From IMG/VR virus record IMGVR_UViG_3300045125_000156: a stretch of 64,000 nt of DNA. One strand, written 5' to 3'. This document shows positions 1 to 64,000 of the stretch, piece after piece. This DNA is from a virus. The notes beneath the pieces are model-generated. The model was not told where the DNA came from, made no database searches, and worked only from the letters and a program-made list of their open reading frames with translations. The stretch's first letter is position 1, and each line of letters opens with the position of its first letter. Both the position numbers and the translations under genes were made by a program.

Positions 1-33
1 GCGCATCGGTATAGAGCGGCACGTCCGCCGCTT

Positions 34-237
34 CTATAGGGGCTTTGTGCAGGGCATAGGTGATCGGTTGATCAAGTGCGTGTTGCAGATATCCCCGAAA
101 ATCTTCGTCGCCTGGTAATGGACGTCCAGTTTATCGAGCTGCTTTGTCACCTTGTCGTTGGCGACGCGCTGCCCCGTAATTTCGTGAATGCGGATAATTG
201 ATTCCGCATAACTGATGCCTAGCGATGTCTGGAACAT
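34..237 (-). CDS. Hypothetical protein, probably frameshifted or truncated at the window edge
   Basis: ORF with natural-looking composition, same strand as the adjacent nuclease; no recognisable motif. Confidence 0.3.
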   Translation of the reverse strand: MFQTSLGISYAESIIRIHEITGQRVANDKVTKQLDKLDVHYQATKIFGDICNTHLINRSPMPCTKPL

Positions 238-352
238 TTCGAGCGGGTTTCGCGTGCGGTAACCGCACGACTTACAAACTGCTCGGGTTGATATTCTGTG
301 TAGATGTAAAACGACGGCCGCCGGTCATCGTGCCCGGGGTTGACGCAGTTCA

Positions 353-1385
353 TCAGCAACGTGGTGCACCGCGTTGCTCTACCTTTTTGTCTGGATACAA
401 CTGCTCCAGAGCAGCGCAGCAGCTGACGCGGAAGCCGGTCAGAAGCAACGTCTCGCCGAATGAGCTGCTAATTGAGACCTCAGCAGCTGGTGCGGCCGTT
501 GTTTTGCGCGAGCCATGCGGGAGCCCTTTCCGCCGCTTGAGGCTTACAGGTCGTACCTTGCGCTTCTTCTTCCGCTGCTCGACAACCTCTGCGCCTACGC
601 TGCAGGCATCAACGTAGCCACAGTAATCGCACTGCCACCCGTTTCGGGGGTCGCTTGTTGTTCGTCGATCAGTTGAAGCTTCCGCGCCGACTTGTTTAAG
701 TAAGTAGCAAGCCAGGTCCGCAATCCGACTACGTCCTCTCGGGTCCAAGCCCAGGTCGCCGTTCTCGCGCGGAAACCAATCTACGCTGTCAGTGCCGATA
801 TAGTTGATCCCGCACTGCACCGCGTGCACCGGAAATTGGCCATGACCATGAGCATGTAGGCGTAGAACTGCGTTGAGTGCTCCTGAATCCGCTTCTTTTT
901 CCGCTCTTGTGATCGAGGACGATCATCACGTTATCGCGGGTAATCATGGCGTGGTCGAGCACTCCGCGCAGTAAGCCCGTATTGTCAAGGACGTACGCGT
1001 AAAGTCAGGCTTGATTGCCAGCTGGTGCTCGACAAACTCCTGGGTTACGCCGTGCGTCTCCTTGAATCGACGAATGCGCACGCCGAAGTCAGCAATGGCC
1101 GGAAGCCTCGTCAAAACTTCTCGATGCTCGTCGGTGGTCAGCTCGTCGCGGGCGGTGACATCGGTGAGCATCTTGGCGAGATCTTGCCCGTTCTGCTTGA
1201 GTTCGGCTTCCAGCAACGCGTGAGCAGCAACGCCAACCCGCGAAGAAGCTCTTACGGCCCTCCTTCTGCTTTCGCACGTACTTATAGTCAAACTGCACTC
1301 CGCAGAGATCGAGAAGGTTCGCTTTGGAGATAGACCACGGCCCGTGCTTCCAGAACGCGCTCGTCAAACATTTTGTCCCCTTCAC
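353..1385 (-). CDS. PD-(D/E)XK (Cas4/RecB-like) exonuclease, split by indels
   Basis: Consecutive frames give PWSISKANLLDLC..F.YKY, GVAAHALLE, VEHQL, LDHKSGK, TQFYAY and C-terminal WQCDYCGY..C, the ordered motifs of this family. Confidence 0.8.
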
Positions 1386-1485
1386 GCCGTGAATTTACGG
1401 CCAGATCAATCTAGCGAAAATAACCAACGGGAAAAGCCCCGAGGTCGCACGGGGCGACCTCGGGACTCTCCATACTCATCAGAGG

Positions 1486-2607
1486 TTATTCTTGCTGTAG
1501 TCCGGCAACGCCCCGGCAGCCGCCATCATCGCGGCCATGTCCGCCTGGGCGTTGAGAACGGAGCGCGCCCTTGGTAGGGCGGTCGTAAACCGAGCGCAGC
1601 TCGGGGGCATAGGCCTCGTGGAGAACGAGGCGCGCGAGCGTGCGGAGAACGCCGCGCTCTGCCGCTGTGGTCGGCGCGCCTTGCGGCGCATCATCGGTGA
1701 CGTGCGGAGTGGCCGTGAGCGAGAACCAACGGCCCTTGTCGTTACGCTCCTCGGCGACGCCAAGGTCGAACCACGCGTCCCAGGGCCGGCCCTTCTGACG
1801 GCGGATGGGCTCAACAGCCCTTCTTCCAGGCTTTGACCCTTCACGGTGAGGGCATAGAATGCCCTTGAAACCGTGAAGCACGAAGTAGATTCGCGCCTCG
1901 TCGGTGCAGCTGTCCGGGCGCCCATTTGCCGTTGGCGTACGGGCGGTGCGGACACGCAGCGCAGCCGCCATAACGGCTGCCGCGCACACGGTCGAGGAAT
2001 AGCAGATCGGCGCGCTTGCTGTTCCGGGTTCATGTCCGGAGGGACGGTGGAGCAGGTCATTCGACGAGAGCGCAGCTGCCGCGTCGGCCACCTGCAGGAT
2101 CGCAGCCTTGAAGGTCTTGCCGATCTTCAGAGAGCGGGCCTGCGCCTCGTTGAAGGCCGCCAGCACGAGGCCGTCGGAGAGTGTAAGCTGAACCCACGGG
2201 GCGGTTGCCGGGCGCGCGGGATCGTCACCCACGCCGTGATAGAGGGCTTGCAGCGAGAGGGATCTTGAAATCCACTCGCGCCGAGACAAAACCCTCGCGC
2301 ACCGGGTTGAGGCTGTCGATCATGTTGTTGAAAGCACTCCTGATCCTGCTCAGGAAGCGGCACGACCAATCGCGATCGAGGCTCGCCCTCTTCGGGCGCA
2401 CTCGTCACTAAAAAACAGTTGCCGGATGGAAGCTTCGGCAAAGCGTCTCGCCAGTCGGGAACGGCAAGCGCCGCCTCAGGCGCTCAGGCTCAGGCTCAGT
2501 GGCGGCCTCGACGACCGGAGTTCGGCACTGCTACCGGCGCGGTCTCCTGGGTGGTGATGGTCACGGGTGCCTCTTCGAGGGTGTTGGTTGGAATTTTTCG
2601 TAGCCAT
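1486..2607 (-). CDS. Hypothetical protein, possibly ssDNA-binding or recombination; frameshifted
   Basis: ATG at 2607 with AAGGAGG SD; overlapping ORFs 2127-2441, 1486-2289 and 1479-2060 appear to be one gene. Aromatic segment NDKGRWFSL and position in the replication block only weakly suggest the function. Confidence 0.35.
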
Positions 2608-2660
2608 AGGGCCTCCTTGCCTAACCGAAGCTGGGCGGGTAGATAATAAGCTAAGTAGCC

Positions 2661-3440
2661 GTGCCTGTAAACAAGAAAGCCAAAACGACTCCGCTTGACA
2701 TGAACGCCCTGGCTTCCGAAGTATTTCAACGACGTCAGTCGGCACAAACTGCCTACGTTACAGGAGGAGCGCCGACTTTCACGGCGTACAAAGACGCTCA
2801 GACGAGGCTGAGATCGGAAGAACCACAAGCGACCGCACCCAGGGCGCGAGAGATCGTGCCGAGATTGGGAAGACGATTGCCTGTGGTTACCTCCGATTTG
2901 TCATCCTGCAAGCGCGCCGTAAAACTTCAGATCCGCAACTCCTGAAAGATTTAATCTCTCAGGGCAACGTCAGGCTGATGATCGGCATAAGCAAGTTCGA
3001 TTTAGCTCACGGTGTGCGGTTCTTGACGTATGCCGCCAGCTGGATCGACGTGTGTATGCAGGAGTACCTGCACAAGCTCGGGACGGTTCATGTCCCCAGC
3101 CACGCACGAAAAGAAATGCGGAAACGCCGTAAGAACGCGAACGACCTTGAGGCGCAACTCTACGAAGAGCCCCAAGTAACTTCAATCGACAATGTCACCT
3201 TGATTGCCGACAATGAAACAGATCAATCTCAGTTGAGAATAACCTGCTTCATTACCTGGACCTCGCCGATTTATCGCGCGTAGAAAAACTGGTCATCATC
3301 TACACCCACGGCCTTCGCGGCAATGAGCTCTCGCTTGACGACCTGTCTTTGTTTTTGTTCGAGTTGGACGGTTCGGTGTTCAACCGCAACCAGCTGGAGC
3401 TAAATGAAGCAAGAGGGGCTAAGGAAGATGCGCTCCCTCA
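2661..3440 (+). CDS. Sigma-70-family RNA polymerase sigma factor, frameshifted
   Basis: DLISQGN(V)..LMIGISKFDLAHGVRFLTYAASWID matches sigma-70 region 2.2-2.3 (DLIQEGNIGLMKAVEKFD..RG.KFSTYATWWIR). Confidence 0.8.
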
Positions 3441-3483
3441 TGGCCGCAAGGGCATCGCGGCCATGAGGGATTTCGCGTGAAGA

Positions 3484-4545
3484 TCAGCCCTCGGCTTCTT
3501 CCTCAGTCGCGATGGACTTCGGAAGCGCCTTGAGACCGGACGCGAGCTTAAGGCCGTCGAGCTTGCCGCGCTCGTAGGCGAGCTTGGACTCATCGACGTT
3601 CTCCCTCGACCGCATGCGCGAGATCTTCGCGTCGATGGAGTTGAGCAGCGCCCGGAGCTCAGCGGCCTTGACGATCGCGATGGCGTCGAGCGCGTACTTC
3701 TCCTCAGCCTCGGCCTCGACCTCAGCCTCGGCCTCAGTCTCCAGCCTCGCCGTCCTTCTTCGCCTTCTTCGCCGCCGCACGCCTCCTTGGCCGCCTTCTC
3801 GGCCGCCGCGAGCTTGGCCTCCAGGCGCTTGGCCGCCTCGTCGATGTCGTCGGCGGTCCAGCCCTTCTCGATCGCCTTGACGGCAATCGCGTATTGCTCG
3901 TCCCCATCCTTGACGGCCTTGAGCGGCGCGGATCTTCGTGCCCGTGCCGGGCTCAAGCTGGCCCTTGCGGACCATCTTCTGCACGCGGTCGTCGCAGTCG
4001 AAGACCGCGAGGTACTGCGAGACCTTGCTGTCGGCGACGCCGAGCTCGTCCTTGATCTGGGTCTGCTTGAGGCCGAACTCGTCGCGCAGCGAGCGCATGT
4101 AGTTCGCCTCGTCCCAGAACGAGAGGCTGCGGCGCTTGATGTTCTCGACACCGCAGGCGATGACGGCCTGGAGCAGGGTCAGGGTCTTGATGTGAACCGG
4201 GATGACCCGGTTCTTGTCGTTCGCGGCCGCGATTGCCGCGCGAACGCGCTGCCGGCCGGCAACGATCAGAGGCCGACCTTGCCGGTCTCCCTTGTGGCGA
4301 ACCGGGGTGACGAGCGGCGGCTGCAGGATGCCGTTCGCCTTGACGTCGTCCGCGAACGACGGCTCAAGCTTGATGTTCTCCGAGTCCGCGCGGGAGTCGA
4401 AGTTCGGAAAGATCAGCGAGTTCGGATCGACGTTGTCGGCGGTCTTGGTCGCCTCCAGCATCTCGAACGGAAACGTGTCGACGGCGTCGACGGTGGGGGT
4501 TGCGGCCTTGCGGGACTTCTTGGGGGTGGTCTCAGTCGTAGTCAT
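3484..4545 (-). CDS. parB: ParB/Spo0J-family protein (ParB N-terminal domain, HTH, acidic Ala/Glu-rich tail); one frameshift near 3930
   Basis: GILQPPLV, IVAGRQRVRAA (GxxRxxA motif), ENIKRRSLSFWDEA, and HTH GLKQTQIKDELGVADSKVSQYL; strong AGGAGGAG SD. Confidence 0.85.
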   Translation of the reverse strand: MTTTETTPKKSRKAATPTVDAVDTFPFEMLEATKTADNVDPNSLIFPNFDSRADSENIKLEPSFADDVKANGILQPPLVTPVRHKGDRQGRPLIVAGRQRVRAAIAAANDKNRVIPVHIKTLTLLQAVIACGVENIKRRSLSFWDEANYMRSLRDEFGLKQTQIKDELGVADSKVSQYLAVFDCDDRVQKMVRKGQLEPGTGTKIRAAQGRQGWGRAIRDCRQGDREGLDRRRHRRGGQAPGGQARGGREGGQGGVRRRRRRRRTARLETEAEAEVEAEAEEKYALDAIAIVKAAELRALLNSIDAKISRMRSRENVDESKLAYERGKLDGLKLASGLKALPKSIATEEEAEG

Positions 4546-4792
4546 TCTTCTCCTCCTAGGAGATCGGATCGCCGCGCAGAATTTTTCGTAGCTGCGCTAC
4601 TACGTACTCTTTGTCCAGAAGAGCGAAAGGAAAATCGAGGATGGACCTGCCCTCGATCAGATGGCGGTACGCCTTCCAGAATTCAGCCGAGACGCGTAAT
4701 TCTGGCGCGGGCGCCGCCATGTAGCAAGTAAAGAAACGTCACGATTCTTTTGTGGAGGACGGGGTCGGCCAGCACGTGGGCGTAGTCGCGCC

Positions 4793-5011
4793 TTAGCGCT
4801 CGAACGGTGCGGTCCCGCAGTTCGGACACATACGCGATGTCCGAGATGTCCCCTGATCGTACCCGTGGACCGGACTTCCGCATCGTGGGCAATCCTCCCG
4901 TCCTCCAGCAAAAGATGCTCGTTTGCCTGGCTTTTGCGAGCCCGACGAAGGAAGAGCCGACTCTTCTACCACATTCTCTTCAGAATTTGTGACGACGCCG
5001 AACTTCTGCAT
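4793..5011 (-). CDS. Small zinc-ribbon protein
   Basis: CPRC...CPNC pair in a 72-aa ORF. Confidence 0.6.
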   Translation of the reverse strand: MQKFGVVTNSEENVVEESALPSSGSQKPGKRASFAGGREDCPRCGSPVHGYDQGTSRTSRMCPNCGTAPFER

Positions 5012-5045
5012 GCCGAAGCTTTAACAGGTGCCTACGCCATGTCAA

Positions 5046-5531
5046 TCAAATCTCGTCCTTGAAATCTTCGGGGTCCTTCCCGAACTCCTCGATCGACGGC
5101 GCGACCTGCACCCGAGAAAAACGATCGCGCGCTGGCTGATGCTGTGCCCGGGCGGGGTCAGGGATCTTACGAATGAACTCCTGGCTCTGCCCGACCATGG
5201 CTCGGATCGACTTCTCGTTTTGTAGGCGCTCCGGAAGAGTCTCTACGGCGTCAAGCACGCGATCGGGTTCGTTGCGAGCTTCTCGCGGCGGCGAGGGCGG
5301 CGGTTCAAACCGCCCGGCGCCCCAGGGCGCCGGTCCCGGTTCAGTCCGAGCTGGCGGTAAATTCACGGCGTGAACGCGGATGCCATCAACTTCTACGCTG
5401 ATGGTGCCGAGCTCCTGGTCGTAAAAGAGCCCGAACATCTCGGTGTCGGCGTCAGGTACTTCAAACCCCTGGCGCGTCAGATACTCACGAACCGCGAGCA
5501 GCACGTCATTCTGCGTCAGTGTGATCTTCAT
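5046..5531 (-). CDS. Hypothetical protein
   Basis: Intact 161-aa ORF (MKITLTQNDVLLAVREYL...) with GAGG SD, in an operon with the helicase. Confidence 0.65.
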   Translation of the reverse strand: MKITLTQNDVLLAVREYLTRQGFEVPDADTEMFGLFYDQELGTISVEVDGIRVHAVNLPPARTEPGPAPWGAGRFEPPPSPPREARNEPDRVLDAVETLPERLQNEKSIRAMVGQSQEFIRKIPDPARAQHQPARDRFSRVQVAPSIEEFGKDPEDFKDEI

Positions 5532-7470
5532 GGTCCCTCAGTACGTTGAGATACGCGGTGTTTGCCACCGGTTTAGCCACTTCAGCGCCGTACTTACAAC
5601 CCCTGCGGAAAGGGCGAATCTCGTCACGGGCGCAGTCATTCATACGCTCACAAGCCGCGCATGAAATCCGCTCCAGCATGGTGTACGCCACGTTATCCTT
5701 AAACGCGAGCGTTCTCGCCAAAAAGCCGTCTAGCGCCTGGGGGTGCGTGGACAGCAGGCGGTAGACAACCATGTTGCGCGTCTGTCCTGGACGATTATTG
5801 CGCTCAAGCGACTGCTTGTAGTGCGTCAGGTTCCAGGTCAGCGCGTAATAAATCATGTAATTTGCGGCCGTCAGCGTAACGCCGACACCGGAGCTTACCT
5901 GCCCGATGTACACCCGGCAGATCGGATCTGTTTGAAATTTGTGGCTCAGCTCCTCAATACGGTGCGTCGTGGAGCCGTCCACACGGACGTAGCCGTAACC
6001 AGATTCCGAAACGGCCGTCTCGATGTCATTGAGCTCCTCAAGGTACGTCCCCCAGACGATGACCTTGTTCGTGTCATCATCAGACAGCACGTTACCCAAG
6101 AGCTCTTTGAACGTCGCAAGCTTCGGGTTGGGGAGTCGTTTTATGGCCGTAGGAGGTTTTCTTTGTAAATGTGACACCGCTCCGTGTACGGGCGCACCCC
6201 GTTTTTAACGCAGCCCTGCACATGCTCGCAGCCGTCACAGACGAGCGGATCGGCGCCCTCAATAACGAAGCCTGAAACTAACTGCAAGAGCTTATTGACA
6301 AGAGCGCCACCGTGCGGGGTAGAAACTCCGCGACCGCGTAAAGCGTTGGACTCGGCGTACGCAGCAAAATCTTTGAGCCGCGCGATGCTGGCGTCATACT
6401 CCCGCGCTTGAGCCGAGGACAGGTCGAAGGGTACGTCAATGAACGTAACGGGCGGGAGGTCAATACACTCCTTCTTTTTCATGCGCGTCGCGATGCCTTC
6501 GACGCGCGCGTTCAGTTCATCCAGGTCGCGGTAGCCGTAGACCTGGTGCTTATTGAACTTTGAATAAACAAAGTGTTTTTGTTGATACGCATACCAGGGC
6601 ATGGGCATAAGCGCCGGCGAAAGAAAGCGCATCTGTGCATAGAGCTTGCCCGGATGATCCGCCGCTGTCCCCGAGAGTAAGTAGCGTCGGCACGCCTTGG
6701 CTGAGAGTGTCAGCGCCGCCTGCGTCTGGGAGCTTTCGTAGTTCCCGATGGAGTGGGACTCGTCAGAAGCAATCACCTGGTAATCCAAGTCTTTCAGGCG
6801 CTTGGGGTGTTTATTTTTGGGTCGAACTCAAGCCGCGCTCGCGCGTAGGAGAGTACAACTACGTCGGCGGTCTGGGCCGCCTCGCGTAACTTTGTCGGTG
6901 CCGTCCCAGATAACGGCGCGCAAAGCGCTCTGCGAGCAGCGGCGGACTTCGTTAACCCACGTAGGCAGCACTACCGGAGGCGCCAACACCAGCATGCGCT
7001 TGAGCTCGGGATTTTCACGGCGTGAAAGCCGGAAGCCGTCGATCATCGTACGCGTTTTGCCGGTGCCCATCTCCCAGAGGAAGAAAGAACGCCACCACGC
7101 GGCGATGCGGCGAATGCCTGAGTCTCTGGTGCCGGTAGGGCTCAAACCCCTTGGGGAATTCAAAATCTTCAGGCAGCTCGACATCTTCATCACGCCTGTA
7201 CGCCGACTTGGCGGTCTCCCAGACTTTGTGGGAGGCCTGCAAGTCCTTTATGAAAGAAAGCGCAGAATCAGTCCACTGGAGATCGGGGACTAAAACTTTC
7301 AGATCGTGCGCTGCCGAAAGGCCGAAAGGATAGTATGCTGGAAAGAGCCAATCGGTTCCTGACTGCACGGCGCCGATTACGCGCCGCCAGGGGTCAGGAG
7401 ACACGCTCGTGGGCGTGACTCGCCAGATGGGCGTAAGATTCAGGTGCTGACCAACAACGCTGGGTGCCAT
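5506..7470 (-). CDS. SNF2/SF2 DNA helicase, frameshifted
   Basis: PYRHQ (Q motif), WEMGTGKT (Walker A), IASDESH (DExH), LLSGT, and C-terminal SSGVGVTLTAAN and YKQSLERNNRPGQ motifs; ATG at 7470 with AAGGAG SD. Confidence 0.9.
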
Positions 7471-9174
7471 GACCTCTCCTTCTATAGACACGTCGAATCT
7501 TGCCGAGCCGACCGCCCTGAACGGGGCGAATCCTCTGAACCCCGCGTTCGACTTCCTGACGGGGTTCGTACCAAGAAAGCTCAAGGACCTCTTCAAGTGG
7601 GCCGAGTACCTCGCGTTCAACTCGGCACACATTTACGGGGTCGTAAGAAAATTCAGGGAGTATCCGATTACGTCGTTCATTTACGACACGACGTCGCCCG
7701 ATGAAAAGCAGCGGCACCAGGACCTGTTCGAAAAGAAAACCCGGCTCAAGGGTTTCTTACCCAGGTATCTTTCGACAAGTGGATTTACGGCAACGCCTTC
7801 GTCAGCGTATTTGAGCCGATCAAGCGCTGGCTCCGGTGCACCAAGTGCCGGACGAAGGAAGACGTTAAAGTCGCCGATTACAAGTACGTCGACACGTCGA
7901 CAGCGTTCAAACTGAAATGCCGCAACTGCGGGTTTGAGGGCGTCGCGGAAGTCGAAGATGAAAGCTGATCGACCCGTCGAAGATCAACCTGATCCGCTGG
8001 GATCCGAAGCTCATCGACATCGACCATAACCCCGGTAACCGGGCAGAGCGTCTACTACTACACGATTCCGCGAACGCTCGTGCAGCAGGTCAAAGAAGGC
8101 AATAAGCACCTCATTGGCACCATGCCGATGGAGATGCTCAAAGCTATGAAGGCCAAGAAGACCTTCAAGTTTGCCGACGGGCAGATCTTCCACCTGAAAG
8201 TGCCGGGCCTGCCGGCGTTGAGTCGCAGTGGGGCTTCCCCGATCACCAGCGCGATCAAGCTGTTCCTGTTTGCCGCCATCCTTCGGCGCGCCAATGAGGC
8301 GATCGCCCTTGAACACATCACGCCGTTTCGCGTGATTCACCCACAAGCCGCTTCAGGCAACGGGGACCCCCTCCTGCAGTTGAACCTCGATGAGTGGCGC
8401 CGCGAGCTGGAGAGCAACTACAAAAAGTTTCGGCGCGACCCGCTTCGCATGCAGTTCTCCCCGGTGCCTATCGGCGTACAAAACGTCGGCGGGGATGGCC
8501 GCGCGATGCTGACTCTCGGAGAGCTACAGGAAGCCGAGAAAATATCGTTCTATCGATGGGCGTGCCCATGGAGTTCCTGGCGGAGGGCTCGGGCAGATGC
8601 GCGGCGAGGTCACGCTACGCATGCTGGAAAACCAGCTGCAGACGCACATCGAAGACCTGAACGGCCTGATCCAGTGGATCGAAGGGAAATGCGCGCGCTT
8701 TCTGGGGTGGGCCTCTATCCCCATGCGGCTGGCCGAATTCAAGCTGCTCGACGATGTTGAGAACAAGCAGATTTACTTCCAGCTCTGGCAGCAGGGAAGA
8801 TCAGCGATACAAAGATCGGCGAGCTCTTCGGCATCGATTGGGAGCACGAGCGCAAGCAGAAGATGGAAGACGTCTTGAGCGAAATGAAATCGCAGATGCA
8901 GCTTGAGGCCGCCCAGAAGAAGCTCCAGAACGCGCTCTCCCAGCAGGCGGCAAACAAAGCCCAGATGTCGCAGAACCCCGCGCAGTACGACCAGCAGGCG
9001 ATCATCGCGCAAGCCGACCAGATCGCGCAGGAGTTCGCCCAGATGGATATCGGCACTCGCCGGTCGCGCATGGACGCACTCAAGAACGAGGACCTCATCA
9101 TGGCCTCGGTGGTGCGTGAGCGGCTTGAGCAGATGCAGCAAGACCAGAACGCAGCCCAGCGAGCACAGCGATGA
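7469..9174 (+). CDS. Portal-like protein, frameshifted, with Gln-rich C-terminus
   Basis: About 560 codons across ORFs 7469-7915, 8080-8760, 8597-8878 and 8863-9174. Helical character, size and position fit a portal, but no diagnostic motif proves it. Confidence 0.55.
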
Positions 9175-9776
9175 GCGACGACTTCGGGAAATTCATTGAC
9201 CAGGCTCAGACCGCCGACCGGGTGGAGAGCCGGTTTGCCGGGCTTGAATCCGAACTGGAGGTGCACGCCGGCGCCAAGAAGAAGGCCAAGTACACCTACG
9301 AGTGCCGGGTTTTCACGGTCTTCCGGCCTTGGCAGGAATGTCACCGCTGTCAGAAAGCGTTTCGCCCAAAAAAGAACGCAGAAGGCCAGTGGGAAGACCC
9401 GGACCTGCAGATGCCGGAAGACGAAGACTTTATCTGCCCTCACAACGAGATGGAAGAGTACACGACGCTGGTCAACAAGATTTCACGGGGTGAAGCCCGC
9501 CTGATCCGGCGGTCCCTTGAAACTTTGAAGACCGGCGTCGTGCAGGCGCTGCTTGAATGGGGCGAGCCGAACTTCTCGAACAAAAGAAGAGTCAGGAGCC
9601 GTTTCCACGGCTCTGACTCTCCCGCCTCACTCGTCCGGGGTTACCTACGAGCGAGGCGCCGTTATAGCGCGATGACGCTCTCCTCCCAGGCGTTCTCCTG
9701 GGGAGGGCGTCGTCGGCGAAGAACTGAGACCAGTTCTTCTTCTCTCTCCTCTCCTTCCGCCATTCCTGGCGGTTGA
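9171..9776 (+). CDS. Hypothetical protein with CxxC and ICPH motifs
   Basis: Start overlaps the upstream stop (ATGA); ECHRC and FICPH; the 3' end is probably frameshifted. Confidence 0.55.
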   Translation: MSDDFGKFIDQAQTADRVESRFAGLESELEVHAGAKKKAKYTYECRVFTVFRPWQECHRCQKAFRPKKNAEGQWEDPDLQMPEDEDFICPHNEMEEYTTLVNKISRGEARLIRRSLETLKTGVVQALLEWGEPNFSNKRRVRSRFHGSDSPASLVRGYLRARRRYSAMTLSSQAFSWGGRRRRRTETSSSSLSSPSAIPGG

Positions 9777-9921
9777 GAGCCTTGTTCGTGGTGGCCATCA
9801 GAGGATGACCACCAGCCAGAGAACTGATGTAATGCACATGAAAAATCTCCGGGTTCGTCACGGACACAATCGTCGCGTGACAGTTTCTTCTACCAGCAAC
9901 ACCCCTTAAAATTTCCAAGCC

Positions 9922-12900
9922 ATGACCCAACTCACGCCCGTGCTCACCGACGCAGAAACGCTTCGCGGAAAGATTCACGAGAAGGTCACCGGCGCGCTCG
10001 CCAGCGTGTTCCCGATGGACCTTAAAGGGCGGACGTTGGAGGTCAAAGACCTGAAGGTGCACCATCGCGACTACTCGTCCGACGAGCAGAAGAAAGCCCT
10101 GCTGAGCGGCGACTCCTGCAGACACCTGTGAAGGGGACGTTGGTGCTCAAGGGCGCCGATGGGCGTGTGATCGATGAGGCGAAGAACTTCACCCTCGTCC
10201 ACATCCCGTACATGACGCCACGGCACACCGTGATCGCGGACGGCAACGAGTATCAGTTCGCAAATCAGATTCGCCGCAAGCCCGGCGTGTATACGCAGCG
10301 CGCCGAAAACGGAGAGCTCAAGACGATCTTCAACACGGGGCGCGGCAAAAACTTCGATCTCGGCTTCAACGAGGCCAAGGGAACGTTCTCGCTGCAATAT
10401 GGAACGAGCAACATCCCGCTCTACGCCGCCTTGCGGGGCTTAGGGGTAACGCACGACGAGATCTCCAAGCATCTCGGAGAAGGCGTCGCCAAAGCCAATC
10501 AAGTCGCGCACGAAAAACACATCGAGGCCGCTACGGCCAAGCTCTATCAGAAGCTTGAACACCCGGCCGTTTACGACCCGAAGCTCCCACACGTCGCCAA
10601 AGCCGAGGCGATCAAAAGAAGTACAGCATCGCGACGCTTGATCCGGCAGTGACCGAGCACACGCTTGGGCAGGCGCATGACCGCGTAACGCCGACAGCAC
10701 TTCTTCACGCCGCGAAAAAGATGCTCGCCGTGCACAACGGCAAAATCCCGGTAGACGACACCGACTCTCTCACCTTCAAGACCTTCCACGCCGTCGATGA
10801 CTTCCTGGCCGAGCGCATTCGTCTGACAGCGCGCACATGGGCGCCAAAAGCCAAGATGGCGTTCAGCGGCAAAAGCAACATTCGTGAAGCGCTGCGCCCC
10901 GCGCCCTTCTCGGACTCGATCCGCAAGTTCGTGACGACGTCGTCTTTGACGGCCGTACCTAGCGGGATCAACCCGCTGGAGCTCATGGATCACGCCGTGA
11001 AAGTCACGTCGCTTGGCGAAGGCGGGATCTCGTCTGACCGCGCAATCCCGCTTGACGCCCGCATGACGCACGCGACGCACTTCGGGGCGTTAGACCCGAT
11101 TCGTACGCCCGAAAGCGGATCGGCTGGTGTAGACATCCGCGCGACCATTGCCGCGCACCGCGATGACCGAGGAAACTTCTACACGGCCATGAAGGACGTG
11201 AAGACCGGGAAACAAGTCTTCATGCGGGCCGGCGACCTCGTCAAAAACGTCGTGGCGTTCCCCGGGCAAAACCTCAAGGGGAGCGTCAAAGCGTTCGTCA
11301 ACGGGAAGATTGAAGAAGTGCCGGGCTCACGGGTGACGCACGAGATGCTGCACCTGTCGCACCAGTACTCACCGGCGACGAGCCTCATCCCGATGATTCA
11401 CAACATCCAGGGCAACCGCGCGATCATGGGTTCCAAGATGGGGACTCAGGCGCTACCCCTGCTTGATCGGGAGACGCCCTACGTCCAGGTAAAGAGCCAT
11501 CTGCCGGGCGAGGTGTCGTTTGAAAAGGTCTACGGGCATCTGACCGTGCCGACATCGCCGGTCAACGGAACCGTAGAGAAGATCCAGGACGGGTACATTT
11601 ATATCCGGCCACATGGGGAGAAGAAGGCCGAGGACCGCCCCGTCATCGAACAGAAGAAGCTCGGGCCGCACACCTTCAACCTGGAGATGCTGCGCCACCA
11701 GTTTGAGGACGCTCCTGGTATGCTCACGACCCGATCGGGCAACTGGGACTACGGCCATCTACCCGGCTACACGGGGCCTGATGGGGACTCCCTCGACTTC
11801 TTCGTCGGCGACCACCACGACGGGCACATCTTCTCGTTCGACAAGCAGCGCAACGACGACGGCAAGGGCTGGAAGACCACGGACACGAAGTTCGTGGTGG
11901 GCGTGACGCCCGAGCAGAAGGCTGAGTTCCGTCGCCGCCAGGCCGTGTACAACTCTGGGCCCGCACCCATGCGGCACACGAACATCCGAGAGTACAAGGA
12001 CTGGGGCCACCTCCAGCGCCACATCGACGAGCACTTCAAGAACGAGAAGAGCGCCGCTGCCAAGGACGACGGCCTCATCAAAGTCCCCTACGAAACGAAC
12101 TTCCCGTTCCCCTCAAAGACCTACCTGCATCACGACATTCAGGTAAAGCCGGGGCAGACAGTTCAGCAGGGGCAACGCCTTGGCGACTCGAACTTCACGC
12201 GCAACGGCACGCTCGCGCTCGGGAAGAACCTGCTCGTTGGGTACATGGCCTATCACGGCTTGAACTCCAATGACGCCGTCGTCATCAGCGAAAGCTGCTC
12301 CAAAAAGCTCACCAGCGAGCACATGTACCGCGAGATCTACCCACTCGTCACAAATCGAGCTCTCGCGCGACAAGCACAAATCCTATTACGGCACCAAGTT
12401 CACGCCGCAGCAGTACGCGAAGCTTGATGCTTCCGGCGTGATCAAGCCCGGTACGCGTGTTGACCCGAAAGACCCGCTCGTACTCGGGCTGACGCGCGCT
12501 CAGATTCAAGGGCAAGACCTTCTCCTTGGGCGCATCTCGAAGTCGCTGACCAAGCCCTACAAAGACGTCGTGCTTCAATGGGGGCACGGCACCCCCGGCG
12601 TGGTCGTTGAAGTCCTCCGAAGCTCGGGGCAGATCGCGATTTTGATCAAGACCCAGGAGCAGATGCAAGTCGGCGACAAGCTGGCCGGGCGTTACGGGAA
12701 CAAGGGCGTCGTCGCGAAGATCGTCGCTGATCACGAAATGATTAAGGACGAGAAAGGACGCCCGCTCGATCTCATCCTGACGTCCGCTGGCGTCGTAAGC
12801 CGCATCAATCCCGCACAGGTCATCGAAACCGCCGTCGGCAAAGTCGTCGAGAAGACGGGCAAGCCCATTCTCTACGACAACCAGGAGCACAAGGACGCCG

Positions 12901-14840
12901 TTCAGTGGGCCAAGGGGCTTTTGAAAGAGCACGGCATCAAAGACAAAGAGCACGTCTTTGACCCTGTGACCAAACGGACGATCGTCGGACCTGACGGCAA
13001 GGGCGTGCTCGTCGGGCGGCAGTTCATCTACAAGCTCTTCAAGAGTACGGACACAAACTTCTCCGGCCACGGCGTCGGCCCGTACGACGTAAACGAACAG
13101 CCCCTGAAGACTGGCGGGGACGAGAGCGCCAAGGGCATCGGCAAGATGGAGTTCGACGCCATCGTGGCCCACAACGCCCGTAACTTTCTGCAGGAGGCCG
13201 CGTCAATCAAAAGCCAGAAGAACGATGAGTTCTGGCGTGCGATCCAGCTCCGGGATGCCGCTGCCGACCCCAAAGCCTTCGTTCGCCTTCAACAAGTTCA
13301 CCGCCATGCTTGAAGGCGCGGGGATCAAAGTCGACAAGCGGGGGTCGAAGTTCAAGCTCTTGCCGCTAACCGACAAAGACATCACACAGCGCAGCAAAGG
13401 CGCGATCACCGAAAAGGAAACGCTGATCGCCAAGAACCTGAAGCCGATTAAGGACGGCCTCTTTGACCCGCTGAAGACAGGCGGGCCTCAAGGCACGCTG
13501 TACTCTCACATCGACCTCCATGAGCCGATCCCGAACCCGGTATTCACCGAGCCGGTGCGGCGCCTTCTCGGGCTGTCCACAAAAGACTTCGAGCAGCGGC
13601 TACACGACCATGGCGGCGCGTGGTTTCACAAAGAGCTTCAAAAGATCGACGTTGACACGAAACTCAACGAGCTCACCAAGGCGATGAACAAAGCGTCGGG
13701 CCCTGAGCTCGACAACCTCGTCAAGCAGGTGAAGTACCTCCGCGCCCTGAAGAGCGAAAACCTGAAGCCCCACGAGGCTTACATCCTGTCCAAGGTGCCG
13801 GTGATTCCGCCGGTCTTTCGCCCGGTGCTGCCCGAAATGCGCGACCCGTCCAAGCTGATGGTTGCGGACGCCAACAAGCTTTACGGGCACCTTCTCGACA
13901 CGAACAATACGCTCAAGACCACTGCCCTTGAGAGCGATCGCGGCAAGCACCGCGCCCTTGTCTTTAAGTCTGTCGGGGCGGTCTTCGGCATGAATGACCC
14001 CGAGGACGAGAAGCTGCAGAAGCAGGAAGTGAAAGGCTTCCTACAGAATATTGCCGGCGTGAGCACCCCGAAGGGCGGCTTCTTTCAGCGCAAGCTCATG
14101 CGCCGAACGCAAGACGTATCAGGACGTGGAACGGCCGTGCCGGACGGAAACCTCGGCATGGATGAAGTGGGCATTCCGGAGCAGATGCTCTGGCAGATGC
14201 TCGACAAACTCATCGTGGCGCGCCTAGTCCGGCAGGGGTACTCAGCCCTACAGGCGCGCGACCTTGTCGACAAAAAAGCGCCCGTCGCCCGCGAAGCCAT
14301 GCTCGCCGAAAGTCGTGAGCGCCCCGTACTCATCAACCGTGCGCCGACGCTTCACCGCTGGTCGGTTGTGGCCGCGTATCCAAAGCCGGTGCAGGGCAAG
14401 ACGAGATCCGCGTCAACCCCTTCGTCGAGAAGGGCATGAACCTCGACTACGACGGCGACACCCTTCAGGTGCACGCGCCCGTTCAACCGGGGGCCGTCGA
14501 AGACGCAAAGAAGATGACGCTCAGCCAGATGCTCCTGGCGGACCAACAGCGTAACAAGCTCATGGCCTTCCCACAGCACGAGGCCATCATCGGCTTTACG
14601 CTGGCGTCAAAGGCCACACCTACGGGACCGGCGCACCGATTCAAGACGCGCGACGAAGCCATGGCCGCGTGGCGTTCCGGCAAACTCAAGCTCACGGATG
14701 GCATCATCATCGAGCACGAAAAGAAAGCGGGAGCCGACGATTTTAGCGAGCCTTTAGACGGCACGCCGATGACGTCTGACGACGCGCTATGCTATTACCC
14801 AGCGGAGAGTGTGACGGGCTATGAACCGCAAGCTAGCTGA
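9922..14840 (+). CDS. rpoB-rpoC: Multi-subunit RNA polymerase: beta fused to the N-terminal half of beta' (several indels)
   Basis: Beta motifs IPYMT..QIRRKPGVY, SLGEGG..THFGALDPIRTPES, NRAIMGSKMGTQALPL, LALGKN, GDKLAGRYGNKGVV, VSRINPAQ and GIGKMEF. These run within one ORF (13225-14439) into beta' motifs GLFD..SHIDL, VPVIPPVFRP, QDVSGRG and LINRAPTLHR; the catalytic NLDYDGD follows in ORF 14436-14840. Confidence 0.92.
11618..12060 (+). other. Inorganic-pyrophosphatase-like domain inserted in RNAP beta
   Basis: DYGHLPGYTGPDGDSLDFFVG and a downstream TDTKF resemble family I PPase NYG.IP.T...DGDPLD...D.K; the flanks are collinear with RpoB. Confidence 0.7.
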
Positions 14841-15432
14841 CATGTTGAGCGGGAGCCTGACTTCGACGTCGATCAAGCGCCCAGGCGAGCCAATGATTCA
14901 CGCCGTGAAAACGGAAGGCCCGCTCGGTAACCTGCTGAAGTCGATGGTCCCTGGGCCCTCGATGCACGCGATGCTCCGCGACATGGTGCCGTCGTCGATG
15001 AGCGGCGATGATTGCGGCTGCGACAACGTAGAAATCTTGAAGAAGCTGTCGTCCAAGAAGTACCAGCTGATCCTCGCGTACATTCATTACGGAGATCAAC
15101 TACGGGCGCTCTACCGGGACCGGCATCTACGAGCACTTTCAGGGCACCTGGAAGAAGAGCGCTCCCAGCTCTATCAGATCAACAAGAAGGTCACCGCCCT
15201 GGGGCATGACGCACCTTGTTGTCCGGGCGAAGTGCCGCCGGTGCCGCTCAACGACGCCAAGGCGATTTTTCGTGTCGCCCTGAAGATCGAAGAAGAATCG
15301 GTGCAACTCTGGTCCGATCTTTTCCGTCAAACCGACGACGACGTCGCCCTCAACGGCATGGCCCAGACGTATGCCCAGGAGTGCCAGGGGCACGCAGACG
15401 ATCTAAAGCGCTATCTGCGGAGCTGTGAATGA
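14821..15432 (+). CDS. Ferritin-like (bacterioferritin/Dps-like) four-helix-bundle protein
   Basis: Helical pattern AYIHYG..., HLEEERSQ...KVTALG, IEEE...W..LF, AQECQGHADDL with the E/ExxH spacing of ferritin-like folds. Confidence 0.65.
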   Translation: MNRKLADMLSGSLTSTSIKRPGEPMIHAVKTEGPLGNLLKSMVPGPSMHAMLRDMVPSSMSGDDCGCDNVEILKKLSSKKYQLILAYIHYGDQLRALYRDRHLRALSGHLEEERSQLYQINKKVTALGHDAPCCPGEVPPVPLNDAKAIFRVALKIEEESVQLWSDLFRQTDDDVALNGMAQTYAQECQGHADDLKRYLRSCE

Positions 15433-15525
15433 GTCACGTTAGCGGCCACGAGACACCTCAAGTAAAACGAGAGCGCGGGTTCTACCGGGACCCCGATCCG
15501 CGTTTCAAAGACTTCAAGGGGAAGT

Positions 15526-15726
15526 TTGAGGACGCATCTCGGAGCAATGGCGAACGGCAGGTCAAAGAGGGCGGCGATTCGACACGTGCTTGCCAAGTAC
15601 GCGCTACTCGACGAGGTCGGGAACCCCATCGACGGCCTCACCGAAATTATCCGGGGCGACGACTTCGGTTATACTAAGCGCCGCGCTGGACGGCCGGCAC
15701 GGATGAGTGATGAAAAACCTGTCTGA
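15526..15726 (+). CDS. Small hypothetical protein with K-x-A motifs
   Basis: 66-aa ORF containing SKRAA and LAKYA. Confidence 0.4.
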   Translation: MRTHLGAMANGRSKRAAIRHVLAKYALLDEVGNPIDGLTEIIRGDDFGYTKRRAGRPARMSDEKPV

Positions 15727-15813
15727 GGGCCGCCATCCGGACTCGGTGCAGGCTGGACGGCGGATCAACTAGGCTGGAACCAGGGCGTGTCGTACGGCGG
15801 CGTATGACCGTGT

Positions 15814-15819
15814 TACACT
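15814..15819 (+). promoter_or_regulatory. Putative -10 element (TACACT) 6 nt upstream of the beta'-C start; example of a leaderless-type promoter
   Basis: No SD sequence; similar TAnnnT elements lie 5-9 nt before eight other starts. Confidence 0.45.
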
Positions 15820-15825
15820 AGCGCC

Positions 15826-17635
15826 ATGCCTACGCCCGTTTCAGTTGGTCACTTCCTGATCAACGACGTCTTGCCCGAGACCCACAAAATCACCGGGCCG
15901 GTCACGAACAAAAACGTGCACGATCACGTCGTCGGTCTGGCCAAAGATAACCCCGCCGAGTACGTGAAAGTCATCACGGCGCTTAAGCGGCGAGGCGACG
16001 AAATTGCCACACTTGAAGGTGTGAGCGTCGGCCTTGACGACATCGCACCCGATTACAAAGCACGCGACGCGATATTGAAACCTGCGATTGCGAAGATTGA
16101 AAAAGCCAAGACCGAGATCGAGCGGGAAAAGCTCGTCATCGAGGCGCAAAACGCGCTACTCGATTATACAAAAAGCACCCCGGCTCGATGACGCATATGG
16201 CATCTTTCCGGAGCGCGCGGAAACCCCGCACAGCTCATGAAGATCGTCGCGACGCCGCTGGCGGCGGTGCACCGAAGCACGGTATCGAGCGGATACCCAT
16301 CAAGCGGAGCTACGCCGAAGGGCTGACCGCCGCCGAGTACTGGGCGACCGTGCCTGAGGTCCGCGCCAATAACGTCGCCACCGTGGTGTCGGTCTCCGAG
16401 CCTGGTGAAATGGCCAAAGTCCTCGTCAACAACATGATCGGGACGACGGTCACGCGGCCGGATTGCGGAACAAAAACGGCGTGCACATGCGCCTCGACGA
16501 CGGCCACATTCTGGACCGGTACGCACAAGACAGCCGGGGCGTTGCACGGAATACGCTTGTAACGCCCCGGCTCGTACAGGAGCTTAAAAGCAAAAACATC
16601 CAAGAGCTCCTCGTGCGCTCACCGATGACGTGCGCCGCTTCGCATGGCGTCTCGCCAGCATTGCCAAGGGCACAGCGAAAAGGGGCAGCTTCACGGGATT
16701 GGCGCTCCGGTGGGCGTGCGCGCCGCACTAGGCTCTGGCAGAGCCTTTGACACAGATGGCGCTCTCATCAAAGCACGCCGTACTGACGATCAAAGAGCGA
16801 AAGCTTGAGCCGACAGGGCTTAAAGGCGTGCGGCAATACCTTGAAGTCCCCAAGGCTTTCAAGTTCGAAGCAGTGCTTGCCCCGCACGCGGGCGTCGTCA
16901 CTAAAATAGAAAAGGCTCCGCAAGGCGGGCACTACATCGTCGTCGGAAGCGAAAAGCTATACGCGCGCCCGGAGCTAACGGTGACGATTGAAATGGGCGC
17001 TCGCGTGGAGCACGGTGACGCGCTCACAGACGGCGTTCCAAACCCGCAAAAGGTTGTGGCCGCAAAGGGTCTTGGGGCCGGCCGAAATTACTTCGTCAAC
17101 GCCGTCCATCGCGTGTATCAGGGCGACGGCATCAACCTTGACAAGCGGCACCTTTGAGCTATTGGCCAAGAGCGAAATGAACCACGTTCGATTTTTGGAA
17201 ACGGACGATCATCATCCGGAGTTTCTAAAGGGTGACGTCGTAAACTACAACGCGTTCCGAGACGCGTATATGAAGGATGCTAAGCGCGTCCCGCTCGACC
17301 AGGCCATAGGCAGTCTTTTGGGGCAAGAAGTGCTGCACCATACTGTCGGCACGCCTATTACTCCCGGGCTTGCGCAAGAGTTGAAATCAAAGCGGTGTTC
17401 GTGAGGTGATGGTGAACAAGCGCCTGCCTCAAGTAGAATTTGTAATGAAGCCCTTCGCCATGAACCCCCTGCTAGAAAGCGACTGGATGGCGCGTTTGGC
17501 GCACCGCTATCTCAAAGGGTCGCTACAGCAGGCTGCGCAATTTGGCGAGACCTCCGACATCCACGGCACCCATCCCATTCCGGCCTACGCTTACGGTGCT
17601 GAACTTCGGAACGGCCCATCGGGACAATACTGATG
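15826..17635 (+). CDS. rpoC: RNA polymerase beta' C-terminal half, frameshifted
   Basis: GVSVGLDDI, (G)ARGNPAQL (frameshifted), IPIKRSYAEGL, PDCGT, VRSPMTC and trigger-loop region LAEPLTQMALSSKH, collinear with the RpoC C-terminal half. Confidence 0.85.
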
Positions 17636-18177
17636 CCTCAAGATCTTCACGCCGTGAAACTAGCCGCCGAACGCCGATATTGGCGTCATACGGGCTGCAC
17701 AAGCTCGCGAACGCCCCACCTGGAATTTTTAGGCGCGCGGCTAACCGCCTATTTCGATATCGCCAGGGAGCCCTCAACGAAAGCACCGCCCGAGGCATCG
17801 TGGGGAGTGTTGGGGACATGGCCCGCGACATGATCTTTGGAAGCCCCCTGTCGCTTAAAGACCAGCTATTAAAGCACCGCGCCGAAACTGGCGGCTGGGG
17901 GCAAGCAATTGCCCGGCACTTTGGGGAATTTTATGTTCCCAGATCAACTGGCTCGACAACCATGGACGTCGTTAGCCGGGGCATGAGCTTAGGTTTTCCG
18001 GCCTACGAGCTCTATGGCGCAGCCACTACCGAAAACCCAGAAGTGCGCCGCCAGCGCATGGCAGGGGCTCTGGCAGGGCTTGCAGCCGCGCCCATAACCG
18101 GCTACTTGGGTTTACCAGGGGCCATTGCTTCAAGCGCTATCTCAAATCTTGCAAGCAAAGCGGTAGCAAGAACCTAA
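17633..18177 (+). CDS. Putative internal virion protein (K-x-A leader, Gly/Ala hydrophobic segment)
   Basis: MPQDLHAVKLAA, HKLANA and AGALAGLAAAPITGYLGLPG; frameshift near 17680. Confidence 0.55.
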
Positions 18178-18222
18178 GCCCAGAAACGCCTCATAATTGA
18201 AATCGACAAGGAGTTCTCCGAA

Positions 18223-20400
18223 ATGAGTCTGTTTAAGCACGCCATGGTTTCTGGGATCAACGACGCCCTCGTAGATAGCGGCGCCGTGATGTGGCCCAAC
18301 GAGCAGGTAGGCTTCGAGGTCTGCTCGAAAATTGCCGCCGATCTCGACGGCCCGGACATGCTTCCTGACGGGGGCCTCGCGCCCGACAGCGCGCTCCTGA
18401 TTGGCGGGCGCCTCAAGGAGGCTTCGGACTACCTCCTTCAAAATGGCTACGTCCCAACCCAGGAGTCGCAGTACATCGCCAAGGTCGCGTCGGAGATGAA
18501 CTTCGCGGATCGCGCGGCGGGCGTAGCGTCGGCCTGCATGGACAAGGCCGCTGCGGACGCGTCGCTGACGAACGTGGGCCCTAACACCGCCGAGTCGGCG
18601 GCGCAGACCGACCAGCACGCGGCGCTCGATCTGCGCAACCGGGCGATCAACGAGTACCTGGCGGGCGTAGGCCACACCCGTTTCCCCACGGGTGGCATTG
18701 TCGGCCAGCAGATGGTCGCGCCGGGGCGCATGATGAGCCCAGCGTTTTCGAACAGTTTGACGTCGCTGGATAAGCAGGCGGATGCCAGGCCGCTGCCTCC
18801 CCGACCGTCGCGGGGCAACCACTTTGATACGATACCCGACTCGGCGGCTGCCCGTCTGGAACGGGCCGATGGAATCGCAACTCCACGGGGCAACGCTAAA
18901 CAACTCCACGCTCGTCGACCCCTTTCGGATGGCGGCTGTTGAGACGACCTTAGGGGGCGTTGGCCCCGCAGCCGGCGATCCTCGCTCGCTCGCCCGACTA
19001 GACGCTATCCAGAAGACCTTAGGGGCGTTGGCCCCGCAGCTCTCGCTGAAGCTGCTGCCTCCCCGGCCGTTGCGGAGGCCGCCAAGAATCAGCCCGGCGC
19101 CATCATGCGCTACCCTCCAAAGCGCAAAGACAAACCCTTCGCCGCAGGCGGCGCAAAAGAGGTCGCCAAGGCTCTCGCCAAGCACCCCGGTACGCACGCC
19201 GCCCTTCTCGCGGGTCTCGGCGCCGGCGCCTACCACATGATGGGCGATGATGGCCGCGAAGTCACCGCGAGCGAAGACCTCTCGGGCGCGGACATGGGCG
19301 CCGACTCCGACGAGATGATCCGTCAGATCATGGCCGGTGAGGGCGTCGGGCAGCACGCGTCGCCAGAGCTCGTGGCGGCACTCAACGCCGAGATGCAGAA
19401 GGAGTCGGCGGATCAGGGCTACATCGAGTGGCTCGCTGAGAAGATCGCTAAAGAGGAGGAGAAGAAGAAGCTTATCGAGCGGCTCAAGGACGTTGCCGGT
19501 AAGGGCAAGGAAAAGGCTCTTGCGTACGCGCGCAGCGCCAAGGAGAACCCGTTCGCGAAGGCCACTCGCGACAAGGGCGTTATGGAAGTCGCCAAGGCTG
19601 TGGGCAAGCACCCCGGAACGCACCTCCTAGGCGCCGCCGGCCTCGCGTACGGCGGGAAGAAGCTGTACGACAAGTACAAAGAGGACAAGGAGGAAGGGGC
19701 GAAAGAGGCAGCCTACCTCGAATTCCTCGCTGAGAAATACGCCGCAGAAGGCGATAAGAATCTCAGCGATAAGGCCAAGGAGATGGCCGGCAAGGTCAAG
19801 GAAAAGGCTCTTGCGTACGCGCGCAGCGCCAAGGAGAACCCGTTCGCGAAGGCCACTCGCGACAAGGGCGTTATGGAAGTCGCCAAGGCTGTGGGCAAGC
19901 ACCCCGGAACTCACCTCGTAGGCGCCGCAGGCCTCGCGTACGGCGGGAAGAAGCTGTACGACAAGTACAAGGAGGACAAGGAAGACGAGAAGTCTGCCGC
20001 ACTCCTTGAGTACCTCAAGGCCGCTGCGGACGGCTCGCTCACCGACGTCGGGGAGAACACCCCGGAGTCCGCCGCGCATTCGGACTCGGTTGCGGCCCTT
20101 GACCTCAAGAACCGCGCAGTCAACGAGTACCTCATGGGCGTCGGCAAGACCCGCATGCCGAACAAGGGCCAGGTCTACGCCGTTGAGCCCGCTGACCAGG
20201 ATGACCCGGTGCATGCGCACAACCTACCGACCGATGAGACCAAGAGCGCCGAGCTTGCGTACGTGAACAACTTCCGCAAGATCGCCGCCGATCTCGGCCC
20301 TACCTCCCCGCGACCATGAGCCGTGACGAGAAGGTGGCGCACCTTCAGACCATGCTCGGCCTCCCCCGGCTGAGCGCGTAGAGTACGTACAGGCCCTTCA
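18223..20400 (+). CDS. Large repetitive putative virion core protein or polyprotein, frameshifted
   Basis: AAGGAG SD; many K-x-A motifs; duplicated domain KAAAD.SLT.VG.NT.ESAA....AALDL.NRA.NEYL.GVG.TR.P near 18540 and 20020. Confidence 0.7.
19506..19980 (+). repeat. Near-identical direct repeat of about 185 nt, period 291 nt (97 codons)
   Basis: Copies start at 19506 and 19797 (caaggaaaaggctcttgcgtacgcgcgcagcgccaaggagaacccg...), in frame. Confidence 0.9.
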
Positions 20401-20472
20401 CGCTGGCTGATCGCAGTAACAACTAGCGTCTCTTCGAACGCCTGCGGCTATACTAGCCGCAGGCGTTCGCCT

Positions 20473-22983
20473 TTGAGGAGCAGCACAATGACGATGGAGT
20501 TCCCCCTTTCTCAGTCCCCGCGAACCCAGGGCTTTCAAATGCCACAAGCGCCCGAGGACGAGAAAGACCTATTTACCCAGGGCTTCTCCGACCTGGCGTA
20601 TCGTGCTTTTCAGAAGACGCAGCCAGAACTGGTTAGTAACATTCTGACCTTCCGCGTGCTCGACGTTGATGCCGAGGCGGGCCAAGGCATCGGCACGTTC
20701 ATCGTCCAAAACGAGCAAGACATCGTCTTCGTGCCTTGCGTAGTGTCGGAAAACTCGGTCAAACCTCTTGACCTGTTTTATTCACGAACCTTCGACAAAT
20801 TTTACCCCTTCACGACTGCTTGGCTGCGTGAATCGTCGAAGGCCAACATCAACCAGTTAGGCTCTGGTGTACGGGCGCCTAAGACGATGCCGACCGACGT
20901 CGACATTCGTAACCTCGTCGTGCCGCCTACAACCGGGCGCTATAGCTACGCGTCAACGATCGAAGAAGACGCATGGTTGCCTTTCACGGTAGCCGTGCGC
21001 AAAGAAAAGAATGCGGAGCTCGGCGCGGAGCCGCAGTTCTTAAACCTCCTCGACCGCAGTTCGGACGGCTTCAAAACAGCGTTCGCCCAGGTACTATACC
21101 GTCGCCCGAAACTAGCGAAGCTCTTCGCTGAGTTCTACGGCGCGGAGAAAGTCGCGGCCGTAATTTCGCGGCGTGAAAAAACCGCGCAGGCGCATCGAAA
21201 AGAAGTGCCGATGACAAAGAGCGTAGCGATCATGACCAACGCTACGCCCGTCACGCAGATCAAGCGCGAGCTGAAGCCGGGTGAAGCCGCACGTGCTTTC
21301 CAGCAGATCCGGCTTCATGGCTTTTACGTAAAAGACCCGCGCCCCGCCACGGACAGCCTGGTGTCTTTTGCCGAGACAGACTTACAGCTATCTCAGCCCA
21401 CCGTGCCCGGCGTCTACAACGTGTACACGGCGCGCGGTGAAATTGAGCGCTGCATCATTGTCCCCAAGCCGCTATCGATTCATCGCCGCCGCAGCGGCGA
21501 AGCCCGCTTTCCGACCGGGTACTACCACGACGACCGAAACCGTGAGAGCGGTCTGAAGCTTCGGCGCGGTTTCATGGTCCTGTTCCCGGACGGGCGCTAC
21601 GCCATGATGGACGACATGGTGGCCGAGCCCATCACCGACGTCAGCCACAAAGAGGTATCGGACTTCCTGGAGTCCTTTACGAAGGAGTCTCCGTCCAATC
21701 GTGAGCGCGGCGTCCTCATCTCGGCCGCCGACATGGACATTCGGGCATTCGAGCCCGTCGAAGCGGACGAGGTGCTCAACACGAAAGACAAGATCGTCTT
21801 TCGCGGAGCTTTCCACCACACAGTGTCAATCAGCAAAGTAATGACCGGCAACGGTGTTTACTACCCGCAAGATTCTGACACGATCGTTCTTGCCAATTCC
21901 TTCCGCTGGTTCCCGCGTGGGCGCCAACTCAGCAACTCTGAAATTCTGTCATCTCCTGGGTCCGTGTTTCGCCTGATTGAGGCGCGGCTTGTAAAGCAAG
22001 GGGCGCAGCGCGTTTCTGTAAAAAGGCAGGCCTGAACTTCATCGTAGATGGCGACGGCGTACCGCTAGCCCCGCTCAAAGCCGTGAAAAAATCGCCAACC
22101 ACTACAACCTCCGGGATCAAAGAAGCTTCCGAGATTGTAACCGTAGCGGGCGCTGGACTCCCCCTCTCGCTATGGCGCATAAAGACGGCGCAGGGCAGTC
22201 GCTGGATCCGAACGCGCCTCCGCCGCCAGACCCGAACATGGCGCCTCCGGGCCCGCCGCCTGGGCCGAGCGGGCTAGACCTTACGCGCAAGAAAAGCTAC
22301 AGCAAATTCAGTCGCAATTGCGGCGCTGCAGCAATGCAGCAAATCCTGACGGAAGTACAGCAACGCGCCCAAATGATCGGATCAAGGCGGCGGTGCGATG
22401 GCCGCCCCGGGGGCAGCGGCGTCGATGGCGGCGGGGCCTGGGATGATGGGCGGGCAGCCCGCGATGGCCCCCGCCGACATGGGCGGCGGGCCGCAAGGTC
22501 CGATGCCTCCGCAGGGTGGTCCGCAAGGTCCGATGCCTCCGCAGGGCGGGCCACAAGGTCCGATGCCTCCGCAGGGTGGTCCGGGAATGGAGGCACCTCC
22601 GCCGCCACCTCCTGTAATGCCGGAGGGCCCGACGTCTCCACAAAACCTGGAGCAGCAAATCAACCCCGCGTTCCTCCAGGACGCGGCGTCGCTTCAGGAC
22701 ATGGGCGTATTTGATGCCGCCGCCATCGCCTCTATGTCCAAGCAAAAGAACGTGGAAAGACCTCGTGCAGGTCTACACGCCGAGCCTTGAAAAGGCCATG
22801 GACAACCTTGGGCGCATGCTGCTGCTTTTCTACATGAAAGAAAACGAAATCAAGCAGCAAATTGGGGCGGAAAATTACGAAGAGACTGAGCAGAAAATTC
22901 GAGACGTATTCAAGGGAATCGGCGACGCCGTGGTCGCCCTGAACCAATACTCTGATCAGCTCATGACGCCTTCGATGCGATGA
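20473..22983 (+). CDS. Large putative virion protein with Pro/Gly/Met-rich linker, frameshifted
   Basis: ORFs 20473-22035, 22172-22714, 22398-22790 and 22711-22983 appear to be one gene; EKNAE, EKTAQ and EKVAA motifs. Confidence 0.6.
22490..22585 (+). repeat. 30-nt coding tandem repeat, about 3 copies (GPQGPMPPQG)
   Basis: ggtccgcaaggtccgatgcctccgcagggt-like unit repeated three times. Confidence 0.85.
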
Positions 22984-23080
22984 GTTCAACGCTTCATGCC
23001 CGCGCAACTCCCCGACTTTCGAGCTAAACGCCTAATCCGGGAAGCTCAAACCCAGGACGACACCGTCGCCACGGATAGTC

Positions 23081-23723
23081 TTGAGCGTGATGTTTTCACC
23101 TCGTGAAAACCGGGCGGAGCGGCGTCCGGACGAAGTCCAGATGGCGGCGGACCTGTACTTGGACAACGAGTACCGGCACGTCTTAAACGCCCTGTTGCTT
23201 GCGAACGCCAACGACGAGCAGGTCAGCGCCTCCCTCAATGTCCCTGAGTCTGTTCAGGCGTCTATCGCCATCTGTTTTTTGACTGTAAGACTTTCGCGCA
23301 CAACCTCGCACGAACCCGCTACGTCAAAGAGCTTGCCTGCGAGGAGCAACTCGAGTTCTTATATCAATTAGCCATTGAGCGCGGGCCCAGTGAACTGCTT
23401 GAGCGCTACCGGATTGGCCCTCGGCCAAAAACAGATCCAGAATTTGTACTGTCCGAGAGCCTCGCGGACATGTGGGGTAAGTTCCTCACGCATCGTGGAT
23501 ACAGCGTGACCTCCGACAACGCCCGAGAAGCTTTGAAATGGGGCGAGCGGCAATTTGCACCGCCAAGATTGTCATGGAGACAAACCGTGAGGAGCGGCGC
23601 GGCGTGAACGCTGTCGACGACCTGAGGATCGCCCTGGAAATAAAGAACGAAACAAAATCCATGACAGATCTCGGCATCCAGGCTGACGATCTGGTCGGGA
23701 GTAGCCTAGGATTAGGAGAGCCG
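23081..23723 (+). CDS. Hypothetical protein, frameshifted
   Basis: ORFs 23081-23371 and 23538-23846 have consistent coding character between structural genes. Confidence 0.45.
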
Positions 23724-23725
23724 CC

Positions 23726-24539
23726 ATGCCGCAATGGGACAGCAAAAAGTTTGAGGAGAGTGCGACCAAGATCGCCCGCGAGTTCAACTCCAACGGCGGG
23801 GACCTTCACGCGCTCACAGTCAAAACTGCCAAAGAACAGGGGCTGAACCAGGAGCAGATCCGGCGGCTAGGCCGCGCCGTAAACGTGAAAGCGTTTGAGC
23901 AGAAGTTTGCCAGTCTCAAGGGAGCCAAAGACCGCATCGTTGATTTTGACCCCGTAGACCCGGAGTCAGTAATCGGCACGCTCTTCAACGCTTCAGAAGC
24001 TTCAGAAAAGCCGCGCGGCTGCGATCTACCCGGAGCTGGCGGATCAGATGAAGGCCGAGCGCGGCTGGACGCCAGAGTACGAGAAAACGGCAAGTGTCGA
24101 CGTACTCGGAGAGCTCTTTGGCGCAGTACCCAAAGATCCACCAATTGAGTCGCAAATCAATCACTGGCGCAAAGTGGCAGAAGAGCTCCGCGTCAGCGCG
24201 GGCGCCGAGATGCAATGGGACGCCGCGATGGAGGAGCTCCTGGGGCACTCAAAGCGAATCTACTGGAAGCGCGACGACTTTGAGAAAGACGCCATGGCCC
24301 TCTTTGGGGGCGACGTCCTTGAAATCAACGCCCTTCGCACGTCGAGCAAACTAGAGCCGCTGCCAGCGACCTATGAGACTGCTGAAAAGCTCGCATCGCA
24401 CTTATTCGGCGAAGAGACTGAAGACACACGCCTTGTTAAGAGGGCTGCCGACGCTCGGCAGAACTATATGAAGGCTTCCAAAGCGCTAGAGATCGCCAAA
24501 ACGAAAGTAGCCGCGCTCGTCGCCCAGGTGGTGAAATGA
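23726..24539 (+). CDS. Putative core or scaffold protein, frameshifted
   Basis: GGAG SD; helical LTVKTAKEQGLNQEQIRRLGRAVN; YEKTAS, AEKLAS and VKRAA motifs. Confidence 0.6.
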
Positions 24540-25129
24540 ACCCCGAGATCGCCTTCTTAGCGGAAGAGATGGAGAAAGACGCCGGCGTAGTCCGGGAGGC
24601 GTTTGGCCGGGTTGGAGACGCAGTCGCTGGCGGTAGGAGCCTGCTGCGCGGGGCGCGGCAGGCACACAGCCAACATCAAGCTGGTAGAGCGTTTGAGCGC
24701 ATGTCTAAAAATGTCGCGCAGCACGCCCCCAACGACCCCATAGCCCAGCAAGCGCTTCAAGCCGCACAGCAACACCTTGGCCCGATGGCGCAGAGTCGCG
24801 GCCTTTTTCAGCGGGTGGGCGATGAGCTTCGCAATGGGAGGCAAGCCGCTCGGCGGGCCATCGCGGAAAACCAAATGCAACGCGACCTTCGCGAACTACA
24901 GCGCCACGCCCCGCAAGCACATAGCGCTTACGCTCAACCGTTCCAAGCGGCAGCGCCGCAAGCGCCTCAGGCGGCAGCCCCAGCGGCAGGCGGCAGCCGG
25001 CTATTGCCTATGCTCGCGGGTGGTGCTGCGCTAGGCACTCTGGGCTACGCCGGCTACCGGGGCTACAAGCGGCCCGCGAGCAGGACGCCCGCAGCCAGGA
25101 CCACCTGCGGAACGCCGAACATGACATGA
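24536..25129 (+). CDS. Putative internal virion protein (K-x-A leader, C-terminal glycine-zipper segment)
   Basis: MNPEIAFLAEEMEKDAG ... LAGGAALGTLGYAGYRGY. Confidence 0.65.
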   Translation: MNPEIAFLAEEMEKDAGVVREAFGRVGDAVAGGRSLLRGARQAHSQHQAGRAFERMSKNVAQHAPNDPIAQQALQAAQQHLGPMAQSRGLFQRVGDELRNGRQAARRAIAENQMQRDLRELQRHAPQAHSAYAQPFQAAAPQAPQAAAPAAGGSRLLPMLAGGAALGTLGYAGYRGYKRPASRTPAARTTCGTPNMT

Positions 25130-25575
25130 CGGCGGCACTTCCAAGTATGACCGTAACGGCCAGCTACAACAAACTGGCCCACGCGAAACTTGGGAGGGTT
25201 TGCAGGAAATGCTGCGCGAAGTTTTATAGGCGGCATGGGAACGCCTGTCGGAGAGCGTCTGATTGGCAAGCCTATCGATCTGATTGCCGGAGCGGCTAAG
25301 AGTAAACTTTACGATGAGCCTCGGCAGCGTAAAAACTTCGAAGCCGTAATCAAGGCTGATCCAATGCTCGCGCAGCACCACGGACAAAATCCGCAAATGA
25401 TGCGAGAGGCGTTTGAGACCATTCGTCGGTTCAGCCCTACGCTCGCTCAAGACCCGATGGCGACTCGGAGCCTACTCAAGCACGTTGCAATGTCTTCCGG
25501 CGAAATGGACGCTCGCCGCAATGAAGATGCTGGCTGAAACCGAAAAGATGCGCCAGGAAAGCATGCGGAGTCGGT
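25126..25575 (+). CDS. Putative virion protein
   Basis: NKLAHAKLGG then FETIRRFSPTLAQDPMATRSLL; start overlaps the upstream stop. Confidence 0.55.
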
Positions 25576-25578
25576 GAC

Positions 25579-26875
25579 ATGAAGATCTCTAATGAACTTC
25601 GCGCCACGCTGCGCTACGAAGGCTACGCGAAGCTCGCCTCTCAGGTCATGCGCGATCAGGGCGAGTACGTGGGCGACATCTCAGGTTTGGACACGGCGAT
25701 GAAATCCATGTGCCGTAAAAATTGCGGTTAACCGCCTCCAAATCAAGACACAGTCCTAGAAGGCACTGGCGTCTTGCCGCTACTGCAAGGGCGATAACAT
25801 GAGCCTATACGCCGCCTTTCACGCCGTGAAAAACGGCTCGGTGGACGACAAGGTCGCCTTCTGGCAGCTCTGCAGAACGGCAGCGAGCAGCCCGCGCGGG
25901 CGGCCTCTATGCTCGGAAAGCTGGACAAAGGTCGCCTACGACATCTGGGCGGAAAGCTACGAGCGCGGAGCTTCGCCGAACGGCCGACCGCATGACGCGA
26001 GAGGCGTTTGCCGGGTCGTTTGGCTCGGCCGCCGTAGTCGAAGGCACGCTTACAAAGATGGCCAGGGCCGGCAGCAGTGACGAGCACGAGCTCGCCAAAA
26101 TGCACCGTTGGGTTGCTGAAAGCGCCGTGCAAGACCTGACGCACATGACGAAAAACGCCAACGTCATGGCCACACTGAAAAAGCCCGGGTGATGGGGGCC
26201 GTCATTGGCGCGCTGCCCGTTTCGGAGCCGGCGTCGGGGCGATGCAGAACAAAGACGCCCCGGGAAAAGGCGCCTTGGTCGGCGCAGTGCCGGGGAGCCA
26301 TCGCGGGCTGGGCGATAGGCCGGAGCCACATGCCCGTCGCCGATCCAGTGGCGACAGCGATGTCGAGGCGCATTTTTAGGCAACGTTGGCAGGGCGCTAT
26401 ACGATGCGCCTACTATGAAGGCTAAATCGGACGCTCTCCGAAAAAATCTTCGGGAAGAAAAAGCCGACATATTGCCCGAGTCTTGGCGAAGGCGCGCGAG
26501 CCGCCCTTGAGCGCCGACCGAGCCGGGCGAAGCCGTCGCCGAGGCCCCAGGGCCAGACCCGGAATTAGAGGGTTTGGGTCGTGCGAACAAGGTCGTGGAC
26601 AACATGATCTTCCTGGCCAACCAGGCCAGTTTGCCGCAGCTGGCGCAGCAATGGGCCAGATGCGGGATCAACTGGCGTCGCACTTTGCGGAAGGCCACGC
26701 CTACTTGCCCGCAACCGAGCTCCAGCACCACTTTGCACAGAGCGAGCATGCCCGGCGCTTTTATGAAAAAGTACAAAAAGCAGCGCTTTGGCTCGCCGAC
26801 GACGCTGGTTCCAAGAAGGCTGCCCAACCTCGACTGGTTTTCTTGGCGCGCTCCGCGCATGCGGCTTCAGCTCCA
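25579..26875 (+). CDS. Cluster of 2-3 small K-x-A-bearing proteins; boundaries uncertain because of indels
   Basis: MKISNELR..YAKLAS; MSLYAAFHAVK..DDKVAF..MTKNAN; VQKAAL..SKKAA. Confidence 0.45.
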
Positions 26876-26877
26876 CC

Positions 26878-29320
26878 ATGCGCAAGATCTTTGAGCTCGA
26901 AGACCGGTTTGCGACGGGCGAGCCGACGATTCGACTCGTCATGCTGCCTGACGCAGGCGTGGCGAAGCGCGACACTTTCGAGAAGCGTGCTGATTCTGCG
27001 GCCGACTCCCGGCCTATGAGTACCTGAAGACGGTTGCACCCAAAGATGGTCACTCCATCGTTCTCGTAAACGCCCTTGGAGCCTACGAGGCGTACGATGA
27101 CAACCGAAATGGGGATGCCTTCCTCGACCGCCCGGTGAAGGCTGGCGAAGCCGTTCGCTGCGGCCACAAGTCCTGCCAAGCTGGGGCTTGGGTCGCCGCC
27201 GACGAAGTACTGTCCAAGCACTGACAAGACCTTCGAGAAATTTGGCGGGATCTATAAGCACCACGTCAACAAGGACCCTCAAAATCCTTAGGCAAAGTGC
27301 TCAAAGCCGTCTGGAATCCCAAGATGCAGCGCGTCGAGCTGCTACTTGAGATCGTCAACGACCGCGACCAAGACCTGGCCAAAAAAATTGCGGATGGCGA
27401 GTATCCGGCCGTGTCGATGGGCTGTTTAAGCGCGGGCACCCCAATCACCCTGGCTGACGGGCGGCGCATCGCCGTCGAGAACATCGAAGTTGGGCACCGG
27501 GTCCGAACGCACCTTGGAAACAATCACCGCGTGTTCGAGCTGCACCGCCGAACGTACTCGCTAGCGTAATACACACCATCAAGCCGGAGGCCGCTCCCGC
27601 CCTGGTGGTGACGCACGAACACCCTTTCACGTCGTGAAAAAATAGACGTGAAAAAGCGAGACGCCAAAGGCGCCTGCGTGGAACTCCGAGGTTGCTCCGC
27701 AAGGCGTTTGGAAGCTAGCTGAAGAGCTTGACCCTGAAGAACACTACCTGCTTCAGCCCATCAATCGTGAAGTCGCGACGCCCTGTATGCAACCTGGGCC
27801 TCGCGCGCCTCCTCGGGTACTACTTGGCCGAAGGAAACGTACTGCGCGACAAAAGTGAAAAGCTGTGCGGGGTGGAATTTACGTGCCACGAAAAGATGAA
27901 CTCCTCCTCGAACTGCCCGACCTTTGTAAGGATCTGGGGCTCTCGGAGCCGTACATAATCACCTGAAACAGCGCGGTGGCCCGAAGCGCGCGCGTGTTTG
28001 ACGCCGACCTCGCCGAGAAATTAGCCTTACCTGCAGGCTGCGGAGCCAAAGCAAAGCTCCTTGATGCGTCGGTCATGGCGTGGGCGCCGACGTATCAGCG
28101 CGTTATTTGGGGCGTACGCCAACGGCGACGGGTGCGGGAACAAAGACGGAAGTCTGCAGGTGTCTACGGCATCTGCCGACCTTGCGGCACAGTGGCTCGA
28201 CCTTTTGCCCTGTCTCGACATCCTGGCGTCACACCAGGTCTTAAGCCACAAGCCGAACGCTTTGGTAAAATCGCGACGACGGAGCACGTCGTATTTATCG
28301 GCGCTCAGTGGGGCAACAAGGGCTACGCGACGTATGCGCGAAGGTAAAGCCCCACGAGTTAAAGACCCGAAAAGAGTCCCGCAAGATCTTCGAGACTACG
28401 TCGTAACGCCCATTCGCAGCATAGAGCGCGCGTCGGGAATTATGCCGGTGTATAACTTTGAGGTCGAAGAAGATAACAGCTACGTCGCAGGGGGCGTCGC
28501 CGTTCACAACTGCCACGTCAAATGGGATGTTTGCTCCATCTGCGGCCATCGAGGCCCCACACGCAAGGACTACTGGTGAGCACGCGCGAAACAAGATGCG
28601 GCAGGTTCTCTCTAACGGAGAGAAGGTCTGCGTCCACAACCCAAGCCCCGCTTCTTTGACATCAGCTTCGTTTTCGCCCGGCAGACCCGACGGGGTTCAT
28701 GCTCAAAAAAGTAGCCTCGGCCTACGAGCTCTGGTCAGGGCCGAGCGCGAAGATGGGCGAGGTTGCTGACGAATACGAGCAGAAAATTGCCGACGCTCGA
28801 AAGCTGGGGGACATCCGCAAACGCCTGCTGGGCAAGTCGCTACGGCAAGGCAAGACGACGTAGACAAGTATCGTCCTGTCGCAAAAGCGAACGCTAAAAG
28901 TCGCTGGCCCGCCGAAGACAAAGACATTGCGAGCTGGCCCGCTACCCGCTATCGCAAGTACTGGCAACGTTCTCCGCAAAGAACGCGGCGCTATCGACAA
29001 GCGACGTCGCACGGCTTTTTTGAAGAAAGCCGGCGTGTCCAGCCCAGATTGGCTACTGGACCGCGTCGTCGCCATGCAACCGATTCTGGAGGCCGGACTT
29101 GCCAGGGCGCCGTCGATTGGCGAGAAAACCGCCGCGCTCCCTTGAAATGACGTCAAAGAGCGTAAACGCCTCCCTGTTCGACACGGTTGAGGCGTGGGTT
29201 GAAAAATACGCCGGGCTCTCTGATTTTGGCTCAGGCGATTTTTACGGCAGCACTTCAAACCTGCCGATTCCCGGCGCAGGATATTACGCGGCCGCTGCGC
29301 CCCTCGAACGGACGTTCTGA
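26878..29320 (+). CDS. Prohead (head maturation) serine protease with intein and C-terminal extension, frameshifted
   Basis: NRNGDAF, KHHVNKDPQ..LG (putative His), VSMG|CHVKWDVCSICG (putative Ser plus Cys cluster), FFDISFV; HK97/assemblin-like motif order; located upstream of the capsid genes. Confidence 0.7.
27423..28510 (+). mobile_element. Intein with LAGLIDADG homing endonuclease
   Basis: Begins CLSAGTPITLADG (block A); LARLLGYYLAEG and ALFGAYANGDG (blocks C and E); ends VYNFEVEEDNSYVAGGVAVHN followed by Cys+1. Confidence 0.92.
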
Positions 29321-29905
29321 CGATCACGGACCCTTATAGCGGCCACGTGTATCAGACACACGCGCGGCGCAGCGCAGGACGCCAGAAAATCCGAACTCAA
29401 ACACAAACTCTTCGGCACCGCGCTGCTCTCTACGCTTTACGGTGCGGGTCTCTACCACGGGGCTAAAGCCCTATTTCGGCCTAAGATCCCAACATTGGCG
29501 CTGGCGCCGATTACAGGGCTGGGGCAGGGACCTACGACAAGCTTCGAGAGTTGGGGGTTACTCGAAATCCGTACTACATTACGGATCAAGGAATTCGAGT
29601 GCCGGGCCGGTACAGAATTTGTGAAAGCAGGCGGCGTAAGCGGCCCTACATACCTGGATAAAGTCGCGTTCGACGTCCTTGAGCGCGTACCGTCGGCCCA
29701 GAACCCGCAACACGCCCTTCACTTAAGAATTGCCCGTCATGCCCCCGAGAGCGCAATCGCGTCCTTTCTCCTAGCTGATGGTACAGACGAAGAGAAGGCG
29801 GCTGCACTTTGCGAGGACTTAGAATACAACACTGACGGTGTGGCCCCCGCCCAAATCGACTTGACCGCGTTTGGGGACCGTGTAGGAACTCTCCTGTTGT
29901 CGTAA
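29320..29905 (+). CDS. Hypothetical protein, or the protease C-terminal part
   Basis: Hydrophobic LFGTALLSTLYGAG; FVKAGG and LDKVAF motifs. Confidence 0.45.
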
Positions 29906-29934
29906 AAGCACCCTAACCTAAGGCCGAGGATCAC

Positions 29935-30830
29935 ATGAAGCTCAAGAGTCTCATCGGGAACATTGAAGGCGGCTCGACCAAGACGGCGGCCGTTCAGACG
30001 CGCGGGTCGAACATTATGGCGGCCATTAACGACGCGCTGGAGCAGACCGAGAACGCCAAGACCGCCTCTGCGCACTCTGCGATTGAGGACCTTGAGAAAA
30101 TGGCGGCCGAGGTTGCGTCGTCGCATCGCGGCGGCGAGGTTGAGCACGCGGAGAAGATCGGCGCCGCGATGGCCGATTCCTTCGTGTGGCAGATCGCGGC
30201 CTACGAGGCGGCCTCTGAGAAGATCGCGATGGAGAAGGCGGCGGAGATGAACGTCACCGCCGATGAGCTCCAGCTCGTTCGTACCGCCCGCATGGACCCC
30301 CGTGGGTTCCTGGCGAAGGTAGCCGAGGAGGCGGAGTACCAGGATTACCAGAACGAGAAAGTGGCGGCGGAGATCTGGGAGAACACGACCCAGGAGACCG
30401 TGCGCGCCATCCACAAGACCGCGATGGATCACTACGCGGCCGGCTACGCCACCATGCTTGACGCCCTGCAGAAAGAGGCGGCCGTCAACCCGATGCTTAC
30501 AGGCGGAGCTCTTGGGGTCTTTATGGCGCCGGAACGGTGTGCGGCCTCGGCGGCCTCGGCGGGGGCTGTTCACGGCGCGCTAACTGCAGAAGAAGGCGAG
30601 CGGCTGCAAGCTGCGCTATCCAGCGGGAACGGGCGCGATGTATGGCGGCGGCGCAGGCGCTCTGGGCGCGGGCGGCGGCGCGTACGCAGGCCATCGAGTA
30701 AGCGAAGCAGCGGGGCTCGGGCCGGAATACGCCAATAAAGCTCTAATTGAGGCCGCCAAACACCCAGTCCATAATCTGAGGGCGGCTCTAAGCGGGGCCT
30801 TCGACGGCTATACCGGCGCTTCGGGCGGCT
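29935..30830 (+). CDS. Putative scaffold or core protein, densely K-x-A punctuated
   Basis: GAGG SD; Ala/Glu-rich helical sequence; nine K-x-A motifs; lies between the protease and the capsid gene. Confidence 0.65.
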
Positions 30831-31044
30831 GACCGCACACAAACAGTAATCTCAAATGCGTAACCGCGACGCCCAGCTAATGAGCCTCTTCCTCGAAGTG
30901 CGTAAAACAGCTTTCCAGAAGCTGGCTACGCCGCTCAACGAAGCCGTTCTATCGCCTTTTCAATCAGGCAGCGCAGGGCGTCAAAACCGCGTCTGAAGTT
31001 GCGTCGATTGATAAGGCCCTGTTCCTTCACACTTCGGTGCCCTG

Positions 31045-31830
31045 ATGCCGCGCTTTGTACCGTCCATCAACGAGACCGTAGAGCAGGTGCTGAGCGAAGT
31101 CAGCGGCGGGCTGCAGATAAAAACTGCAGCCCGTCGGCCGACTGCGCCTGCGGTCAATCTCCCGCCTCTCAAAAAGATCGCGGAGGCGCTGCGCCAGGAC
31201 AAAGATCCGGGAGCTGACTTACGACGTTCTTCACGTCGTGAAATTGGCCATGATGGCCGACGCCGTAGGCCCGCTTCCTGCCCCTGAGCTACTCCCGAAA
31301 CCGGGGACAGCTTCAGCAAAGGCCTGCGTAAACTTGCCAATGAGCTCCGCGTTCAAGACCACGAAGCCCATGAGCAGCTGCTCGCAAAGGCGCTCACGCG
31401 TTGAAAGCGAGCCGGGGTCTTATGCTTCTACGCGAACTGGTCAGGAGTGACATGAGCCTAGAGAAAGAGTCGCCTCGCTTCTGAAGCACTGGCGGACCAA
31501 CACGACGCAAATCCCACCGGCCCCGTGATTGCGGAGCCCGAAGAAAATGCCGTCGAAAAGTTTGCTGCGACTTACCGCAACATAACGGGTGAGACTTAGC
31601 GCCTGAACCCGTGACCGCCTCGAAGGCGACGACGTTCTGCGTGAGGCGATCTCGAAAGTCGCGAATCAAAATTCTCGTCGTCCTACTCCTTTGGGTGAAG
31701 CACGCCGACTCGGACAACTCCCGGATGAGTCGCGCGGCAAGACAAAAGAGGCCGCAGAGCGCGAGGCCTACGAAGTTTGCGCAGGGCATCCTCGCAATCG
31801 GTCAACGGTGATCCCTAGTATTACAGGCAG
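31045..31830 (+). CDS. Two small putative head proteins (about 31045-31450 and 31452-31830), frameshifted
   Basis: IKTAAR, VKLAMM and MSLEK(V)AS; start/stop overlap and SD-like AGGAG. Confidence 0.45.
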
Positions 31831-31842
31831 AGGTAGGAAGAA

Positions 31843-32380
31843 ATGAAGCTCTCGCAAAAGTTCAACCTGTCCGGTCGCGACCCGATCAACGGCGCGAAAG
31901 CCGGCATCTACGAGTCGTTCACACCTGTAGAGGTCGCTCAACGCTACTCGACCGGCGTCGGCCCGGGCGTGCCGGACGACAACGGCACCCCGACCCCCGG
32001 CACGATTGAGCCGGGCCACATCGTTTCGATGGCGGCGTCGGGCGCGATCCAGCTCGCCACCGTCCGCCGCTGCTTACACGCGGCGCTCCCGATCATCGAT
32101 GTTCGTCGTGTTTTCGGGCGACGACGACTTCTCGGGTCGCCGCGTCGGGCACGGTCAACGCCATCCACGGCGGGTGCCGTTTCGACACCGAGAAGTTCAA
32201 CACCGCCGTCGACCTACACCCCGGGCGCTCCGCTGTATCGCCTCGAACGCCACCCCGGGCATCCTCACGCCGAAGTCGCTCGGCGACAACCGCCAGATTG
32301 TTGGATTCGTCGGCCCCCGTGGCGTGCTGAACGGTGTCCTTGACGTGTTCATGCCGCAGACAACTGGCTCCGGCAACTGA
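31843..32380 (+). CDS. Capsid decoration or cement-like protein, frameshifted
   Basis: About 175 aa, beta-rich (IEPGHIV, FDTEKF..YTPGAPL, IVGFVG), immediately upstream of the capsid gene. Confidence 0.55.
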
Positions 32381-32414
32381 TTGACTCAAACAGGACACAG
32401 GAGTAAAACGAGTC

Positions 32415-33337
32415 ATGGGTGCATACGCTACAGAGACGCCGCAGGTCAGCGCTCGCTTCCTCAACCAGTCGTTCCTGAACGCCATCGAGGGCGGGCGGAC
32501 GAAGGAAGCCGCTGACGAGGGTACCAACTTCATCCGCGAGATCGTCCGTCAGGCGTCCGCCGTGCGTGAGATCTCCGCCCGTCGGCCTCCAGGACGACGA
32601 GATCGACCGCGACGAGCGGACGGATGAGCCCAAGAAGATCATCGAGAAGGAGCCCCAGTCGGTGGCGACCTTCGTCGAGTTCCAGGGCACGCCGTCGGCG
32701 TACTGGTTCCGTGGTCCGCGTTACGCGGTGTTCTTCGGCAAGATCCTCTCGCCGAAGGCCACGAAGAGCAAGTTCCAGCTCATGACCTACCAGAACGATA
32801 TCCGCAAGATCCTTGCGGATAACTTCGTGAAGGACATGGCGGACCAGGAGGACAAGTACTGGCGCCGTCGGTGCTGGTTCTTGTGAACAAGAACCCGGGC
32901 GCGCAGCGCACCGAACGCGCCCGCGTTCACCTCGGCCGCCTTCAAGCGCGCGTTCCAGTCGCTCCTTGATCGTCGTCGCCCCATCGGCAAGATGCTGATG
33001 ACCAAGTCGCTGTACATGGAGGCGATCGACCTCCCGGCGACCGCGGTCGGTAACGCGATCGCTGAGACGCACTACCGCGAGGGCATCGAGAACGAGGAGA
33101 AGCTCTTCGGCATCCCGGTCAGTGACGACCATGTGAAGTCGGACATCTACGACCCCCGTGAGGTGCTGGGTGTTCTCGCCCCAGAACTTCCTCGGAAACT
33201 TCTTCCTCCTTCAGGACGCCACCCTGTTCATCAAGCAGGAAGCGGACATGATCGAGTTCTTCACCTACGAGGCGCCGGGCATCGGCATCGGTAACCGCCT
33301 CTCGATGCAGCACATCGTCTTCCCCGCCGCGACCTGA
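32415..33337 (+). CDS. Major capsid protein (HK97-like fold), frameshifted
   Basis: About 305 codons; strongly biased C/G-ending codons; GGAG SD; followed by a strong terminator; FIREIVRQAS..REI, KMLMT, LFGIPV and YEAPGIGIGN segments. The call rests on synteny and character. Confidence 0.7.
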
Positions 33338-33363
33338 TCGCCGTCGCTTAGCCGGGACATGAG

Positions 33364-33399
33364 AACCCTCGTGGGCTACAATTGCCCACGAGGGTTTTT
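33364..33399 (+). terminator. Rho-independent terminator after the capsid gene
   Basis: AACCCTCGTGGGC-TACAATT-GCCCACGAGGGTT then TTT: a perfect 13-bp stem. Confidence 0.85.
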
Positions 33400-33401
33400 C
33401 A

Positions 33402-33900
33402 TTGCCGTACCAAAGCGCCGCTCAACGCCGATTCTTTCACTCTGAAGGCGCTCGAAAAGCCGGCATCACGCCGGCCATGGTCGAAGAGTGGGATCGCGAA
33501 ACCAAGGGCAAGAGCTCCCTGAGCGCGTTGAAAAAAGCGCCGAGCTCTTTCGATTCTCTTGAAGGCTGCGGCTGCCACGACAAGCGCAGTACGGATGGGC
33601 GCGATGCCAGCCCCGAAGCCCTCAAAGCTATGAAGCCGGCGCGGCGCCTAAAGAGAAGGAAGAGGGCCAACCGGGTTCATGACGGGCGCGGTTACCAGGA
33701 TACGTTCCGCGATAACGCGTCGACCAGTGCCGCCACTGGCGCGGATGCCAGGCTGCAGCGCGGCGAGCAGCTCACGATGCCCACATGAGCCTGAGACAAA
33801 CGACAGACTTACGCGGCTTATTGAAGGCACCGGCCCGGCAAACCCATTCGCCGAGCGGTCACCCCGTCTCGGCCGGAAGAAACCGAGCTGGCCGCGATGA
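33402..33900 (+). CDS. Small conserved phage protein, frameshifted
   Basis: MPYQSAAQRRFFH....ITPAMVEEWDRETKGK resembles a widespread small phage protein type. Confidence 0.5.
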
Positions 33901-34497
33901 CGTCGTTCAAAGACATTGAAAGCCCGGTGGGCGGACTTCCCGGCCCCATGATGGACGGGCCGCCCTACAGTGAAAGACGGAGTCAGACTATTTCACGCGG
34001 TGAAACAGGCCTTCCGCCACGACCGCATGGAAGAGCGCACGCCCTTCCACAAGTCGTACGTCAATCGGCTTCAGTTAGCCGTTGACACGCTCAATCTCAA
34101 GGGCAACCAGTACCATCTTCCACTTCGCGCCTAAAGACGGCACCGTCGCAGGCTAGCGCAGTTCAAGCGTGTACCCAACCGAAAGACGCCAGTGCTAACA
34201 ACGGTCCTGGGGCCCCGGATGACGCCCGGCGGACAGAACATCGAATCCATGATGAAAATGGGCTCAGCGCCAGAGACAAACACCACGCCCTCGGGCGTCC
34301 AGCAAATTCGACACCGACCACATCGACCCCGGCCGCCGGAGAGCACTTCTTGGAACCGCCGGCATCGACACCTGTACGCGCCAGAGACGGGCCGTTACGC
34401 CATCGACAAAGCTTTTGACGGCGTACTCACAAACCCGCGTCACGAGGAGTCATCGAAAACGGCGCGCTTCCTTCAGGAAGTCACGGACATGCGATGA
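33897..34497 (+). CDS. One or two small hypothetical proteins
   Basis: ORFs 33897-34085 and 34192-34497 are co-directional with overlapping stops and starts. Confidence 0.35.
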
Positions 34498-35335
34498 GCT
34501 TGGAGCTAACCGTAAACGGCGTAGCCGTTGTTTCCGACAGGGGTTCTTTGTTCAGTGGACCCTGCGCGACGCGACGGAATCCGGCGTTTACAAATTTGAC
34601 GTTTACCGGGGCGGCTCGATTGAAGGCCCTTGCGGACCCGCTAGCCCTGGGCCTTGAGAATCAATACGCCACGATTGATAATTTCACGGGCCCCTTCGAG
34701 CACCAACGAAGACAGGCTAAGGCCTAATCAGCTCAACCTCTACCGCCTGTTTGTTTATCGCGTCGTGGTAACGTCTCCAGCGGCGGAAGACTGCCGAAGG
34801 GCAGTTGGACAATGCGCCTCTCGATGAAGGCGCGCTCAATGACCGCAGAATGGTTCAGTACGCCCGAAAGCTCATTCGAGATTTTCGGCTGAGTCTCAAG
34901 TTCAACGGCACGCGATGCGTCATCCTCAAACGGCGGCACTGGGGTGTTCGCTGCGGTGCGTTGACAACAAACACAAGAAATTGTCCGGGGCGCCTGCCGC
35001 AAATGCTGGAGGCGCTGGCATCATCGACGGATACTGGGCGCCCTTCGTAGCCGTACGTGCGCCGGGCGGCAGGCTCAAACGCGACGGCCGTTACTCCCGA
35101 GAATAAAAGCGATAGCTCTGACGCCAAACTCTGGATGCCGGACTACCCCGCCTTGGAAACGGACGACATCGTTATTTTCATGAAAGAAAATACCCGGTGG
35201 CGCGTCGACCAAAGTACGAGCACGCAAATCCGGCTCCAGGACGTCCATCAAGTAGTCTCCGCGCAAGCCCTTGACCGAGGTCATATCCTTTATCGGTATC
35301 TGCTGGACCCACGGCAGAATCAACCCCTCTACTGA
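34494..35335 (+). CDS. Neck or head-closure protein(s), frameshifted
   Basis: VQWTL..FDVYRGGSIEGP; LKRRHWGVRC.C..G.GIIDGY; LETDDIVIF..RWRV; located between capsid and sheath. Confidence 0.55.
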
Positions 35336-36051
35336 TATGGCCAAGCTAACGCCTTACTACGGCACCCCTCGACTCGAAGGTCAGCACCCGGATGTATTCC
35401 CCGGGTCGCCGCTGGCGTTGATTGCTATTTTCGTGGGAGGTAATCCGCCTGCGCTTCCAGCCGGGACAACGCCTACAAGCTGCCGTACTACTGGAGCCCC
35501 GACCCAGCTCCGGAACCGGACGAAGAGAACACCGACGACAGCCCTCGCAAGATTTTAATTGAAAGCCGATACCTGCAGCACCCGGACGCGCGGACTACCG
35601 ACCTGCCATCTTTGTCGAGCGCGGGGACGCCAGCTTTTTCAAAAATAGTTGTGGGCAACCGTGGGGCTTATTCGGAGGCGCTGGACGCTAACCTCTACGT
35701 GATGCATGCGGCCACCCCATCAGCGTGCTCTGCGTGACCAAGGACCGGGGTGAGTCCATGTCCATCGCGGAGATGGTGACGTTCTACCTCGCGGCAATCC
35801 TACCTGAGCTCGCGAAACCTTCGGATTCCAAGACGCCTCGCTCCCGGTGCTCGCCTCCACTCAGGTGTATCGGCGCAGCTCAAACGACATCGAAGAGTGG
35901 GTGACGCCCGTCAACCTACAAATAACCTGCAAGCACGTTTGGCGTGAAGGCTATATCGCGCCGAAGCTGGCCGAAATCAGAATGCAGCTAGGCCTCAACG
36001 CCCCGGCCGCGCCGCCTACGCTTGCTGGCATCGTGATTCAGAACCCGCGAT
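35335..36051 (+). CDS. Tail-completion or terminator-like protein, frameshifted
   Basis: Located just before the sheath; RPAIFVERG segment. Confidence 0.45.
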
Positions 36052-36109
36052 AGGTTCACGCCGATGAAATGGCGCCTATCCTTGACGACGAACCTTCGGA
36101 GAACAGCAC

Positions 36110-39037
36110 ATGGCAAGGCCGCTCGTACTCGTATTCCAGGAGCTCGCTGCCCCCACAGCGACCCCGACCATTCCGGACCTCAACACAGTCATCGTCGGGC
36201 CTGCATACGAACTGCTGGACTACCCCGATGATGCGGCTTCGATTCTACTATCGAGCACCTACGGTCAAGCCGACCAACCGGCCAGCACCTACGTACCACC
36301 GGCGGTGGGCACCGATGCGGTAACCGTAGTAGGCGGCGGCTACCCGCTTCAGTCTGCAGGGTCTGTTGTTGACCACGACTCGGTGACCTTCGTCCTTCGT
36401 TTCCCCCGAGTGGTCCTGGCGTCCACGGTGGCGGCGGTCACGCCGTATATCGGCAACGCACGTAACAACAAGCGTGAGCGATCAGACGCTCATCACGCTA
36501 GTCGGCGCAATCGGCGGCCAAAACTTCTCCACCGCCGGCATCCGAGCCGGCGACCGGGTCATTCTGACCTCGGCTTCAAACCAGACGGTCGCCCGCGTCG
36601 TCGCGTCTGTCGGCGAGCCTAACTCCGAAGGCCTTGCCACCAACACGGCTGTTTTCCGCATCACCCAAAACCTGCCGCCCACCGGCACGGGCGTCGGGCA
36701 GTGGAACTACGGTGGTAACAGCGGGCTCCGCATCGAGCGTGAGCTTCAGATCCAAGAGCTTGATGCCCCCGGGTTCGTCGTGTTTCCTGACCCCGGAAGC
36801 GACACCGTCGTGATTCGCGGCAGCGTGAGCCTTTCGATCTCGCTGACGGCCTACCCGACAATCGCGGCGCCAAACCCCGTCGCGGCAACAGGTAAGCCGA
36901 CTCTCTGTCTTATTCGCAGCTTTACCTCGCATACCGGGCAATGCGCCAGGACCTACAGACGGTCGAAGTGTTCGACTCCGCCAGTCTGCAGACGGTCAAT
37001 GGCGTGCCGACCGTCGTCGGGCTAGGAAAAATTGACGCGCGGAACCCGCTCGCCGTAGGCGTAAGCGTGGCGCTTGCCAACTCGGGCAGCGCCCCCGTGT
37101 ACGCTTACGGGGTGGCGAGCAACGACGCTGTGGGCCACGCCAATGCGCGTGACTCCATGTCGATGCGCAGCGACCTTTACGCCTTCGTGCCCCTGACGCA
37201 GAACATCAACATTCACGCAAGTTACAAGACCGAGTTCGACGATCTTGCGGACCCCACGACCGCCCTGGAAAATGGCGTGCCGCAGAAGTTCCGCGTCGTC
37301 ATCGGGTCGATTCCCCTCCCGACGACGACAACGGTGTATGAGGGCGGAATCACCGGCGTCGCGCAACAGAGCGGAATTGCCTCGGGGCTATATCGAACCA
37401 TCGATATCGACTCTGGCTCCACTGGCTCAAACCTGGCCGTCAACTTCGTTCTGCCTGGCGATACCGTGATTATCGGCCTCGTAGACCCTGCCGACGTAGC
37501 CTGGCAGAACCGCCGTGGGTCGCATACTGTCGGCCACGTCAACGCGTCCTTCAGCGTGGGCGTAACCAACTCCACGTTCGAAATCATCCCGGGCAGCAGC
37601 CGGTGGGACAGCACAGCCGCTCCCGCCGGAAACTCGGATATTGAAATCGTCATCAAGGGCCCAGACGGCAGCGTCAAGATGTCCAATCTGGCTCAGGCGA
37701 CGATTTCAACGGGCGCGGGCCCGACATTGTCGACGATTCAGTACGACATGAAAAACCCCACGGTTGTAGGCGGCCCCTACACCGTCGAGTACGTCGTCGT
37801 CGGTGCGGCTCCCGCCGTTAGCGTCGCAGTTGTCGGGTTCGCCATCACCGTAACGGTAAACGGCACCTCCCACACGGCGGACAACGTCGCTGCCGCAATC
37901 AATGCCAACAGCATCACCAGCGCGTTGATGACGGCGCTAGTGACGGCTGGCGGAAGCAATGCTGTTCTGGTCTCTGCCCCGACTTCAGTTGAGCCCGTGG
38001 CTGGGTCGTGCGACACCGTGATCACGATCAGCGACAACCTCTTCAATCGCCTGGAAGACGCCTCTGCGCTGTTCCTCACGGCGGGCGTTCGCGCTGGCGA
38101 CACGATCGAAATGCCGCTGGACCCAAACAACTATGGGCCCGACGCGTACGCCACCCGTTTCCTCACGTACACCGTGGCTACGGTTCTCAGCGAGAATCGG
38201 ATCCTGGTGCAATGCCCTACGGACGACACGGGCTCTGTGGCCAACGAGCTACCGCACTACTACTTGCGCGACGTCGCGAACCGGGTGCTGGACAACACGC
38301 TACCCAATGCAATCAACTACCGCATCCGTCGGCAGCTGACGAAGGATGAGCAGATCCTCAACCTTGTCACCACGGCACAGAGCGTCCGCTCGAAGCGCTG
38401 CACGCTGACATGGCCGGACACGGTGCAGGTGTCAGACCTTCGCAACGGCGCCCTGCCACGAGCGACGGCGAGCATCCGCACGCTGGCGGGCGACGTCGAA
38501 GGCTATTACGTCAGCTGCCAGGTTGGCGGGGCTTGCGCGGGACTCCCGGCGCAGCACGGTCTTACAAACCTGGGCCTGTCCGGAGTAAACGTCCTTCGCC
38601 ACTCGCAGGGCTACTTCACAGAGCGCCAGCTAAGCCGCCTCTCGGACGGCGGGTTCTTCGTCATGGTGCAGAACGTTCTGGCTCCCTGCCGATCTGCATC
38701 CACCAGCTGACGACCGACCCCACAACGCTGGAGACGGGCGGAGCTCTCCGTCGTACGCAACGTCGACTTCGTGTCGAAGTTCTTCCTTGACCTCCTTTCG
38801 CCTTTCATCGGCGTCTACAACGTCACACAGGCAACGCAGAACGCGATCTTCCGCGCAGTCAACGATGGCGCCCAGAACCTGATCGGCCGCTCTCTGGACC
38901 GCATCGGCCCGCCCCTGATCAGCGGGACGGTCACCAGCATCAAGGTGTCCGAGTTTGACGCCTCGCGCATCGAGCTCTTCTTCCGGGGCGTTATCCCGCG
39001 CCCCCTCAACACGATCGCCTTCCACCTCGTGGTGTGA
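36110..39037 (+). CDS. Contractile tail sheath protein, frameshifted
   Basis: About 970 codons; N-terminal RPLVLVFQE..VIVGP; C-terminal sheath-like CQVGGACAGLP..HGLTN, FIGVYNV, IELFFRGVIPRPLNTIAFHLVV. Confidence 0.85.
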
Positions 39038-39043
39038 TCGAGA

Positions 39044-39620
39044 TGAGCCATTATCAATATGACCACCTCCTAATCCAGCATTTTGAAAAAAATGCAGGGT
39101 TTGGAAACGTCATGTGGCAGGGCACCAAGGCCGTAGGTCGCGGCGCCATGCACGTAGGTCGCGGCGCGTTGGGCTTTGATGCCAAAGCGGGCGCGGGTCT
39201 CAGTGGGCGCATTTTAACGGGCGCTGGCGCTATCGGGGGCGCCGTCGCGCCCGTCGCTGCTGGCGCCTTGCAAATGAGCAATACGGGCCGGGCGGTCACA
39301 GCTTCACTCCGTGAAATGGGCCACGTGCACAACATGCAGAAGCATGCGGAGCACGGGGTGCTTCATAAAGCGCTACACGTCGCTCCCTACCTGGGCTGGG
39401 CCGGAAGTCATTTATTGGAAGATACGGCCGTCGGCAAAAAACACCCGTGGCTTCCAAAAGCAATAAGCACCGCGTCCTACCTCGGCTTAGCAGGAAATGC
39501 GGCCCATGACGCGTACACAAACCCCCAAAGAGCGAGTCACCGGGGCCGTAGACGCCGCCGCACTTATGGCAATGCTCGGGGCCGACGTTGCACGTTGGCG
39601 CCGCCCAGCGACTCCAGGCC
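39044..39620 (+). CDS. Putative internal virion protein (K-x-A leader, Gly-rich hydrophobic segments)
   Basis: MSHYQYDHLLIQHFEKNAG, MQKHAE and GAGAIGGAVAPVAAGA. Confidence 0.55.
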
Positions 39621-39640
39621 CCTAACATTAGGAAAAAGCA

Positions 39641-40423
39641 ATGGCAACCTATCCCATCGGTGTCACAAAGAGCCTCGGCACGTGGAACTTTCAAAAGCAC
39701 CACGTCGAGCGCATGCTCGACAACGCGACCTACGACGCGGTTCACCCGGATGACACTCTCATCCTGGCTGGGCCCGCCCGTCGCGGTGTTGCCTTCCTTC
39801 GACGCCCCGCACCCTCATGGCGCTGGGGATGTTTCAGTCCTTCGGGATGCAGACACAGGCGCCGGTGATGCCGCTTATGGGCATCGGCATCTGGCCGTAG
39901 CTTCTTCCTTCGCGGGAAGTCGCAATCGAGCTGGAACCTTCAGCGCGTGATGATCAACGGGCGAAACCTCCTTCGCGCGCTATACCACAACGCTGTCGAA
40001 GTGGCCGGCCTGAGCCCTGAGCTGTTTGATGACCCGGCGTCGCTCGCACGCACGTCGCAGTTCTTCATCAACCTCGACTCGGAGCTCTACTACATCCCCT
40101 TCGGACTTGCGGTCATCATGCGCACCAAGAGCCGCACGCTCGTCGCGGGCTGCTACCTTGAGCTCTGCATGATCAACAGCTACGGCTCGCAGATCCAGGC
40201 GGGCCAGAGCATGGTTGCTGAAATGGTCTCCGGCATGTGTGACCGCATCCTGCCGTTCCAGGCCAGCGACAGCATCGCGGGCATCGAGGGTAACGGCCGC
40301 GCCGCCATGGACGCAGTCCTGGGTCTGGCCGGAAACACATTCCCCGAGGCGAACACACGGGACATCCAGACCTTTGCCGACGACGCACTCGGCAACGGAG
40401 ATGTCAACATGGTCTCTGCCTGA
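39641..40423 (+). CDS. Tail tube protein, frameshifted
   Basis: Follows the sheath; beta-rich motifs G.G..RSFFLRGK, RVMINGRNLLRALY, YLELCMINSY...AG..MV.E. Confidence 0.7.
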
Positions 40424-40434
40424 TACTATGGGGC

Positions 40435-41990
40435 ATGGCCCCTCCTCGTCGACAGCGCCCTTCTGAACAGCTTCCTACCCGTCAAGACCCGCTAATCCCA
40501 AACCCTCAGGGGTTTGCGATGGGCGGTGCGGCAACTGCCGGCCCTGCAAACATCATCGAGCGGGGAGTCATCATGGCGGTTGACGCCCAACGCCAAATCT
40601 ACCGGGTTCGGCTCAACAGCGGCCGGACGTTGATGATGGCCAGAATCCGGAACCATCTTGGCGACGTAAACGTTCTCCCCGTGGGGGCCTTCGTCGCTGT
40701 TACCTTTGGGCTGGGGCTCCCATACATCATGGGGGTGTTGCCGCCAGAATCGGCAAACACCCAAGAAGAAAACCCCATCACCGTGACAGACGCCGAAGGC
40801 TACGGGGGAAACGACCCGCTTTTGGCAAGAAACATGGGTGCGAGTTCCCGGGGGCGCGATGAGCCTCGCGACATGGTACCAGGCGACTTCGTCGGCCTGA
40901 GCCCCGATGGTGCTTCCGTAGCGGCGCTTCACGGGAAAGTCGCGCAGATCCGAGGCTCGGCACTAGCCAAGGTCCAGGCCTTTGGCGACCGAGACCTCGT
41001 ACAGATCGTCGCAGGGACGATACGGACTCTGTCGTGGATGGGGGAGTCACGAATCGAAAATAACGATGGGAAAACATCGTTCATCTGGCGCGGCGGCTGC
41101 GACCAGCTCTCTCAGACCGGCCCAGACGAAGAGCGCTACACAATCAAGCTCGACGTCGGGGACACCGGAAACATGATCAACCTTGAGGTGTGTAACCGAG
41201 AAAACCAGGCTGTCTTCCGGTTCCACGTTGATCCTCAAGGGCAGTGTGAGCTTTTGCGGCTGGCGGATTTAACCAACATTCGGGAGCGGACAGCAATCAA
41301 ACCCACCCTATCCGTTACAACGGCACCACACAGACCGAGGTTACAGGGGGCGCTACGCGGACAGGTGCAGGGGCCGGTGCAGGAGATTCATCAGGCCGGG
41401 CGCACCGAAGAAGTCACCGAGAATTACAACCTGACTGTCGGGCAGGACTTCGTAGTTCAGGCCGGACGAGACCTGCGTTTAACCGCCAGCGGGAACGGCT
41501 ACGAGTTTATCACGGGCGACAAAACCTCAACGAGTAGCGGCGACTACAAAATGGAAGTCGTAACGCCTGGTAAAGTTCACGCCGTGAAAACTACAGCGGG
41601 CGAGGCCTCCGTCGAGACCACCACCGGCAATTTCCGCGTAACCACGCAGGGCGGTCAGGTTTTATTGGACGCCGGATTAGGCCTCGCCCGAGTAGAAGCC
41701 ACTCAGATTGTTTTAGCCGCAGGGTCTGGCAGCATCGGCCTTACCGCGCCCGCCGGGAGCATCACCATCGGCGCTAACGCAACGTCTGGCGCAACCAGAA
41801 GTGGGAAGAGATGAACGCCGCCATTCAGGCCATGGCGCAACAGATCTCTACCCTGAACGCCTTGGTCGCATCGCACGTCCATGGAGTGGGCCCAACGTCT
41901 CTTACGCTGGTCCCGCTCGTCGTCCCCATCAGCGTCAACCTCAATCCGCCCGCAGCGGCGTACGCCTGGGGTAACTTATACTTTCCAGCG
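40435..41990 (+). CDS. Baseplate spike or hub (gpV/gp5-like OB fold plus beta-helix)
   Basis: GVIMAVD...YRVRL OB-fold start; repetitive beta strands (VTENYNLTVGQDFVVQAG); terminal HVHG. Confidence 0.7.
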
Positions 41991-42072
41991 GCGAGTCACC
42001 GCATGACGCGGGGCCGCTGGAGAGATCGCGAGCAACGCGATCATTACAGTCACGGCGTATGGCAACTCTGCG

Positions 42073-43710
42073 ATGTCCGACCTTCTCGGCATCGAGGCCT
42101 ACGCCAAGCCGGGCACCTGGGTAAGCCAGAACTTCAGCTTCGGCGTCACCGTTTCCTTCCAGGTCACCGGGGGCGTCTGGTCCCGCCTGCGCCCGCAGCT
42201 CAGACGCCATGGCCAACCGCCGCATCCCGGCGATGGACAGCAACGGCGTTCTGCTCGGCACGGGCAAGACCCAGCCCGCGCTCTCCTACTCGATGGAGTG
42301 GGTTCCCGGCGACCGCCCGCGCATTCACCGCGCGCTCATCGGCGTAGCCGGCGGCACTGCGGCGGTGGCGGCGACGGGCCGTATCGAATCGGTCGAGTCC
42401 GGACGCGCTCACCGACGGTGAGACGTTCATCCTCAACGACGGCGTAAACCCGGCCATCACCTTCGAGTTCGATGACGACGGCTCGGTGGTCCCCACCCCG
42501 ACCCTCGTTCCGATCAACTTCGCTTCCGGCACAGTCGGCCGCGACGGTCGCCACGAACATCGCAGCGGCGATCAACGGCGTGGGCGGAACGCTCGCGATT
42601 ACAGCGGCCGCGTCCTCGACGGTCGTCAACCTGACCAACGACACCGCCGGCGTCGCAGGTAACGTCAACATCATCAACAACACCGTCATGGACGTGGTGG
42701 GCATGGCGGGCGGCGCTGCCGCCGCGACGGCGACAAACCTATCGATCGCGGCCCCCGGTGACATCACGCTGGCCGGCACCAACCTCCTCGCCGGGAACGC
42801 GCTGCTGCGTCGGTGCTTCAGACCTGGAGCCGCGGCGTACAGCTATGGCAACCCGGGTACGCGTACGTTCACCCCCGCCGTCGACGCGCTGCGTCTAGAG
42901 GCGGCGGTGACCGGGCCGTTCGGTAACAAGTTCTGCTACACCATCGAGGCTGCATCGGGGGTGGGCAGCGTCACCACGCGCCTTCTCGACAACGACGACA
43001 TCCACGTTATCGTGGTGCCGGCGGCAGGCCTTCCAACTCCACGGCCATCGCCGCCACAGATCGCCGCAGACCCCCTGGCCGGAAACTTCATCACTGGCCA
43101 CAGCCCTTGTCGCCGAACTCGGCCATCAGCCCGACCAGCACCCGGCAGCTTCCGGGCGTCAAGCCCCGGTGGCGTCACCCCGTCGAGCGCGGGACAGGTC
43201 AATCGGGTTTACCTTGAGGGTGGCGACGGCGGCGGCCTCGGCATGCTCATGGTCCCCGTCGTGGCGGGCGACCCCACGAACCTGCTCGTCCTGGAGAGCA
43301 CACGAGCGGGCAACGATCGTAACCTCATCACCCTGACCGATCACGATCAACTCGGGCGCGCCGATCGCCACCACGGTGAGCGGAAACAACATCACCGTTG
43401 CGCTTCAGGGGCTACCGACACGCTAGCCAACATTGCGACAAGCATCAACAGCACTGCGGCTGCGGTCGGGCGCTCGTCGACGCCCAGGTACAGGGCGCCG
43501 GAAGCCTCGGCGTTCTTGCGAAGTCGTGGCTCTACGGCGGTGGCGGCGAAGCCCGGCGGCCGCTGCGACGGTCGCCGGCGCGGCGGCGACCGATTCGTGC
43601 TGCAGGCCGACGGTCAGCATGGTGGTGCGCAACCACGAACGGCGGCGCTCGTCGCCGTCAGCAGCCGCGGTCGGTGAGCTGGCCGCAGTTCAGGTTCAGA
43701 ATGAACTACG
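42073..43710 (+). CDS. Structural protein with sheath-type Ig-like modules, heavily frameshifted
   Basis: TFILNDGVN..TFEFD, ATNIAAAING and LEAAVTGPFGN modules. Confidence 0.55.
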
Positions 43711-43875
43711 GCCTGGTCTCGGCCGACATCGGCGCCCTCGTCGCCTGATCAGCGCTTCCGCTTCGCGGGCTTGCGGTCTGATCCGACACCCGGCAGCACA
43801 GGAACCTGCGTTGCCGGGTGCTCCGTCGGATCTTCCGACGCCCCCACCAGTTCTTCCCCGCCAAAGAGATCTTCT

Positions 43876-44169
43876 TTATCTCCGGTCGCCATCTGAATGG
43901 CGAGTTCCGTCCGGCGCGATCGGCATGGTCGCCTTCTCAGCCTCGGTCTGCACGTGGTCGTGCTTTTTCGACCGGCGGCGCTTCGGCAATGACAACTTCG
44001 TCCGTGGCCGTAGGCGCTTCCATGGCGGCGCCGTCAACGTCAATCTTTCCGCCGGGGCCCGGCGGGCGCGACGCGGGGCGTAATCGAGAGACGCCATGGT
44101 GGCGACGTCCGGCGCGCGGAAGGTCAACTCAAGATCAAGGTCGTCTCCGTGGTCGGTGTCTACCTTCAC
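43876..44169 (-). CDS. Small hypothetical protein
   Basis: MKVDTDHGDDLDLELTFRAP; probable frameshift. Confidence 0.35.
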   Translation of the reverse strand: MKVDTDHGDDLDLELTFRAPDVATMASLDYAPRRARRAPAERLTLTAPPWKRLRPRTKLSLPKRRRSKKHDHVQTEAEKATMPIAPDGTRHSDGDRR

Positions 44170-44338
44170 GACCCGCAGAGAACCTCTAGACGCTTGTCGC
44201 CAAGAAACACTTCAAGCGGGAGCTCGGTAAGACGCCGAGGGAGTTGAAAGTGCAGCACCTCACCAGTCTGGATGCTGCGGATGTGGCCCAGGCCGCCTGT
44301 ATCATGCTGAACCGAGGCTTCATGTATACTACTCCTCT

Positions 44339-46437
44339 ATGAGTGAGCCGAGCGCGCCTCACGGCGTGAAAATCCTGACGGCGATGGGCGAGATGATTTT
44401 GAGAATACACCGGCTAGAGTTACTGTCCAAACTTGCCCGCGCCAAAGCGCAAATGGACGCGATGGCCCAGGCCACAAAGGAGTCCCCTCGTGACATGGAC
44501 ATCGGAAACTCCGAGCGCTCCTGAGGCGCTGACGACAATCGGCAATCAAATCACTGCGGAGTTAAACAGCGCCGCTACCACTTTGCGCACGGCAAGCGCG
44601 GCGGCAAGAGCCGCATCTCTTTTCGCGCTGCAGCAGAAGAGGCGGCAGCTACCTTTAGCCAACCTCGCCATTCAAACTGCAATCCGCACGATAAACGGCT
44701 TATTGGACACGTTGCTCGACTCAACCGGCGTTTACGTACTGCCCATCCCGCTACCGAAGCTAGGACTCGCCAAATATTTTCCCACAGATACTCCGCCTCA
44801 ATACAGTCAGTCGTTGTTGGCCCGCCCCAGCGCAGAAGGACAACAGCTCATCAGCGCGCCGACCAATGCCCTAGCCGAACGGCTACCGGGGGCGGCGCAG
44901 GGAGACTTAGAGCAAAACCCTGTCTGGCAGCAGTTCATCAACCCCTCGTCGATGATGCTGGGTGGGAACCCTTACATTCTCAAAACAATCTCAGAGGCCC
45001 TGTACGACCGGCGCGACGTGAACCGACCAAGGCTCACAGGGACCGCGTACTGGGGCTACATGCTCAGCGTCGCCGGGGCGAGCGATGTCACGGCCCTTAT
45101 GAACACGGCTCTTTATTTTAGTCGGTTAATCCGATCCTTAGGGAACAGCAACACCGTCTCCCCTGACGCCGGGCTGTCAGACATTGTTCCTGAAAACGTG
45201 ACCGCCACCCTGTCCGGCCGTGGCGGATTTGCCGTAATCCAATGGGATCCGATCGCCGTAAGCCGGACGCTCCGCAGTTATGACGGCTCTACCGTCACGA
45301 TTACAAAATACGCCGTAATCCGCGCCAAAGGTCTTCAGGCGCGCACTGCGCGCGGAACCGAAGAGCTGTTTACCGGCAACGCGAAAGAGCTGACGCAGGG
45401 GCAGCGGGGTCTGTTTGACGCAGTTGTGCTCAAGGTTGCCGACTACGACAGCGTTACGACGCGGTATGTCGACGAAACCGGACTCGAAGAGAACGCGACG
45501 TACTACTACTTCGTAGCCTTTGCTACAAAAATAACGCCTGCGATTCCGCCGGTGCTTGACGTAAATAACCAGCCCCTGCCGGGCCAGCTGACAACTCAAA
45601 CCCTCGGATTTAGCCGGCTGTCGAGCGCGGCCGAGTTTCGCAAACCTTCACCGCGTGAAAACCCCCAGCTATTGAACGTAAACCGCCTCGGGACCGCGCC
45701 GGACTGGATGAAATGCGCCGGCGCGATTGGCATGGTGCCGCCGCTCAATCGGTTCATAGGACAGCTGCAGGAATTCCTGAATGGGCTAGCGTCCAGGGCG
45801 TCAAACCTTTCCACGGTCAACAACCAGTACATCGCGTTCTTGAATCGCCAGGTCGCGCTCTACGAGAGCCGGGCCACGAGATCTCTCAAAAAATACAAAA
45901 CCTCACCCGCTATTTTGACCCCGGGCAGCTACAGGCCGGACTCCATACGACATTTCGAACGGGCAGCGGCGCTGCCCCGAGCTCGTGGCGGACGTTGCCA
46001 TCGCCCTGGGCGAAAGCAACGATCCTGATTGGCCGCCATTTACTCAAGGCGATGAGTTCGTTACTGGCTTCATGGCGCTGGCCGTCGCCCCAACGCAGCG
46101 GCGATAGACCCCGTAATCGAACTTCTGAAGCTTCTCTTTGCGCCAACAGCGGATGCTGACCCGTGCTCCAGGGAATCGAGTCGATCAACACGGACCTTGC
46201 GGCAGCGGAAGCCAACCTTATCGCGCAGGTACGGGGGTAGCGGCTTGCCCGCAACGCCGGCGAATACATTCAATCAGACTTGACGCCGCGCGCGCCTGGG
46301 CAGGGAGACTCGACGTGCGATTGAAACTGACTACACCCGTAGGCTTTTGCGAAGCCAACACCCTCACAGGTTTGCTCTGGGAAGTAATCCGCCATAGGTT
46401 CGAGCACCTTTTGGCCGGAGATGGATGGGTAGACTGA
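44339..46437 (+). CDS. Putative baseplate or tail proteins (small ORF 44339-44524 plus a large frameshifted ORF)
   Basis: Long ORF 44433-46028 with an Fn3/Ig-like segment (VIQWDP..Y.V.R..YVDE...YYYFV). Confidence 0.5.
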
Positions 46438-46742
46438 TGCCGACATATGACTACGCCTGCGCGAGCGGGCATCGACATGAACACTTCTGCAAGATTGCGG
46501 ATCGCCCCACGCACCGAGAATGTCCGGAGTGCGGCACTAGAGGCGAAGTTCGTCCTGTGCGCCCCGCGATCGTGACCCATATCGTGGTCGACTACCCCGG
46601 CTCCAAGAAGTTCAAGGCGGGGTACATCCGCCTCGCACGGGGATCGCAAGGGGACGAAGATCCAGGTCCGGCGCCGGCGGCAAGGTCACGCCGTCGGACG
46701 AAACGCCCTCGACAGAACGGCGCGATCTGGAGAACCCCTTAG
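46437..46742 (+). CDS. FmdB-family zinc-ribbon protein
   Basis: MPTYDYACASGH..E.......CPECG signature. Confidence 0.75.
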   Translation: MPTYDYACASGHRHEHFCKIADRPTHRECPECGTRGEVRPVRPAIVTHIVVDYPGSKKFKAGYIRLARGSQGDEDPGPAPAARSRRRTKRPRQNGAIWRTP

Positions 46743-47116
46743 GCTGACGGCATGTCGCCGGGCAAGCAGGAGGAAGCTCGACGCTCATCCGCATCAGAGT
46801 TCGGCACCCCGCTCCAGGAATTTACGCAGATGCTCCTGACCGTCGTCGGAAGTCTCACGCCGCGCGGAGAATGACTGGTCAGTCCTAGCCAAAAATTGAA
46901 AAGCGGTTCAAACGCCAGCTCGTTTCCGGTCGAGCCCTCGATGGCCGAAAAGGACATCGAGACCTGATCGGAAGAATCGAGCAGAAGGCGCATGAGCACA
47001 AGCGCGTCTGCGGACACGCCGTTGCTGGCCGTCGCGTCATCTTCTGATGCCCCACCTTCCTCCCGGCGGTCGATGACTCGGATCTCTATTGGGCGGCGTT
47101 TCGTCGTATCAAACAT
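46739..47116 (-). CDS. Hypothetical protein
   Basis: ORF with natural composition (MFDTTKRRPIEIRVID...). Confidence 0.5.
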   Translation of the reverse strand: MFDTTKRRPIEIRVIDRREEGGASEDDATASNGVSADALVLMRLLLDSSDQVSMSFSAIEGSTGNELAFEPLFNFWLGLTSHSPRGVRLPTTVRSICVNSWSGVPNSDADERRASSCLPGDMPSA

Positions 47117-47223
47117 GGCGGGACCATAACCTTGCAGCGGGTTGGAGGCCAAAGAGAAGAGCGCCCCTTGAGAGGGTGCGCCGAACGGCGCGGGGCGGCG
47201 ACCCAGAACGGGTCAGGAACGGG

Positions 47224-48150
47224 TCAGGAGCGGAGGGCGAACTTAGCAAGCTTCAACGCCGAGCCCTTGGAGCGGGCGCCGGCGATGAATCTGCCGGGGT
47301 GGCAGAACACCCCGTCCTCCAAGCCGGTGATGGCGCAGAAGTCTCCGTCCCGGAGGCCGGCCCAAGCCTCCGGGAGGAGCTTTCGAGACTCGAACGTGCC
47401 GGCCCGGGCGTTCACCGGCAACATCCAGGTCCCGGTCTCCGAAGGGAAGACCGTGAACAGGGCGTGCGGGGCGTCATCGCGGACCTGATCGCCCCACGGG
47501 ACGAACCGGTCCAGAACGACGATCGGCCCGTTGGCCGACTGATGGATGGCCCCCGCCACCACCGTCCGGGCGAGAGCCTCGCCGAGGGCGGCCGAGACCG
47601 CGTTGCGCAGGATGGCCTGCGCGACCTCGACCGCCCTCCCGAAGGCGTCGGTGTCTCTGTATTGCTGGTGCCAGCTGGGATTGAACCCGCTGAGCACCGC
47701 CGAGAGGCTAACGGCCGAGACCCCCGGGAAGACGGCCTTGCCGCCTTCGTACAGGTTCTGGCCGTTGTCCAGGGCGTCCACGCCCTGGACGAGATCACGG
47801 TCGACGGCGGCGCCGACCGCCGCACGGTGTTCCTCGGGTACGCCGAGGGCGGTCATGACCCGGGAGGCGTAGTGCCTCCAGATCAGGCCGAAGCTGGAGA
47901 ACAGGATGCCGTTCTCCCGCGCACCAGCGCGGCCCCGCTGGTGATGGTCGAAGCGACCCCGGTCGGGGTCGTACACGGCGCCGACGTCGACCACGACGTC
48001 GGCCTTCGCGAGCCGATCGGCGTCGCGGGTGCGGATGATGATGGCGCCGGGGTGGACGAGCATCAGGGTCGCCACGGCGAGCACGTCGTCGGCGTGGAAC
48101 CGCCGTCGTGCGTCGCGATGACGCACGAGTTGAGGGTGGAATCGATGGGC
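47224..48150 (-). CDS. MYG1/UPF0160-family (DHH-type) protein
   Basis: (TH)DG.FHADD, IIRTRD, VVDVG.VYDP..GRFDHHQ, SSFGLIWRHY, VDALDNG and FCHPGRFIAG. Confidence 0.9.
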   Translation of the reverse strand, partial: AHRFHPQLVRHRDARRRFHADDVLAVATLMLVHPGAIIIRTRDADRLAKADVVVDVGAVYDPDRGRFDHHQRGRAGARENGILFSSFGLIWRHYASRVMTALGVPEEHRAAVGAAVDRDLVQGVDALDNGQNLYEGGKAVFPGVSAVSLSAVLSGFNPSWHQQYRDTDAFGRAVEVAQAILRNAVSAALGEALARTVVAGAIHQSANGPIVVLDRFVPWGDQVRDDAPHALFTVFPSETGTWMLPVNARAGTFESRKLLPEAWAGLRDGDFCAITGLEDGVFCHPGRFIAGARSKGSALKLAKFALRS

Positions 48151-48219
48151 CCAGAAACAGACTGGAGAGTCATGTGAACTTATACCGCATGCCCCCCCAT
48201 TTTTTTACTACCTTCCTTC

Positions 48220-49033
48220 ATGTCGCTCGTCATCAACGGCAAAAAGATCGAGACGCCCGGGCTGCAAACCATCTCGTGGCTTGACGATCCGAAGATCCCA
48301 AAAGCTGCAGACTTCAATCCGCGCGAGATGTGGATTCGCGCCATCGTTCTTCACATGGTGCACGGAAAATCCGGCCGGCTTCTTCCGGGGTTCTCCAAGC
48401 CCTCGTCCCGCGCTAAGGGCTACGCGCGATACCAGGCCAACACAGCGCGCAAGGTTTCGTGGGACTACACCGTCGGCACCGATGGGACGATCATCGCATC
48501 CAACGACCCCGTCAAAACGTACACCTGGCACGCGGGGACGTGAACCCCTACACCGTTGGTATCGAGTTCGTACAAGAAGACAACGGCGATCTCTACGAAG
48601 GCCAGATGGACGTCGTCGTTCGTTTTCTCGACGTCCTCACGCAGAGCTAGCTGACGCCGGACACCCCATCCAGCGGCAGGTGCCCATGACCTCCAACGGC
48701 GAGCCGGTCAAGGGTGTCATCGCTCGCATCGAAAATAACGACAGCGCCAAGCAGGTTGTCGGCATCTACGGCCACCGCAACCAGACGGGGCAAAAACCTG
48801 TCGGCGACCCCGGAGACGCCGTCTTTCACGCGCTCCTCCGCGCCGGCTACAAGGGCTTCAACCTCGACGCCAAAGACGACGTCACTTTCTGGAAAGACGT
48901 GCAAACGCGGCTCGGCGTATCTCCCGCTGACGGCATCCCCGGGCGCGCGACACAGCAAGCGCTCCTCAAGGCCGGCAACCCCCACGGACTCTGGGTAGAG
49001 CGCCCCCGGAGACCGCTGATTTTCACGACGTGA
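48220..49033 (+). CDS. Endolysin: amidase_2 N-acetylmuramoyl-L-alanine amidase plus peptidoglycan-binding domain, frameshifted
   Basis: AIVLH, SWDYTV..DG..WHAG, NPYTVGIE, YGH...K..DPG; C-terminal VQTRLGV..DGIPG.AT..AL. Confidence 0.85.
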
Positions 49034-49053
49034 AAGCCTACACTTAGAGCACC

Positions 49054-49428
49054 ATGGCCAAGATCACGCTGACCGGAAACCTCTTCATTCAGCTCGCAGG
49101 CGAGTCCAAACCGGCGCCGCTGCCCCTGAACCTTGAGCTGGACTACACCGAAAAGTCGCTAGTTGACTACGTCTGGCCCGCAAACCAAACAAACCTTGCG
49201 CTGAGCCAGGGCACCGTCGCCGCGCCGCGCTTTATCGTGGTCGAGGTCACCGAGGGCAACCTTGCTCCTCGACGAGCGCGGCGGGGACAGGGGCCATGCA
49301 GTTCAACGCGAACCCCGCCCCAGGTTGGCGACTCCCCCGCGCGGTATTATGTTCACGTACAACGCAAGCGCGGCGCAATACTACGCAACCACGTCGGGCC
49401 CGACGCGGGCCAAGATCTGGTTCTTTGA
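49054..49428 (+). CDS. Hypothetical, probably structural protein
   Basis: Beta-rich ORF; TACACT 9 nt upstream of the ATG. Confidence 0.5.
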   Translation: MAKITLTGNLFIQLAGESKPAPLPLNLELDYTEKSLVDYVWPANQTNLALSQGTVAAPRFIVVEVTEGNLAPRRARRGQGPCSSTRTPPQVGDSPARYYVHVQRKRGAILRNHVGPDAGQDLVL

Positions 49429-49998
49429 GTGATCCAGGTCGCCGCGTTGTAGCAGACGCGGCACATCGGCGCTGCCATCTCCGCCGCCCCCAGAACCACC
49501 TGTTCCGTTTGCGGCGTGCGGCGATGCGTCATGGTCGCAGTGTCACTGCAGCAGCCCGCACAGACAGCCGTCAGCTTGATCACCGAATCGGCAATCGCAA
49601 GCAGCTGCGGCATCGGGCCAAAGGGCTGTCCCCGGTAATCCCGATCGAGCCCCGAGACATAGACCTGCCGATTCTGCCGCAGAAGCCTTTGAACGTGGTC
49701 AACGAGCCGCGCGTCGAAGAACTGCGCTTCGTCTATAGCCACCACACGCGTCGCGGCTCGAACACGCTCCAGAAGGCTGGAGCGTATCGCCGGAATCCAC
49801 AGCCCAAGCGCCGATACCCAGGGACTCAAGGTCCAGGCCCCCGTGAGAGCGCACGACGCCGATGCCGTTGCGCGTGTCAGACGCTGGAACAAAGACTTGA
49901 GTTGGTAGCGCGGCATAGTGGGCTCGTTTGACGGCGCGGATGAGGGACTCGGTTTTACCCGAGAACATCGGGCCGGTGAAGACTGTCAAACCGCTCAT
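49353..49998 (-). CDS. tdk: Thymidine kinase, frameshifted
   Basis: GPMFSGKT, AIDEAQFF, GLDRDYRGQPF, KLTAVC..C and C-terminal CRVC. Confidence 0.92.
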
Positions 49999-50169
49999 GG
50001 GTCTGCCCGGTGTATCACGCCCGGCTCAGGATTGGGATTCGTCAGGTCGATCTGCGCGTTGTCCTCAAACGCCATGTTGACCCCTGCGCGTCCCGCAGGC
50101 GCTGCATGGCGGGGTCGAGGGGCTTGAAGGGCGTGCGGCCCCGCGCAACGATCCCCAGGTCCTCTCCGC

Positions 50170-50568
50170 TCAGTTTAAATAAACCGTAAGCGTCGAGAAC
50201 AGCGCGGACGGCGTCAGGAGTTCATCGGCCAGTTCCTTTCGGTCTACCAAAAGATAACGAATCATGGCGGCGGCCCGGATAAGAAAGGCTTTGGTCGCGG
50301 CGTAGTCTTTGTTCAGAATTGCCGACTGTGCGTTGCCGACGTCCGCCGACAAACCCATCAAAAGATCATTGAGCGGCGTACGCGCTTCTTCAGATATGAA
50401 GAGAAGATGTAGCGCGTGCATCGTGTGGTCGAACTCACGGCCACGGTCGACCGCCTGCGTCACGTCCATCACGTTGATGTCTCGCGTGCACTCGCACTCC
50501 GGCATGGGCTCCCCCTTGGCGTAACAGGGGATACTCCAGGGGGCTGCCGCAGCGCTCGCAAATTCCAA
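50170..50568 (-). CDS. Hypothetical protein
   Basis: Intact helical ORF with GGGGAG SD before the internal ATG (MPECEC). Confidence 0.5.
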   Translation of the reverse strand: MEFASAAAAPWSIPCYAKGEPMPECECTRDINVMDVTQAVDRGREFDHTMHALHLLFISEEARTPLNDLLMGLSADVGNAQSAILNKDYAATKAFLIRAAAMIRYLLVDRKELADELLTPSALFSTLTVYLN

Positions 50569-50596
50569 ACGTAATGGTGCTCAACGTTTTCCCAAA

Positions 50597-51108
50597 TCAA
50601 TGATGGCGGCGATGCCGGCGATGATGGTGTACGGGCTGCTGTTGCTGCATCCCGCTCATATCCCCCATACCGTACATCATCTGTTGTTGCGCAGCCATCA
50701 TGGCCGGCTGCGTGGCGTGCAGCGCCGGGAACTGCGCGGCGCGCTGTTGGGCGCGTAACCCTTCCTGCTCGTCCCGCGAAGCCTGATACGCGTCGAAAGC
50801 CGCTGACAAGCTCGGGAACTGGTTGGCCAGGAACTCCATGGCCAGCTTCTGAAATATCTCAGGCCGCTGACGGACGAGCGCATGCGCAGCCTCGGACAAT
50901 TTGTAGTTATTCACCCAGCGACTCCCTCGTCGTAGAACGTCCCGTGCGACGATTCCTGCCCCGTGTGGGAGGGCTTACGGTCAACGCGCTTGAAGACCTG
51001 CTGCTTATCGTACTCGATCTCGTTCTGGTTGGCGATATCGTTAAGCCGATACGTGCCGACGTCTTTGTGGACGTTGGTTTGAGGCTCGGCCAGCTTAATG
51101 AAATACAC
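50597..51108 (-). CDS. Two small K-x-A-bearing proteins (50597-50914 and 50911-51108)
   Basis: FQKLAM and MYFIKLAE; overlapping stop/start. Confidence 0.6.
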
Positions 51109-51146
51109 AACTGCAGACGCCGTTTTGAGCCGGTATTAGGCGCGTC

Positions 51147-52520
51147 TCACAGCTTGTACTCCGCAATATTATCCTGCAGCTCTTTATCAAGAAAATATGA
51201 ATGCCACGGTTTGGAAGTGCCGTGCGCGGCAGTCTCAAAGAGGGCGTTATACCGCCCCTTCGTAAAGCTAGGATTTGAATAATAGTTATGGAACTTAGCG
51301 CCCTCCCGCTTAGCTTGTGCGTAACGCCGGGCTGCATCGATATCGGTGCGCCCCGCCGTTTCGCCAAGAAGGCCGCTACGACTTGCAAGTGAGGAGGCTG
51401 TACCTCCTACTGTATATGCGCCCAGAAGTTTAGCGGCGGGAGACGCTTTGGGGTACTTATGCGACAAAAGACCGTACGTAGCGAGCCCCAACCCCAGGGG
51501 CACCGCATACAGCTTATATTTTGCGTAGGGGTCCTCTTCCATAACTTGATCGCGAACTGCTTCATTTAAGCTGTCATGCGCCATCAAAGACATGGCCGCT
51601 ATGCTTCCCAATTGCGCTGCGTTGTTTGGGTGCTTAAGTAGCGCCTTGACCGAAGCCGTCTTATTGCCTTCAACTTGATCGCTAAGCCCTTTGCGATAGC
51701 GATAATACGGATATGCCATGGGCGCGAGTAAAAGCCCCAGCCCCGCCAACGCCTTCAATTTTCCTTGACGCAGGAGCCCCCCAGTTCGAACCGACCGCAT
51801 TTGGGCAGGAGTTCCAGAGGGAATTGCCGATGCGTGCGCAATAAAGTCTTGAGGAGTTCCTGCGCTAGAACTTAACATCCGCTGAAGTTGCATCGGAGGC
51901 AGCTGCGGGTTTATTTTTTTGATTATCTTCTTCTCCGCCGATCGATGCGCGCGGCCTCCAAACGGAAGAACATAGTTGCCTACTTGGCCGTGTTGTTTGA
52001 GAGCGCGGGCCGTTACCTTATCTTCACGATTAAATTGGCGCAGCCAGTCCATCACCTTAACGGCGTGCGGGTCCTGCACGTTCATGCGCTCCGCCAAGAG
52101 CGGTAAAGCCCCGCGTGCGATGCGTGGGCGGCTGACGCGTGTTGCCCAGAAACCACGTTACCTAATTGAACACCCTCGGCCCTTTCGTGCTCTAGCACCG
52201 CCTTGGTAATGGCGGGCCACGCACTCTCCGGGATATTGGGGAGAGGTTTTCCGGATCTTTCCGCGATATTTTTTAAGAACTGGGGGAATTTATCCGGGTC
52301 CATCATGACCGTTCCGGCCACGTTTATGGCGCCCGCCGGCCCTGGATTGAGCGCGCGAGCGCGTCCCCGTGGCGCAGGTACCAATCCGTTAATTTTCTAT
52401 CAAGTTTGGCGCGGCGTTGCACTTGCTCCAGGCGTCTTGAGGGGACTGGCAAACGCTTGATATTGTCTTTTTATGTCGGCGATACCCCCCCCAACGCTGT
52501 TCGTAGCTTGATAACGCTCA
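51147..52520 (-). CDS. Putative internal virion or membrane-associated protein(s)
   Basis: Hydrophobic segments LAGLGLLLAPMAYPY and AVPLGLGLATYGLL; NKTASV motif. Confidence 0.55.
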
Positions 52521-52626
52521 TTTAACTCCTTGCTGGTAGGCGCAAGTCCCGTGCCCGTTGCGCGAGCTCTTTCTCATACTCTTTTTGCCAACGCGCTTTC
52601 GCGGTCTTGGACGTGTATTGAGGCCT

Positions 52627-53124
52627 TCATGCGCTGTGATTCCTCGCGGTATTCGCATACCCCGACGACAAGCCCGCCGAACGCGCGCCCGCATGTTGAT
52701 CTGCACTTTGATCCGCTGCGGCGAGCTCTGGAAACCGCTGGCGGTGCCATTCCGACGCAGCCTGATAGAGCTGATACTTGTCGTCAATCCCAATGGGCTG
52801 CACGTCGCCGTCCTGCACCGTAGCCTGGTTTCGCAGTTGGCGAATGGCCTCAGGGTTCAGGAGGTGCGCTGTGACGCCGTAAAGCAGGACGACGGGCGGA
52901 ATCATCGACTCCGTGAAGATGCCGATGATGGGAGGCAGCGCCGTGTAGAAGTTCACGGTGAACTCAATCGCGTCCTGCACGTCGGCATCGGAAAACTCGA
53001 CGTTGTCGAGCAGGATGTTGATTACGCCCGTGTCCTTTACCTGACCGGCGTAATCTCGCATGAACCGGCGAATCTTATCGCGGCTCAGGATCTGTGTGGT
53101 GGTGGGGGTGCCGACGATAGGCAT
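52627..53124 (-). CDS. Head-tail adaptor or neck-like protein
   Basis: IRRFMRD...NILLD..EFSD..V..AI...V..Y...PP and RNQ....DG pattern. Confidence 0.55.
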   Translation of the reverse strand: MPIVGTPTTTQILSRDKIRRFMRDYAGQVKDTGVINILLDNVEFSDADVQDAIEFTVNFYTALPPIIGIFTESMIPPVVLLYGVTAHLLNPEAIRQLRNQATVQDGDVQPIGIDDKYQLYQAASEWHRQRFPELAAADQSADQHAGARSAGLSSGYANTARNHSA

Positions 53125-53139
53125 ACCCTGAAGGGTAGC

Positions 53140-53646
53140 CTACTCTTCACGCCGTGAAACGATCACTCGTCTGTCGGAAGTCCCGCGCATGCGCGCATAG
53201 AGATCCGGCAAGCGGTTGACCGCTAGTCCGCCTGCGGCTCCAGCGAGAGTCGCCCCGCCAGTGATGGCCAGACGCTTTAGCAAAGCATTGCGGGCAAGGT
53301 TATATCTAGTCGGCGATACTCCCGAAAGCGGCGGGTCGGGAAGCTCGCTATACGCCTGCCTTAGCGCGGGAAACGTCAGGGCCCCCGCCCCGATTCCGCC
53401 CACCCCCATAAGCGCCATGTCCCGGCCGCTCAGCAGGGGCGCAGCTTCTTCAACTTCTTCAGCGGCAACTTTGAAACGATAGTGTCCGACCTTCGGCATT
53501 GGCGGCCTCATTGCGGTTGAAATGGAAGTAGGCGTCGGCACCGGCGGCATCGGCGGCGGAATGTTCGCCCCCGGTGATGGCCCACTCATCGCCGGCGTGC
53601 CCATGGGCTGCGGCATCATGCCGCCGTTGGTCGCGTGTTTTCTCAT
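53140..53646 (-). CDS. Putative internal virion protein (K-x-A motifs, Pro-rich region, glycine zippers)
   Basis: MRKHAT, FKVAAE, GVGGIGAGAL and GGATLAGAAGGLA. Confidence 0.65.
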   Translation of the reverse strand: MRKHATNGGMMPQPMGTPAMSGPSPGANIPPPMPPVPTPTSISTAMRPPMPKVGHYRFKVAAEEVEEAAPLLSGRDMALMGVGGIGAGALTFPALRQAYSELPDPPLSGVSPTRYNLARNALLKRLAITGGATLAGAAGGLAVNRLPDLYARMRGTSDRRVIVSRREE

Positions 53647-53649
53647 GGC

Positions 53650-54529
53650 TCAGGGGTAGGGGTAACCCGCCGTCTTACGGAGGTCAAAGCGGGCTACGCC
53701 TGTGAGGTTATTGGTGACGGAAACGAGCAACGCCTGCTGCGGCTGAAGAATGATGCCTACGTCCGAGAACGCGATGTCCGGGCGGGCGGACGTGAGGTTA
53801 TTCCAGACGAACACCGGTATTGTTTCGCCCGCGATAACTTCGAGGTTTGGATCCAGGTTGGCGCGGCTCACGGTCACGGTCTCCGGGCCGACGCCAACAC
53901 TGTTGAAGAGGCTTTCGAACTGGAACACCAGGATCGGTTCCTGGTTCTCGAAATAAAAGAACCCGCCGGGCGTTGTCGCCGGAAGCGACCAGATGAACTG
54001 ATTGGCGTTTGGGCCTCAGAGCGACGCATCAAACCCCTGGGTGAGGGTTCCCGATGCCGAGCGCGCTCTGCGCTGCAACCACCCCGTTGCCGTTGCCCTC
54101 GTACCGCGCCAAACCGGCAAGTTAGCCGCGTTGATGGCCGCCGCAACCTCTGCCGCTGTCGCCTGGATTCCGCCCCCGGACGTTCGTCGAAGCGTGACGC
54201 GGACCTCGTTTCCAAGGAGCTGCGCGGTCGTCGCCAACACGTTCGTGCCGGCGCCGTTGTCGAACATCGACAGCGTGTAGACGTTGCCAGCGGTTCCGTA
54301 GAGCTTCGCGGAAACGCGAACAACGGTATGTTGCCCCCGGCGCCGCGATCAGCGGAAACCGACCTTTGGCGCGGCCGCACTCGGTCCCAGAAAAAGTCCC
54401 GCCCGCCCCCGAGACGGACTGCTGGACCATGAATGACTGACCGGATTGGATCGGGTACATCTCGATCCAATACTGGCGCGGTTTGACCCGCTCCGTCGTC
54501 GGGCGAATCGAGTCTGGCGGCGTGCTCAT
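53650..54529 (-). CDS. Structural protein with a sheath-type module, frameshifted
   Basis: SAKLYGTAGN..ATAAEVAAAINAA. Confidence 0.5.
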
Positions 54530-55051
54530 TACCGCCGTCATCATCCCCTTGAGCTTGCCCATTTCCTGAAGTAGCTGCTGCTTGAGGCAAGGTGTCGTCG
54601 CGCATGACTTGCTCCATCTGATCGAGCTTCGAGAGCAGCTTTGACTCCATGTCCGTCACCTGGGTCTTGATCTCGCGGTGGATGAGGCCGTCAGAACGTT
54701 GGAATCTCATTGTCAATGATGAGCTTCACGCGCTTGGTCTCTTCCTCCACGACCGTGGGCGTGCGGAGAAAGTGCTGAAGCTCTTTCTCGCGCTCTTCCA
54801 CTTGTTCCCGGCGGTCGTGCCATTCGCGGATCGACGACTGGCGTTCTTTCAGCCGTACGTCGGCCTGGGCGGGGTCGGGTACCAGCGCATGATCTGCTCG
54901 CGGACCAAAGGCGCGATGTTTTTCTCCCAATAGCCGCGCGCATGAGCCCCACCACCACAATCGCCACGCCCGACCCACTCAGTGCCGCGATGACAAGCCC
55001 GCCAACCCCAGACAAGGGCGCAGCGTCTGCCAAAAGGAGTAAAGGATCCAT
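54530..55051 (-). CDS. Membrane-anchored coiled-coil protein (holin- or spanin-like?)
   Basis: N-terminal TM segment GVGGLVIAALSGSGVAIVVVGLM followed by a charged helix. Confidence 0.5.
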
Positions 55052-55071
55052 ATCAGTGTTATGGTAGGCCT

Positions 55072-55330
55072 ATGACGCGCGACGATCTCATCACCCAGCT
55101 CGAAGACTACGGCGCCGAAGTAATCCTGGCCGACGGATTCGAAGATGCACTCATCGGCATCGGCGAACGCTGTGCGTCTGTGCCCGTAGCCATCTACGAC
55201 TACCAAAAAGCGGTAGAGATCCTCTGCGCCCGCGACGGCATGGCCGAAGACGCGGCCGAGGAGTTCCATGCAGTTCAACGTGCTGGGCGCCTACGTAGGC
55301 GAAGCCACGCCGTGGTTTGTCACGTGGGAA
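55072..55330 (+). CDS. Small conserved phage protein
   Basis: ADGFEDALIGIG....AIYDYQKAVEIL...DGM....A.EF..FNVLGAYVGEATPWFV after frameshift repair. Confidence 0.7.
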
Positions 55331-55334
55331 AATT

Positions 55335-55592
55335 TCACGGCGCGAAACCGCTGAACCGGGAGACCTCGGGGGCGACGTCGCGGACGCACCGCTCCAGGTC
55401 CTCGGCGCGCCCCGTCCGGCGAGCAGCGTCCGCGGAGGCGAGGCCCCGGGAGTGCCGTGAGAGCAGATCGGCAGGATCGGCAGCCAGCCGAAGGATCAAC
55501 TCGCTCAAAAGCCCAAGAATCGCGCCCGACGCCGCCAAAGGCAGCGCCGAGTTTGGTGCGACGTCTTGAAACGCGATCCCAGTACCCGTCAC
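55335..55592 (-). CDS. Small membrane protein
   Basis: ALPLAASGAILGLLSELILRL hydrophobic helix. Confidence 0.45.
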   Translation of the reverse strand: MTGTGIAFQDVAPNSALPLAASGAILGLLSELILRLAADPADLLSRHSRGLASADAARRTGRAEDLERCVRDVAPEVSRFSGFAP

Positions 55593-55910
55593 AATCGCGC
55601 CTGACCCAAAAGAACCGGGCGGGCGACGCCCGAGACTTCAGCAGAGCGCACGTGACGGTTCAGGCGCGCCGCACAACGAAAAGCGGGCTCAGTGCAGCGG
55701 CGCTGCTGGAAGGTCGCGCGGATCTGCCCGGCGGTGATGAGCTCAGGGAGCGAGGCGCGCAGCCGAGGAAGAGAAGGAGGGGAGGGCTTTCATGCCCATT
55801 ACGCGACCTGTTCTTGTTGCGGCGGCCTCCTGTGTTCCCCGCAGCGACATGCCGCCGCGCCACCAGCTCCAAGTGCCGCTCCGCCGAGCGGGTAAGCAAG
55901 CCCGCTGTCC

Positions 55911-56971
55911 CTAAAAAAGGATCGAGCTCGTGATTGTGATTGTGCCGGAGCAGCCCCCGTGGCCGCAGGCGCAGGCGCAGGCTGGGCTCGGCGGGCGGGC
56001 GGGTGGGGCGGCTCTCGGCGGCGCAGGCGCAGGCTGTGGGGCGGCTCTCGGCGGCGCAGGCGCAGGCTGTGGGGCGGCTGTCGGCGGCGCAGGCGCAGGC
56101 TGTGGGGCGGCTGTCGGCGGCGCAGGCGCAGGCTGTGGGGCGGCTGTCGCGCGGTTTCGAATAAGCTTATTGTAATAATCTGGCTGATCCCGCAGTTGAG
56201 GTAAGGGATAGCCCCGCATATGGTTAATTTCCGCAAAGAAAGGGTCGTCCAGCCCCTTCACGAATGACTTTTCAACGCGGCCCCTGTTACCTCCGGGGTC
56301 CAAGGCAGATACCGGCGCCCCCAAAAAGTCAATCGCCACGATTCGCCCATCGGGGGTAACCTTAAGGTTGTGCGCCGCGAGATCCGCAGGCGCATGACCC
56401 TGTCGAGTGTAGTTACGAACCGCCTCGTTCATGAAAGCTTCAGCTTTTTCGCGAGTGAGGTTATTGAACTCTGTTCATGTCCCGCCCCGGAACAAACTCG
56501 CATAAAGGCTGGGGCTTGCATCCCATCTACTTGGCGCGGGCTGAGCTCATAGTGGATCTTGGCTAAGTGTGGATTGTCATGGCCAACAAATTTCCTTTTT
56601 CCTCAAGTATCGCATCGGAATAAAGGCCGGCGGTAGGGTCATGAACTTTCAAAACCCCCATGCCCTGCCGGCCCAGGGCTGGATATGCGACCCCTTCACC
56701 GCCATGCCCAAGCGCTTTTCCAACTTCAGCGAGATCGCGGCCGGACATGATTTTCTTGATAGCGTCTGAGCCAAGCGCTTGCCTCAATTACCGCCTCTGG
56801 ATGTGCGGGGGCCCCTGGCACATGCTTCGAGCGCGCTATCACATCACTGATCGGCCCTCTTGTGCCAAGTAGTTTTCTGAGCTCTTTAACTCCACGCCTC
56901 GCCCCATGCTTTGAGAGCCCGTAGCGCGCGAGCGTGGCCTCATAGGCGGCTAATTTTATGGCTGCTGACAT
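55911..56971 (-). CDS. Protein kinase-like protein with K-x-A leader and Pro/Ala tail, frameshifted
   Basis: LGHGGEGVAY (Gly loop), GVLKVH (VAIK Lys), H..ADLAAHNL (catalytic loop) and IDF (DFG-like), in the correct order. Confidence 0.75.
56005..56149 (-). repeat. 33-nt coding tandem repeat, about 4.4 copies (TAAPQPAPAPP)
   Basis: ggggcggct(c/g)tcggcggcgcaggcgcaggctgt unit in tandem without spacers. Confidence 0.9.
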
Positions 56972-56987
56972 AGGGGCCCCTTCAAAC

Positions 56988-57794
56988 TTAGGCTGTTCGA
57001 CGAACAACCCTCAACGCGTGAAGCTCGCCGCACTGCTCGATGCCGAGCCACGCGGAGTCGATCCACACTTCCCCGCCGCTGCCCCACGCCGGCCCCCAGG
57101 AGTTGCGCACGCGGAACTGCAATCCGTTGTCGTCGCGTTGGTAGCCGACGAGGCACACGGCGTGGCCGCCGCGCACATCGCCTTCTGGCGCCGGGATAAC
57201 TTCCTCGGGGCGGTTCCACTGATTGGTAATCCGAATGCCAACCACTACCGGATGCCCACAGAGAATCTCCCAGACCACGGTTGTCAGGTCGTGCGCCACG
57301 GGCTCCGCGTTGATGAGGCGCGGAGCAGTTTCGCTCAAAGGTAGCGGCGGCATCGTGTACGTCGCGTCAAAGACGTCCGACGGCTCTCGGGTTTCGGTCT
57401 CCCAGCCTTTGCGCAGCGCCTCGATGCCGTCCGCGATAATACCGCCAGAGTCTTCGCCGACCGTTCCAATCGCTTGACGCACACGGCGATAGAGCGACGT
57501 GCGATCAGGGCGGTCCTGAGGAAGACTCTGCCGCTCCGAAAGGATTTCGATGGCGAAAGCGAGCGACTGCGCGACGCAGCTTCCGACCGCGCCCTGGTCA
57601 TACACGGTCTGCGGAATGTGCAGGCGGACGTGCTTGGCAAAGCCATCAAGATGCCGGCCCGGGCGCATGGTGTAGCCCTTGTGCGGGCGCGGCCATAACG
57701 CTCCGGAGGAGACCAACCAAGCGGGCGGTTCATTGACCGCCACCGTCAGCAGGGTGAAGATCGTTGAGAACCGGGGAAAGCGGACGGCGCTCAC
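56988..57794 (-). CDS. Papain-family (C1) cysteine peptidase
   Basis: DQGAVGSCVA (Gln, Cys), GGHAVCLVGY (His) and RNSWG..WG (Asn). Confidence 0.9.
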   Translation of the reverse strand: MSAVRFPRFSTIFTLLTVAVNEPPAWLVSSGALWPRPHKGYTMRPGRHLDGFAKHVRLHIPQTVYDQGAVGSCVAQSLAFAIEILSERQSLPQDRPDRTSLYRRVRQAIGTVGEDSGGIIADGIEALRKGWETETREPSDVFDATYTMPPLPLSETAPRLINAEPVAHDLTTVVWEILCGHPVVVGIRITNQWNRPEEVIPAPEGDVRGGHAVCLVGYQRDDNGLQFRVRNSWGPAWGSGGEVWIDSAWLGIEQCGELHALRVVRRTA

Positions 57795-58299
57795 CGAGCG
57801 TGCGAAGTTCGTCGTTGGCGTGCTGCCCGGCGCTTGACCAGCCGGCGTCCGACGGACAAGCAGGGACCAGAAGGTCGATCACGCTCCCGAGCGAGTCCAC
57901 GACGCCGCCGAGCGTGTTGCCAATGGCGATGCCGTTGTCCGCGAGCACGCGCGCGAGCCCGAAGCGTGCGCTGCACGCCCCAGCAGCCGCATTGGCGAGG
58001 CACTGTTCACCGCCACGCTGCTCGTAGACGTCGATGGCGGACTGAGCTCTCGGGCCGCGTCCGTTACGGCGTCAAGGGCGCGGGCGACCTGCGTCTTGGC
58101 CGGATCCGAAAGAAGGCTATTGGTAATGAGCTCGCCGCCGGCACCGCCCAATGGATCACGTCTCAAGCGCTTGACGCGCCGTGAAGGTCCAGCCTGAAGG
58201 CGTTACCGCCGGGCCGCCGTCAACGGGCGGGTGGGGACCCGGGCAACCAACGAAAAGGGCGCCGCCAAGGGCGAGCGCGAGAAGGCTTTTACGCAGCAT
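57791..58299 (-). CDS. Lipoprotein, frameshifted
   Basis: Signal peptide MLRKSLLALALGGALFVG|C with lipobox; AGGAG SD. Confidence 0.7.
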
Positions 58300-58306
58300 G
58301 GGGCTC

Positions 58307-58530
58307 CTAGTTGGCGAGACGCACGCGCGTCTCCGGTTCGAGCGAAGATCCTGTCGCCTCCAGAGGCTCGTCGGCTTCCCGGATTCGCCCGAGGTCGCGC
58401 GCACGATGGCAACGGAGACGGCGCAGGCTGCCGCAAGTTCGTCGACTCGACAACCCTTGGGGCTGGATTCGAGAATTCGAAGAAGCTTGACGACAGCGCG
58501 CCTGGGCGCGGAGGCAGATTTCACGCCGTG
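58307..58530 (-). CDS. Small winged-HTH protein
   Basis: LLRILESSPKGCRVDELAAACAVS resembles an HTH_11-type N-terminus. Confidence 0.45.
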
Positions 58531-61500
58531 ACAATCCCTTCGATTACCGCACCAGCCGGAATGCCTCCGATGCTCGTCGCGTTTCCACGTGTGCCGGCGG
58601 TCGTGCGGTAATAGTAGGTGGTGACCGTGCCGCCCGGGTCGAGCGTCACGCCGTTGCGCGGCGGTGCGCTCCTGCCGCCGAACGCGACGCTGGGGTTGCC
58701 GTGGTGAAGCCGTTGTAGGTGGCCATGAAGACCTCAGCTCAGCGTCGGGGTGGAGGAGTCCCAGGGCACCCAAACGCCCGAGGCGTAGATCCAGTGCGAG
58801 AGCTCCCGTCGACGAGCTTGTCGCCGTTGGCGCGACCGCCGCCACGCTGCACCACCGCAGCCGCGAGCTGTAGCCCACCCACCCGGTCGACGTGCTTGAG
58901 GCGCCCGGACGGGCAACCGGGATCAGGAAGGGCACTTCCTGCCCCCGGAGGGCGTCTGGCCGATCTGCGCGCTCGTCGTGTTCGCGGCGGGCGCGGTTTG
59001 TGAGCCCGACTGGTCGTACAGGATCTGGAACGACACCCGCGCGTTGGCCGCAGCGGGAATCCAGCGCTTTTGAGCGATGATCGAGCCGCCCGCAGTGACC
59101 TGAAATTGCGAGCCCACCGCCGTCAGGCCCGTGCTGTTGTAGTAGCCGACCCAGATGTGTGGGTCGGTGTCCTCGCTCGCCGTGGTGCCGCTGAGCATGG
59201 GCTCGTCGGCGAGGAAGGTCAGCGTGTTACCGCCGCCCAGCGTGATGGCAAAGGCCGTCCATCCGTTGGGGCTCGCGTCGTCGACCGAGACGAACCACCG
59301 GCCGGGCGTCGCGGAGAACAGCGACGCCGCGCCGAAGAGGGCCGTGGCGTCGCTCGCGGTGCCCGCCGTCGTCGCGCTCGGAGAGCCCCCGGTGAAGCCC
59401 GCGATGGAGCGCGACACGGTCCACGTCGCGTCGCCCGAGCCGCGCTGGAAGAGCCACTCGCGCGAGCCGCCCGGTGCGGCCACGGCGGAACCACGGCGCT
59501 TGAGTTGCCGAGATTGCCCGCGCCGCTGCCATATCCGGTGCCGCTGAAGGGGGTGCCCCATAGGGGTTGTTCGTGAGGTTGACGTTATCGGCAGACAATC
59601 CGTTGGTCAACCCGCCAGCGTTTGTCCCGACAAGCCCATCCGACCACCTCTTCACGATCCAGCCGCCCGCGCAGAGCTGCGTGAGCAGGGTGTAGATCGC
59701 GGCAGTGCCGTTCGCCGGGGATGTTGTGTTCGCGATGATGGCCATGTCTCAGCTCCAGGTGATTCGTAGCGCCGCCGAATTCACGACGACGTAGTCCGGC
59801 TGCGGTGCCGCCTGTTACCGACGCACGAAGCCTCGTAGGTCTTCGCTGGACTCGGTGACGAAGGGGTGTGAATGCCGCTGTGTGCGAGGTCGCGGCGGTC
59901 GTGGACGTAACCGAAACCGTAGCGACTGCCGACGCTGCCACGTCTCGATAGACTTGAACCGCCATCGCATCAACTCCACGTCACTCGAAGATTTACGCCG
60001 TAGACGAGGGCATAATCCGCTACCGCCCCGCCTGATTTCTTGAGACGAAGTTCAAACACTTTTGCGGCCGACGGCGCGGCTACGGGTTCAGTGTCAAACG
60101 TTGCCGTTGTTGTCGTGAATGTCGTCGTTGCCGCATCTGCCGCATCCGTAACGTTATACAACGTTATCATACCGGTGACACCTGCAACAACTTGTCCGAT
60201 GAACTCCAGCGAGAGCACCGTCGACTTGTTCGTGATTGCATAGCTGCTGGGGTCGAAATAAATCCCGCCAAGAACAACGTCGACTGTCGAGGTCGTGCTC
60301 GCAGCCGGCGCACAAACAGGCAACAGGATCACCGTTGACGCACGCGGCGTTACCCAGACCAAGATTCTGTACGCGCCGTCGCAACGTCAGCCGACGCGAG
60401 AAAGGTCGAGACGTCAGCGTTGGTCGTGGTGAAGGCGCTAACGCCATCCGAAATGATGGCAGTGCCGGCGGGCTGAGAGCCGAGCTGTGCGTCCAAAACG
60501 TCACTGACGAGATCCCCCGCCAACTTGGTCGTGTAGGACGTCCCGGCGCCGGTGCTAATCAGGACTTCGTCGGCGGCGGTGGCGGTCGGAAACGCCGCGC
60601 CGGCAATCGCCCAGACCGCTGTGGGGTCCTCGTACTCTCCGCTAACAAGGACGAGCCCTTGCCCGGCTTGCAGCGGAGAAACGGCCTCCCCGAGAAACGT
60701 AAGCGCGCCCCGATTGAAGTTCGACGCGCTGATTGGCGTCCGTCGCCCGGGTCAAACCCCACGTAGTGCCATCGTAGGTCGATAGCACGATAGATCCCGG
60801 TGGCCTCATCCGCTGCCGGGGGTCCTGATGCGATCGACGTCGAAACGACCATCACGCGCTACGCGGTTCGTGAGCGCAAGCGGTACGCCGCAGTTTTGAT
60901 TACCAGCTACAAGGAGGTTGTACGACGCGTTGACGATTTCAAGGACGTGCGGGGTGTTGCCGTAATCCCAGCCGACGCCTTTGTCCGTATCCAGAAGCCG
61001 GACTACCGTTCTGGACGCTCTCATGGAAGTCATACCCGCCAGCCGCCGCCGTGATTTGCGTGGCTAGCGACGTCCCATTGAGAAGCGTGCCCGCCGGAAG
61101 ATCAACAGCGGCGTTGAGCTTTATCGCCGGTAATCAGGCCGTTGTCGAGTTGATTGACGTCGGTGATAAGGCCGTCGGAGGCCGTCTTAAAAGAGGTAGC
61201 TCGTGGGCATCTCAGGCCTCCTTTATTGACGCGCTGTAATTCACGGACGTGCCAACGAGCAACTCTATATCAATAACGAGATCACTGCCGGAAATAGTGT
61301 AGACGAGCGGCAGAGGATTATAGATCCCGCCGCCCCCGCTCGTCGACACCACCAGATCGATCTCTGTGGCCGCCGAATCAATCATCGCTCGAAGATAAAC
61401 CGATCTCTGCGGCTGCCGGGCCGGTCTCTTCAAGCGCGAGATTGATCTCTACGTTCCGGTACCCCGTAAAGCCCGTCATGATCCCGGGGAGCGTCACCTG

Positions 61501-61703
61501 GATCGGGCCTGAGGCGTTCAACGCGCCTGTAGTGCGAACGGGCAGTCCCGGAGGCGTTCCCCAGACCGGCTGCGCGCCGTCTGATACGAGCGACTCCCAG
61601 CGGGCGCGATTGGCAGCGGTACCCAATCTGCACCGTCAGACTAAACCAGGTCCCCGGCGGCTTGGCCGGGGATGGCAAAGACAATGGTGCGGCTGATCAG
61701 CAT
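58530..61703 (-). CDS. Cluster of tail-fibre-like or structural genes (about 58530-59745, 59750-61030 and 61212-61703), heavily frameshifted
   Basis: Thr/Gly/Ser-rich beta-strand proteins with repeated TLYNVTD..AT...T.T-type modules. Confidence 0.5.
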
Positions 61704-61969
61704 GCAGGAAGGATAAGATTCACGGCGTGAAAATAAAGCTACCGAGGGATAACTTCGACCGGCACGGGCTGTCGCACCCGATGCATAACATCGATAACGT
61801 CATTCGCGAAGTCACTGAGGTCAGGTGGAAAGTGTAGCTTCGGTTTGGCGCCTTGCCCCGGCACCCCCACCAAAAATTCCGGAAGAAACCGCCCCGGGCG
61901 CTTCAAGTAGTAATTCTTCGCCTGTCGATGGAAAGGCGCGACGCTGAAACAGGGGATTTCCCTCACGCG

Positions 61970-63480
61970 TTAGATAACGCCCGTGGGCTGCCCCAAGAAT
62001 CCCACCGCCAATCCCGCCGAGGGCTGCCCCTCGGAGCCCGCCCTTGAGGCCTTCGCCTTCATCCGCGAGCGCCGTGCCAGGCGATGCCTCCGAGTAGGGC
62101 GCCGCGTAAGGCCGCCCGATCGGATTCCTTGATCAATGTAAAGTGCCCGGAGCTGCCTCAAAGCTTCGGGCGGAAGCGCTGCGTGCTTAGCAAGGCCGAA
62201 GTGCGCGAGCGTGGCATCGATCGCGGCGTCTTCAATCGACGCCTCTTTTTTGTTCTCGTAGCGCTTGAGCAGCGCTTGCCCTTTGCATAGAGCCGGGCGC
62301 GGCCCGCGTCGTCCTGCGGAATTGGCTCGCCCCACGCTTTGGCGCTGAGCGCGCGGCGTGACGGCTCGCCGTTGTCCTTCTTCATGGATCCCGGAGCTCC
62401 GGGGCCGAACATCCGCGAGAGGAAGCTGCCCTTGCGCTTCATCTTCTCGGGGGTATTGGCCGGGCCTTTTACGCCAGGCTTGATGTCATGGCCCTGAGCG
62501 CGAAGCGAGGCGCGGCCCTTGGCGTTAAGCCCGCCTTCGGGGTTTTTACCTTCGGAGCGTTGCCACGCGCCAGAGTCCGAGGCTTGCTTGGGGTAATAAA
62601 GGCTTTGAATCGGTTGTGCGCGGTAAGCCTCAATCGGGACGGTGCGCTCTTCGACGAAAGGCACGCGATTAGATATGAGCCCCGACAATGGATTTACGTA
62701 GAAATTTGAGGCCTCCGAGTCTGTAACCATCTGCAAAAGCGGGCGTCGGCGACCCCGGCGTCAATCCAGAGGGGTTCAGATGATACTGCGTCGCGAACTT
62801 GCTGGCCCCAGTCTTCAGATACTGACTGAGCGCAGAGGTGTATGGGTTCGCCATCGCTTTTCGGGCAGTGTACATGTTGATGTCCCCGCCGTGCTGCTGC
62901 ATCAACATATGGGCAAATGCGTCGCGCTCAGACGGAGACGCCGTGGCCATGAATTTTTTGATCTTGGGGTCCTGCGTTACCAGCTTCTGCATTCGCGGGG
63001 CCTGCAGCATCACGTCCCCGAGCCCCGCCGCTCCGCGTTGGCGCGCCCTGGGGCAGCTTCATCCCGGACATAAACGCCTCAGGCACGGCGGGCATCTCTA
63101 GCGCCCCACGCCCCCGGCCCACTGGCTGCGCTATTGCCGCCTGATGTTGTTTGAGCGCGCTTTCTCCGAAAGTCGGAATGTGCGCGGCTGCCTCTGCCGC
63201 AGACACCGGCGTAAAGACCTGAGACGTACCTCCGGGCGTAGGCTGCAGATGCGGAACCGGCAAGGTTTTGGTCAATGCCGCCGGAAATTGTGCCGTAGGC
63301 GGAATTCTGCGCCGGAGGGTGCAAGAGCTGTGTGGGCAGCCGCGCGGGGAAAGCCGCACGCATCTCTTGGGTCAGAGCGGGTTGTCGGGCCCTCGCCACG
63401 AGACCAGAAAGGGCTTGTCGTGCCTTCTGGAAAGGCTGGGAGAACGAGAAGGCGTCTTTTTCAAAACCGACGTATGCCAT
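61970..63480 (-). CDS. K-x-A-punctuated putative virion protein(s), including a WQRxEGKNPEGGLNxKGR domain
   Basis: MAYVGFEKDAF, PKQASD..AWQRSEGKNPEGGLNAKGRAS, KKEASI and AKHAAL. Confidence 0.6.
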
Positions 63481-63509
63481 ATACAGGTCCTTGTCCTTAT
63501 CATAGGCGC

Positions 63510-64000
63510 ATGCGCGCAACCTACCGGCTCAAGACAGCAGCCCTCGACGCAAAAATGTTGGCGTCAGCCTATCAGTCCGCTTCGCTAGGCGAAGATCCCG
63601 GAACCGTGAGCTTCAAAACTCCTGGCGGGCACACCGTGGTAACACCGTACTCAGAGCAAGCGATTCAACACCAGATGAATCGCTTGGGCGGGAAAAAGCG
63701 TACTACAGGGCCCTGGGCGAATCGCTTCAAGGCGCGGCGAAAGCGCAAGACGCAGCGGTTGAGCGCGCCCGCGACTTAGACGTTGACCTGCGCCGCAGGG
63801 GGAAGGCGGTTGGTGGGCTTTTACTTGGCGGTTTAGGCGGGGCGGCACTCGGCAGCCTTGCGTCCAAAAACCGCAACGCCGGTCTCATCGGCGCGGCGCT
63901 GGGCGGACTTGCCGGCGGCGCCCTCGGGCACCTGTCCCCCACTGCCCGGCAAACTGGCGCAGCCTCCGTCGAGATCGACGAGCTCCCGGAGCTTTATCGG
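63510..64000 (+). CDS. Putative internal virion protein(s) running off the window
   Basis: MRATYRLKTAAL; the last 200 nt encode a glycine zipper (GGLGGAALG..GAALGGLAGGALG). Confidence 0.5.

Follow-up and report, generated by a model that had tools for sequence, protein, structure and literature searches.

The window, a 64,000-nucleotide stretch of phage DNA, carries a dispersed palindrome, TTCAC-N3-GTGAA, which is kept by purifying selection acting at the DNA level. The sites are best explained as loading or binding sites for an orphan (partner-less) ParB clamp encoded by the phage, a reading to which a probability of about 0.55 can be assigned.

The palindrome and its copies

The window contains 17 exact copies of the palindrome against 0.04 expected, and none of 100 shuffles gave more than one; all 17 were found where the sequence-only reading had placed them. 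When up to one mismatch was allowed, 24 matches occurred against 1.39 expected, so that the enrichment of near copies noticed earlier stands, but not their tally, there being seven single-substitution copies instead of five plus one insertion. The exact copies are listed below without strand; G numbers denote related genomes.

1381..1393: palindrome TTCACGCCGTGAA, exact; orthologous place retained in G001 and G003
5362..5374: palindrome TTCACGGCGTGAA, exact; retained in G001
7014..7026: palindrome in the SNF2-helicase gene, at about nt 434 of the orthologous genes; retained in 7 genomes, with rare codons TCA, CGT and GAA
9482..9494: palindrome TTCACGGGGTGAA, exact; one arm altered in G001 (GTGAG)
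14897..14909: palindrome near an ORF 5' end, directly past the RNA polymerase genes; retained in G001 and G003, with centre GCC changed to GAC
17646..17658: palindrome at the end of G001 and G003 similarity, exact
23095..23107: palindrome with long arms, GTTTTCAC-CTC-GTGAAAAC, exact
25818..25830: palindrome, exact
27626..27638: palindrome, exact; within a 1013-aa ORF in G001
31230..31242: palindrome, exact; retained in G001 and G003
33992..34004: palindrome, exact; retained in G001, G003 and G004
39303..39315: palindrome where G001 similarity restarts, exact
41576..41588: palindrome deep in a gene, at about nt 1141, exact; identical position in G001 and G003
45647..45659: palindrome deep in a gene, at about nt 1157-1214, exact
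49022..49034: palindrome, intergenic, exact
53146..53158: palindrome where G001 similarity stops, exact
61719..61731: palindrome, intergenic, where G001 similarity stops, exact

Related contigs carry 39, 18, 17, 40, and 38 copies, and the motif belongs to the phage lineage, as had been proposed, with 17-40 copies in each relative. The consensus of 74 sites in these relatives is tTTCACgNcGTGAAa. The core is preceded by T in about 60% and followed by A in about 58% of the 74 sites, in agreement with the arm extension described from the window, and within the spacer position 6 is G in 75% and position 8 is C in 87%. The spacer is strictly 3 bp: spacers of 0, 2, or 4 nucleotides gave no copies, and N1 gave none or one per genome. 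Mixed-arm sites (TTTAC...GTGAA) are present among the relatives, and the two arms thus need not pair with each other; the half-site can be written as TT(C/T)AC(G). Judged from the sequence, such a layout would suit a dimeric protein with a geometry like that of parS or matS, and the earlier expectation that the motif behaves as a binding site is borne out to this extent.

The sites are evenly spaced. In the window the spacing has a coefficient of variation (CV) of 0.45, where random placement gives 0.92 (P = 0.0004), and no two neighboring sites lie less than 1652 bp apart. Across the window and the relatives the CV ranges from 0.26 to 0.54, with about 0.93 expected by chance, and sites follow each other every 2-3.5 kb or so.

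Placement in genes and selection on the DNA

The source phage is a large, uncultured, freshwater virus. Reading frames in the window are broken, with a coding fraction of 0.46 vs about 0.9 in relatives, and the window differs from its closest relative by about eight one- or two-base indels per kb. Because of these broken frames, the location of sites with respect to coding sequence has to be judged in the relatives. There, ORFs contain about 60-70% of the sites, which are read in two frames (H-x-V-K and S-R-R-E); this upholds the claim that the motif is embedded in coding sequence. The third frame would contain TGA. About one third of sites are intergenic, and a fifth have an ORF start no more than 130 nt away. 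Sites are enriched some two to three times at gene borders, consistent with the estimate that around half of them fall there, yet about 45% are deep inside long genes, at conserved positions.

The palindrome is under purifying selection as DNA. In relatives about 70% identical, its arms are 93% identical and the flanks 69%, and sites keep the same gene positions even where the ParB of the relative shares only 36-53% identity with the reference protein. At the SNF2-helicase site, seven genomes all use the rare codons TCA, CGT, and GAA. Four distant relatives share one site located 22-30 nt ahead of the same nuclease gene. In the codon-preserving shuffle that had been proposed as a control, intragenic sites numbered 27, 13, and 11 before and 1.8, 1.05, and 0.69 after synonymous-codon shuffling. 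The strict spacer, the fixed rare codons, and the deficit in the shuffled sequences together confirm that the DNA, rather than the protein, is the target of selection.

The ParB-family protein

The candidate reader of the palindrome is encoded in the window itself:

3484..4545, minus strand: ParB-family gene (PHROG ParB-like; Pfam HTH_ParB and ParB_N)

Comparison with orthologues revealed that the middle part of this copy is garbled by frameshifts; an intact orthologue is L013:5214-6272:-. The phage ParB has sequence matches to solved structures of Spo0J, ParB, and Noc, and its AF2 model matches the ParB-parS, Noc-NBS, and KorB structures, with TM scores of 0.77 to Caulobacter ParB-parS, 0.82-0.86 to the Noc DNA-binding domain on NBS, and 0.72 to KorB. 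As to the helix-turn-helix (HTH) domain, the model matches 6s6h (TM 0.73) and 6y93 (TM 0.82-0.86). Pfam HTH_ParB is recognized with E = 1.6e-14, and ParB_N with 24.4 bits, slightly below the 26.3-bit cut-off. The nucleotide-binding motifs GxxRxxA (box II) and ENxxR (box III) are present, AGRQRVRAA and ENIKR aligning with GERRYRAA and ENLQR of Spo0J, and residues G97, R98, R100, N135, and R138 are invariant in 15 members of the family. By fold and motifs, the protein is a true ParB/Noc/KorB-type protein. Its N-terminus is predicted to be disordered, and conserved helices are predicted at residues 293-345 of the C-terminus, past a disordered acidic linker, in the region where ParB-type clamps have their dimerization domain.

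Every relative with a recovered replication module has parB as a syntenic core gene. The gene is flanked by two PD-(D/E)XK nuclease genes, and a gene for a sigma-region-2 protein adjoins it in every relative where the neighboring gene was called. The phage also encodes its own RNA polymerase. ParA (PF13614, PF01656) was not found in the complete genome G002, nor in G001, G005, G009, and G010; both domains occurred in 14 of 14 control genomes.

A proposed phage ParB clamp and other possible readers

The half-sites of the palindrome equal those of canonical parS (TGTTTCAC|GTGAAACA), pushed 3 bp apart, and they resemble P1 box A and VirB boxes (PMC7383237, PMC3905869). We infer that ParB reads the palindrome, its proposed site being TTTCACGCCGTGAAA. 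One HTH domain would read each half-site TT(C/T)AC(G), in the way known from parS, P1 box A, and VirB boxes, and the fixed 3-bp spacer would determine how the dimer is arranged. If it resembles ParB, Noc, and KorB, the phage protein would act as a CTP clamp that binds CTP, closes at the site, and slides off. For KorB clamps, sliding over as much as 1.5 kb is known (PMC11790492), about half of the site spacing here, and with a site each 2-3.5 kb the entire genome would come within clamp reach. Such coating might serve transcription control, the marking or protection of phage DNA, or its compaction.

An extension of the clamp reading, and a doubtful one, is that ParB-CTP clamps loaded every 2-3 kb coat the whole genome as mobile activators or identity marks that steer the RNA polymerase of the phage, with its region-2-only sigma factor, to phage DNA. 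If true, this would be a functional analogue of the T4 gp45 clamp with gp55, built from ParB, and marking the entire genome as "self" in this way might in addition protect it from host defenses.

The presence of ParB and of the motif was compared across relatives. Two distant ones that share the RNA polymerase, Salmonella phage Arash and Vibrio phage D69, have neither ParB nor a dispersed palindrome in the parts scanned. The number of independent lineages behind the co-occurrence is small, Arash and D69 possibly representing a single one, and ParB genes are common in phages. In G004 and G006 the motif is present and no ParB occurs within the recovered 29% and 51% of the genomes. A sister clade has a one-sided variant of the motif, TACGNCGTAAAG, together with a diverged ParB recognition helix. 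A one-sided motif is odd for a symmetric clamp loader; VirB, however, reads only one half-site.

It is possible, though rather unlikely, that another dimeric DNA-binding protein, from phage or host, binds the sites and that ParB is a bystander. The same palindrome was found in contigs of bacterial metagenome-assembled genomes (MAGs), in arrays of 21-22-bp period adjoining metabolic and transport genes. Genes for a purF-like enzyme, an amidohydrolase, FecR/TonB, and a DUF4143 ATPase were among the neighbors but no ParB gene was, and other HTH proteins can therefore probably read the word. Among the matches listed in a scan of prokaryote genomes, the palindrome stood alone, as a chance-like copy, at 115 of 120 loci. 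Residue R173, which reads the G1 base of parS, is invariant in chromosomal ParB (PMC7383237), and its equivalent in the phage protein is Asp; the match of the half-site to parS is thus not explained residue by residue. Most genes of the phage family are also without annotation. Against a different reader, ParB is the sole identified DNA-binding core gene from a family known to read this half-site, and ParB and the motif are jointly present or jointly absent across the relatives.

The sites are hardly likely to be marks for DNA transactions rather than for stable binding, whether as places of site-specific nicks or cuts, recombination hot spots for the shuffling of modules, or lagging-strand priming signals. 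Their even spacing falls in the range of Okazaki fragments, nuclease genes flank parB, deletions have been mediated by the Cluster O repeats (PMC4351075), and conservation of nick-associated motifs is known from further phage families (PMC11780129). Of the 33 boundaries at which similarity to G001 breaks in the alignment, 4 fall no more than 25 nt from a site, where 0.56 would be expected (P = 0.002). This excess was not seen in the comparisons with G003 or G004, and it can follow simply from the position of sites at gene borders. The known nick-associated motifs of T5, tf, and Rembedalsseter are asymmetric and occur on one strand only, whereas the palindrome is on both strands by construction; with double-strand cuts at some 50 sites the genome would fall into pieces, and primases are known to recognize trinucleotides.

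It is very improbable that the palindrome serves the phage RNA polymerase and sigma factor as a promoter or stoperator-like block, or that it acts as a hairpin in RNA or single-stranded DNA: the intergenic third of sites, those near ORF starts, the site conserved upstream of the nuclease gene, and the sigma-region-2 neighbor of ParB would fit a transcription signal, but the sites are unoriented to genes (central triplet GCC 19 vs GGC 17 by gene strand; sister motif 46 with gene direction vs 42 against) and form weak hairpins (folding energy near -3 kcal/mol and z-scores between -1 and -1.5 at typical sites, and no hairpin for the sister motif), which makes a promoter, terminator, or RNA role unlikely. 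The symmetry with respect to gene direction, and the 45% or so of sites deep in long genes, also make unlikely the classical operator or promoter role that had been considered earlier. The asymmetric, transcription-oriented stoperators of Cluster A mycobacteriophages were rejected as a model on the symmetry of the palindrome, and hairpin signals (intrinsic terminators, N4-type hairpin promoters, and ssi signals) on its weak folds, mixed arms, lack of orientation, and the absence of a T-tract at the sites.

Comparison with known systems

Chromosomal ParABS systems share with the phage identical half-sites (TTTCAC / GTGAAA), the same protein domain layout, including GxxRxxA and ENxxR, and the tolerance of sites within genes. 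The phage spacer is, however, 3 bp instead of 0, the canonical 16-bp spacerless parS is absent from these phages (N0 = 0), no ParA was found in the five genomes searched, and 17-40 even copies tile the genome instead of a few clustered ones; the R173 equivalent also differs. A ParABS partition system was rejected accordingly.

Noc of Bacillus resembles the phage protein as envisaged here: it is an orphan paralogue of ParB, its half-site specificity has changed, and its sites, the NBS, are scattered by the dozen over the replicon (PMC7383237). The modeled DNA-binding domain of the phage protein superposes on Noc-NBS (TM 0.82-0.86), but NBS, as parS, has no central spacer. Noc carries an N-terminal membrane-targeting helix and serves division control on a cellular chromosome, whereas the N-terminus of the phage protein is predicted to be disordered.

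KorB of RK2 is a ParB-family CTP clamp with several dispersed short palindromes (OB) on one replicon, and it reaches remote targets by sliding some 1.5 kb (PMC11790492). The predicted fold of the phage ParB matches that of KorB (TM 0.72). The 12 sites of KorB are mostly associated with promoters, and its partners are the clamp-locking KorA and a protein of ParA type, in contrast with the roughly 50 evenly tiled, often intragenic sites and the lack of ParA here.

The array had been taken for an undescribed feature, but Cluster O mycobacteriophages have a comparable dispersed 7-N3-7 palindrome and a ParB-domain protein (PMC4351075). Their 17-bp dyad repeat, TGTTCGG-N3-CCGAACA, occurs in more than 30 copies, as in Corndog (PMC4351075, PMC6439249), and its authors drew no link between repeat and ParB (PMC4351075). 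The arm sequence differs, the arms here being the canonical parS half-site; the phages are unrelated, those studied here having genomes of 130-180 kb with their own RNA polymerase; and HTH_ParB is clear here, whereas Corndog gp90 scores only ParB_N in Pfam, although it aligns with the phage ParB (33% over 144 aa). In both cases there are dozens of copies, about one per 2-3 kb, in a mixture of intergenic, 5'-proximal, and deep intragenic places; relatives have the copies in conserved positions, copies have occasionally recombined with each other, and the phages are apparently lytic, without ParA, and encode a ParB-domain protein. The palindrome family likewise shows what marks the Cluster O repeat, namely at least 30 copies, invariant arms, a variable 3-bp center, and mixed positions. 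The array is a known kind of phage feature, with the Cluster O 17-bp repeat as its closest precedent.

Occurrence of the palindrome in the window and in related phages

A pattern scan of the window for TTCACNNNGTGAA recovered 17 copies, exactly where the sequence-only reading had placed its 17 exact copies, versus a mean of 0.04 in dinucleotide-preserving shuffles (at most one copy in any of 100 shuffles). When up to one mismatch was allowed, 24 matches were found and 1.39 were expected. Relatives were sought with the RNA-polymerase protein as query, which identified nine IMG/VR loci. The closest relative, the viral contig G001 (131 kb, about 85% DNA identity and syntenic with the window), contains 39 copies in its whole record, and the whole records of the related contigs G003 (52 kb) and G004 (51 kb) contain 18 and 17 copies, respectively; a reversed control pattern had no copies in each of these three. 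An exact-pattern scan of viral contigs yielded mostly chance singletons, together with two additional contigs, G005 (94 kb) and G006 (88 kb), carrying 40 and 38 copies, respectively.

In a de novo gapped-palindrome scan, the motif word stood far above all others in each genome. TCACG-N-CGTGA was likewise enriched, showing that the inner bases belong to the site. The logo from 74 sites reads t(60%)-TTCAC-g(75%)-N-c(87%)-GTGAA-a(58%), and the 15-mer form of the site is TTTCACGCCGTGAAA; the extension of the arms with T and A, noticed at first in the window, is present in 60% and 58% of these sites, respectively. The spacer is strictly 3 bp, as N0, N2, and N4 variants had no copies and the N1 variant had zero or one per genome. 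Canonical parS is absent from the genomes of the window's phage family.

Just two exact copies (6220 and 11000) occur in G007, an apparently unrelated 117-kb viral contig (locus L169, G007:24000-42000), where they lie 4.8 kb apart and flank a gene whose product has the N-terminal domain of ParB. This pair may be due to chance, since one of its copies led to the finding of the contig.

Source and assembly quality of the window

The window has a G+C content of about 60% and phage-like gene content, including the following features:

10649-14439, RNA-polymerase beta-like genes
3484-4545 (-), ParB-like gene

A megablast search with 20 kb of the window gave no matches to cultured phages, none of which is close at the DNA level, and the public runs sharing parts of the window come from metagenomes of lakes, freshwater, and soil. 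A simple codon-model gene caller assigned coding sequence to 46% of the window versus 89-94% of its relatives, and one- or two-base indels relative to G001 occur at about 8 per kb. ORFs of 1000-2000 aa in the relatives are split in the window; the RNA polymerase, which the relatives encode as one ORF of about 1850-2000 aa, is spread over three frames, and the middle part of the ParB gene is garbled compared with its orthologues. The window is thus probably an error-rich assembly, which makes frame-based arguments on it unsafe, and the placement of sites in genes was therefore taken from the relatives. An alternative genetic code was ruled out, because the ORFs of the relatives are long under table 11; frameshifts thus cause the short ORFs of the window.

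Selection on the DNA sequence

Orthologous sites are kept in G003 and G004, with diverging flanks and a variable central triplet. In alignment pairs spanning a site, identity was 93% in the arms, 82% in the centre, and 69% in the ±30-nt flanks, and the full motif was preserved in eight of nine such pairs. The same gene positions, listed below, carry sites even in contigs where ParB identity to the reference is no more than 36-53%.

Gene positions of the sites conserved in these contigs
nt 434-451 of the SNF2 helicase gene
a few nt past the stop of the PD-(D/E)XK gene
22-30 nt upstream of the second PD-(D/E)XK gene
nt 299-304 of the DNA polymerase A gene
nt 932-940 of a 3.4-kb ORF

At the SNF2 site, a TCA or TTA codon is followed by CGN-CGT-GAA in seven genomes, while neighbouring codons vary synonymously; TCA, CGT, and GAA make up 9%, 16%, and 40% of their respective synonymous families. 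Within-gene synonymous-codon shuffles retained 1.8, 1.05, and 0.69 intragenic sites, versus 27, 13, and 11 observed, and the highest counts reached in 300 shuffles were 7, 4, and 4. The outcome of this codon-preserving control was clear. Sites are lost when synonymous codons are shuffled and arms are better conserved than flanks, in agreement with the earlier proposal that selection acts on the DNA and not on the protein. The sites are kept by selection at the DNA level.

Placement and spacing of the sites

Among the 39 sites of G001, 12 are intergenic or at gene edges, 8 are no further than 130 nt from the start of the longest ORF, and 17 are deep in genes, some of them encoding more than 1000 aa. 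Intragenic sites use two frames, read as H-x-V-K and S-R-R-E; the third frame would hold TGA. Gene borders in the relatives are enriched about 2-3 fold for sites, and the array is not a purely intergenic signal. Spacing is more even than random: the coefficient of variation of the gaps was 0.45 in the window and 0.54, 0.26, and 0.50 in the other genomes, versus 0.92-0.96 for random placement (P ≤ 0.003), and the smallest gaps were 763-1652 bp, compared with a median of 60-160 bp under random placement. Sites are on average 2.3-3.8 kb apart. The palindrome is best explained, with a probability of roughly 0.85, as a site on double-stranded DNA that is bound by a dimeric protein and preserved by selection at some 50 evenly distributed positions in each genome.

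A phage ParB protein as candidate reader

Canonical parS (TGTTTCAC|GTGAAACA; PMC7383237) has the half-site TTTCAC/GTGAAA at its core; in the window's phage the two half-sites are separated by 3 bp more. P1 box A and the VirB boxes (PMC3905869) are also close to the phage half-site.

The intact ParB orthologue (L013:5214-6272, minus strand) has 352 aa and matches Pfam HTH_ParB (E = 1.6e-14) as well as ParB_N. Among solved structures, it matches chains of Spo0J, ParB, and Noc (best E = 5.7e-13), in alignments that run through the GxxRxxA and ENxxR motifs. An AlphaFold2 model (pLDDT 79) resembles Caulobacter ParB-parS (TM 0.77), the Noc DNA-binding domain on NBS (TM 0.82-0.86), and KorB (TM 0.72). 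The residues of Caulobacter ParB that contact parS include Q162, G170, R173, N178, and R204, with R173 reading the outer G of parS (PMC7383237). In the phage protein, Q162, G170, and R204 are kept, N178 is replaced by Gln, and R173 by Asp. The latter replacement fits a motif that lacks the outer TG, and it leaves the likeness to parS unexplained residue by residue.

ParB homologues 36-100% identical all occur in one syntenic module, in the order RNA polymerase beta-beta' fusion, SNF2 helicase, PD-(D/E)XK protein, ParB, sigma-region-2 protein, second PD-(D/E)XK protein, and DNA polymerase A. Each ParB locus has the motif, at 6-8 full copies per 20 kb; the most distant one has two full copies plus shorter TCACGNCGTGA forms. 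The phage ParB is a candidate reader of the sites, a proposal given somewhat better than even odds. ParB binding might then result in clamp coating for transcription control, in DNA marking or protection, or in compaction.

Other features of the module were also observed. The RNA polymerase fusion, of about 1850-2000 aa (window 10649-14439; first ORF of the loci L156, L158, and L160), is interrupted in some members by a LAGLIDADG domain. The gene for a protein with only sigma-70 region 2 adjoins the ParB gene convergently; the corresponding stretch of the window, roughly 2660-3480 (+), is apparently frameshifted. The model of a ParB-activated thymine dioxygenase fits poorly, as the ParBs of such systems lack a DNA-binding domain (PMC13229309); a Tet_JBP (thymine dioxygenase) domain was not found in a search run without a positive control. 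The complete records of the distant relatives Salmonella phage Arash and Vibrio phage D69, whose fused RNA polymerases are about 35% identical to those of the window family, had no HTH_ParB matches, and Arash had no ParB_N match either. A palindrome scan of these phages (100 kb and 50 kb) found no palindrome above four copies; the repeat of mycobacteriophage Corndog, used as positive control, was recovered.

A modified site in the sister clade

The complete genome of G002, 172 kb long and bearing terminal repeats, encodes a ParB 35% identical and has no copies of the window's motif. In its place, TACGNCGTA cores occur 46 times and TACNNNGTAAA(G) sites about 80 times; the G002 motif is that of the window with a symmetric C-to-T and G-to-A change. 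The AAG flank lies to the right of 24 of the 46 cores, to the left of 17, and on both sides of none, so that the motif, TACGNCGTAAAG, present about 80 times in the 172-kb genome (loci L023-L031), is one-sided. These sites are also spaced more evenly than chance (CV 0.66 versus 0.98). Three additional contigs of the clade (L165-L167) showed the same one-sided behaviour, with no two-sided site found in them. Motif orientation agrees with gene direction in 46 cases and opposes it in 42, and shows no tendency to long runs (P = 0.09). A precedent for such a site is VirB, which is related to ParB and recognises a single half of an inverted repeat (PMC3905869).

The ParB recognition helix reads SEGxVSQ in the sister clade and (A/S)(D/N/S)(S/A)xV(S/T)Q in the window clade. 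This difference is consistent with ParB as the reader, but helix and motif differences both track the clades and thus do not constitute independent proof; residue-by-residue covariation between the helix and the C/T motif type was set aside for the same reason.

Alternative explanations

Proteins other than ParB can probably read the same word. Bacterial MAG contigs contain tandem arrays of complete parS half-sites set 3 bp apart, TGTTTCAC-N3-GTGAAACA, with a period of 21-22 bp, at the following positions:

L268:6380-6470
L191:6270-6400
L258:7320-7400
L279:6270-6330
L184:5610-5650 and L184:6965-7135

These arrays adjoin genes for a purF-like enzyme, an amidohydrolase, FecR/TonB, and a DUF4143 ATPase, with no ParB nearby, and look like operator arrays of some regulator. 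A scan of prokaryote genomes for the motif indicated no host among the matches listed.

A role of the sites in a DNA transaction is also kept as a live alternative. Similarity to G001 starts or stops 2-11 nt from the palindrome at window positions 17669, 39301, 53142, and 61733. Four of 33 similarity boundaries fall within 25 nt of a site, versus 0.56 expected (P = 0.002), suggesting that copies mark module borders or served as recombination points. Recombination between repeat copies, reported for the Cluster O repeats, is a candidate reading for the window's sites.

A promoter, terminator, or stoperator was rejected because the sites have no orientation: read in the direction of the gene at each site, 19 sites have GCC as their central triplet and 17 have GGC, and T extensions are as common as A extensions. 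A hairpin or cruciform was rejected as well. Typical sites fold weakly as single strands (about -3 kcal/mol, z-scores -1 to -1.5), with a notable fold only at the rare long-armed copy at 23095, and some conserved positions hold sites whose two arms differ (TTTAC...GTGAA, once TTCAC...GTAAA), which implies that the arms need not pair. A partition centromere was dismissed, as no ParA was found in one complete and four partial genomes and the sites are not clustered.

Comparison with known systems

In Cluster O mycobacteriophages, TGTTCGG-N3-CCGAACA is present in 31-34 copies, with invariant arms, a varying 3-bp centre, and unknown function; 14 of the 34 Corndog sites are intergenic, 10 are near 5' ends, and 10 are internal, and a dimeric binder with no role in regulating initiation was predicted (PMC4351075). 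The same tiled-palindrome architecture occurs in unrelated phage families, the mycobacteriophages and the large freshwater phages of the window. The ParB-domain protein gp90 of Corndog is 33% identical to the ParB described here over 144 aa, from the N-domain into the start of the helix-turn-helix. KorB of plasmid RK2, an HTH-ParB protein, acts as a CTP clamp that is loaded at scattered palindromes and can slide as far as 1.5 kb (PMC11790492), a reach of about half the site spacing in the window family.

The Cluster O palindromes have been an unexplained oddity since 2015, for which the ParB family found here offers a candidate reader. The shared architecture, the parS half-site arms, and a core gene for a ParB with a predicted CTP switch make this candidate directly testable, and suggest a general phage strategy in which orphan ParB clamps are combined with genome-wide site arrays. 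The strict 3-bp increase in the spacer and the C-to-T and one-sided variants of the sister clade could provide natural material on the tolerance of ParB dimers for half-site spacing and asymmetry. If the proposal is true, ParB clamp biology would reach into the lytic phage cycle, beyond segregation and plasmid silencing.

Follow-up and report, generated by a model that had tools for sequence, protein, structure and literature searches.

An array of evenly spaced palindromes in a large uncultured freshwater phage, with a ParB-family protein as its candidate reader

The palindrome and its sites

The window analysed here, a 64,000-nucleotide stretch of the virus record IMGVR_UViG_3300045125_000156, comes from a large uncultured freshwater phage in which a 15-base palindrome recurs at an average of one copy per ~2.7 kb. 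Near its left end lies a ParB-family gene (3484..4545, minus strand) with an N-terminal CTP-binding fold (GRQRVRAA and VENIKR motifs) and a ParB HTH. A family A DNA polymerase, a PD-(D/E)XK nuclease and an SNF2 helicase are encoded beside it, and a sigma70-region-2 protein and split RNA polymerase (RNAP) subunits nearby. No integrase was seen in the sequences searched.

The core of the motif is TTCAC-N3-GTGAA and its full form is tTTCACGnCGTGAAa, symmetric as 7-1-7 regardless of the strand of the local gene. The motif was confirmed as real in the window, where TTCACNNNGTGAA is matched exactly 17 times (0.04 expected) and, with one mismatch allowed, 24 times (1.4 expected), ~7 of the 24 being near copies. 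Enrichment is limited to a spacer of 3, spacers of 0-2 and 4-7 giving 0-1 exact matches each, and no second conserved element was found within 45 nt of the sites on either side. Altogether the density is ~25 sites per 64 kb.

The sites were compared with those in three relatives: G001 (130.7 kb, ~85% nucleotide identity, including the region of the window), G003 and G004. The intergenic exact site at 1381..1393 (TTCACGCCGTGAA) is exact at the aligned place in G001 and G003, the intragenic one at 5362..5374 (TTCACGGCGTGAA) is kept in G001, and a further TTCACGGCGTGAA within the SNF2 helicase gene (7014..7026) is kept in all three relatives with differing spacers. At 9482..9494 (TTCACGGGGTGAA) the G001 copy carries one mismatch. 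Two near sites lie in the RNAP beta gene; the one at 10704..10716 (TTCACGCCGCGAA) is identical in G001 and absent from G003 and G004, and the one at 10989..11001 (ATCACGCCGTGAA) is kept, mismatch included, in G001 and G004. The exact sites at 14897..14909, 17646..17658 (spacer GCC in the window, GAC in G001) and 31230..31242 are exact in G001 and G003, and that at 33992..34004 in G004 as well. The near site at 21165..21177 (TTCGCGGCGTGAA) is the same in G001, while G003 has instead an exact site ~730 bp away. Exact sites at 23095..23107 (TTCACCTCGTGAA) and 25818..25830 are exact with altered spacers in G001, and the exact site at 27626..27638 falls within a 1,085-bp insertion (27425-28509) that G003 lacks. 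The remaining exact sites lie at 39303..39315 (TTCACTCCGTGAA), 41576..41588, 45647..45659 (TTCACCGCGTGAA), 49022..49034 (32 nt upstream of an ATG; exact in G001, spacer GAC changed to CCC), 53146..53158 and 61719..61731 (intergenic), and the remaining near sites at 44358..44370 (CTCACGGCGTGAA, intergenic), 55334..55346 (TTCACGGCGCGAA) and 58520..58532 (TTCACGCCGTGAC). A weak match at 48350..48362 (TTCACATGGTGCA) has two mismatches in G001 and is probably a chance match outside the array. As for variant spacers, the site at 3472 showed no conservation in the relatives, and that at 52952 is conserved in the 85%-identical relative and in no other.

Spacing and conservation of the array

The initial annotation had proposed that the palindromes are regularly rather than randomly spaced, and this was borne out on an unbiased list holding every match with at most one mismatch in the window: the coefficient of variation (CV) of the intervals between these 24 sites is 0.45, whereas sites placed at random give 0.96 (P 1e-5 to 2e-5). 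For the 17 exact sites the CV is 0.47 against 0.95 (P 7e-4), and the probability of a minimum interval of at least 1652 bp is 8e-5. Exponential intervals, which a Poisson process would give, were rejected by a Lilliefors-type KS test (P 0.0014 and 0.0019). The pattern is one of mutual avoidance among sites (gamma shape ~2-13) and not a strict 2.7-kb lattice; long-range periodicity was looked for and none was found, and ~2.7 kb is no period but the average of intervals that vary widely.

The 23 sites of that annotation, namely the 17 exact sites, the near sites starting at 10989, 21165, 44358, 55334 and 58520 and a spacer-4 site at 36055..36068 (TTCACGCCGATGAA), were reproduced exactly (minimum interval 1289, maximum 4124, mean 2743 bp). 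Its own caveat that sites might have been missed was apt, with 10704 left out along with the weak 48350, which the close relative does not conserve; the 1289-bp minimum is correct for its list and somewhat flattering because of these omissions, 10704 lying only 285 bp from 10989. Counting 36055 was justified, since the site is exact in G001 and G003 and the window copy has a 1-bp insertion (a relic or an assembly indel).

The full-genome scan that had been suggested was run on the relatives, and even spacing was again found. G001 holds 39 exact sites (CV 0.55) and, with the near sites added, 53 (CV 0.44; P <= 1e-5 for both), G003 has 18 exact sites (CV 0.27) and G004 has 17 (CV 0.52). The complete 172-kb genome G002 carries 80 sites of a changed motif, TAC-N3-GTAAA, with an interval CV of 0.66 (P 2e-5 to 1e-4) and one interval below 500 bp against 16.4 expected. 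Evenly spaced arrays were also seen in G010, where TTCAC and TTTAC half-sites are freely combined, hetero-sites included, and in G005, the motif of whose lineage is TTTCC-N3-GGAAA. The G002-type motif is asymmetric; in G002, G007 and G008 the arm GTAAAG is strong and kept and the opposite arm is degenerate.

Base by base, the arms changed at 1 of 160 positions between the window and G001, against a background of 15% (P 2e-10), and the spacer at 5 of 48. In the comparison with G003, all ten arm bases are kept in 6 of 6 aligned exact sites (P 3e-10) at a local identity of ~69.5% (~30% divergence). The one-mismatch sites of G001 occupy the gaps that exact sites leave (pooled median 1343 versus 819 bp, P 0.003). 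These substitution patterns indicate purifying selection on the arms as a DNA word while the spacer drifts. Between the TTCAC clade and G002, in turn, only 0 of 14 and 1 of 33 aligned sites occupy orthologous positions. As these sites are not orthologous and both the site density and the shortage of short intervals nevertheless persist, even spacing is selected rather than inherited. The comparison thus shows that the motif has changed between lineages and the positions have turned over with the spacing retained, and that selection maintains the spacing in the relatives although the sites have moved.

With respect to genes, 70-75% of the sites are intragenic; they occupy many different places within genes, use two reading phases, and in some cases lie deep in long genes, beyond the first 3 kb. 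About 26% lie in the ~6% of the DNA that is intergenic (~4-fold enrichment); 5' parts of genes are also enriched, and site centres are over-represented 10-25 nt upstream of start codons. A link to gene starts is therefore possible for a subset of sites, and weaker coding constraint would account equally well for the intergenic and 5' enrichment. The layout of genes does not account for the spacing: when each randomly drawn gene receives one site at the observed gene-start offsets, the CV is 0.86-1.19 against the observed 0.27-0.66. The array thus resembles a feature of the DNA on the scale of the whole genome more than a collection of operators for particular genes; to this extent the earlier preference for a structural role is partly supported, and the enrichment at gene starts and between genes qualifies it.

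A candidate reader and the alternatives

The ParB-family gene scores above the TIGR00180 cut-off, and its alignment matches include Thermus ParB, Caulobacter ParB and Noc structures. All lineages keep its GxxRxxA and ENxxR motifs unchanged. Each large contig has exactly one ParB_N gene in conserved synteny, and a ParA partner was looked for in the phage contigs and not found. Residues aligned to Caulobacter ParB 173/179/184/201, which we take to be specificity positions following the ParB/Noc literature (RTAG/QKKR residues; a +10 numbering offset reproduces R-T-A-G in chain 6t1f), read D-Y-D-G in every TTCAC genome and N-Y-E-Q in G010 with its mixed motif; the three TAC-N3-GTAAA genomes have E-(Y/V)-K-(G/Y), and the TTTCC-N3-GGAAA genome has A-H-K-G. 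The predicted base-contact residues therefore seem to vary along with the motif, a co-variation that spans four lineage groups only and is confounded with phylogeny, because any protein that evolves fast would follow the clades in this way. Acidic residues, as in the two D positions, are unusual for base contacts. The half-sites are those of parS set 3 bp further apart, a geometry for which no ParB is known.

Since even spacing is kept by selection despite the movement of sites, the copies are most likely docking sites from which a phage protein would cover the whole chromosome. We somewhat favour the reading in which they would dock a phage-encoded dimeric DNA-binding protein, likeliest the lone ParB-family CTP-switch protein. 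The symmetric palindrome and the G010 hetero-sites count in favour of a dimeric reader with independent half-sites. The asymmetric G002-type motif was counted among the points against ParB, and the enrichment near gene starts and in intergenic DNA could instead indicate a transcription-linked reader.

It is possible, if doubtful, that the array is real and selected and that its reader is another dimeric DNA-binding protein, of phage or host, with ParB a bystander. Palindromic symmetry with independent half-sites would suit any dimeric HTH or RHH protein, the majority of genes in these contigs lack an assigned function, and the 5-3-5 layout is reminiscent of matS/MatP. In Cluster O mycobacteriophages, moreover, the authors drew no link between the repeats and a ParB-like gene (PMC4351075). 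Against this, no recognisable sequence-specific DNA binder other than ParB was found in every lineage with a contig spanning the region, the half-sites match those of parS, and the recognition-helix region of ParB changes along with the motif. A host reader is unlikely because close phage lineages differ in motif.

We regard as improbable that the sites are transcription elements for the phage multisubunit RNAP and its sigma-like factor (L5-stoperator-like operators or roadblocks, promoters, pause sites or terminators), with the spacing reflecting transcription-unit size. The sigma70-region-2 gene, the RNAP subunits and the bias towards gene starts and intergenic DNA would fit; the intragenic majority, the symmetry relative to gene strand, the absence of a partner box, a hairpin with no T-run after it and the failure of the random-gene null to yield such even spacing do not. 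Even the asymmetric G002 motif is oriented independently of gene strand (32 with, 21 against). A role in DNA metabolism (priming or nicking, Chi-like recombination or nuclease attenuation, packaging or ejection signals) is quite improbable. The 2-3 kb spacing is within the Okazaki-fragment range, the neighbours of ParB are replication and recombination genes, and a palindrome would function from either direction, but known primase, nick and Chi sites are short and asymmetric or unevenly spaced, and the sequence gives no pointer to a cognate nuclease or primase. Least probable of all is an mRNA hairpin (5-7 bp stem, 1-3 nt loop), for although the inverted repeat is foldable and most copies are transcribed, the arms are invariant in sequence rather than paired through compensatory changes, conservation is equal on either strand relative to the gene, the stem is lost in G002, G007 and G008 with GTAAAG kept, and the G010 hetero-sites TTCAC...GTAAA put a C-A mismatch in place of a C-G pair.

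In the ParB reading, for which we infer dimer binding, the binder, the rationale of a sliding clamp and the biological purpose, the candidate target would be TTTCACGNCGTGAAA. A ParB dimer would read both half-sites, TTTCAC/GTGAAA, and then close as a CTP-bound clamp that slides or spreads a limited distance. Selection would favour one loading site per 2-3 kb and disfavour redundant neighbours, and as a result all phage DNA would lie within ~1.5 kb of a site, with even coverage. The purpose would concern the whole genome rather than the control of individual genes, and may be compaction into a phage DNA body, marking of self DNA, shielding or KorB-like long-range control of transcription.

Comparison with known systems

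Chromosomal parS (TGTTTCACGTGAAACA) occurs as few sites clustered near the origin and serves ParA-driven segregation. The phage system shares with it the protein family, the CTP motifs and the TTTCAC/GTGAAA half-sites, and differs in the 3 bp of additional separation, the far greater number of sites and the ParA that was not found. Noc of Bacillus subtilis, a paralogue of ParB that has no ParA partner, binds and spreads from ~70 palindromic NBS sites dispersed over the chromosome (about one per 60 kb) and tethers DNA to the membrane via an N-terminal helix. It resembles the phage protein, whose sequence matches include Noc structures, in lacking a ParA partner and in having dispersed palindromes; unlike the phage motif, NBS has no 3-bp spacer. 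The G005 motif is similar to the NBS half-site, just as the window motif resembles the parS half-site.

The stoperators of mycobacteriophage L5 and Cluster A phages number some 24-30 per genome, each 13 bp long and all recognised by a single phage protein; they are summarised in PMC4351075 as asymmetric, transcription-oriented, mostly intergenic and belonging to a temperate phage's repressor. In the phage described here a 13-bp site likewise recurs many times along the genome, but its copies are symmetric and mostly intragenic.

The nearest published cases are the KorB-OB network and the Cluster O mycobacteriophage repeats. KorB is a ParB-family CTP clamp that slides from its operators to act at a distance, has ParA (IncC) and KorA as partners, and uses 12 OB operators (TTTAGCSGCTAAA) on the IncP plasmid RK2, about one per 5 kb and mostly near promoters (PMC11790492). 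Both systems scatter a 13-bp odd-centred palindrome over the whole replicon. The phage sites are twice as dense, mostly intragenic and evenly spaced, ParA was not found, the replicon belongs to a large phage (roughly 170 kb or more), and binding is predicted. Cluster O phages such as Corndog carry more than 30 copies of a 17-bp dyad repeat, TGTTCGG-N3-CCGAACA, many within ORFs, with invariant arms and a function given as unknown; ParA is absent and a gene with a ParB-like domain is present, whose product the authors thought unlikely to be involved in genome stability (PMC4351075). A genome-wide inverted repeat with a free 3-bp centre and invariant arms, no ParA and a ParB-like gene are thus common to both, whereas the sequence and the phage family differ (Cluster O phages are ~70 kb siphoviruses). 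The even spacing, the turnover of sites and the change of motif between lineages described here are absent from the Cluster O report (PMC4351075).

The palindromic word and the phages that carry it

The palindrome TTCAC-N3-GTGAA occurred in the window as 17 exact copies against 0.04 expected and as 24 copies when up to one mismatch was allowed (1.4 expected), and 3 bp was the only spacer length enriched. Alignment of 73 sites from the relatives gave the full word as a symmetric 7-1-7 palindrome, tTTCACGnCGTGAAa; the word proposed as the target of the ParB-family protein is TTTCACGCCGTGAAA. The 23 sites of the initial annotation and their interval statistics were reproduced exactly, as 17 exact sites, five one-mismatch sites and a spacer-4 site at 36055, which is an exact site in the related contigs G001 and G003 and has a 1-bp insertion in the window. 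All 23 were thus recovered, but that list had missed a site at 10704, 285 bp from that at 10989, and a weak match at 48350. Two further variants were seen, namely TTCACGGTGAA at 52952-52962, which has exact arms with a 1-bp spacer and is conserved in G001, and a spacer-0 near-copy at 3472, which is not conserved.

No close relative of the window was found among cultured phages by megablast, the nearest cultured relatives of its RNA polymerase beta-like subunit were only 35-37% identical, and no cultured phage encoded a close homologue of its ParB. DNA near-identical to the window was present in lake and freshwater metagenome runs of more than 10 studies. Four related IMG/VR contigs were drawn on most. 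The window's region is contained in G001 (130.7 kb, ~85% nucleotide identity); the contigs G003 (51.7 kb) and G004 (51.0 kb) are ~69% identical to it, as is, in conserved genes, G002, a complete genome of 172.4 kb with direct terminal repeats.

The window encodes the beta-like (10649-12427) and beta'-like (13225-14439) subunits of a split multisubunit RNA polymerase and a ParB-family protein (3484-4545, minus strand), and comparison with the relatives added a family A DNA polymerase, a PD-(D/E)XK nuclease, a sigma70-region-2 protein and an SNF2 helicase. The sigma70-region-2 protein (273 aa; window ~2660-3480, plus strand; placed through the homologous G001 64388-65209) is arranged tail-to-tail with ParB in 4/4 lineages examined and may be a specificity factor for the phage RNA polymerase. 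Inside the beta-like ORF, an inorganic-pyrophosphatase-like stretch was noted at 11750-12010 (residues 366-452), its PF18823 score of 24.5 bits falling just below the cut-off of 26.8. Other repeats in the window are a GC-rich tandem array of ~5 units of 33 nt at 55970-56167 (unit GGCGGCGCAGGCGCAGGCTGTGGGGCGGCTCTC) and two direct duplications, 19465-19694/19756-19985 (230 nt, 92% identity) and 18543-18680/20016-20153 (138 nt, 72% identity), both within or beside a 404-aa ORF at 19105-20319.

Gene calling covered 64% of the window with ORFs, compared with 92-96% of the relatives, and yielded 90 short genes in 64 kb as against 132 in the 130.7 kb of G001. In the alignment to G001 (85% identity), gaps of 1-2 bp occurred by the dozen in every 10 kb, and fragmentation is exemplified by the ORFs at 3484-4545 and 12270-13313; the middle of the window's ParB is an Arg/Gly-rich stretch where the G001 counterpart has a normal helical linker. 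The fragmented ORFs and the Arg/Gly stretch are probably assembly indel errors and not biology. An alternative genetic code left no clear signal, and the 1-2 bp indels explain the short ORFs better. Because of this fragmentation and the many indels, the gene context of the sites was read from the relatives and not from the window.

Spacing and conservation of the sites

The sites had been described initially as evenly spaced, and this was tested in the window on lists set by rule and not by eye. The coefficient of variation (CV) of the intervals was 0.47 for exact sites, compared with ~0.95 under random placement (P 7e-4), and 0.45 for sites with up to one mismatch (P ~1e-5), while an exponential distribution of intervals was rejected for two site lists (P 0.0014 and 0.0019). 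The regularity therefore held in the window, and extension to the relatives, the complete G002 included, showed non-random spacing there too. G001 had 39 exact sites (CV 0.55) and 53 with up to one mismatch (CV 0.44), G003 had 18 exact sites (CV 0.27) and G004 had 17 (CV 0.52). Random placement and exponential intervals were both rejected in these three contigs. Since the majority of aligned sites are orthologous, the three do not provide tests independent of the window.

G002 contained no TTCAC sites. It carried instead 80 copies of TAC-N3-GTAAA (consensus yKTACGSCGTAAAG) against ~1 expected, with a CV of 0.66 (P 2e-5 to 1e-4) and a single interval below 500 bp where 16.4 were expected. When site positions were compared through protein alignments and a match was defined as lying within 40 nt, none of the 14 aligned G001 sites had a G002 counterpart, and only 1 of the 33 aligned G002 sites had one in G001. 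The two clades share no site positions, yet in both the density is maintained and sites stay clear of one another, which argues for selection on even spacing itself. Such an array would show that in a virus genome selection acts on how a DNA word is spaced and not on its presence alone.

Four further contigs gave comparable values: G010 with 10 sites in 22.8 kb (CV 0.35), G005 with 12 sites of the word TTTCC-N3-GGAAA in 29 kb (CV 0.49), and G007 and G008, both with the G002-type word, at CV 0.67 (P 0.007) and CV 0.78 (P 0.07, not significant alone), respectively. No fixed period between 0.8 and 6 kb outdid interval-shuffled controls, and the intervals were gamma-like with shapes of ~2 to 13, which implies mutual avoidance of sites and not a lattice.

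The arms of the word are strongly conserved. Against a background of ~15% differing positions, comparison of the window with G001 showed changes in 1 of 160 arm bases (P 2e-10) and in 5 of 48 spacer bases. All six exact sites aligned between the window and G003 retained 10/10 arm bases while their spacers differed (P 3e-10 at ~69.5% local identity). Two sites found only in G003 (22681 and 31872) have near sites in the window a few hundred bp off, at 21165 and at 10704 and 10989, respectively. A 1,085-bp segment of the window (27425-28509), shared with G001, is missing from G003, where its flanks abut at ~15054; it holds a perfect site at 27626, and this is where G003 goes longest without a site (4485 bp). 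The pooled median distance of one-mismatch sites to the nearest exact site was 1343 vs 819 bp (P 0.003), most of this difference coming from G001, whose one-mismatch sites fall in the gaps between exact sites.

A candidate reader of the sites

A dimeric DNA-binding protein is the likely reader, given the symmetry of the word, its invariant arms and its free centre. The half-sites TTTCAC/GTGAAA are those of parS, and the half-site of G005 is similar to the one in the Noc site. A single ParB_N gene is present in every large contig, and its synteny is conserved. The window's ParB matched ParB_N and TIGR00180 (58.7 bits, cut-off 58.45) and, for its helix-turn-helix (HTH), PF17762 HTH_ParB (34.2 bits, cut-off 22.6), and it can be aligned to the solved structures of ParB and Noc over the CTP-binding domain and the HTH (1vz0 and 6t1f for the HTH). 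Its N-terminal ParB/Srx CTP-binding fold includes GRQRVRAA (GxxRxxA) and VENIKR (ENxxR), motifs in which G97, R98, R100, E134, N135 and R138 are invariant across seven lineages, and a C-terminal block, KLAYERGxLDGL, a candidate for part of the family's dimerisation domain, is conserved in the ParB of all lineages. No ParA (PF13614, PF01656) was found in the complete G002 and three contigs of 119-131 kb, the controls being matched in 14/14 genomes.

The half-sites TTCAC and TTTAC are interchangeable across the 22.8 kb of G010 (L060-L061, IMGVR_UViG_3300015606_001684), and hetero-sites such as TTCACGCCGTAAA occur, which suggests that each half-site is read independently. At the ParB residues aligned with Caulobacter ParB 173/179/184/201, the TTCAC genomes have D-Y-D-G, although their ParBs are only 60-64% identical, G002, G007 and G008 have E-Y/V-K-G/Y, and G005 has A-H-K-G. 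G010, with its mixed motif, has N-Y-E-Q, in which N and E are intermediate at two predicted base-contact positions, and by its sites and residues it looks like a relaxed intermediate, occurring in nature, in a shift between the specificities of the two main motif types. The co-variation of residues and motif, in four lineage groups and confounded with phylogeny, agrees with ParB as the reader.

A metagenome scan with the ParB alignment picked up mainly generic ParBs from unrelated organisms, along with only five loci of this phage family, all of the TTCAC type, so that the co-variation comparison was not enlarged. Complex prediction for ParB and the neighbouring sigma-like protein scored 0.00 and counts neither way. 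A separate, unrelated contig of 38.5 kb, found through a weak ParB-like match (G009; L062-L063; IMGVR_UViG_3300032163_000049), has ~9 copies of the 8-bp palindrome AGGATCCT against ~1 expected.

The best-supported hypothesis, towards which we lean with some reserve, is that the evenly spaced sites would serve as loading sites of a ParB clamp, spaced to cover the whole chromosome. It is quite possible that the sites are read by a protein other than ParB. A broader picture, which we consider doubtful, is that large uncultured phages use a ParA-less, ParB-type CTP clamp, loaded at dozens of even sites through their genes, that coats or condenses the whole chromosome to mark, organise or shield the DNA or to couple it to phage transcription; reader and sites would co-evolve fast and leave sister lineages with incompatible 'chromosome codes' (TTCAC, TTTAC, TTTCC), G010 being an extant intermediate. 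If the link to ParB is true, CTP-clamp biology would extend beyond segregation and plasmid silencing to the organisation of whole chromosomes, and in phages without sign of a temperate lifestyle. With three variants of the motif and a mixed intermediate, these phages offer natural material for studying the joint change in specificity of a DNA-binding protein and ~80 dispersed sites.

Relation to genes and comparison with known systems

Of all sites, 70-75% are intragenic and use reading phases 1 and 2 only, phase 0 being unused because a TGA stop would arise in either orientation. The phages accept a coding cost, as the word imposes H-x-V-K/N or S-R-R-E peptides on many proteins. The sites are also enriched ~4-fold in intergenic DNA (~6% of the sequence) and enriched in the first 40% of genes. 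Gene structure was rejected as an explanation for the even spacing: a null model that put every site into a different random gene, with offsets sampled from those observed, gave CVs of 0.86-1.19, against which the observed spacing was still significant (P 0.003 or less). The initial proposal of a structural and not gene-specific role is thus partly supported, by the mostly intragenic location and the failure of gene layout as a cause, with the gene-start and intergenic bias standing against it. Weaker coding constraint near gene starts can explain that bias, but the bias does give scope for a transcription-linked role of a subset of sites.

The possibility that the sites are promoters, terminators or stoperators in general is disfavoured by their mostly intragenic position, by the symmetry of the motif when oriented by gene strand and by the lack of a partner box, no second conserved box being found within 45 nt on either side, so that a composite promoter was rejected. 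Stoperator-type sites would be asymmetric, oriented with transcription and mainly intergenic; the motif here is symmetric and 70-75% intragenic, and even the asymmetric motif of G002 is oriented independently of gene strand (32 with, 21 against). An RNA hairpin is likewise disfavoured, as one arm is degenerate in G002, G007 and G008 and the hetero-sites of G010 break the pairing. A role in nicking, priming or packaging is a further, remote alternative.

In canonical ParABS systems the parS sites are 16 bp long, their half-sites abut, and the few copies present form a cluster close to the origin or the par locus. The array was not assigned to this type, as ParA is absent, spacer-0 sites (abutting half-sites) are not enriched and the spacer-3 sites are spread genome-wide and not clustered. 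In the ParB-activated thymine dioxygenase (5mYOX) pathway, a TET/JBP-type dioxygenase is encoded together with a ParB that has no DNA-binding domain (PMC13229309). This pathway is unlikely here, as the window's ParB has an HTH and no TET/JBP dioxygenase (PF12851) was matched in G001 and G002, a weak result since the control genomes gave no match either.

The closest published analogues of the array appear to be the KorB-OB network of RK2 and the repeats of Cluster O mycobacteriophages. RK2 reportedly has 12 OB palindromes, from which KorB clamps act at long range. As in that network, one palindrome is distributed across the replicon of these phages and a ParB-family gene lies on the same replicon; KorB is a ParB-family clamp on its sites, while binding and CTP sliding by the phage ParB are candidate activities only. 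Cluster O genomes carry more than 30 copies of TGTTCGG-N3-CCGAACA of unknown function, together with a gene for a ParB-like domain and no ParA (PMC4351075). The phage array likewise consists of tens of inverted repeats, within and between ORFs, whose arms are invariant and whose 3-bp centre is free to vary. The Cluster O report makes no mention of even spacing, of turnover of positions with kept spacing or of motif switching between sister lineages (PMC4351075), and our literature search found no description of these three features for phages. If arrays of this kind serve to load a ParB-type clamp across the genome, the Cluster O repeats, so far without an explanation, and the present array would share one that can be tested.

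Follow-up and report, generated by a model that had tools for sequence, protein, structure and literature searches.

An orphan ParB-type protein and evenly dispersed odd palindromes in a clade of large uncultured phages

Clamp proteins of the ParB family are involved in the segregation of chromosomes and plasmids (ParABS), in tethering DNA to the membrane (Noc), and in silencing or activation at a distance (KorB, VirB, and BisD). On plasmid RK2, about 12 OB sites are spread around the replicon, some near promoters and others far from any. KorB of this IncP plasmid is a ParB-family CTP clamp that acts at a distance by sliding (PMC11790492, PMC13584720), and OB, TTTAGC-S-GCTAAA, is a dispersed odd palindrome of 13 bp (PMC11790492). 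Noc of Bacillus subtilis is an orphan ParB paralog without ParA that nucleates on scattered palindromic sites (NBS) and spreads with CTP (PMC8429893, PMC7383237). For phages, our literature search for palindrome arrays with ParB retrieved only the repeats of the Cluster O mycobacteriophages, e.g. Corndog (Cresawn et al. 2015), which has 34 copies of a 17-bp palindrome (7-N3-7) of unexplained role (PMC4351075). These copies lie in intergenic regions, at the 5′ ends of genes, and inside genes; Corndog also has an orphan ParB-like protein, gp90, but no ParA (PMC4351075).

We analyzed a 64-kb stretch of phage DNA, here called the window, which contains a parB-like gene and many copies of a palindrome. 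The gene has the following neighborhood:

2978..3283, plus strand: partial gene of a phage sigma-70-type factor, in convergent orientation to parB
3435..3469, no strand: inverted repeat (arms of 13 bp) lying between sigma gene and parB; also conserved in the relative G001
3471..3482, no strand: zero-spacer near-parS TTTCGCGTGAAG, attributed to chance; G001 does not conserve it
3484..4545, minus strand: orphan ParB-type gene (353-aa ORF; Pfam matches, intact ortholog) with an N-terminal NTP-binding domain, an HTH, and a predicted C-terminal dimerization domain
4556..4892, minus strand: small gene without family match, directly upstream of parB and overlapping (G001 ortholog of 118 aa)

The ParB-like gene at 3484-4545 is genuine. 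Its ORF matches the Pfam family HTH_ParB above the cut-off (E 2.9e-8) and ParB_N slightly below it (E 1.1e-4), the ParB_N scores being 22.6-24.4 bits versus a cut-off of 26.3. The sequence-only reading had reported a GxxRxxA motif, an EN..R motif, and an HTH; the motifs are seen in the ORF as AGRQRVRAA and ENIKRRSL, and the HTH is backed by the HTH_ParB match. The intact G001 ortholog matches HTH_ParB with an E value of 1.6e-14 over profile positions 3-101 of 102 and passes TIGR00180 (59.0 bits, cut-off 58.45), as does the ortholog of G002. Comparison with contigs of four sequencing runs, taken from four studies and all at odds with the window, revealed 1-base indels inside the parB ORF (3741, 3782, 3925, 4267, and 4289) as well as outside of it (3401, 3447, 4557, and 4729). 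The ORF is still open because the errors offset one another, and about 70 residues of the window protein are wrong (~207-270 and ~93-101). The true window protein corresponds to the intact G001 ortholog of 352 aa. The indels at 4557 and 4729 also break the small upstream gene into two frames. The G001 ortholog of the sigma-factor gene has 273 aa and matches Sigma70_r2 (E 1.2e-9).

Six residues (G97, R98, R100, E134, N135, and R138) are invariant across eight ParB orthologs, and the NTP-binding residues are kept, i.e. R60, G79, R104, E135, N136, and R139 in Caulobacter numbering. All members have D in place of Q58 and R in place of E102, so that the protein may handle nucleotides differently from known clamps. 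Both positions belong to the three that are associated with CTP hydrolysis in the Caulobacter protein, and the predicted clamps may thus be long-lived. At the position of R173, with which Caulobacter ParB reads parS G1, the phage proteins have D, E, N, or A. By profile, the closest solved structures are Noc (7ng0, 4e-22), Caulobacter ParB (6t1f, 1.5e-19), and KorB (8qa8, 8e-7). The C-terminal domain is predicted to mediate dimerization: the homodimer prediction score was 0.49 (best control 0.00), with predicted interface residues 281-344; of solved homodimers, 20 of 30 reach the mark used, and of single chains, 1 of 23. With its N-terminal boxes, its ParB-type HTH, and the predicted C-terminal dimer, the protein belongs by sequence to the ParB/Spo0J/Noc family. 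ParA (PF13614) is absent from the complete relative G002 and from G001, while all 14 control genomes gave a match, so that the earlier remark that no ParA is visible holds beyond the window. None of the ParB orthologs contains the ParA-binding motif LG[KR]GL. The phage ParB can thus be classified from its sequence as an orphan of canonical build.

The window harbors 17 exact copies of TTCAC-N3-GTGAA, versus 0.04 expected. A 15-mer scan with at most two mismatches yielded 24 copies, i.e. one per ~2.6 kb (no strand assigned):

1380..1394: motif copy CTTCACGCCGTGAAT
2777..2791: weak copy with two mismatches, TTTCACGGCGTACAA
5361..5375: motif copy ATTCACGGCGTGAAC
7013..7027: motif copy TTTCACGGCGTGAAA, within an SNF2 helicase gene
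9481..9495: motif copy TTTCACGGGGTGAAG
10703..10717: copy with two mismatches, CTTCACGCCGCGAAA
10988..11002: copy with two mismatches, GATCACGCCGTGAAA
14896..14910: motif copy ATTCACGCCGTGAAA, directly past a start codon
17645..17659: motif copy CTTCACGCCGTGAAA, codons 5-9 of an ORF
21164..21178: motif copy TTTCGCGGCGTGAAA
23094..23108: motif copy TTTCACCTCGTGAAA
25817..25831: motif copy TTTCACGCCGTGAAA
27625..27639: motif copy TTTCACGTCGTGAAA
31229..31243: motif copy CTTCACGTCGTGAAA
33991..34005: motif copy TTTCACGCGGTGAAA
39302..39316: motif copy CTTCACTCCGTGAAA
41575..41589: motif copy GTTCACGCCGTGAAA
44357..44371: copy with two mismatches, CCTCACGGCGTGAAA
45646..45660: motif copy CTTCACCGCGTGAAA
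49021..49035: motif copy TTTCACGACGTGAAA
53145..53159: motif copy CTTCACGCCGTGAAA, same letters as the copy at 17645
55333..55347: motif copy TTTCACGGCGCGAAA
58519..58533: motif copy TTTCACGCCGTGACA
61718..61732: motif copy ATTCACGGCGTGAAA

The motif had been described as two half-sites with a 3-bp spacer. The exact copies bear out the arms, but the spacer is semi-conserved: in the position weight matrix, G at −1 and C at +1 reach 82% and S at the center 76%, resulting in the consensus tTTCACG-S-CGTGAAa. Because the “N3 spacer” is mostly G-S-C, the site is best described as a continuous odd palindrome of 13-15 bp that is laid out like the KorB operator, and not as parS half-sites moved apart. 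Exact copies of the same motif are found in the relatives G001 (39), G003 (18), and G005 (17), versus none of a control pattern. The genomes of the clade, with 130-190 kb, contain 50-90 sites each, one every ~2.5 kb. The coefficient of variation (CV) of the spacing is 0.42-0.62, versus ~0.97 for random placement (P≤1e-4 in G001, G002, and G005); the dispersed, regularly spaced copies are in line with the proposal that the sites tile the genome and do not mark a single centromere.

Three quarters of the sites (75%) lie within genes and a quarter are intergenic, and sites near gene starts are enriched (58 versus 33 expected). The enrichment in intergenic regions and near gene starts would suit an ordinary regulator, too. 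In several genomes, palindromes are found 340-800 bp upstream of parB; the mean spacing being 2.5 kb, this is uninformative with respect to autoregulation. Within coding sequences, the frame xTT CAC NNN GTG AAx is preferred (87 of 134 sites). A peptide signal (F-H-A-V-K) was considered and rejected: other frames and both strands occur and the center varies, showing that the constraint acts on the DNA.

A near-canonical parS without spacer had been noted beside the parB stop codon. The sequence TTTCGCGTGAA is indeed present at 3471-3481, 2 nt away from the stop codon (3484-3486), with two mismatches to TTTCACGTGAAA. However, the window contains four such two-mismatch parS matches versus 2.1 expected, a number reached by 16 of 100 shuffles, and G001 does not conserve the match. 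We therefore rejected it as a relic parS.

To place the locus in its clade, we used a sample of 31 related IMG/VR contigs. The clade consists of large (130-190 kb) uncultured phages with their own multisubunit RNA polymerase; the genomes encode two sigma-like factors in addition and have direct terminal repeats at their ends. DNA of this phage turned up in sequencing runs from 15 studies that sampled freshwater, soil, and estuaries. A DNA search of a phage collection with the window returned no match, and no relatives, including prophages or plasmids, were found in 185,579 species genomes. The parB gene is a conserved core gene of the clade: among the 31 contigs, a ParB of this type is present in every one that covers the syntenic place, and about 25 contigs have both this ParB and an evenly spaced odd palindrome, the arms of which are TTCAC, TTTAC, [AG]TAC, TTTCC, or TTAACC, depending on the lineage. 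Three genomes, G027, G029 (94% complete), and G030, lack this ParB as well as an enriched dispersed word, a presence/absence contrast that represents one subclade. The co-occurrence across related phages proposed as a check was thus found in all covering contigs, with joint absence in this subclade. An initial assignment of no ParB at all to G027 and G029 was corrected, as they have a different, non-syntenic ParB-like protein, for which neither clustered nor dispersed repeats were found.

The recognition helix of ParB co-varies with the arms. The window and L061-63 have the same helix, GVADSKVSQYLAVF, from which that of G001 deviates at a single residue; all of these have TTCAC arms, although the overall identity is 64-75%. 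ParB proteins with a ..GK helix go with TTTAC arms and those with YLG[VI]FDL with [AG]TACG, and L006, with D replaced by N at the first helix position, has a mixture of TTCAC and TTTAC arms. TTCAC is shared by two ParB subgroups with the helices SKVSQYLAVF and S[NT]V[ST]QT[LI]S[LV]LT (G021, G022, and G026), indicating that there is no simple one-to-one recognition code. Phylogeny is a confounder of the co-variation, too, with all genes diverging in parallel. Site positions are common within a motif type (11/20 and 11/17), but not between types (2/21 and 0/9), i.e. they turn over between lineages while density and regular spacing persist. At the more distant phage ParB loci L052, L055, and L058, palindromes are clustered, not dispersed. 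A Pfam search for an SMC-like partner among eight large G001 proteins gave no match for six of them.

With KorB, the phage system shares the dispersed 13-bp odd palindromes, and TTCACG-S-CGTGAA of the window and TTTACG-S-CGTAAA of G002 have the layout of OB. The sites are far more numerous than in RK2 (24 in the 64-kb window), are significantly evenly spaced, and lie mostly in genes. IncC/ParA and a recognizable KorA or TrbA are missing, and the KorB domain PF08535 reaches 16.5 bits versus a cut-off of 22.3; in sequence, Noc and ParB are the closer relatives. Like Noc, its best profile match among solved structures, it is an orphan ParB without ParA with palindromes scattered over the chromosome, and the NBS half-site TTTCCC resembles the G004 arm TTTCC. 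However, Noc is cellular and has an N-terminal membrane-targeting helix, none of which is evident in the phage ParB, the NBS is an even palindrome of 14-16 bp, and the score with TIGR04285 (69 bits, cut-off 315) led us to reject a true Noc. Canonical ParABS systems (parS TGTTTCACGTGAAACA) have in common with the phage protein the ParB_N, HTH_ParB, and C-terminal dimer architecture, GxxRxxA and ENxxR, and, in the lineage of the window, TTTCAC arms. In contrast, ParA and the LG[KR]GL peptide are lacking in the phage, R173, Q58, and E102 are not kept, and its sites are dispersed odd palindromes instead of 16-bp even parS clustered near parB. Corndog gp90 is 33% identical to the G001 ParB over 144 aa, but has 502 aa and no HTH_ParB match, and host phylum and phage type are unrelated. 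The Corndog sites are irregular (CV 1.07) and crowded on the right arm, and Corndog was thus rejected as an evenly spaced analogue. The phage ParB that activates 5mYOX has no DNA-binding domain and is paired with a Tet/JBP enzyme (PMC13229309), while the ParB described here has an HTH. A role as thymine dioxygenase activator was rejected on this ground and because PF12851 gave no match in G001, G002, G007, and G010, the control genomes being equally silent.

On balance, we somewhat favor ParB as the reader of the palindromes, tTTCACG-S-CGTGAAa being a putative nucleation or loading site. The sequence-only reading had also named ParB as the prime candidate, and the co-occurrence in every covering contig argues for it. 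ParB might, however, be unrelated to the palindromes, and they might be read by another dimeric DNA-binding protein of the phage, chiefly an Xre-type HTH protein acting as a genome-wide repressor similar to the Cluster A stoperators:

G001 13985-14332, outside the window: Xre-type HTH protein, 115 aa

Dimers of Xre and Cro bind palindromes of 14-17 bp. This HTH_31/HTH_3 protein is conserved in G001, G002, G007, G018, and weakly in G013, it is also missing in the motif-less G027 and G029, and its recognition helix, too, differs between TTCAC and TTTAC genomes, so that the co-variation with the arms does not separate it from ParB. The site enrichment in intergenic DNA and near gene starts would fit, and, as most proteins of the clade are without family match, further binders may be hidden. 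Yet the Xre ortholog was not detected in the complete, motif-bearing G024 and in G031 (80% complete), both of which have ParB. The mostly intragenic location and the turnover of positions with maintained spacing suit coverage better than promoter control, and orientation-free palindromes are unlike the asymmetric, oriented stoperators (PMC4351075). We regard such a binder as possible, but rather unlikely.

It is improbable that the palindrome is a parS derivative that escapes the host ParB through a 3-bp gap opened between its half-sites, resulting in an orthogonal ParB/parS pair. The TTTCAC/GTGAAA arms are indeed those of the inner parS half-sites, and in sequence the protein is more distant from KorB than from chromosomal ParB and Noc, but the same ParB family goes with four other arm types in relatives, so that the identity with parS is lineage-specific. 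The G-S-C spacer of most copies, the replacement of R173, and the chance nature of the putative relic site speak against it as well, and the species genomes contain no phage relative that would point to a host; the proposed avoidance of host ParB is therefore unsupported. Even less probably, the palindrome is a nucleic-acid signal (a hairpin promoter, pause, or terminator for the phage RNA polymerase) or a target for nicking or base modification. With a stem of 5-7 bp and a loop of 3 nt, a folded site would be similar to the hairpin promoters known from phage N4, the phage has its own polymerase and sigma-like factors, and sites are enriched near gene starts. However, the dyad symmetry is perfect without orientation bias relative to transcription, most copies are intragenic and far from starts, no T-run follows the hairpin, and from lineage to lineage both arms change together, which a homodimeric reader would predict; a Tet/JBP dioxygenase was not found, with the control search likewise lacking a match. 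Membership in the ParB family and the four dispersed SopB sites of N15 could suggest the classical partition protein of a plasmid-prophage. This is very unlikely in view of the missing ParA in the complete G002, the missing ParA-binding motif, the lack of prophage or plasmid relatives in the species genomes, the direct terminal repeats and own RNA polymerase, and a site number far above the need of partition.

If ParB is the reader, we infer that a dimer would dock on each palindrome and, on the model of ParB, Noc, and KorB, would be closed by NTP binding into a clamp that slides off. Since loading sites would recur every ~2.5 kb, such clamps would cover the entire phage chromosome instead of marking one centromere. 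Possible purposes are a genome-wide organization or marking of the phage DNA or a long-range control of the phage's own transcription. We propose only tentatively that widespread phages of a virulent type deliberately keep sites ~2.5 kb apart for an orphan ParB clamp that covers the chromosome in a genome-wide self-marking.

Coating of an entire viral chromosome would be a new use of ParB clamps, and it would provide a candidate reader for the Cluster O mycobacteriophage repeats, which have been unexplained since 2015. The palindrome is kept every ~2.5 kb although this imposes a 13-bp palindrome on protein-coding sequences, and the five arm types with matching ParB helices are natural specificity variants for studying how a binder and dozens of sites change together, in a phage that is common in freshwater, soil, and estuaries. 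Self-marking, if true, could organize, compartmentalize, or shield the phage DNA, or the clamp could be a mobile cofactor for the phage RNA polymerase, and the specificity of ParB and some 50-90 sites would have to co-evolve in concert.

The parB gene recognised in the sequence-only reading, with a GxxRxxA motif, an EN..R motif and an HTH, was borne out. The ORF contains AGRQRVRAA and ENIKRRSL, and its ParB_N match is just below the Pfam cut-off. The relevant features are:

Window 944-2289, minus strand (G001 62274-64333): PD-(D/E)XK nuclease and 368-aa protein region
Window 3484-4545, minus strand: ParB-like ORF, 353 aa (Pfam HTH_ParB, E 2.9e-8)
Window 10128-17635 (G001 71667-77645 and 79901-81706): multisubunit RNA polymerase

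The ortholog in the related contig G001 is intact (352 aa, 75% identical to the window ORF), with a different reading at residues ~207 to 270 and around residue 95. As an indel check, contigs from four public runs of four studies were aligned over window 3300-5300. All four independent runs contradict the window at the same 1-base indels, within parB at 3741, 3782, 3925, 4267 and 4289 and at four further positions outside it, nine single-base errors within this 2-kb stretch. A simple gene caller found a coding share of only 58% in the window, versus 89-97% in relatives. Because of the shared indels and the low coding share, we conclude that the window is an indel-rich assembly of a phage with an intact ParB. 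Frameshift-based findings on the window need comparison with relatives, and protein-level analyses were done on the G001 ortholog, not on the window translation. The SNF2 helicase gene (window 5506-7632) appears split in four pieces, and the RNA polymerase genes (10128-22035) appear broken into many.

The intact G001 ParB matches HTH_ParB across the full profile (E 1.6e-14), passes TIGR00180 and is annotated by PHROGs as a ParB-like partition protein. A profile of eight orthologs (A2), searched against solved structures, matched Noc (4e-22), Caulobacter ParB (1.5e-19) and other chromosomal ParBs, with KorB as a weaker match (8e-7). When the ortholog alignment was compared with the mutant classes defined for Caulobacter ParB (PMC8367383), the nucleotide-binding residues R60, G79, R104, N136 and R139, plus E135, proved invariant (Caulobacter numbering). 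Loss of Q58 or E102 abolishes hydrolysis in Caulobacter ParB (PMC8367383); these residues are Asp and Arg, respectively, in all members aligned. The predicted ParB homodimer (0.49 vs 0.00 for the best control) clears a threshold that 20 of 30 solved homodimers reach, against 1 of 23 single chains, and its predicted contacts lie solely at residues 281-344, the conserved C-terminal domain. The absence of ParA extends beyond the window: G001 and the complete relative G002 encode none either, and the ParA-binding peptide is absent from every ortholog checked. A conserved 118-aa gene (window 4556-4892, minus strand; G001 66259-66615; found in G001, G003 and G004) overlaps the parB start, which suggests translational coupling; its product has no Pfam, PHROGs or NCBIfam match and could be a ParB partner.

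The dispersed motif proved real, with 17 exact copies of TTCAC-N3-GTGAA in the window versus 0.04 expected, and 24 copies with <=2 mismatches over the 15-mer. In a position matrix from 121 sites of the window and three relatives, the “spacer” is mostly G-S-C (G 82%, S 76%, C 82%); therefore, the site is a continuous odd palindrome, tTTCACG-S-CGTGAAa, rather than a parS interrupted by an unconstrained 3-bp insert, and the proposal that parS half-sites were pushed apart to avoid host ParB is not supported. The KorB operator, TTTAGC-S-GCTAAA (PMC11790492), has the same layout. The supposed near-canonical zero-spacer site at 3471 has two mismatches, its kind is found about as often as by chance (four matches in the window vs 2.1), and G001 does not share it.

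Site spacing has a coefficient of variation of 0.42 in the window, 0.44-0.62 in relatives and ~0.97 for random sites; the regularity is significant in three genomes (P<=1e-4), and close site pairs are few. For five relatives, 44 of 178 sites are intergenic (14.5 expected) and 58 of 178 lie <=100 bp from a called gene start (33 expected); three quarters are intragenic, in more than one reading frame. Genomes with the same arms have ~60% of sites in shared genes at the identical place, versus almost none for different arms (2/21, 0/9), at equal density and regularity. Lineages conserve coverage and not the placement of sites with respect to individual genes. In the complete genome G002, the longest stretch free of sites (52972-61454, 8.5 kb vs a mean of 2.6 kb) spans parB plus genes downstream.

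Using RNA polymerase pieces and ParB alignments as queries, we collected relatives: 31 contigs from IMG/VR plus several from metagenomes. All contigs extending as far as the syntenic place, which lies ~7-14 kb from the polymerase genes, encode this ParB; the ParB-less G005, G011, G012 and G020 stop short of it. Each of these contigs has an evenly spaced odd palindrome with the common core AC-G-S-C-GT (exceptions G004 and G024) and lineage-specific arms:

TTCAC: window, G001, G003, G005, G021, G022, G026, L061-63
TTTAC: G002, G006-G012, G014, G015, G020, G023, G025, G031
[AG]TAC: G013, G016-G019
TTTCC: G004
TTAACC: G024

L006 (IMGVR_UViG_3300015606_001684, sites 741-19499) combines TTCAC with TTTAC arms, also within single sites of the hybrid form TTCAC-N3-GTAAA. 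The subclade of G027, G029 (94% complete) and G030 has neither a ParB of the syntenic type nor an enriched dispersed word of any kind. The co-occurrence of ParB clade and motif held: both are found in contigs covering the syntenic place, and both are missing from one subclade. That subclade encodes a different, non-syntenic ParB-like protein (G029 21956-23011, G027 139736-140782; ~320 aa, GRSRVRA, SENEARR, weak HTH_ParB match of 19 bits), for which no clustered or dispersed repeat was found as a site in G027 or G029. Distant phage contigs with ParB have tight clusters of 3-4 short palindromes, e.g. CGGAAA-N-TTTCCG, 0.1-7 kb from parB (L055 11312-11388, L058 8013-8113, L052 3502-4065), a classical centromere-like arrangement, in contrast to the tiling in this clade.

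Among the TTCAC genomes nearest the window, whose ParBs have only 64-75% overall identity, the recognition helix reads GVADSKVSQYLAVF (G001 is one residue off). TTTAC genomes have ..EGNVSQ.LA.GK-type helices and a three-residue insert further along, and [AG]TAC genomes have ..VSQYLG[VI]FDL. The first helix position is Asp in TTCAC genomes, Glu in most TTTAC genomes and Asn in the mixed-arm L006, which could be a natural transition form between two specificities. This position aligns with R173, one of four ParB/Noc specificity residues (PMC7383237). Counter to a simple code, G021, G022 and G026 combine TTCAC arms with a different helix, and all of the apparent helix-arm co-variation is confounded by common descent.

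Most of the sequence-only observation holds up. Judging from the co-occurrence of syntenic ParB and evenly spaced palindromes, ParB was well chosen as the prime candidate binder, and we give it slightly better than even chances of being the reader. When about 30 conserved proteins of G001 were scanned with Pfam, one other plausible reader emerged, a 115-aa Xre-type HTH protein encoded outside the window, as well as a second sigma-like protein. The Xre-type protein also co-varies with arm type and is likewise missing from the motif-less subclade, but no ortholog can be detected in G024, which is complete and has the motif, or in G031, and ParB is present in both. Binding by an unrecognised phage protein is possible, because most phage proteins have no family match. 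A role as promoter, terminator, nick or modification site does not fit well with sites that are dyad-symmetric and free of orientation bias, or with arms that change in concert on both sides. A search, run without a positive control, found no thymine dioxygenase of the phage-ParB-activated kind (PMC13229309).

The clade encodes two sigma-like factors and an RNA polymerase comprising a 1992-aa beta/beta'-N fusion ORF and a separately encoded beta'-C protein of 601 aa (61-77% identity across the clade). Directly after the fusion gene lies one for a ferritin-like protein (Pfam Ferritin, E 3e-11). The PD-(D/E)XK nuclease (E 4e-18) and the uncharacterised 368-aa protein adjoin the sigma and ParB genes, and a second SNF2 helicase, as well as a RuvC-like resolvase, is encoded elsewhere in G001. 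DNA near-identical to window 3300-5300 was found in runs of 15 studies (freshwater, soil, estuary, aquaculture and wetland), and therefore the phage is widespread; 185,579 bacterial and archaeal species genomes contained no relatives.

In the literature searched, no paper connects a phage ParB with an array of sites that tiles the genome. Among phages, the closest known parallel is the 17-bp 7-N3-7 repeat of Cluster O mycobacteriophages, for which the orphan ParB-like gp90 was among three possible binders and the function was left open (PMC4351075). gp90 is homologous to the phage ParB across the N-terminal domain; Corndog sites are unevenly spaced, unlike the regular sites of this clade. Functionally, the closest counterparts are KorB, which acts at OB operators, and Noc, which acts at NBS sites. 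On the best reading, the phage has an orphan ParB akin to KorB and Noc, with putative loading sites tiling the phage chromosome, from which ParB would load and coat it.

Follow-up and report, generated by a model that had tools for sequence, protein, structure and literature searches.

Head-maturation proteases decide what stays in, what leaves and what is activated inside the phage head. In T4, the substrates of the L/I-x-E code are the scaffold gp22, the core proteins gp67 and gp68, the gp23 and gp24 propeptides and the targeting sequences of internal proteins, and in herpesviruses the release and maturation sites of assemblin (MEROPS S21) have the form (V/L/I)-x-A|S. Such cut-site codes are known for few model phages only, and the gp21-type ones all end in Glu. 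The DNA analysed here, a 64,000-nucleotide stretch of IMG/VR virus record IMGVR_UViG_3300045125_000156 (the window), raises the question of whether a protease of this type can read another code. A preliminary description, made from the letters alone, had pointed out that K-x-A (Lys-x-Ala) pervades the virion proteins and had proposed that the protease encoded at 26878 cuts a large set of internal proteins there, a specificity that it did not recognise. In a limited literature search we likewise found no paper describing a K-x-A prohead-protease motif. We put at about 0.7 the probability that K-x-A is what the head-maturation protease encoded by the phage itself (26878-29905) recognises and cuts.

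K-x-A in the window and in related phages

Genes in the window are heavily fragmented, with about 155 frame switches in 64 genes and about 315 indels of non-triplet length over 44.6 kb when compared with a collinear, approximately 85% identical relative in which the genes are intact. The breaks are probably assembly errors, and the frameshift singled out earlier in the ORF at 29935 is merely one of the roughly 155. Alternative genetic codes (TGA or TAG readthrough) were considered for the fragmented ORFs and rejected, as indels of 1-2 nt account for the broken frames when the sequence is set against the intact relative. For counting, reading frames were pieced together along their homologs in an intact relative (G001), and observed numbers were compared with shuffles that keep the composition of each protein. 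All genes described below lie on the plus strand.

The shuffles predict 26.5 K-x-A for the head block (18223-31800), and 67 are present (z 8.8), which confirms against composition-matched controls the enrichment that had been proposed, whereas the rest of the window has no excess (67 vs 60.1, z 0.9). No other a-x-b pattern is as over-represented in the head block of this phage, and Ala stands at +2 after 32% of the head-block lysines, compared with an Ala frequency of 13.6%. Other spacings give no comparable excess (K-A, z -0.9; K-xx-A, z 2.4; K-xxx-A, z -0.6). Outside the block, the occurrences reported earlier at 39044, 50597-53646 and 61970-64000 proved to be at chance level in the shuffles. 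The gene at 56971 is without a counterpart in the relative and was left out of the scoring.

Within the block, K-x-A is enriched in the scaffold and core proteins. The gene at 18223-20410, identified by tblastn to a 720-aa G001 homolog and broken in frame in the window, encodes a K-x-A-rich head protein with an internal repeat (13 vs 4.8, p<0.002; in G001, 19 vs 8.2), and its motif lysines are conserved at 0.42 compared with 0.07 for its other lysines. A 272-aa core- or scaffold-like protein at 23726-24539 is similarly rich (10 vs 3.1, p<0.002; in G001, 15 vs 3.7), and a glycine-zipper protein at 25799-26860 (581 aa in G001, recognised by Pfam Gly-zipper matches) has 6 sites where 2.2 are expected (p=0.012). 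The strongest single case in the preliminary description was borne out by direct translation: the first 180 residues encoded by the ORF at 29935-30738 include 12 lysines, of which 9 belong to K-x-A (KTAA, KTAS, KMAA, KIAM, KAAE, KVAE, KVAA, KTAM and KEAA), the others being K2, K4 and K74. The scaffold-like protein encoded there (29935-30471; 181 aa in G001) has a leader that ends in STKTAA (29974-29991). Three small core proteins follow at 30856-31783 (62, 136 and 140 aa in G001), with 3 vs 0.6, 4 vs 1.1 and 4 vs 0.6 sites in the window, and with 3/4, 5/9 and 5/6 of their lysines in K-x-A in G001.

The large virion protein at 20473-22983 (834 aa in relatives, homologs of about 840 aa), a homolog of gp218 of the cultured Salmonella phage Arash, annotated 'structural protein', has a K-T-A (WRIKTA, 22173-22190) immediately ahead of a linker rich in Pro, Gly and Gln. 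The Lys and Ala of this site (K571 and A573) do not vary among 27 sequences, the most distant of which are 21% identical. A 236-aa protein (22996-23705) is without K-x-A excess in the window, and the 179-aa protein adjoining the capsid gene (31843-32380) has no K-x-A there at all. The homolog of the G001 525-aa protein (24536-25571), which is only partly alignable, has no excess either. These 236-aa, 525-aa and 179-aa proteins count against the cleavage reading.

The same pattern is found in related phages. In the head block of G001, K-x-A is counted 98 times against 41.8 expected (z 10) and ranks first of the 400 a-x-b patterns, with z 0.5 outside the block and no enrichment of K-A, K-xx-A or K-xxx-A within it. 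Across 32 scored loci, in which the marker protein is 26-100% identical and GC ranges from 46 to 70%, K-x-A takes rank 1 in 31 and rank 2 in the remaining one; R-x-A is not enriched in these loci, K-x-G is depleted, and the excess persists even where Lys is at 2.6% and Arg at 10.5%. Blastn of the head block against GenBank phages gave no match, and its proteins matched almost nothing in Pfam, PHROGs or PDB sequences. Arash is a distant relative with an enterobacterial host, but its gp218-gp226 have the same gene order as the head block here, and K-x-A is the top pattern in gp218-225 (44 vs 19.8, z 6.1).

The predicted protease gene at 26878-29905

On intein Pfam matches, a structural model and alignment, 26878-29905 is assigned as a prohead protease with a scaffold-like C-terminal part, split by an intein at approximately 27423-28510 whose end, VHN|C, lies at 28502-28513. 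Landmarks of the protease domain are NRNGD (27102-27116), the His motif YKHH (27253-27264) and the catalytic-Ser motif AVSMG|C (27408-27425). An AF2 model of the intein-free N-terminal domain of an ortholog (pLDDT 75.7) has T4 gp21 as its best PDB match by VIA-align (5jbl_A, Z 9.4, rmsd 3.4, 139/165 residues; next Z 6.4). Foldseek also places gp21 first and herpesvirus proteases after it, with E-values that are all weak. H127 and S178 are invariant in an alignment of 26 orthologs, and hhalign against gp21 pairs H126/H127 with H85 and S178 with S140 and puts NRN in register, at a probability of only 2.9%. This alignment ends at the Ser; D186, D230 and D239 are invariant and are candidates for the third catalytic residue. 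At E<=1 none of the 26 members matches a protease family of Pfam. A search of PDB sequences gave no hit, and the match to PHROG 18299, 'head maturation protease', reaches an E-value of 0.0025 only. As judged from the model, the gene encodes a very divergent serine protease of the gp21/assemblin fold (MEROPS S77/S80/S21), with predicted activity.

The enzyme is itself among the carriers of the motif. The three sites previously named in it are present in the window, EKRAD at 26980-26994, KKVAS at 28705-28719, where the protease domain ends, and EKTAA at 29122-29136, although the excess in this one ORF is marginal (10 vs 5.6, p 0.054). Among 150 representative protease proteins, K-x-A is counted 1294 times against 584 expected (z 32). 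The site directly behind the protease domain, K247-V-A249, is invariant, and of 120 distant representatives with the RPAD motif 113 have this site. The closest cultured homolog is Arash gp222 (28% identical, E 2e-40), annotated as 'structural protein'; no protease is annotated in the Arash paper.

With T4 gp21 the enzyme shares the fold, with NRN, His and Ser in register, the location of its gene within a head module beside scaffold and capsid genes, and the enrichment of a three-residue a-x-b motif in leaders and in the proteins of core and scaffold. It differs in that the T4 code is hydrophobic-x-Glu rather than Lys-x-Ala, in having no significant sequence-profile membership, and in its Zn-ribbon-like Cys/His insert, its scaffold-like tail of about 400 residues and, in the window, its intein. 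The proteases phiKZ gp175 and SPN3US gp245 (MEROPS S80) come from phages that, as here, package a multisubunit RNA polymerase in the virion and carry the motif in many head proteins. They cut after Glu (S/A/G-x-E and A-x-E, respectively), whereas here it is Lys and Ala that are fixed. Resemblance to herpesvirus assemblin lies in the fold, which is among the top structural matches, in a site that follows the protease domain directly, ahead of a fused scaffold-like C-terminal part, and in an Ala followed by Ser or Ala; in contrast, the residue at the presumed P3 is Lys and not hydrophobic, and there is no detectable sequence similarity. For the phiKZ and SPN3US proteases, C-terminal autoprocessing has been reported (PMC5694885), and the invariant K-V-A behind the protease domain matches it.

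Selection on the sites and the capsid leader

In G001 the codon pattern for K-x-A is found 98 times in frame compared with 8-18 times in the other frames and on the other strand, and the synonymous codons used for the sites follow the background. A motif at the DNA level is ruled out by the in-frame-only pattern and the free synonymous codons; selection for K-x-A acts on the protein. Among orthologs less than 60% identical, the Lys of K-x-A is conserved at 0.415 compared with 0.189 for other lysines (p 9e-7), and the Ala at 0.457 compared with 0.212 for other alanines (p 2e-9). Helix structure could be part of the cause of this conservation. In the scaffold protein, sites of the KTAS type recur at shifting positions in linkers that cannot be aligned.

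The sites have a recognisable context, with the extended form [L/F/M]-[E/V/T]-K-[T/V/I]-A-[S/A]-[E/D]. Pro and Gly are under-represented at positions -2 to +4, Ser and Ala are raised 2.8-fold and 1.9-fold at the residue +3, and Glu at -1, present in 19% of sites, is a modest preference. A single protein can have up to 15-19 copies, 5-40 residues apart, and the first site lies at a median of residue 29, compared with 73 in shuffles.

The major capsid protein (32415-33337; 306 aa in G001) is identified by its homology to the major capsid protein of Arash, gp226 (38% identity, E 6e-67), an AF2 model of it having been too poor for use (pLDDT 47.5). The leader contains a single conserved K-x-A (GGRTKEAA) with its Lys at about residue 30 (27-37), kept in 17 of 17 orthologs; in the window it is the TKEAA that had been noted at the N-terminus (32499-32513). 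In the mature part, pooled related sequences have 8 K-x-A where 22.4 are expected, an approximately threefold shortage. Scaffold and capsid proteins have a common leader, IEGG(R/S)TK(T/E)AA.

What may read the motif

The blind scan was also applied to T4 as a positive control. In gp67, gp68, gp21 and gp22 the top two patterns were IxE (z 4.3) and LxE (z 3.8), and nothing was enriched in T4 non-head proteins. Every computational test that we ran agrees with a cleavage code read by the protease, and the statistics, conservation and distribution of K-x-A, the gp21-like fold and the T4 control together support this reading of the preliminary description, indirectly. The motif statistics, the site conservation, the fold and the conserved His and Ser are results of this analysis; cleavage as such, the scissile bond and the choice of sites are inferred. 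The cut probably falls after the Ala, by analogy with the P3-x-P1 register shared by T4 L/I-x-E, phiKZ S/A/G-x-E and herpesvirus V/L/I-x-A|S.

If so, the protease would be incorporated into the prohead along with the core and scaffold proteins that are rich in K-x-A. Once the shell has closed, it would release itself by a cut at the invariant K-V-A that follows its catalytic domain. Scaffold and core proteins would be chopped to short peptides able to exit the head; cuts at all K-x-A would leave pieces of 5-41 residues of the 181-aa scaffold-like protein of G001. The capsid protein would lose its leader of about 30 residues to the protease, and N-terminal leaders would be trimmed off packaged proteins.

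A by-product of Ala/Lys/Glu-rich helical composition, of internal repeats or of chance might give an excess of the same sort: the proteins concerned contain 14-19% Ala, the 720-aa homolog is internally repetitive, and the T4 core proteins themselves have a mild K-x-A excess (12 vs 7.0, z 2.0). We give this explanation hardly any weight, as the shuffles preserve composition, the other spacings and R-x-A lack the enrichment, K-x-G is depleted, non-repetitive proteins have the excess too, the sites are conserved, and K-x-A stands first or second among the 400 patterns at each of the 32 loci. It is likewise improbable, if less so, that the motif is read by some other enzyme, for instance a protease of the host or one that modifies the lysines of head proteins. 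The strict requirement for Lys, with Arg not accepted, would suit such an enzyme, and nothing in these results ties the motif physically to the gp21-like enzyme. Yet the motif travels with the protease family across hosts of 46-70% GC and into an enterobacterial phage, the protease proteins are among those richest in it, and among the conserved proteins of the block none is a candidate for a modifying enzyme.

The most serious competitor, which we nevertheless consider unlikely, is that K-x-A is never cut and serves in docking or assembly as a short linear signal, perhaps a tag for capsid targeting, by which core, scaffold and cargo proteins would bind to the inner surface of the capsid, to the portal or to each other. 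The bias of the sites to N-termini and the leader common to scaffold and capsid proteins fit this well, and in the T4 capsid-targeting sequence the functions of targeting and cleavage overlap (PMC5694885). However, 15-19 closely spaced copies in one protein would be unusual for a docking tag, and the shortage in the mature capsid, the invariant site that ends the protease domain and the exclusion of Pro and Gly fit a substrate better. The T4 control, moreover, shows a protease code yielding exactly such a statistical signal.

Characterised phage proteases of the gp21 type all cut after Glu (PMC5694885), and a code of Lys and Ala would depart from this. It would, if true, be a new specificity for the gp21-type fold and, with Ala before the cut, a bridge between phage and herpesvirus protease specificities. 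A wider proposition, which we think only somewhat better than an even chance, is that Lys-x-Ala is the code of a very large branch of gp21/assemblin-fold proteases that cut after Ala, and that an N-terminal leader tag both loads cargo and then releases it. The branch has about 3,300 clusters at 50% identity (E<=1e-10) and no Pfam family. With a Lys-x-Ala code, sequence alone would suffice to predict where mature proteins begin and end, which proteins belong to scaffold and core and what cargo is packaged, across a large group of uncultured phages of approximately 170-195 kb with a virion RNA polymerase.

Arash is the cultured relative in which the code is directly testable; its published virion proteomics gives coverage per protein only. 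In Arash the site that follows the protease domain reads LEKVAN, and the one in the leader of the capsid protein reads LVKEAG.

Assembly state and relatives of the window

The GC content of the window is 60% and its ORFs are unusually fragmented; the 520-aa ORF at 20473, carried on a contig of 149 kb, has homologs of about 840 aa. Stop-codon readthrough was tried as the cause of the broken ORFs and gave no improvement. An intact relative, G001 (IMG/VR contig UViG_3300042305_002533), is collinear with the window and about 85% identical to it, with clean genes and a coding density of 96%. Compared with G001, nearly all window genes contain 1-12 frame switches, that is, approximately 155 across 64 genes, and there are approximately 315 non-triplet indels in 44.6 kb. 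The indels are mostly of 1 base (breaks of 1-2 nt), insertions are as common as deletions, and homopolymers account for only some of them; the window is probably an error-rich, unpolished assembly. Readings of the window based on ORFs need the relative as a guide. The frameshift noted in the preliminary description within ORF 29935, which encodes a scaffold-like protein (181 aa in G001), is present but is not a special feature, being one of the approximately 155 breaks. Downstream of this gene, window 30471-30856 (~380 bp) has no counterpart in G001; ORF 29935 extends into it, and the Arg-rich tail at the end of this stretch seems to be out of frame.

The phage is linked to Salmonella phage Arash (181 kb, contractile tail) by its gene order and by distant homology. 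RNA polymerase subunits are the most abundant proteins of the Arash virion; the Arash proteome paper presents its data as coverage of each protein. The interval examined begins where the RNA polymerase beta' gene stops, finishes with the major capsid gene (32415-33337), and is the head-assembly block. A conserved module, SLT(D/N)VG.NT.ESAA...ALDL.NRA.NEYL.GVG.TR, occurs twice in the 720-aa protein homolog of this block (18223-20410), at window 18543-18702 and 20017-20145.

Lys-x-Ala in head-block proteins

In the translation of ORF 29935, residues 1-180 include 12 lysines, of which 9 stand in Lys-x-Ala (K-x-A), as had been described, and the sites quoted for the protease (ORF 26878-29905) and the capsid protein are all present in the window. 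When frames were tiled by homology and each piece was shuffled, the head block (18223-31800) held a large excess over these composition-matched controls (67 observed, 26.5 expected, z 8.8), and the rest of the window held 67 against 60.1 (z 0.9); the places outside the head block to which the motif had been extended are at chance level. K-A, K-xx-A and K-xxx-A have no comparable excess in the window head block. A blind scan of 400 a-x-b pairs in G001 proteins ranked K-x-A at the top (98 against 41.8 expected, z 10), followed by PxP (z 7.1), and in the remainder of the G001 genome K-x-A has a z of 0.5. The proteins responsible for the excess are those of 720 aa and 272 aa, a glycine-zipper protein, the protease, the scaffold-like protein and three small proteins encoded downstream of it; some head-block proteins have none. 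The RNA polymerase genes (9922-17630; in G001 a beta-beta' fusion of 1992 aa and a beta' C-terminal part of 601 aa) also show no excess (12 against 12.3 expected), although in the Arash virion their homologs are the most abundant proteins. A ParB-like protein (3487-4545, minus strand) has a marginal excess (9 against 4.9, p 0.044; in G001, 8 against 5.6) that is probably due to chance. Outside the window and distant from the head block, a 243-aa protein of G001 (50117-50848; L005:117-848) shows a pronounced excess (8 K-x-A sites against 2.5 expected, p 0.0015) and is possibly a packaged protein.

Among 58 related loci collected, 32 had enough head-block sequence for ranking, spanning 46-70% GC and 26-100% marker protein identity, and K-x-A was the first a-x-b pattern in 31 and the second in one. 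R-x-A was enriched in none of the ranked loci and K-x-G was depleted; a locus with just 2.6% Lys still had 39 K-x-A against 15.8 expected. In gp218-gp225 of cultured phage Arash it is again the top pattern (44 against 19.8, z 6.1). The coding frame contains the codon pattern AAR-NNN-GCN 98 times, compared with 8-18 times for the other frames and strand, and synonymous codon use at K-x-A sites equals background, which places the signal at the protein level. Between orthologs less than 60% identical, conservation is 0.415 for Lys of K-x-A against 0.189 for other Lys (p 9e-7), and 0.457 for its Ala against 0.212 for other Ala (p 2e-9). In its extended form the motif reads [L/F/M]-[E/V/T]-K-[T/V/I]-A-[S/A]-[E/D], and Pro and Gly are excluded at positions -2 to +4. 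In the scaffold alignment, KTAS-like sites reappear within linkers that resist alignment, as a short linear motif would.

The protease gene and its predicted fold

ORF 26878-29905 is split by an intein with LAGLIDADG blocks (27423-28510), which starts 3 residues past the conserved, catalytic Ser (AVSMG|C), ends at VHN|C, and occupies the same position in roughly 8 of some 36 distinct orthologs (L009, L020, L023, L038, L041, L044, L059 and L066). In some database representatives (1,300-1,400 aa) the match falls into three stretches, suggesting two inserts. Orthologs that lack the intein have 580-680 aa, with a conserved N-terminal domain of ~250 residues, in which NRNGD, H127 and S178 (ortholog alignment numbering) are invariant and RPAD is present, followed by a variable, largely helical tail. 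After the catalytic Ser, D-V-C-x-x-C...Y-C-x-H (C188, C191, C202, H204; alignment 186-204, window ~28514-28580) is invariant and looks like a zinc ribbon; T4 gp21 lacks this insert. The family is large and comprises 3,316 clusters at 50% identity (E<=1e-10).

Sequence profiles placed the protease in no protease family. Its AF2 model (pLDDT 75.7) matched T4 gp21 best among 48,161 PDB representatives (Z 9.4 over 139 residues; next Z 6.4), and Foldseek likewise returned gp21 first, then herpesvirus proteases. Profile alignment to gp21 has a low probability (2.9%) but pairs NRN, His85 and Ser140 of gp21 with NRN, H126/127 and S178 of the protease. From the model match and this pairing, we accept the protease as a predicted, very divergent gp21/assemblin-fold enzyme with a fused scaffold-like tail.

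Lys-x-Ala as a candidate cutting code

The experimentally known code of gp21 is I/L-x-E. The same blind scan, applied to the T4 core proteins gp67, gp68, gp21 and gp22, gave IxE (z 4.3) and LxE (z 3.8) as its top two patterns and no pattern in the remaining T4 proteins; protease codes are thus detectable by this method. Predicted cuts at K-x-A would reduce the scaffold and core proteins to pieces of 5-41 residues; the capsid protein has a single conserved site near residue 30, and few sites occur in its mature part (8 against 22.4 expected, 17 related sequences). Counted from the N-terminus, the first K-x-A of a protein comes earlier than in shuffled sequences (median residue 29 against 73). 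Immediately after the protease domain, K247-V-A249 is invariant; among distant representatives with RPAD, 113 of 120 have this K-V-A, and a K-x-A falls within residues 21-60 in 144 of 150 protease representatives. In the large virion protein (ORF 20473, homolog of Arash gp218), an invariant K-T-A marks the junction of the folded part and a Pro/Gly-rich linker. In its a-x-b form the motif agrees with the P3-x-P1 register of the T4, phiKZ and herpesvirus enzymes, and the preference for Ser/Ala after the Ala recalls the A|S sites of herpesvirus proteases; the bond that would be cut at K-x-A is put forward by analogy.

Less probable readings are that K-x-A serves as a docking motif without cleavage, or is read by an enzyme other than the phage protease. 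Five indirect lines of evidence, namely the T4 control, the distribution of sites, the site behind the protease domain, the linker K-T-A and the a-x-b form, indicate that K-x-A behaves like the cutting code of the protease, and we infer that it is a candidate code of this gp21-like enzyme. The proteases of phiKZ and SPN3US are reported to undergo C-terminal autoprocessing (PMC5694885). All published gp21-type phage proteases cleave after Glu (PMC5694885, PMC10052503), and no description of a Lys-x-Ala code was found in the literature searched; a Lys-x-Ala specificity would thus be a new code for a known kind of system.
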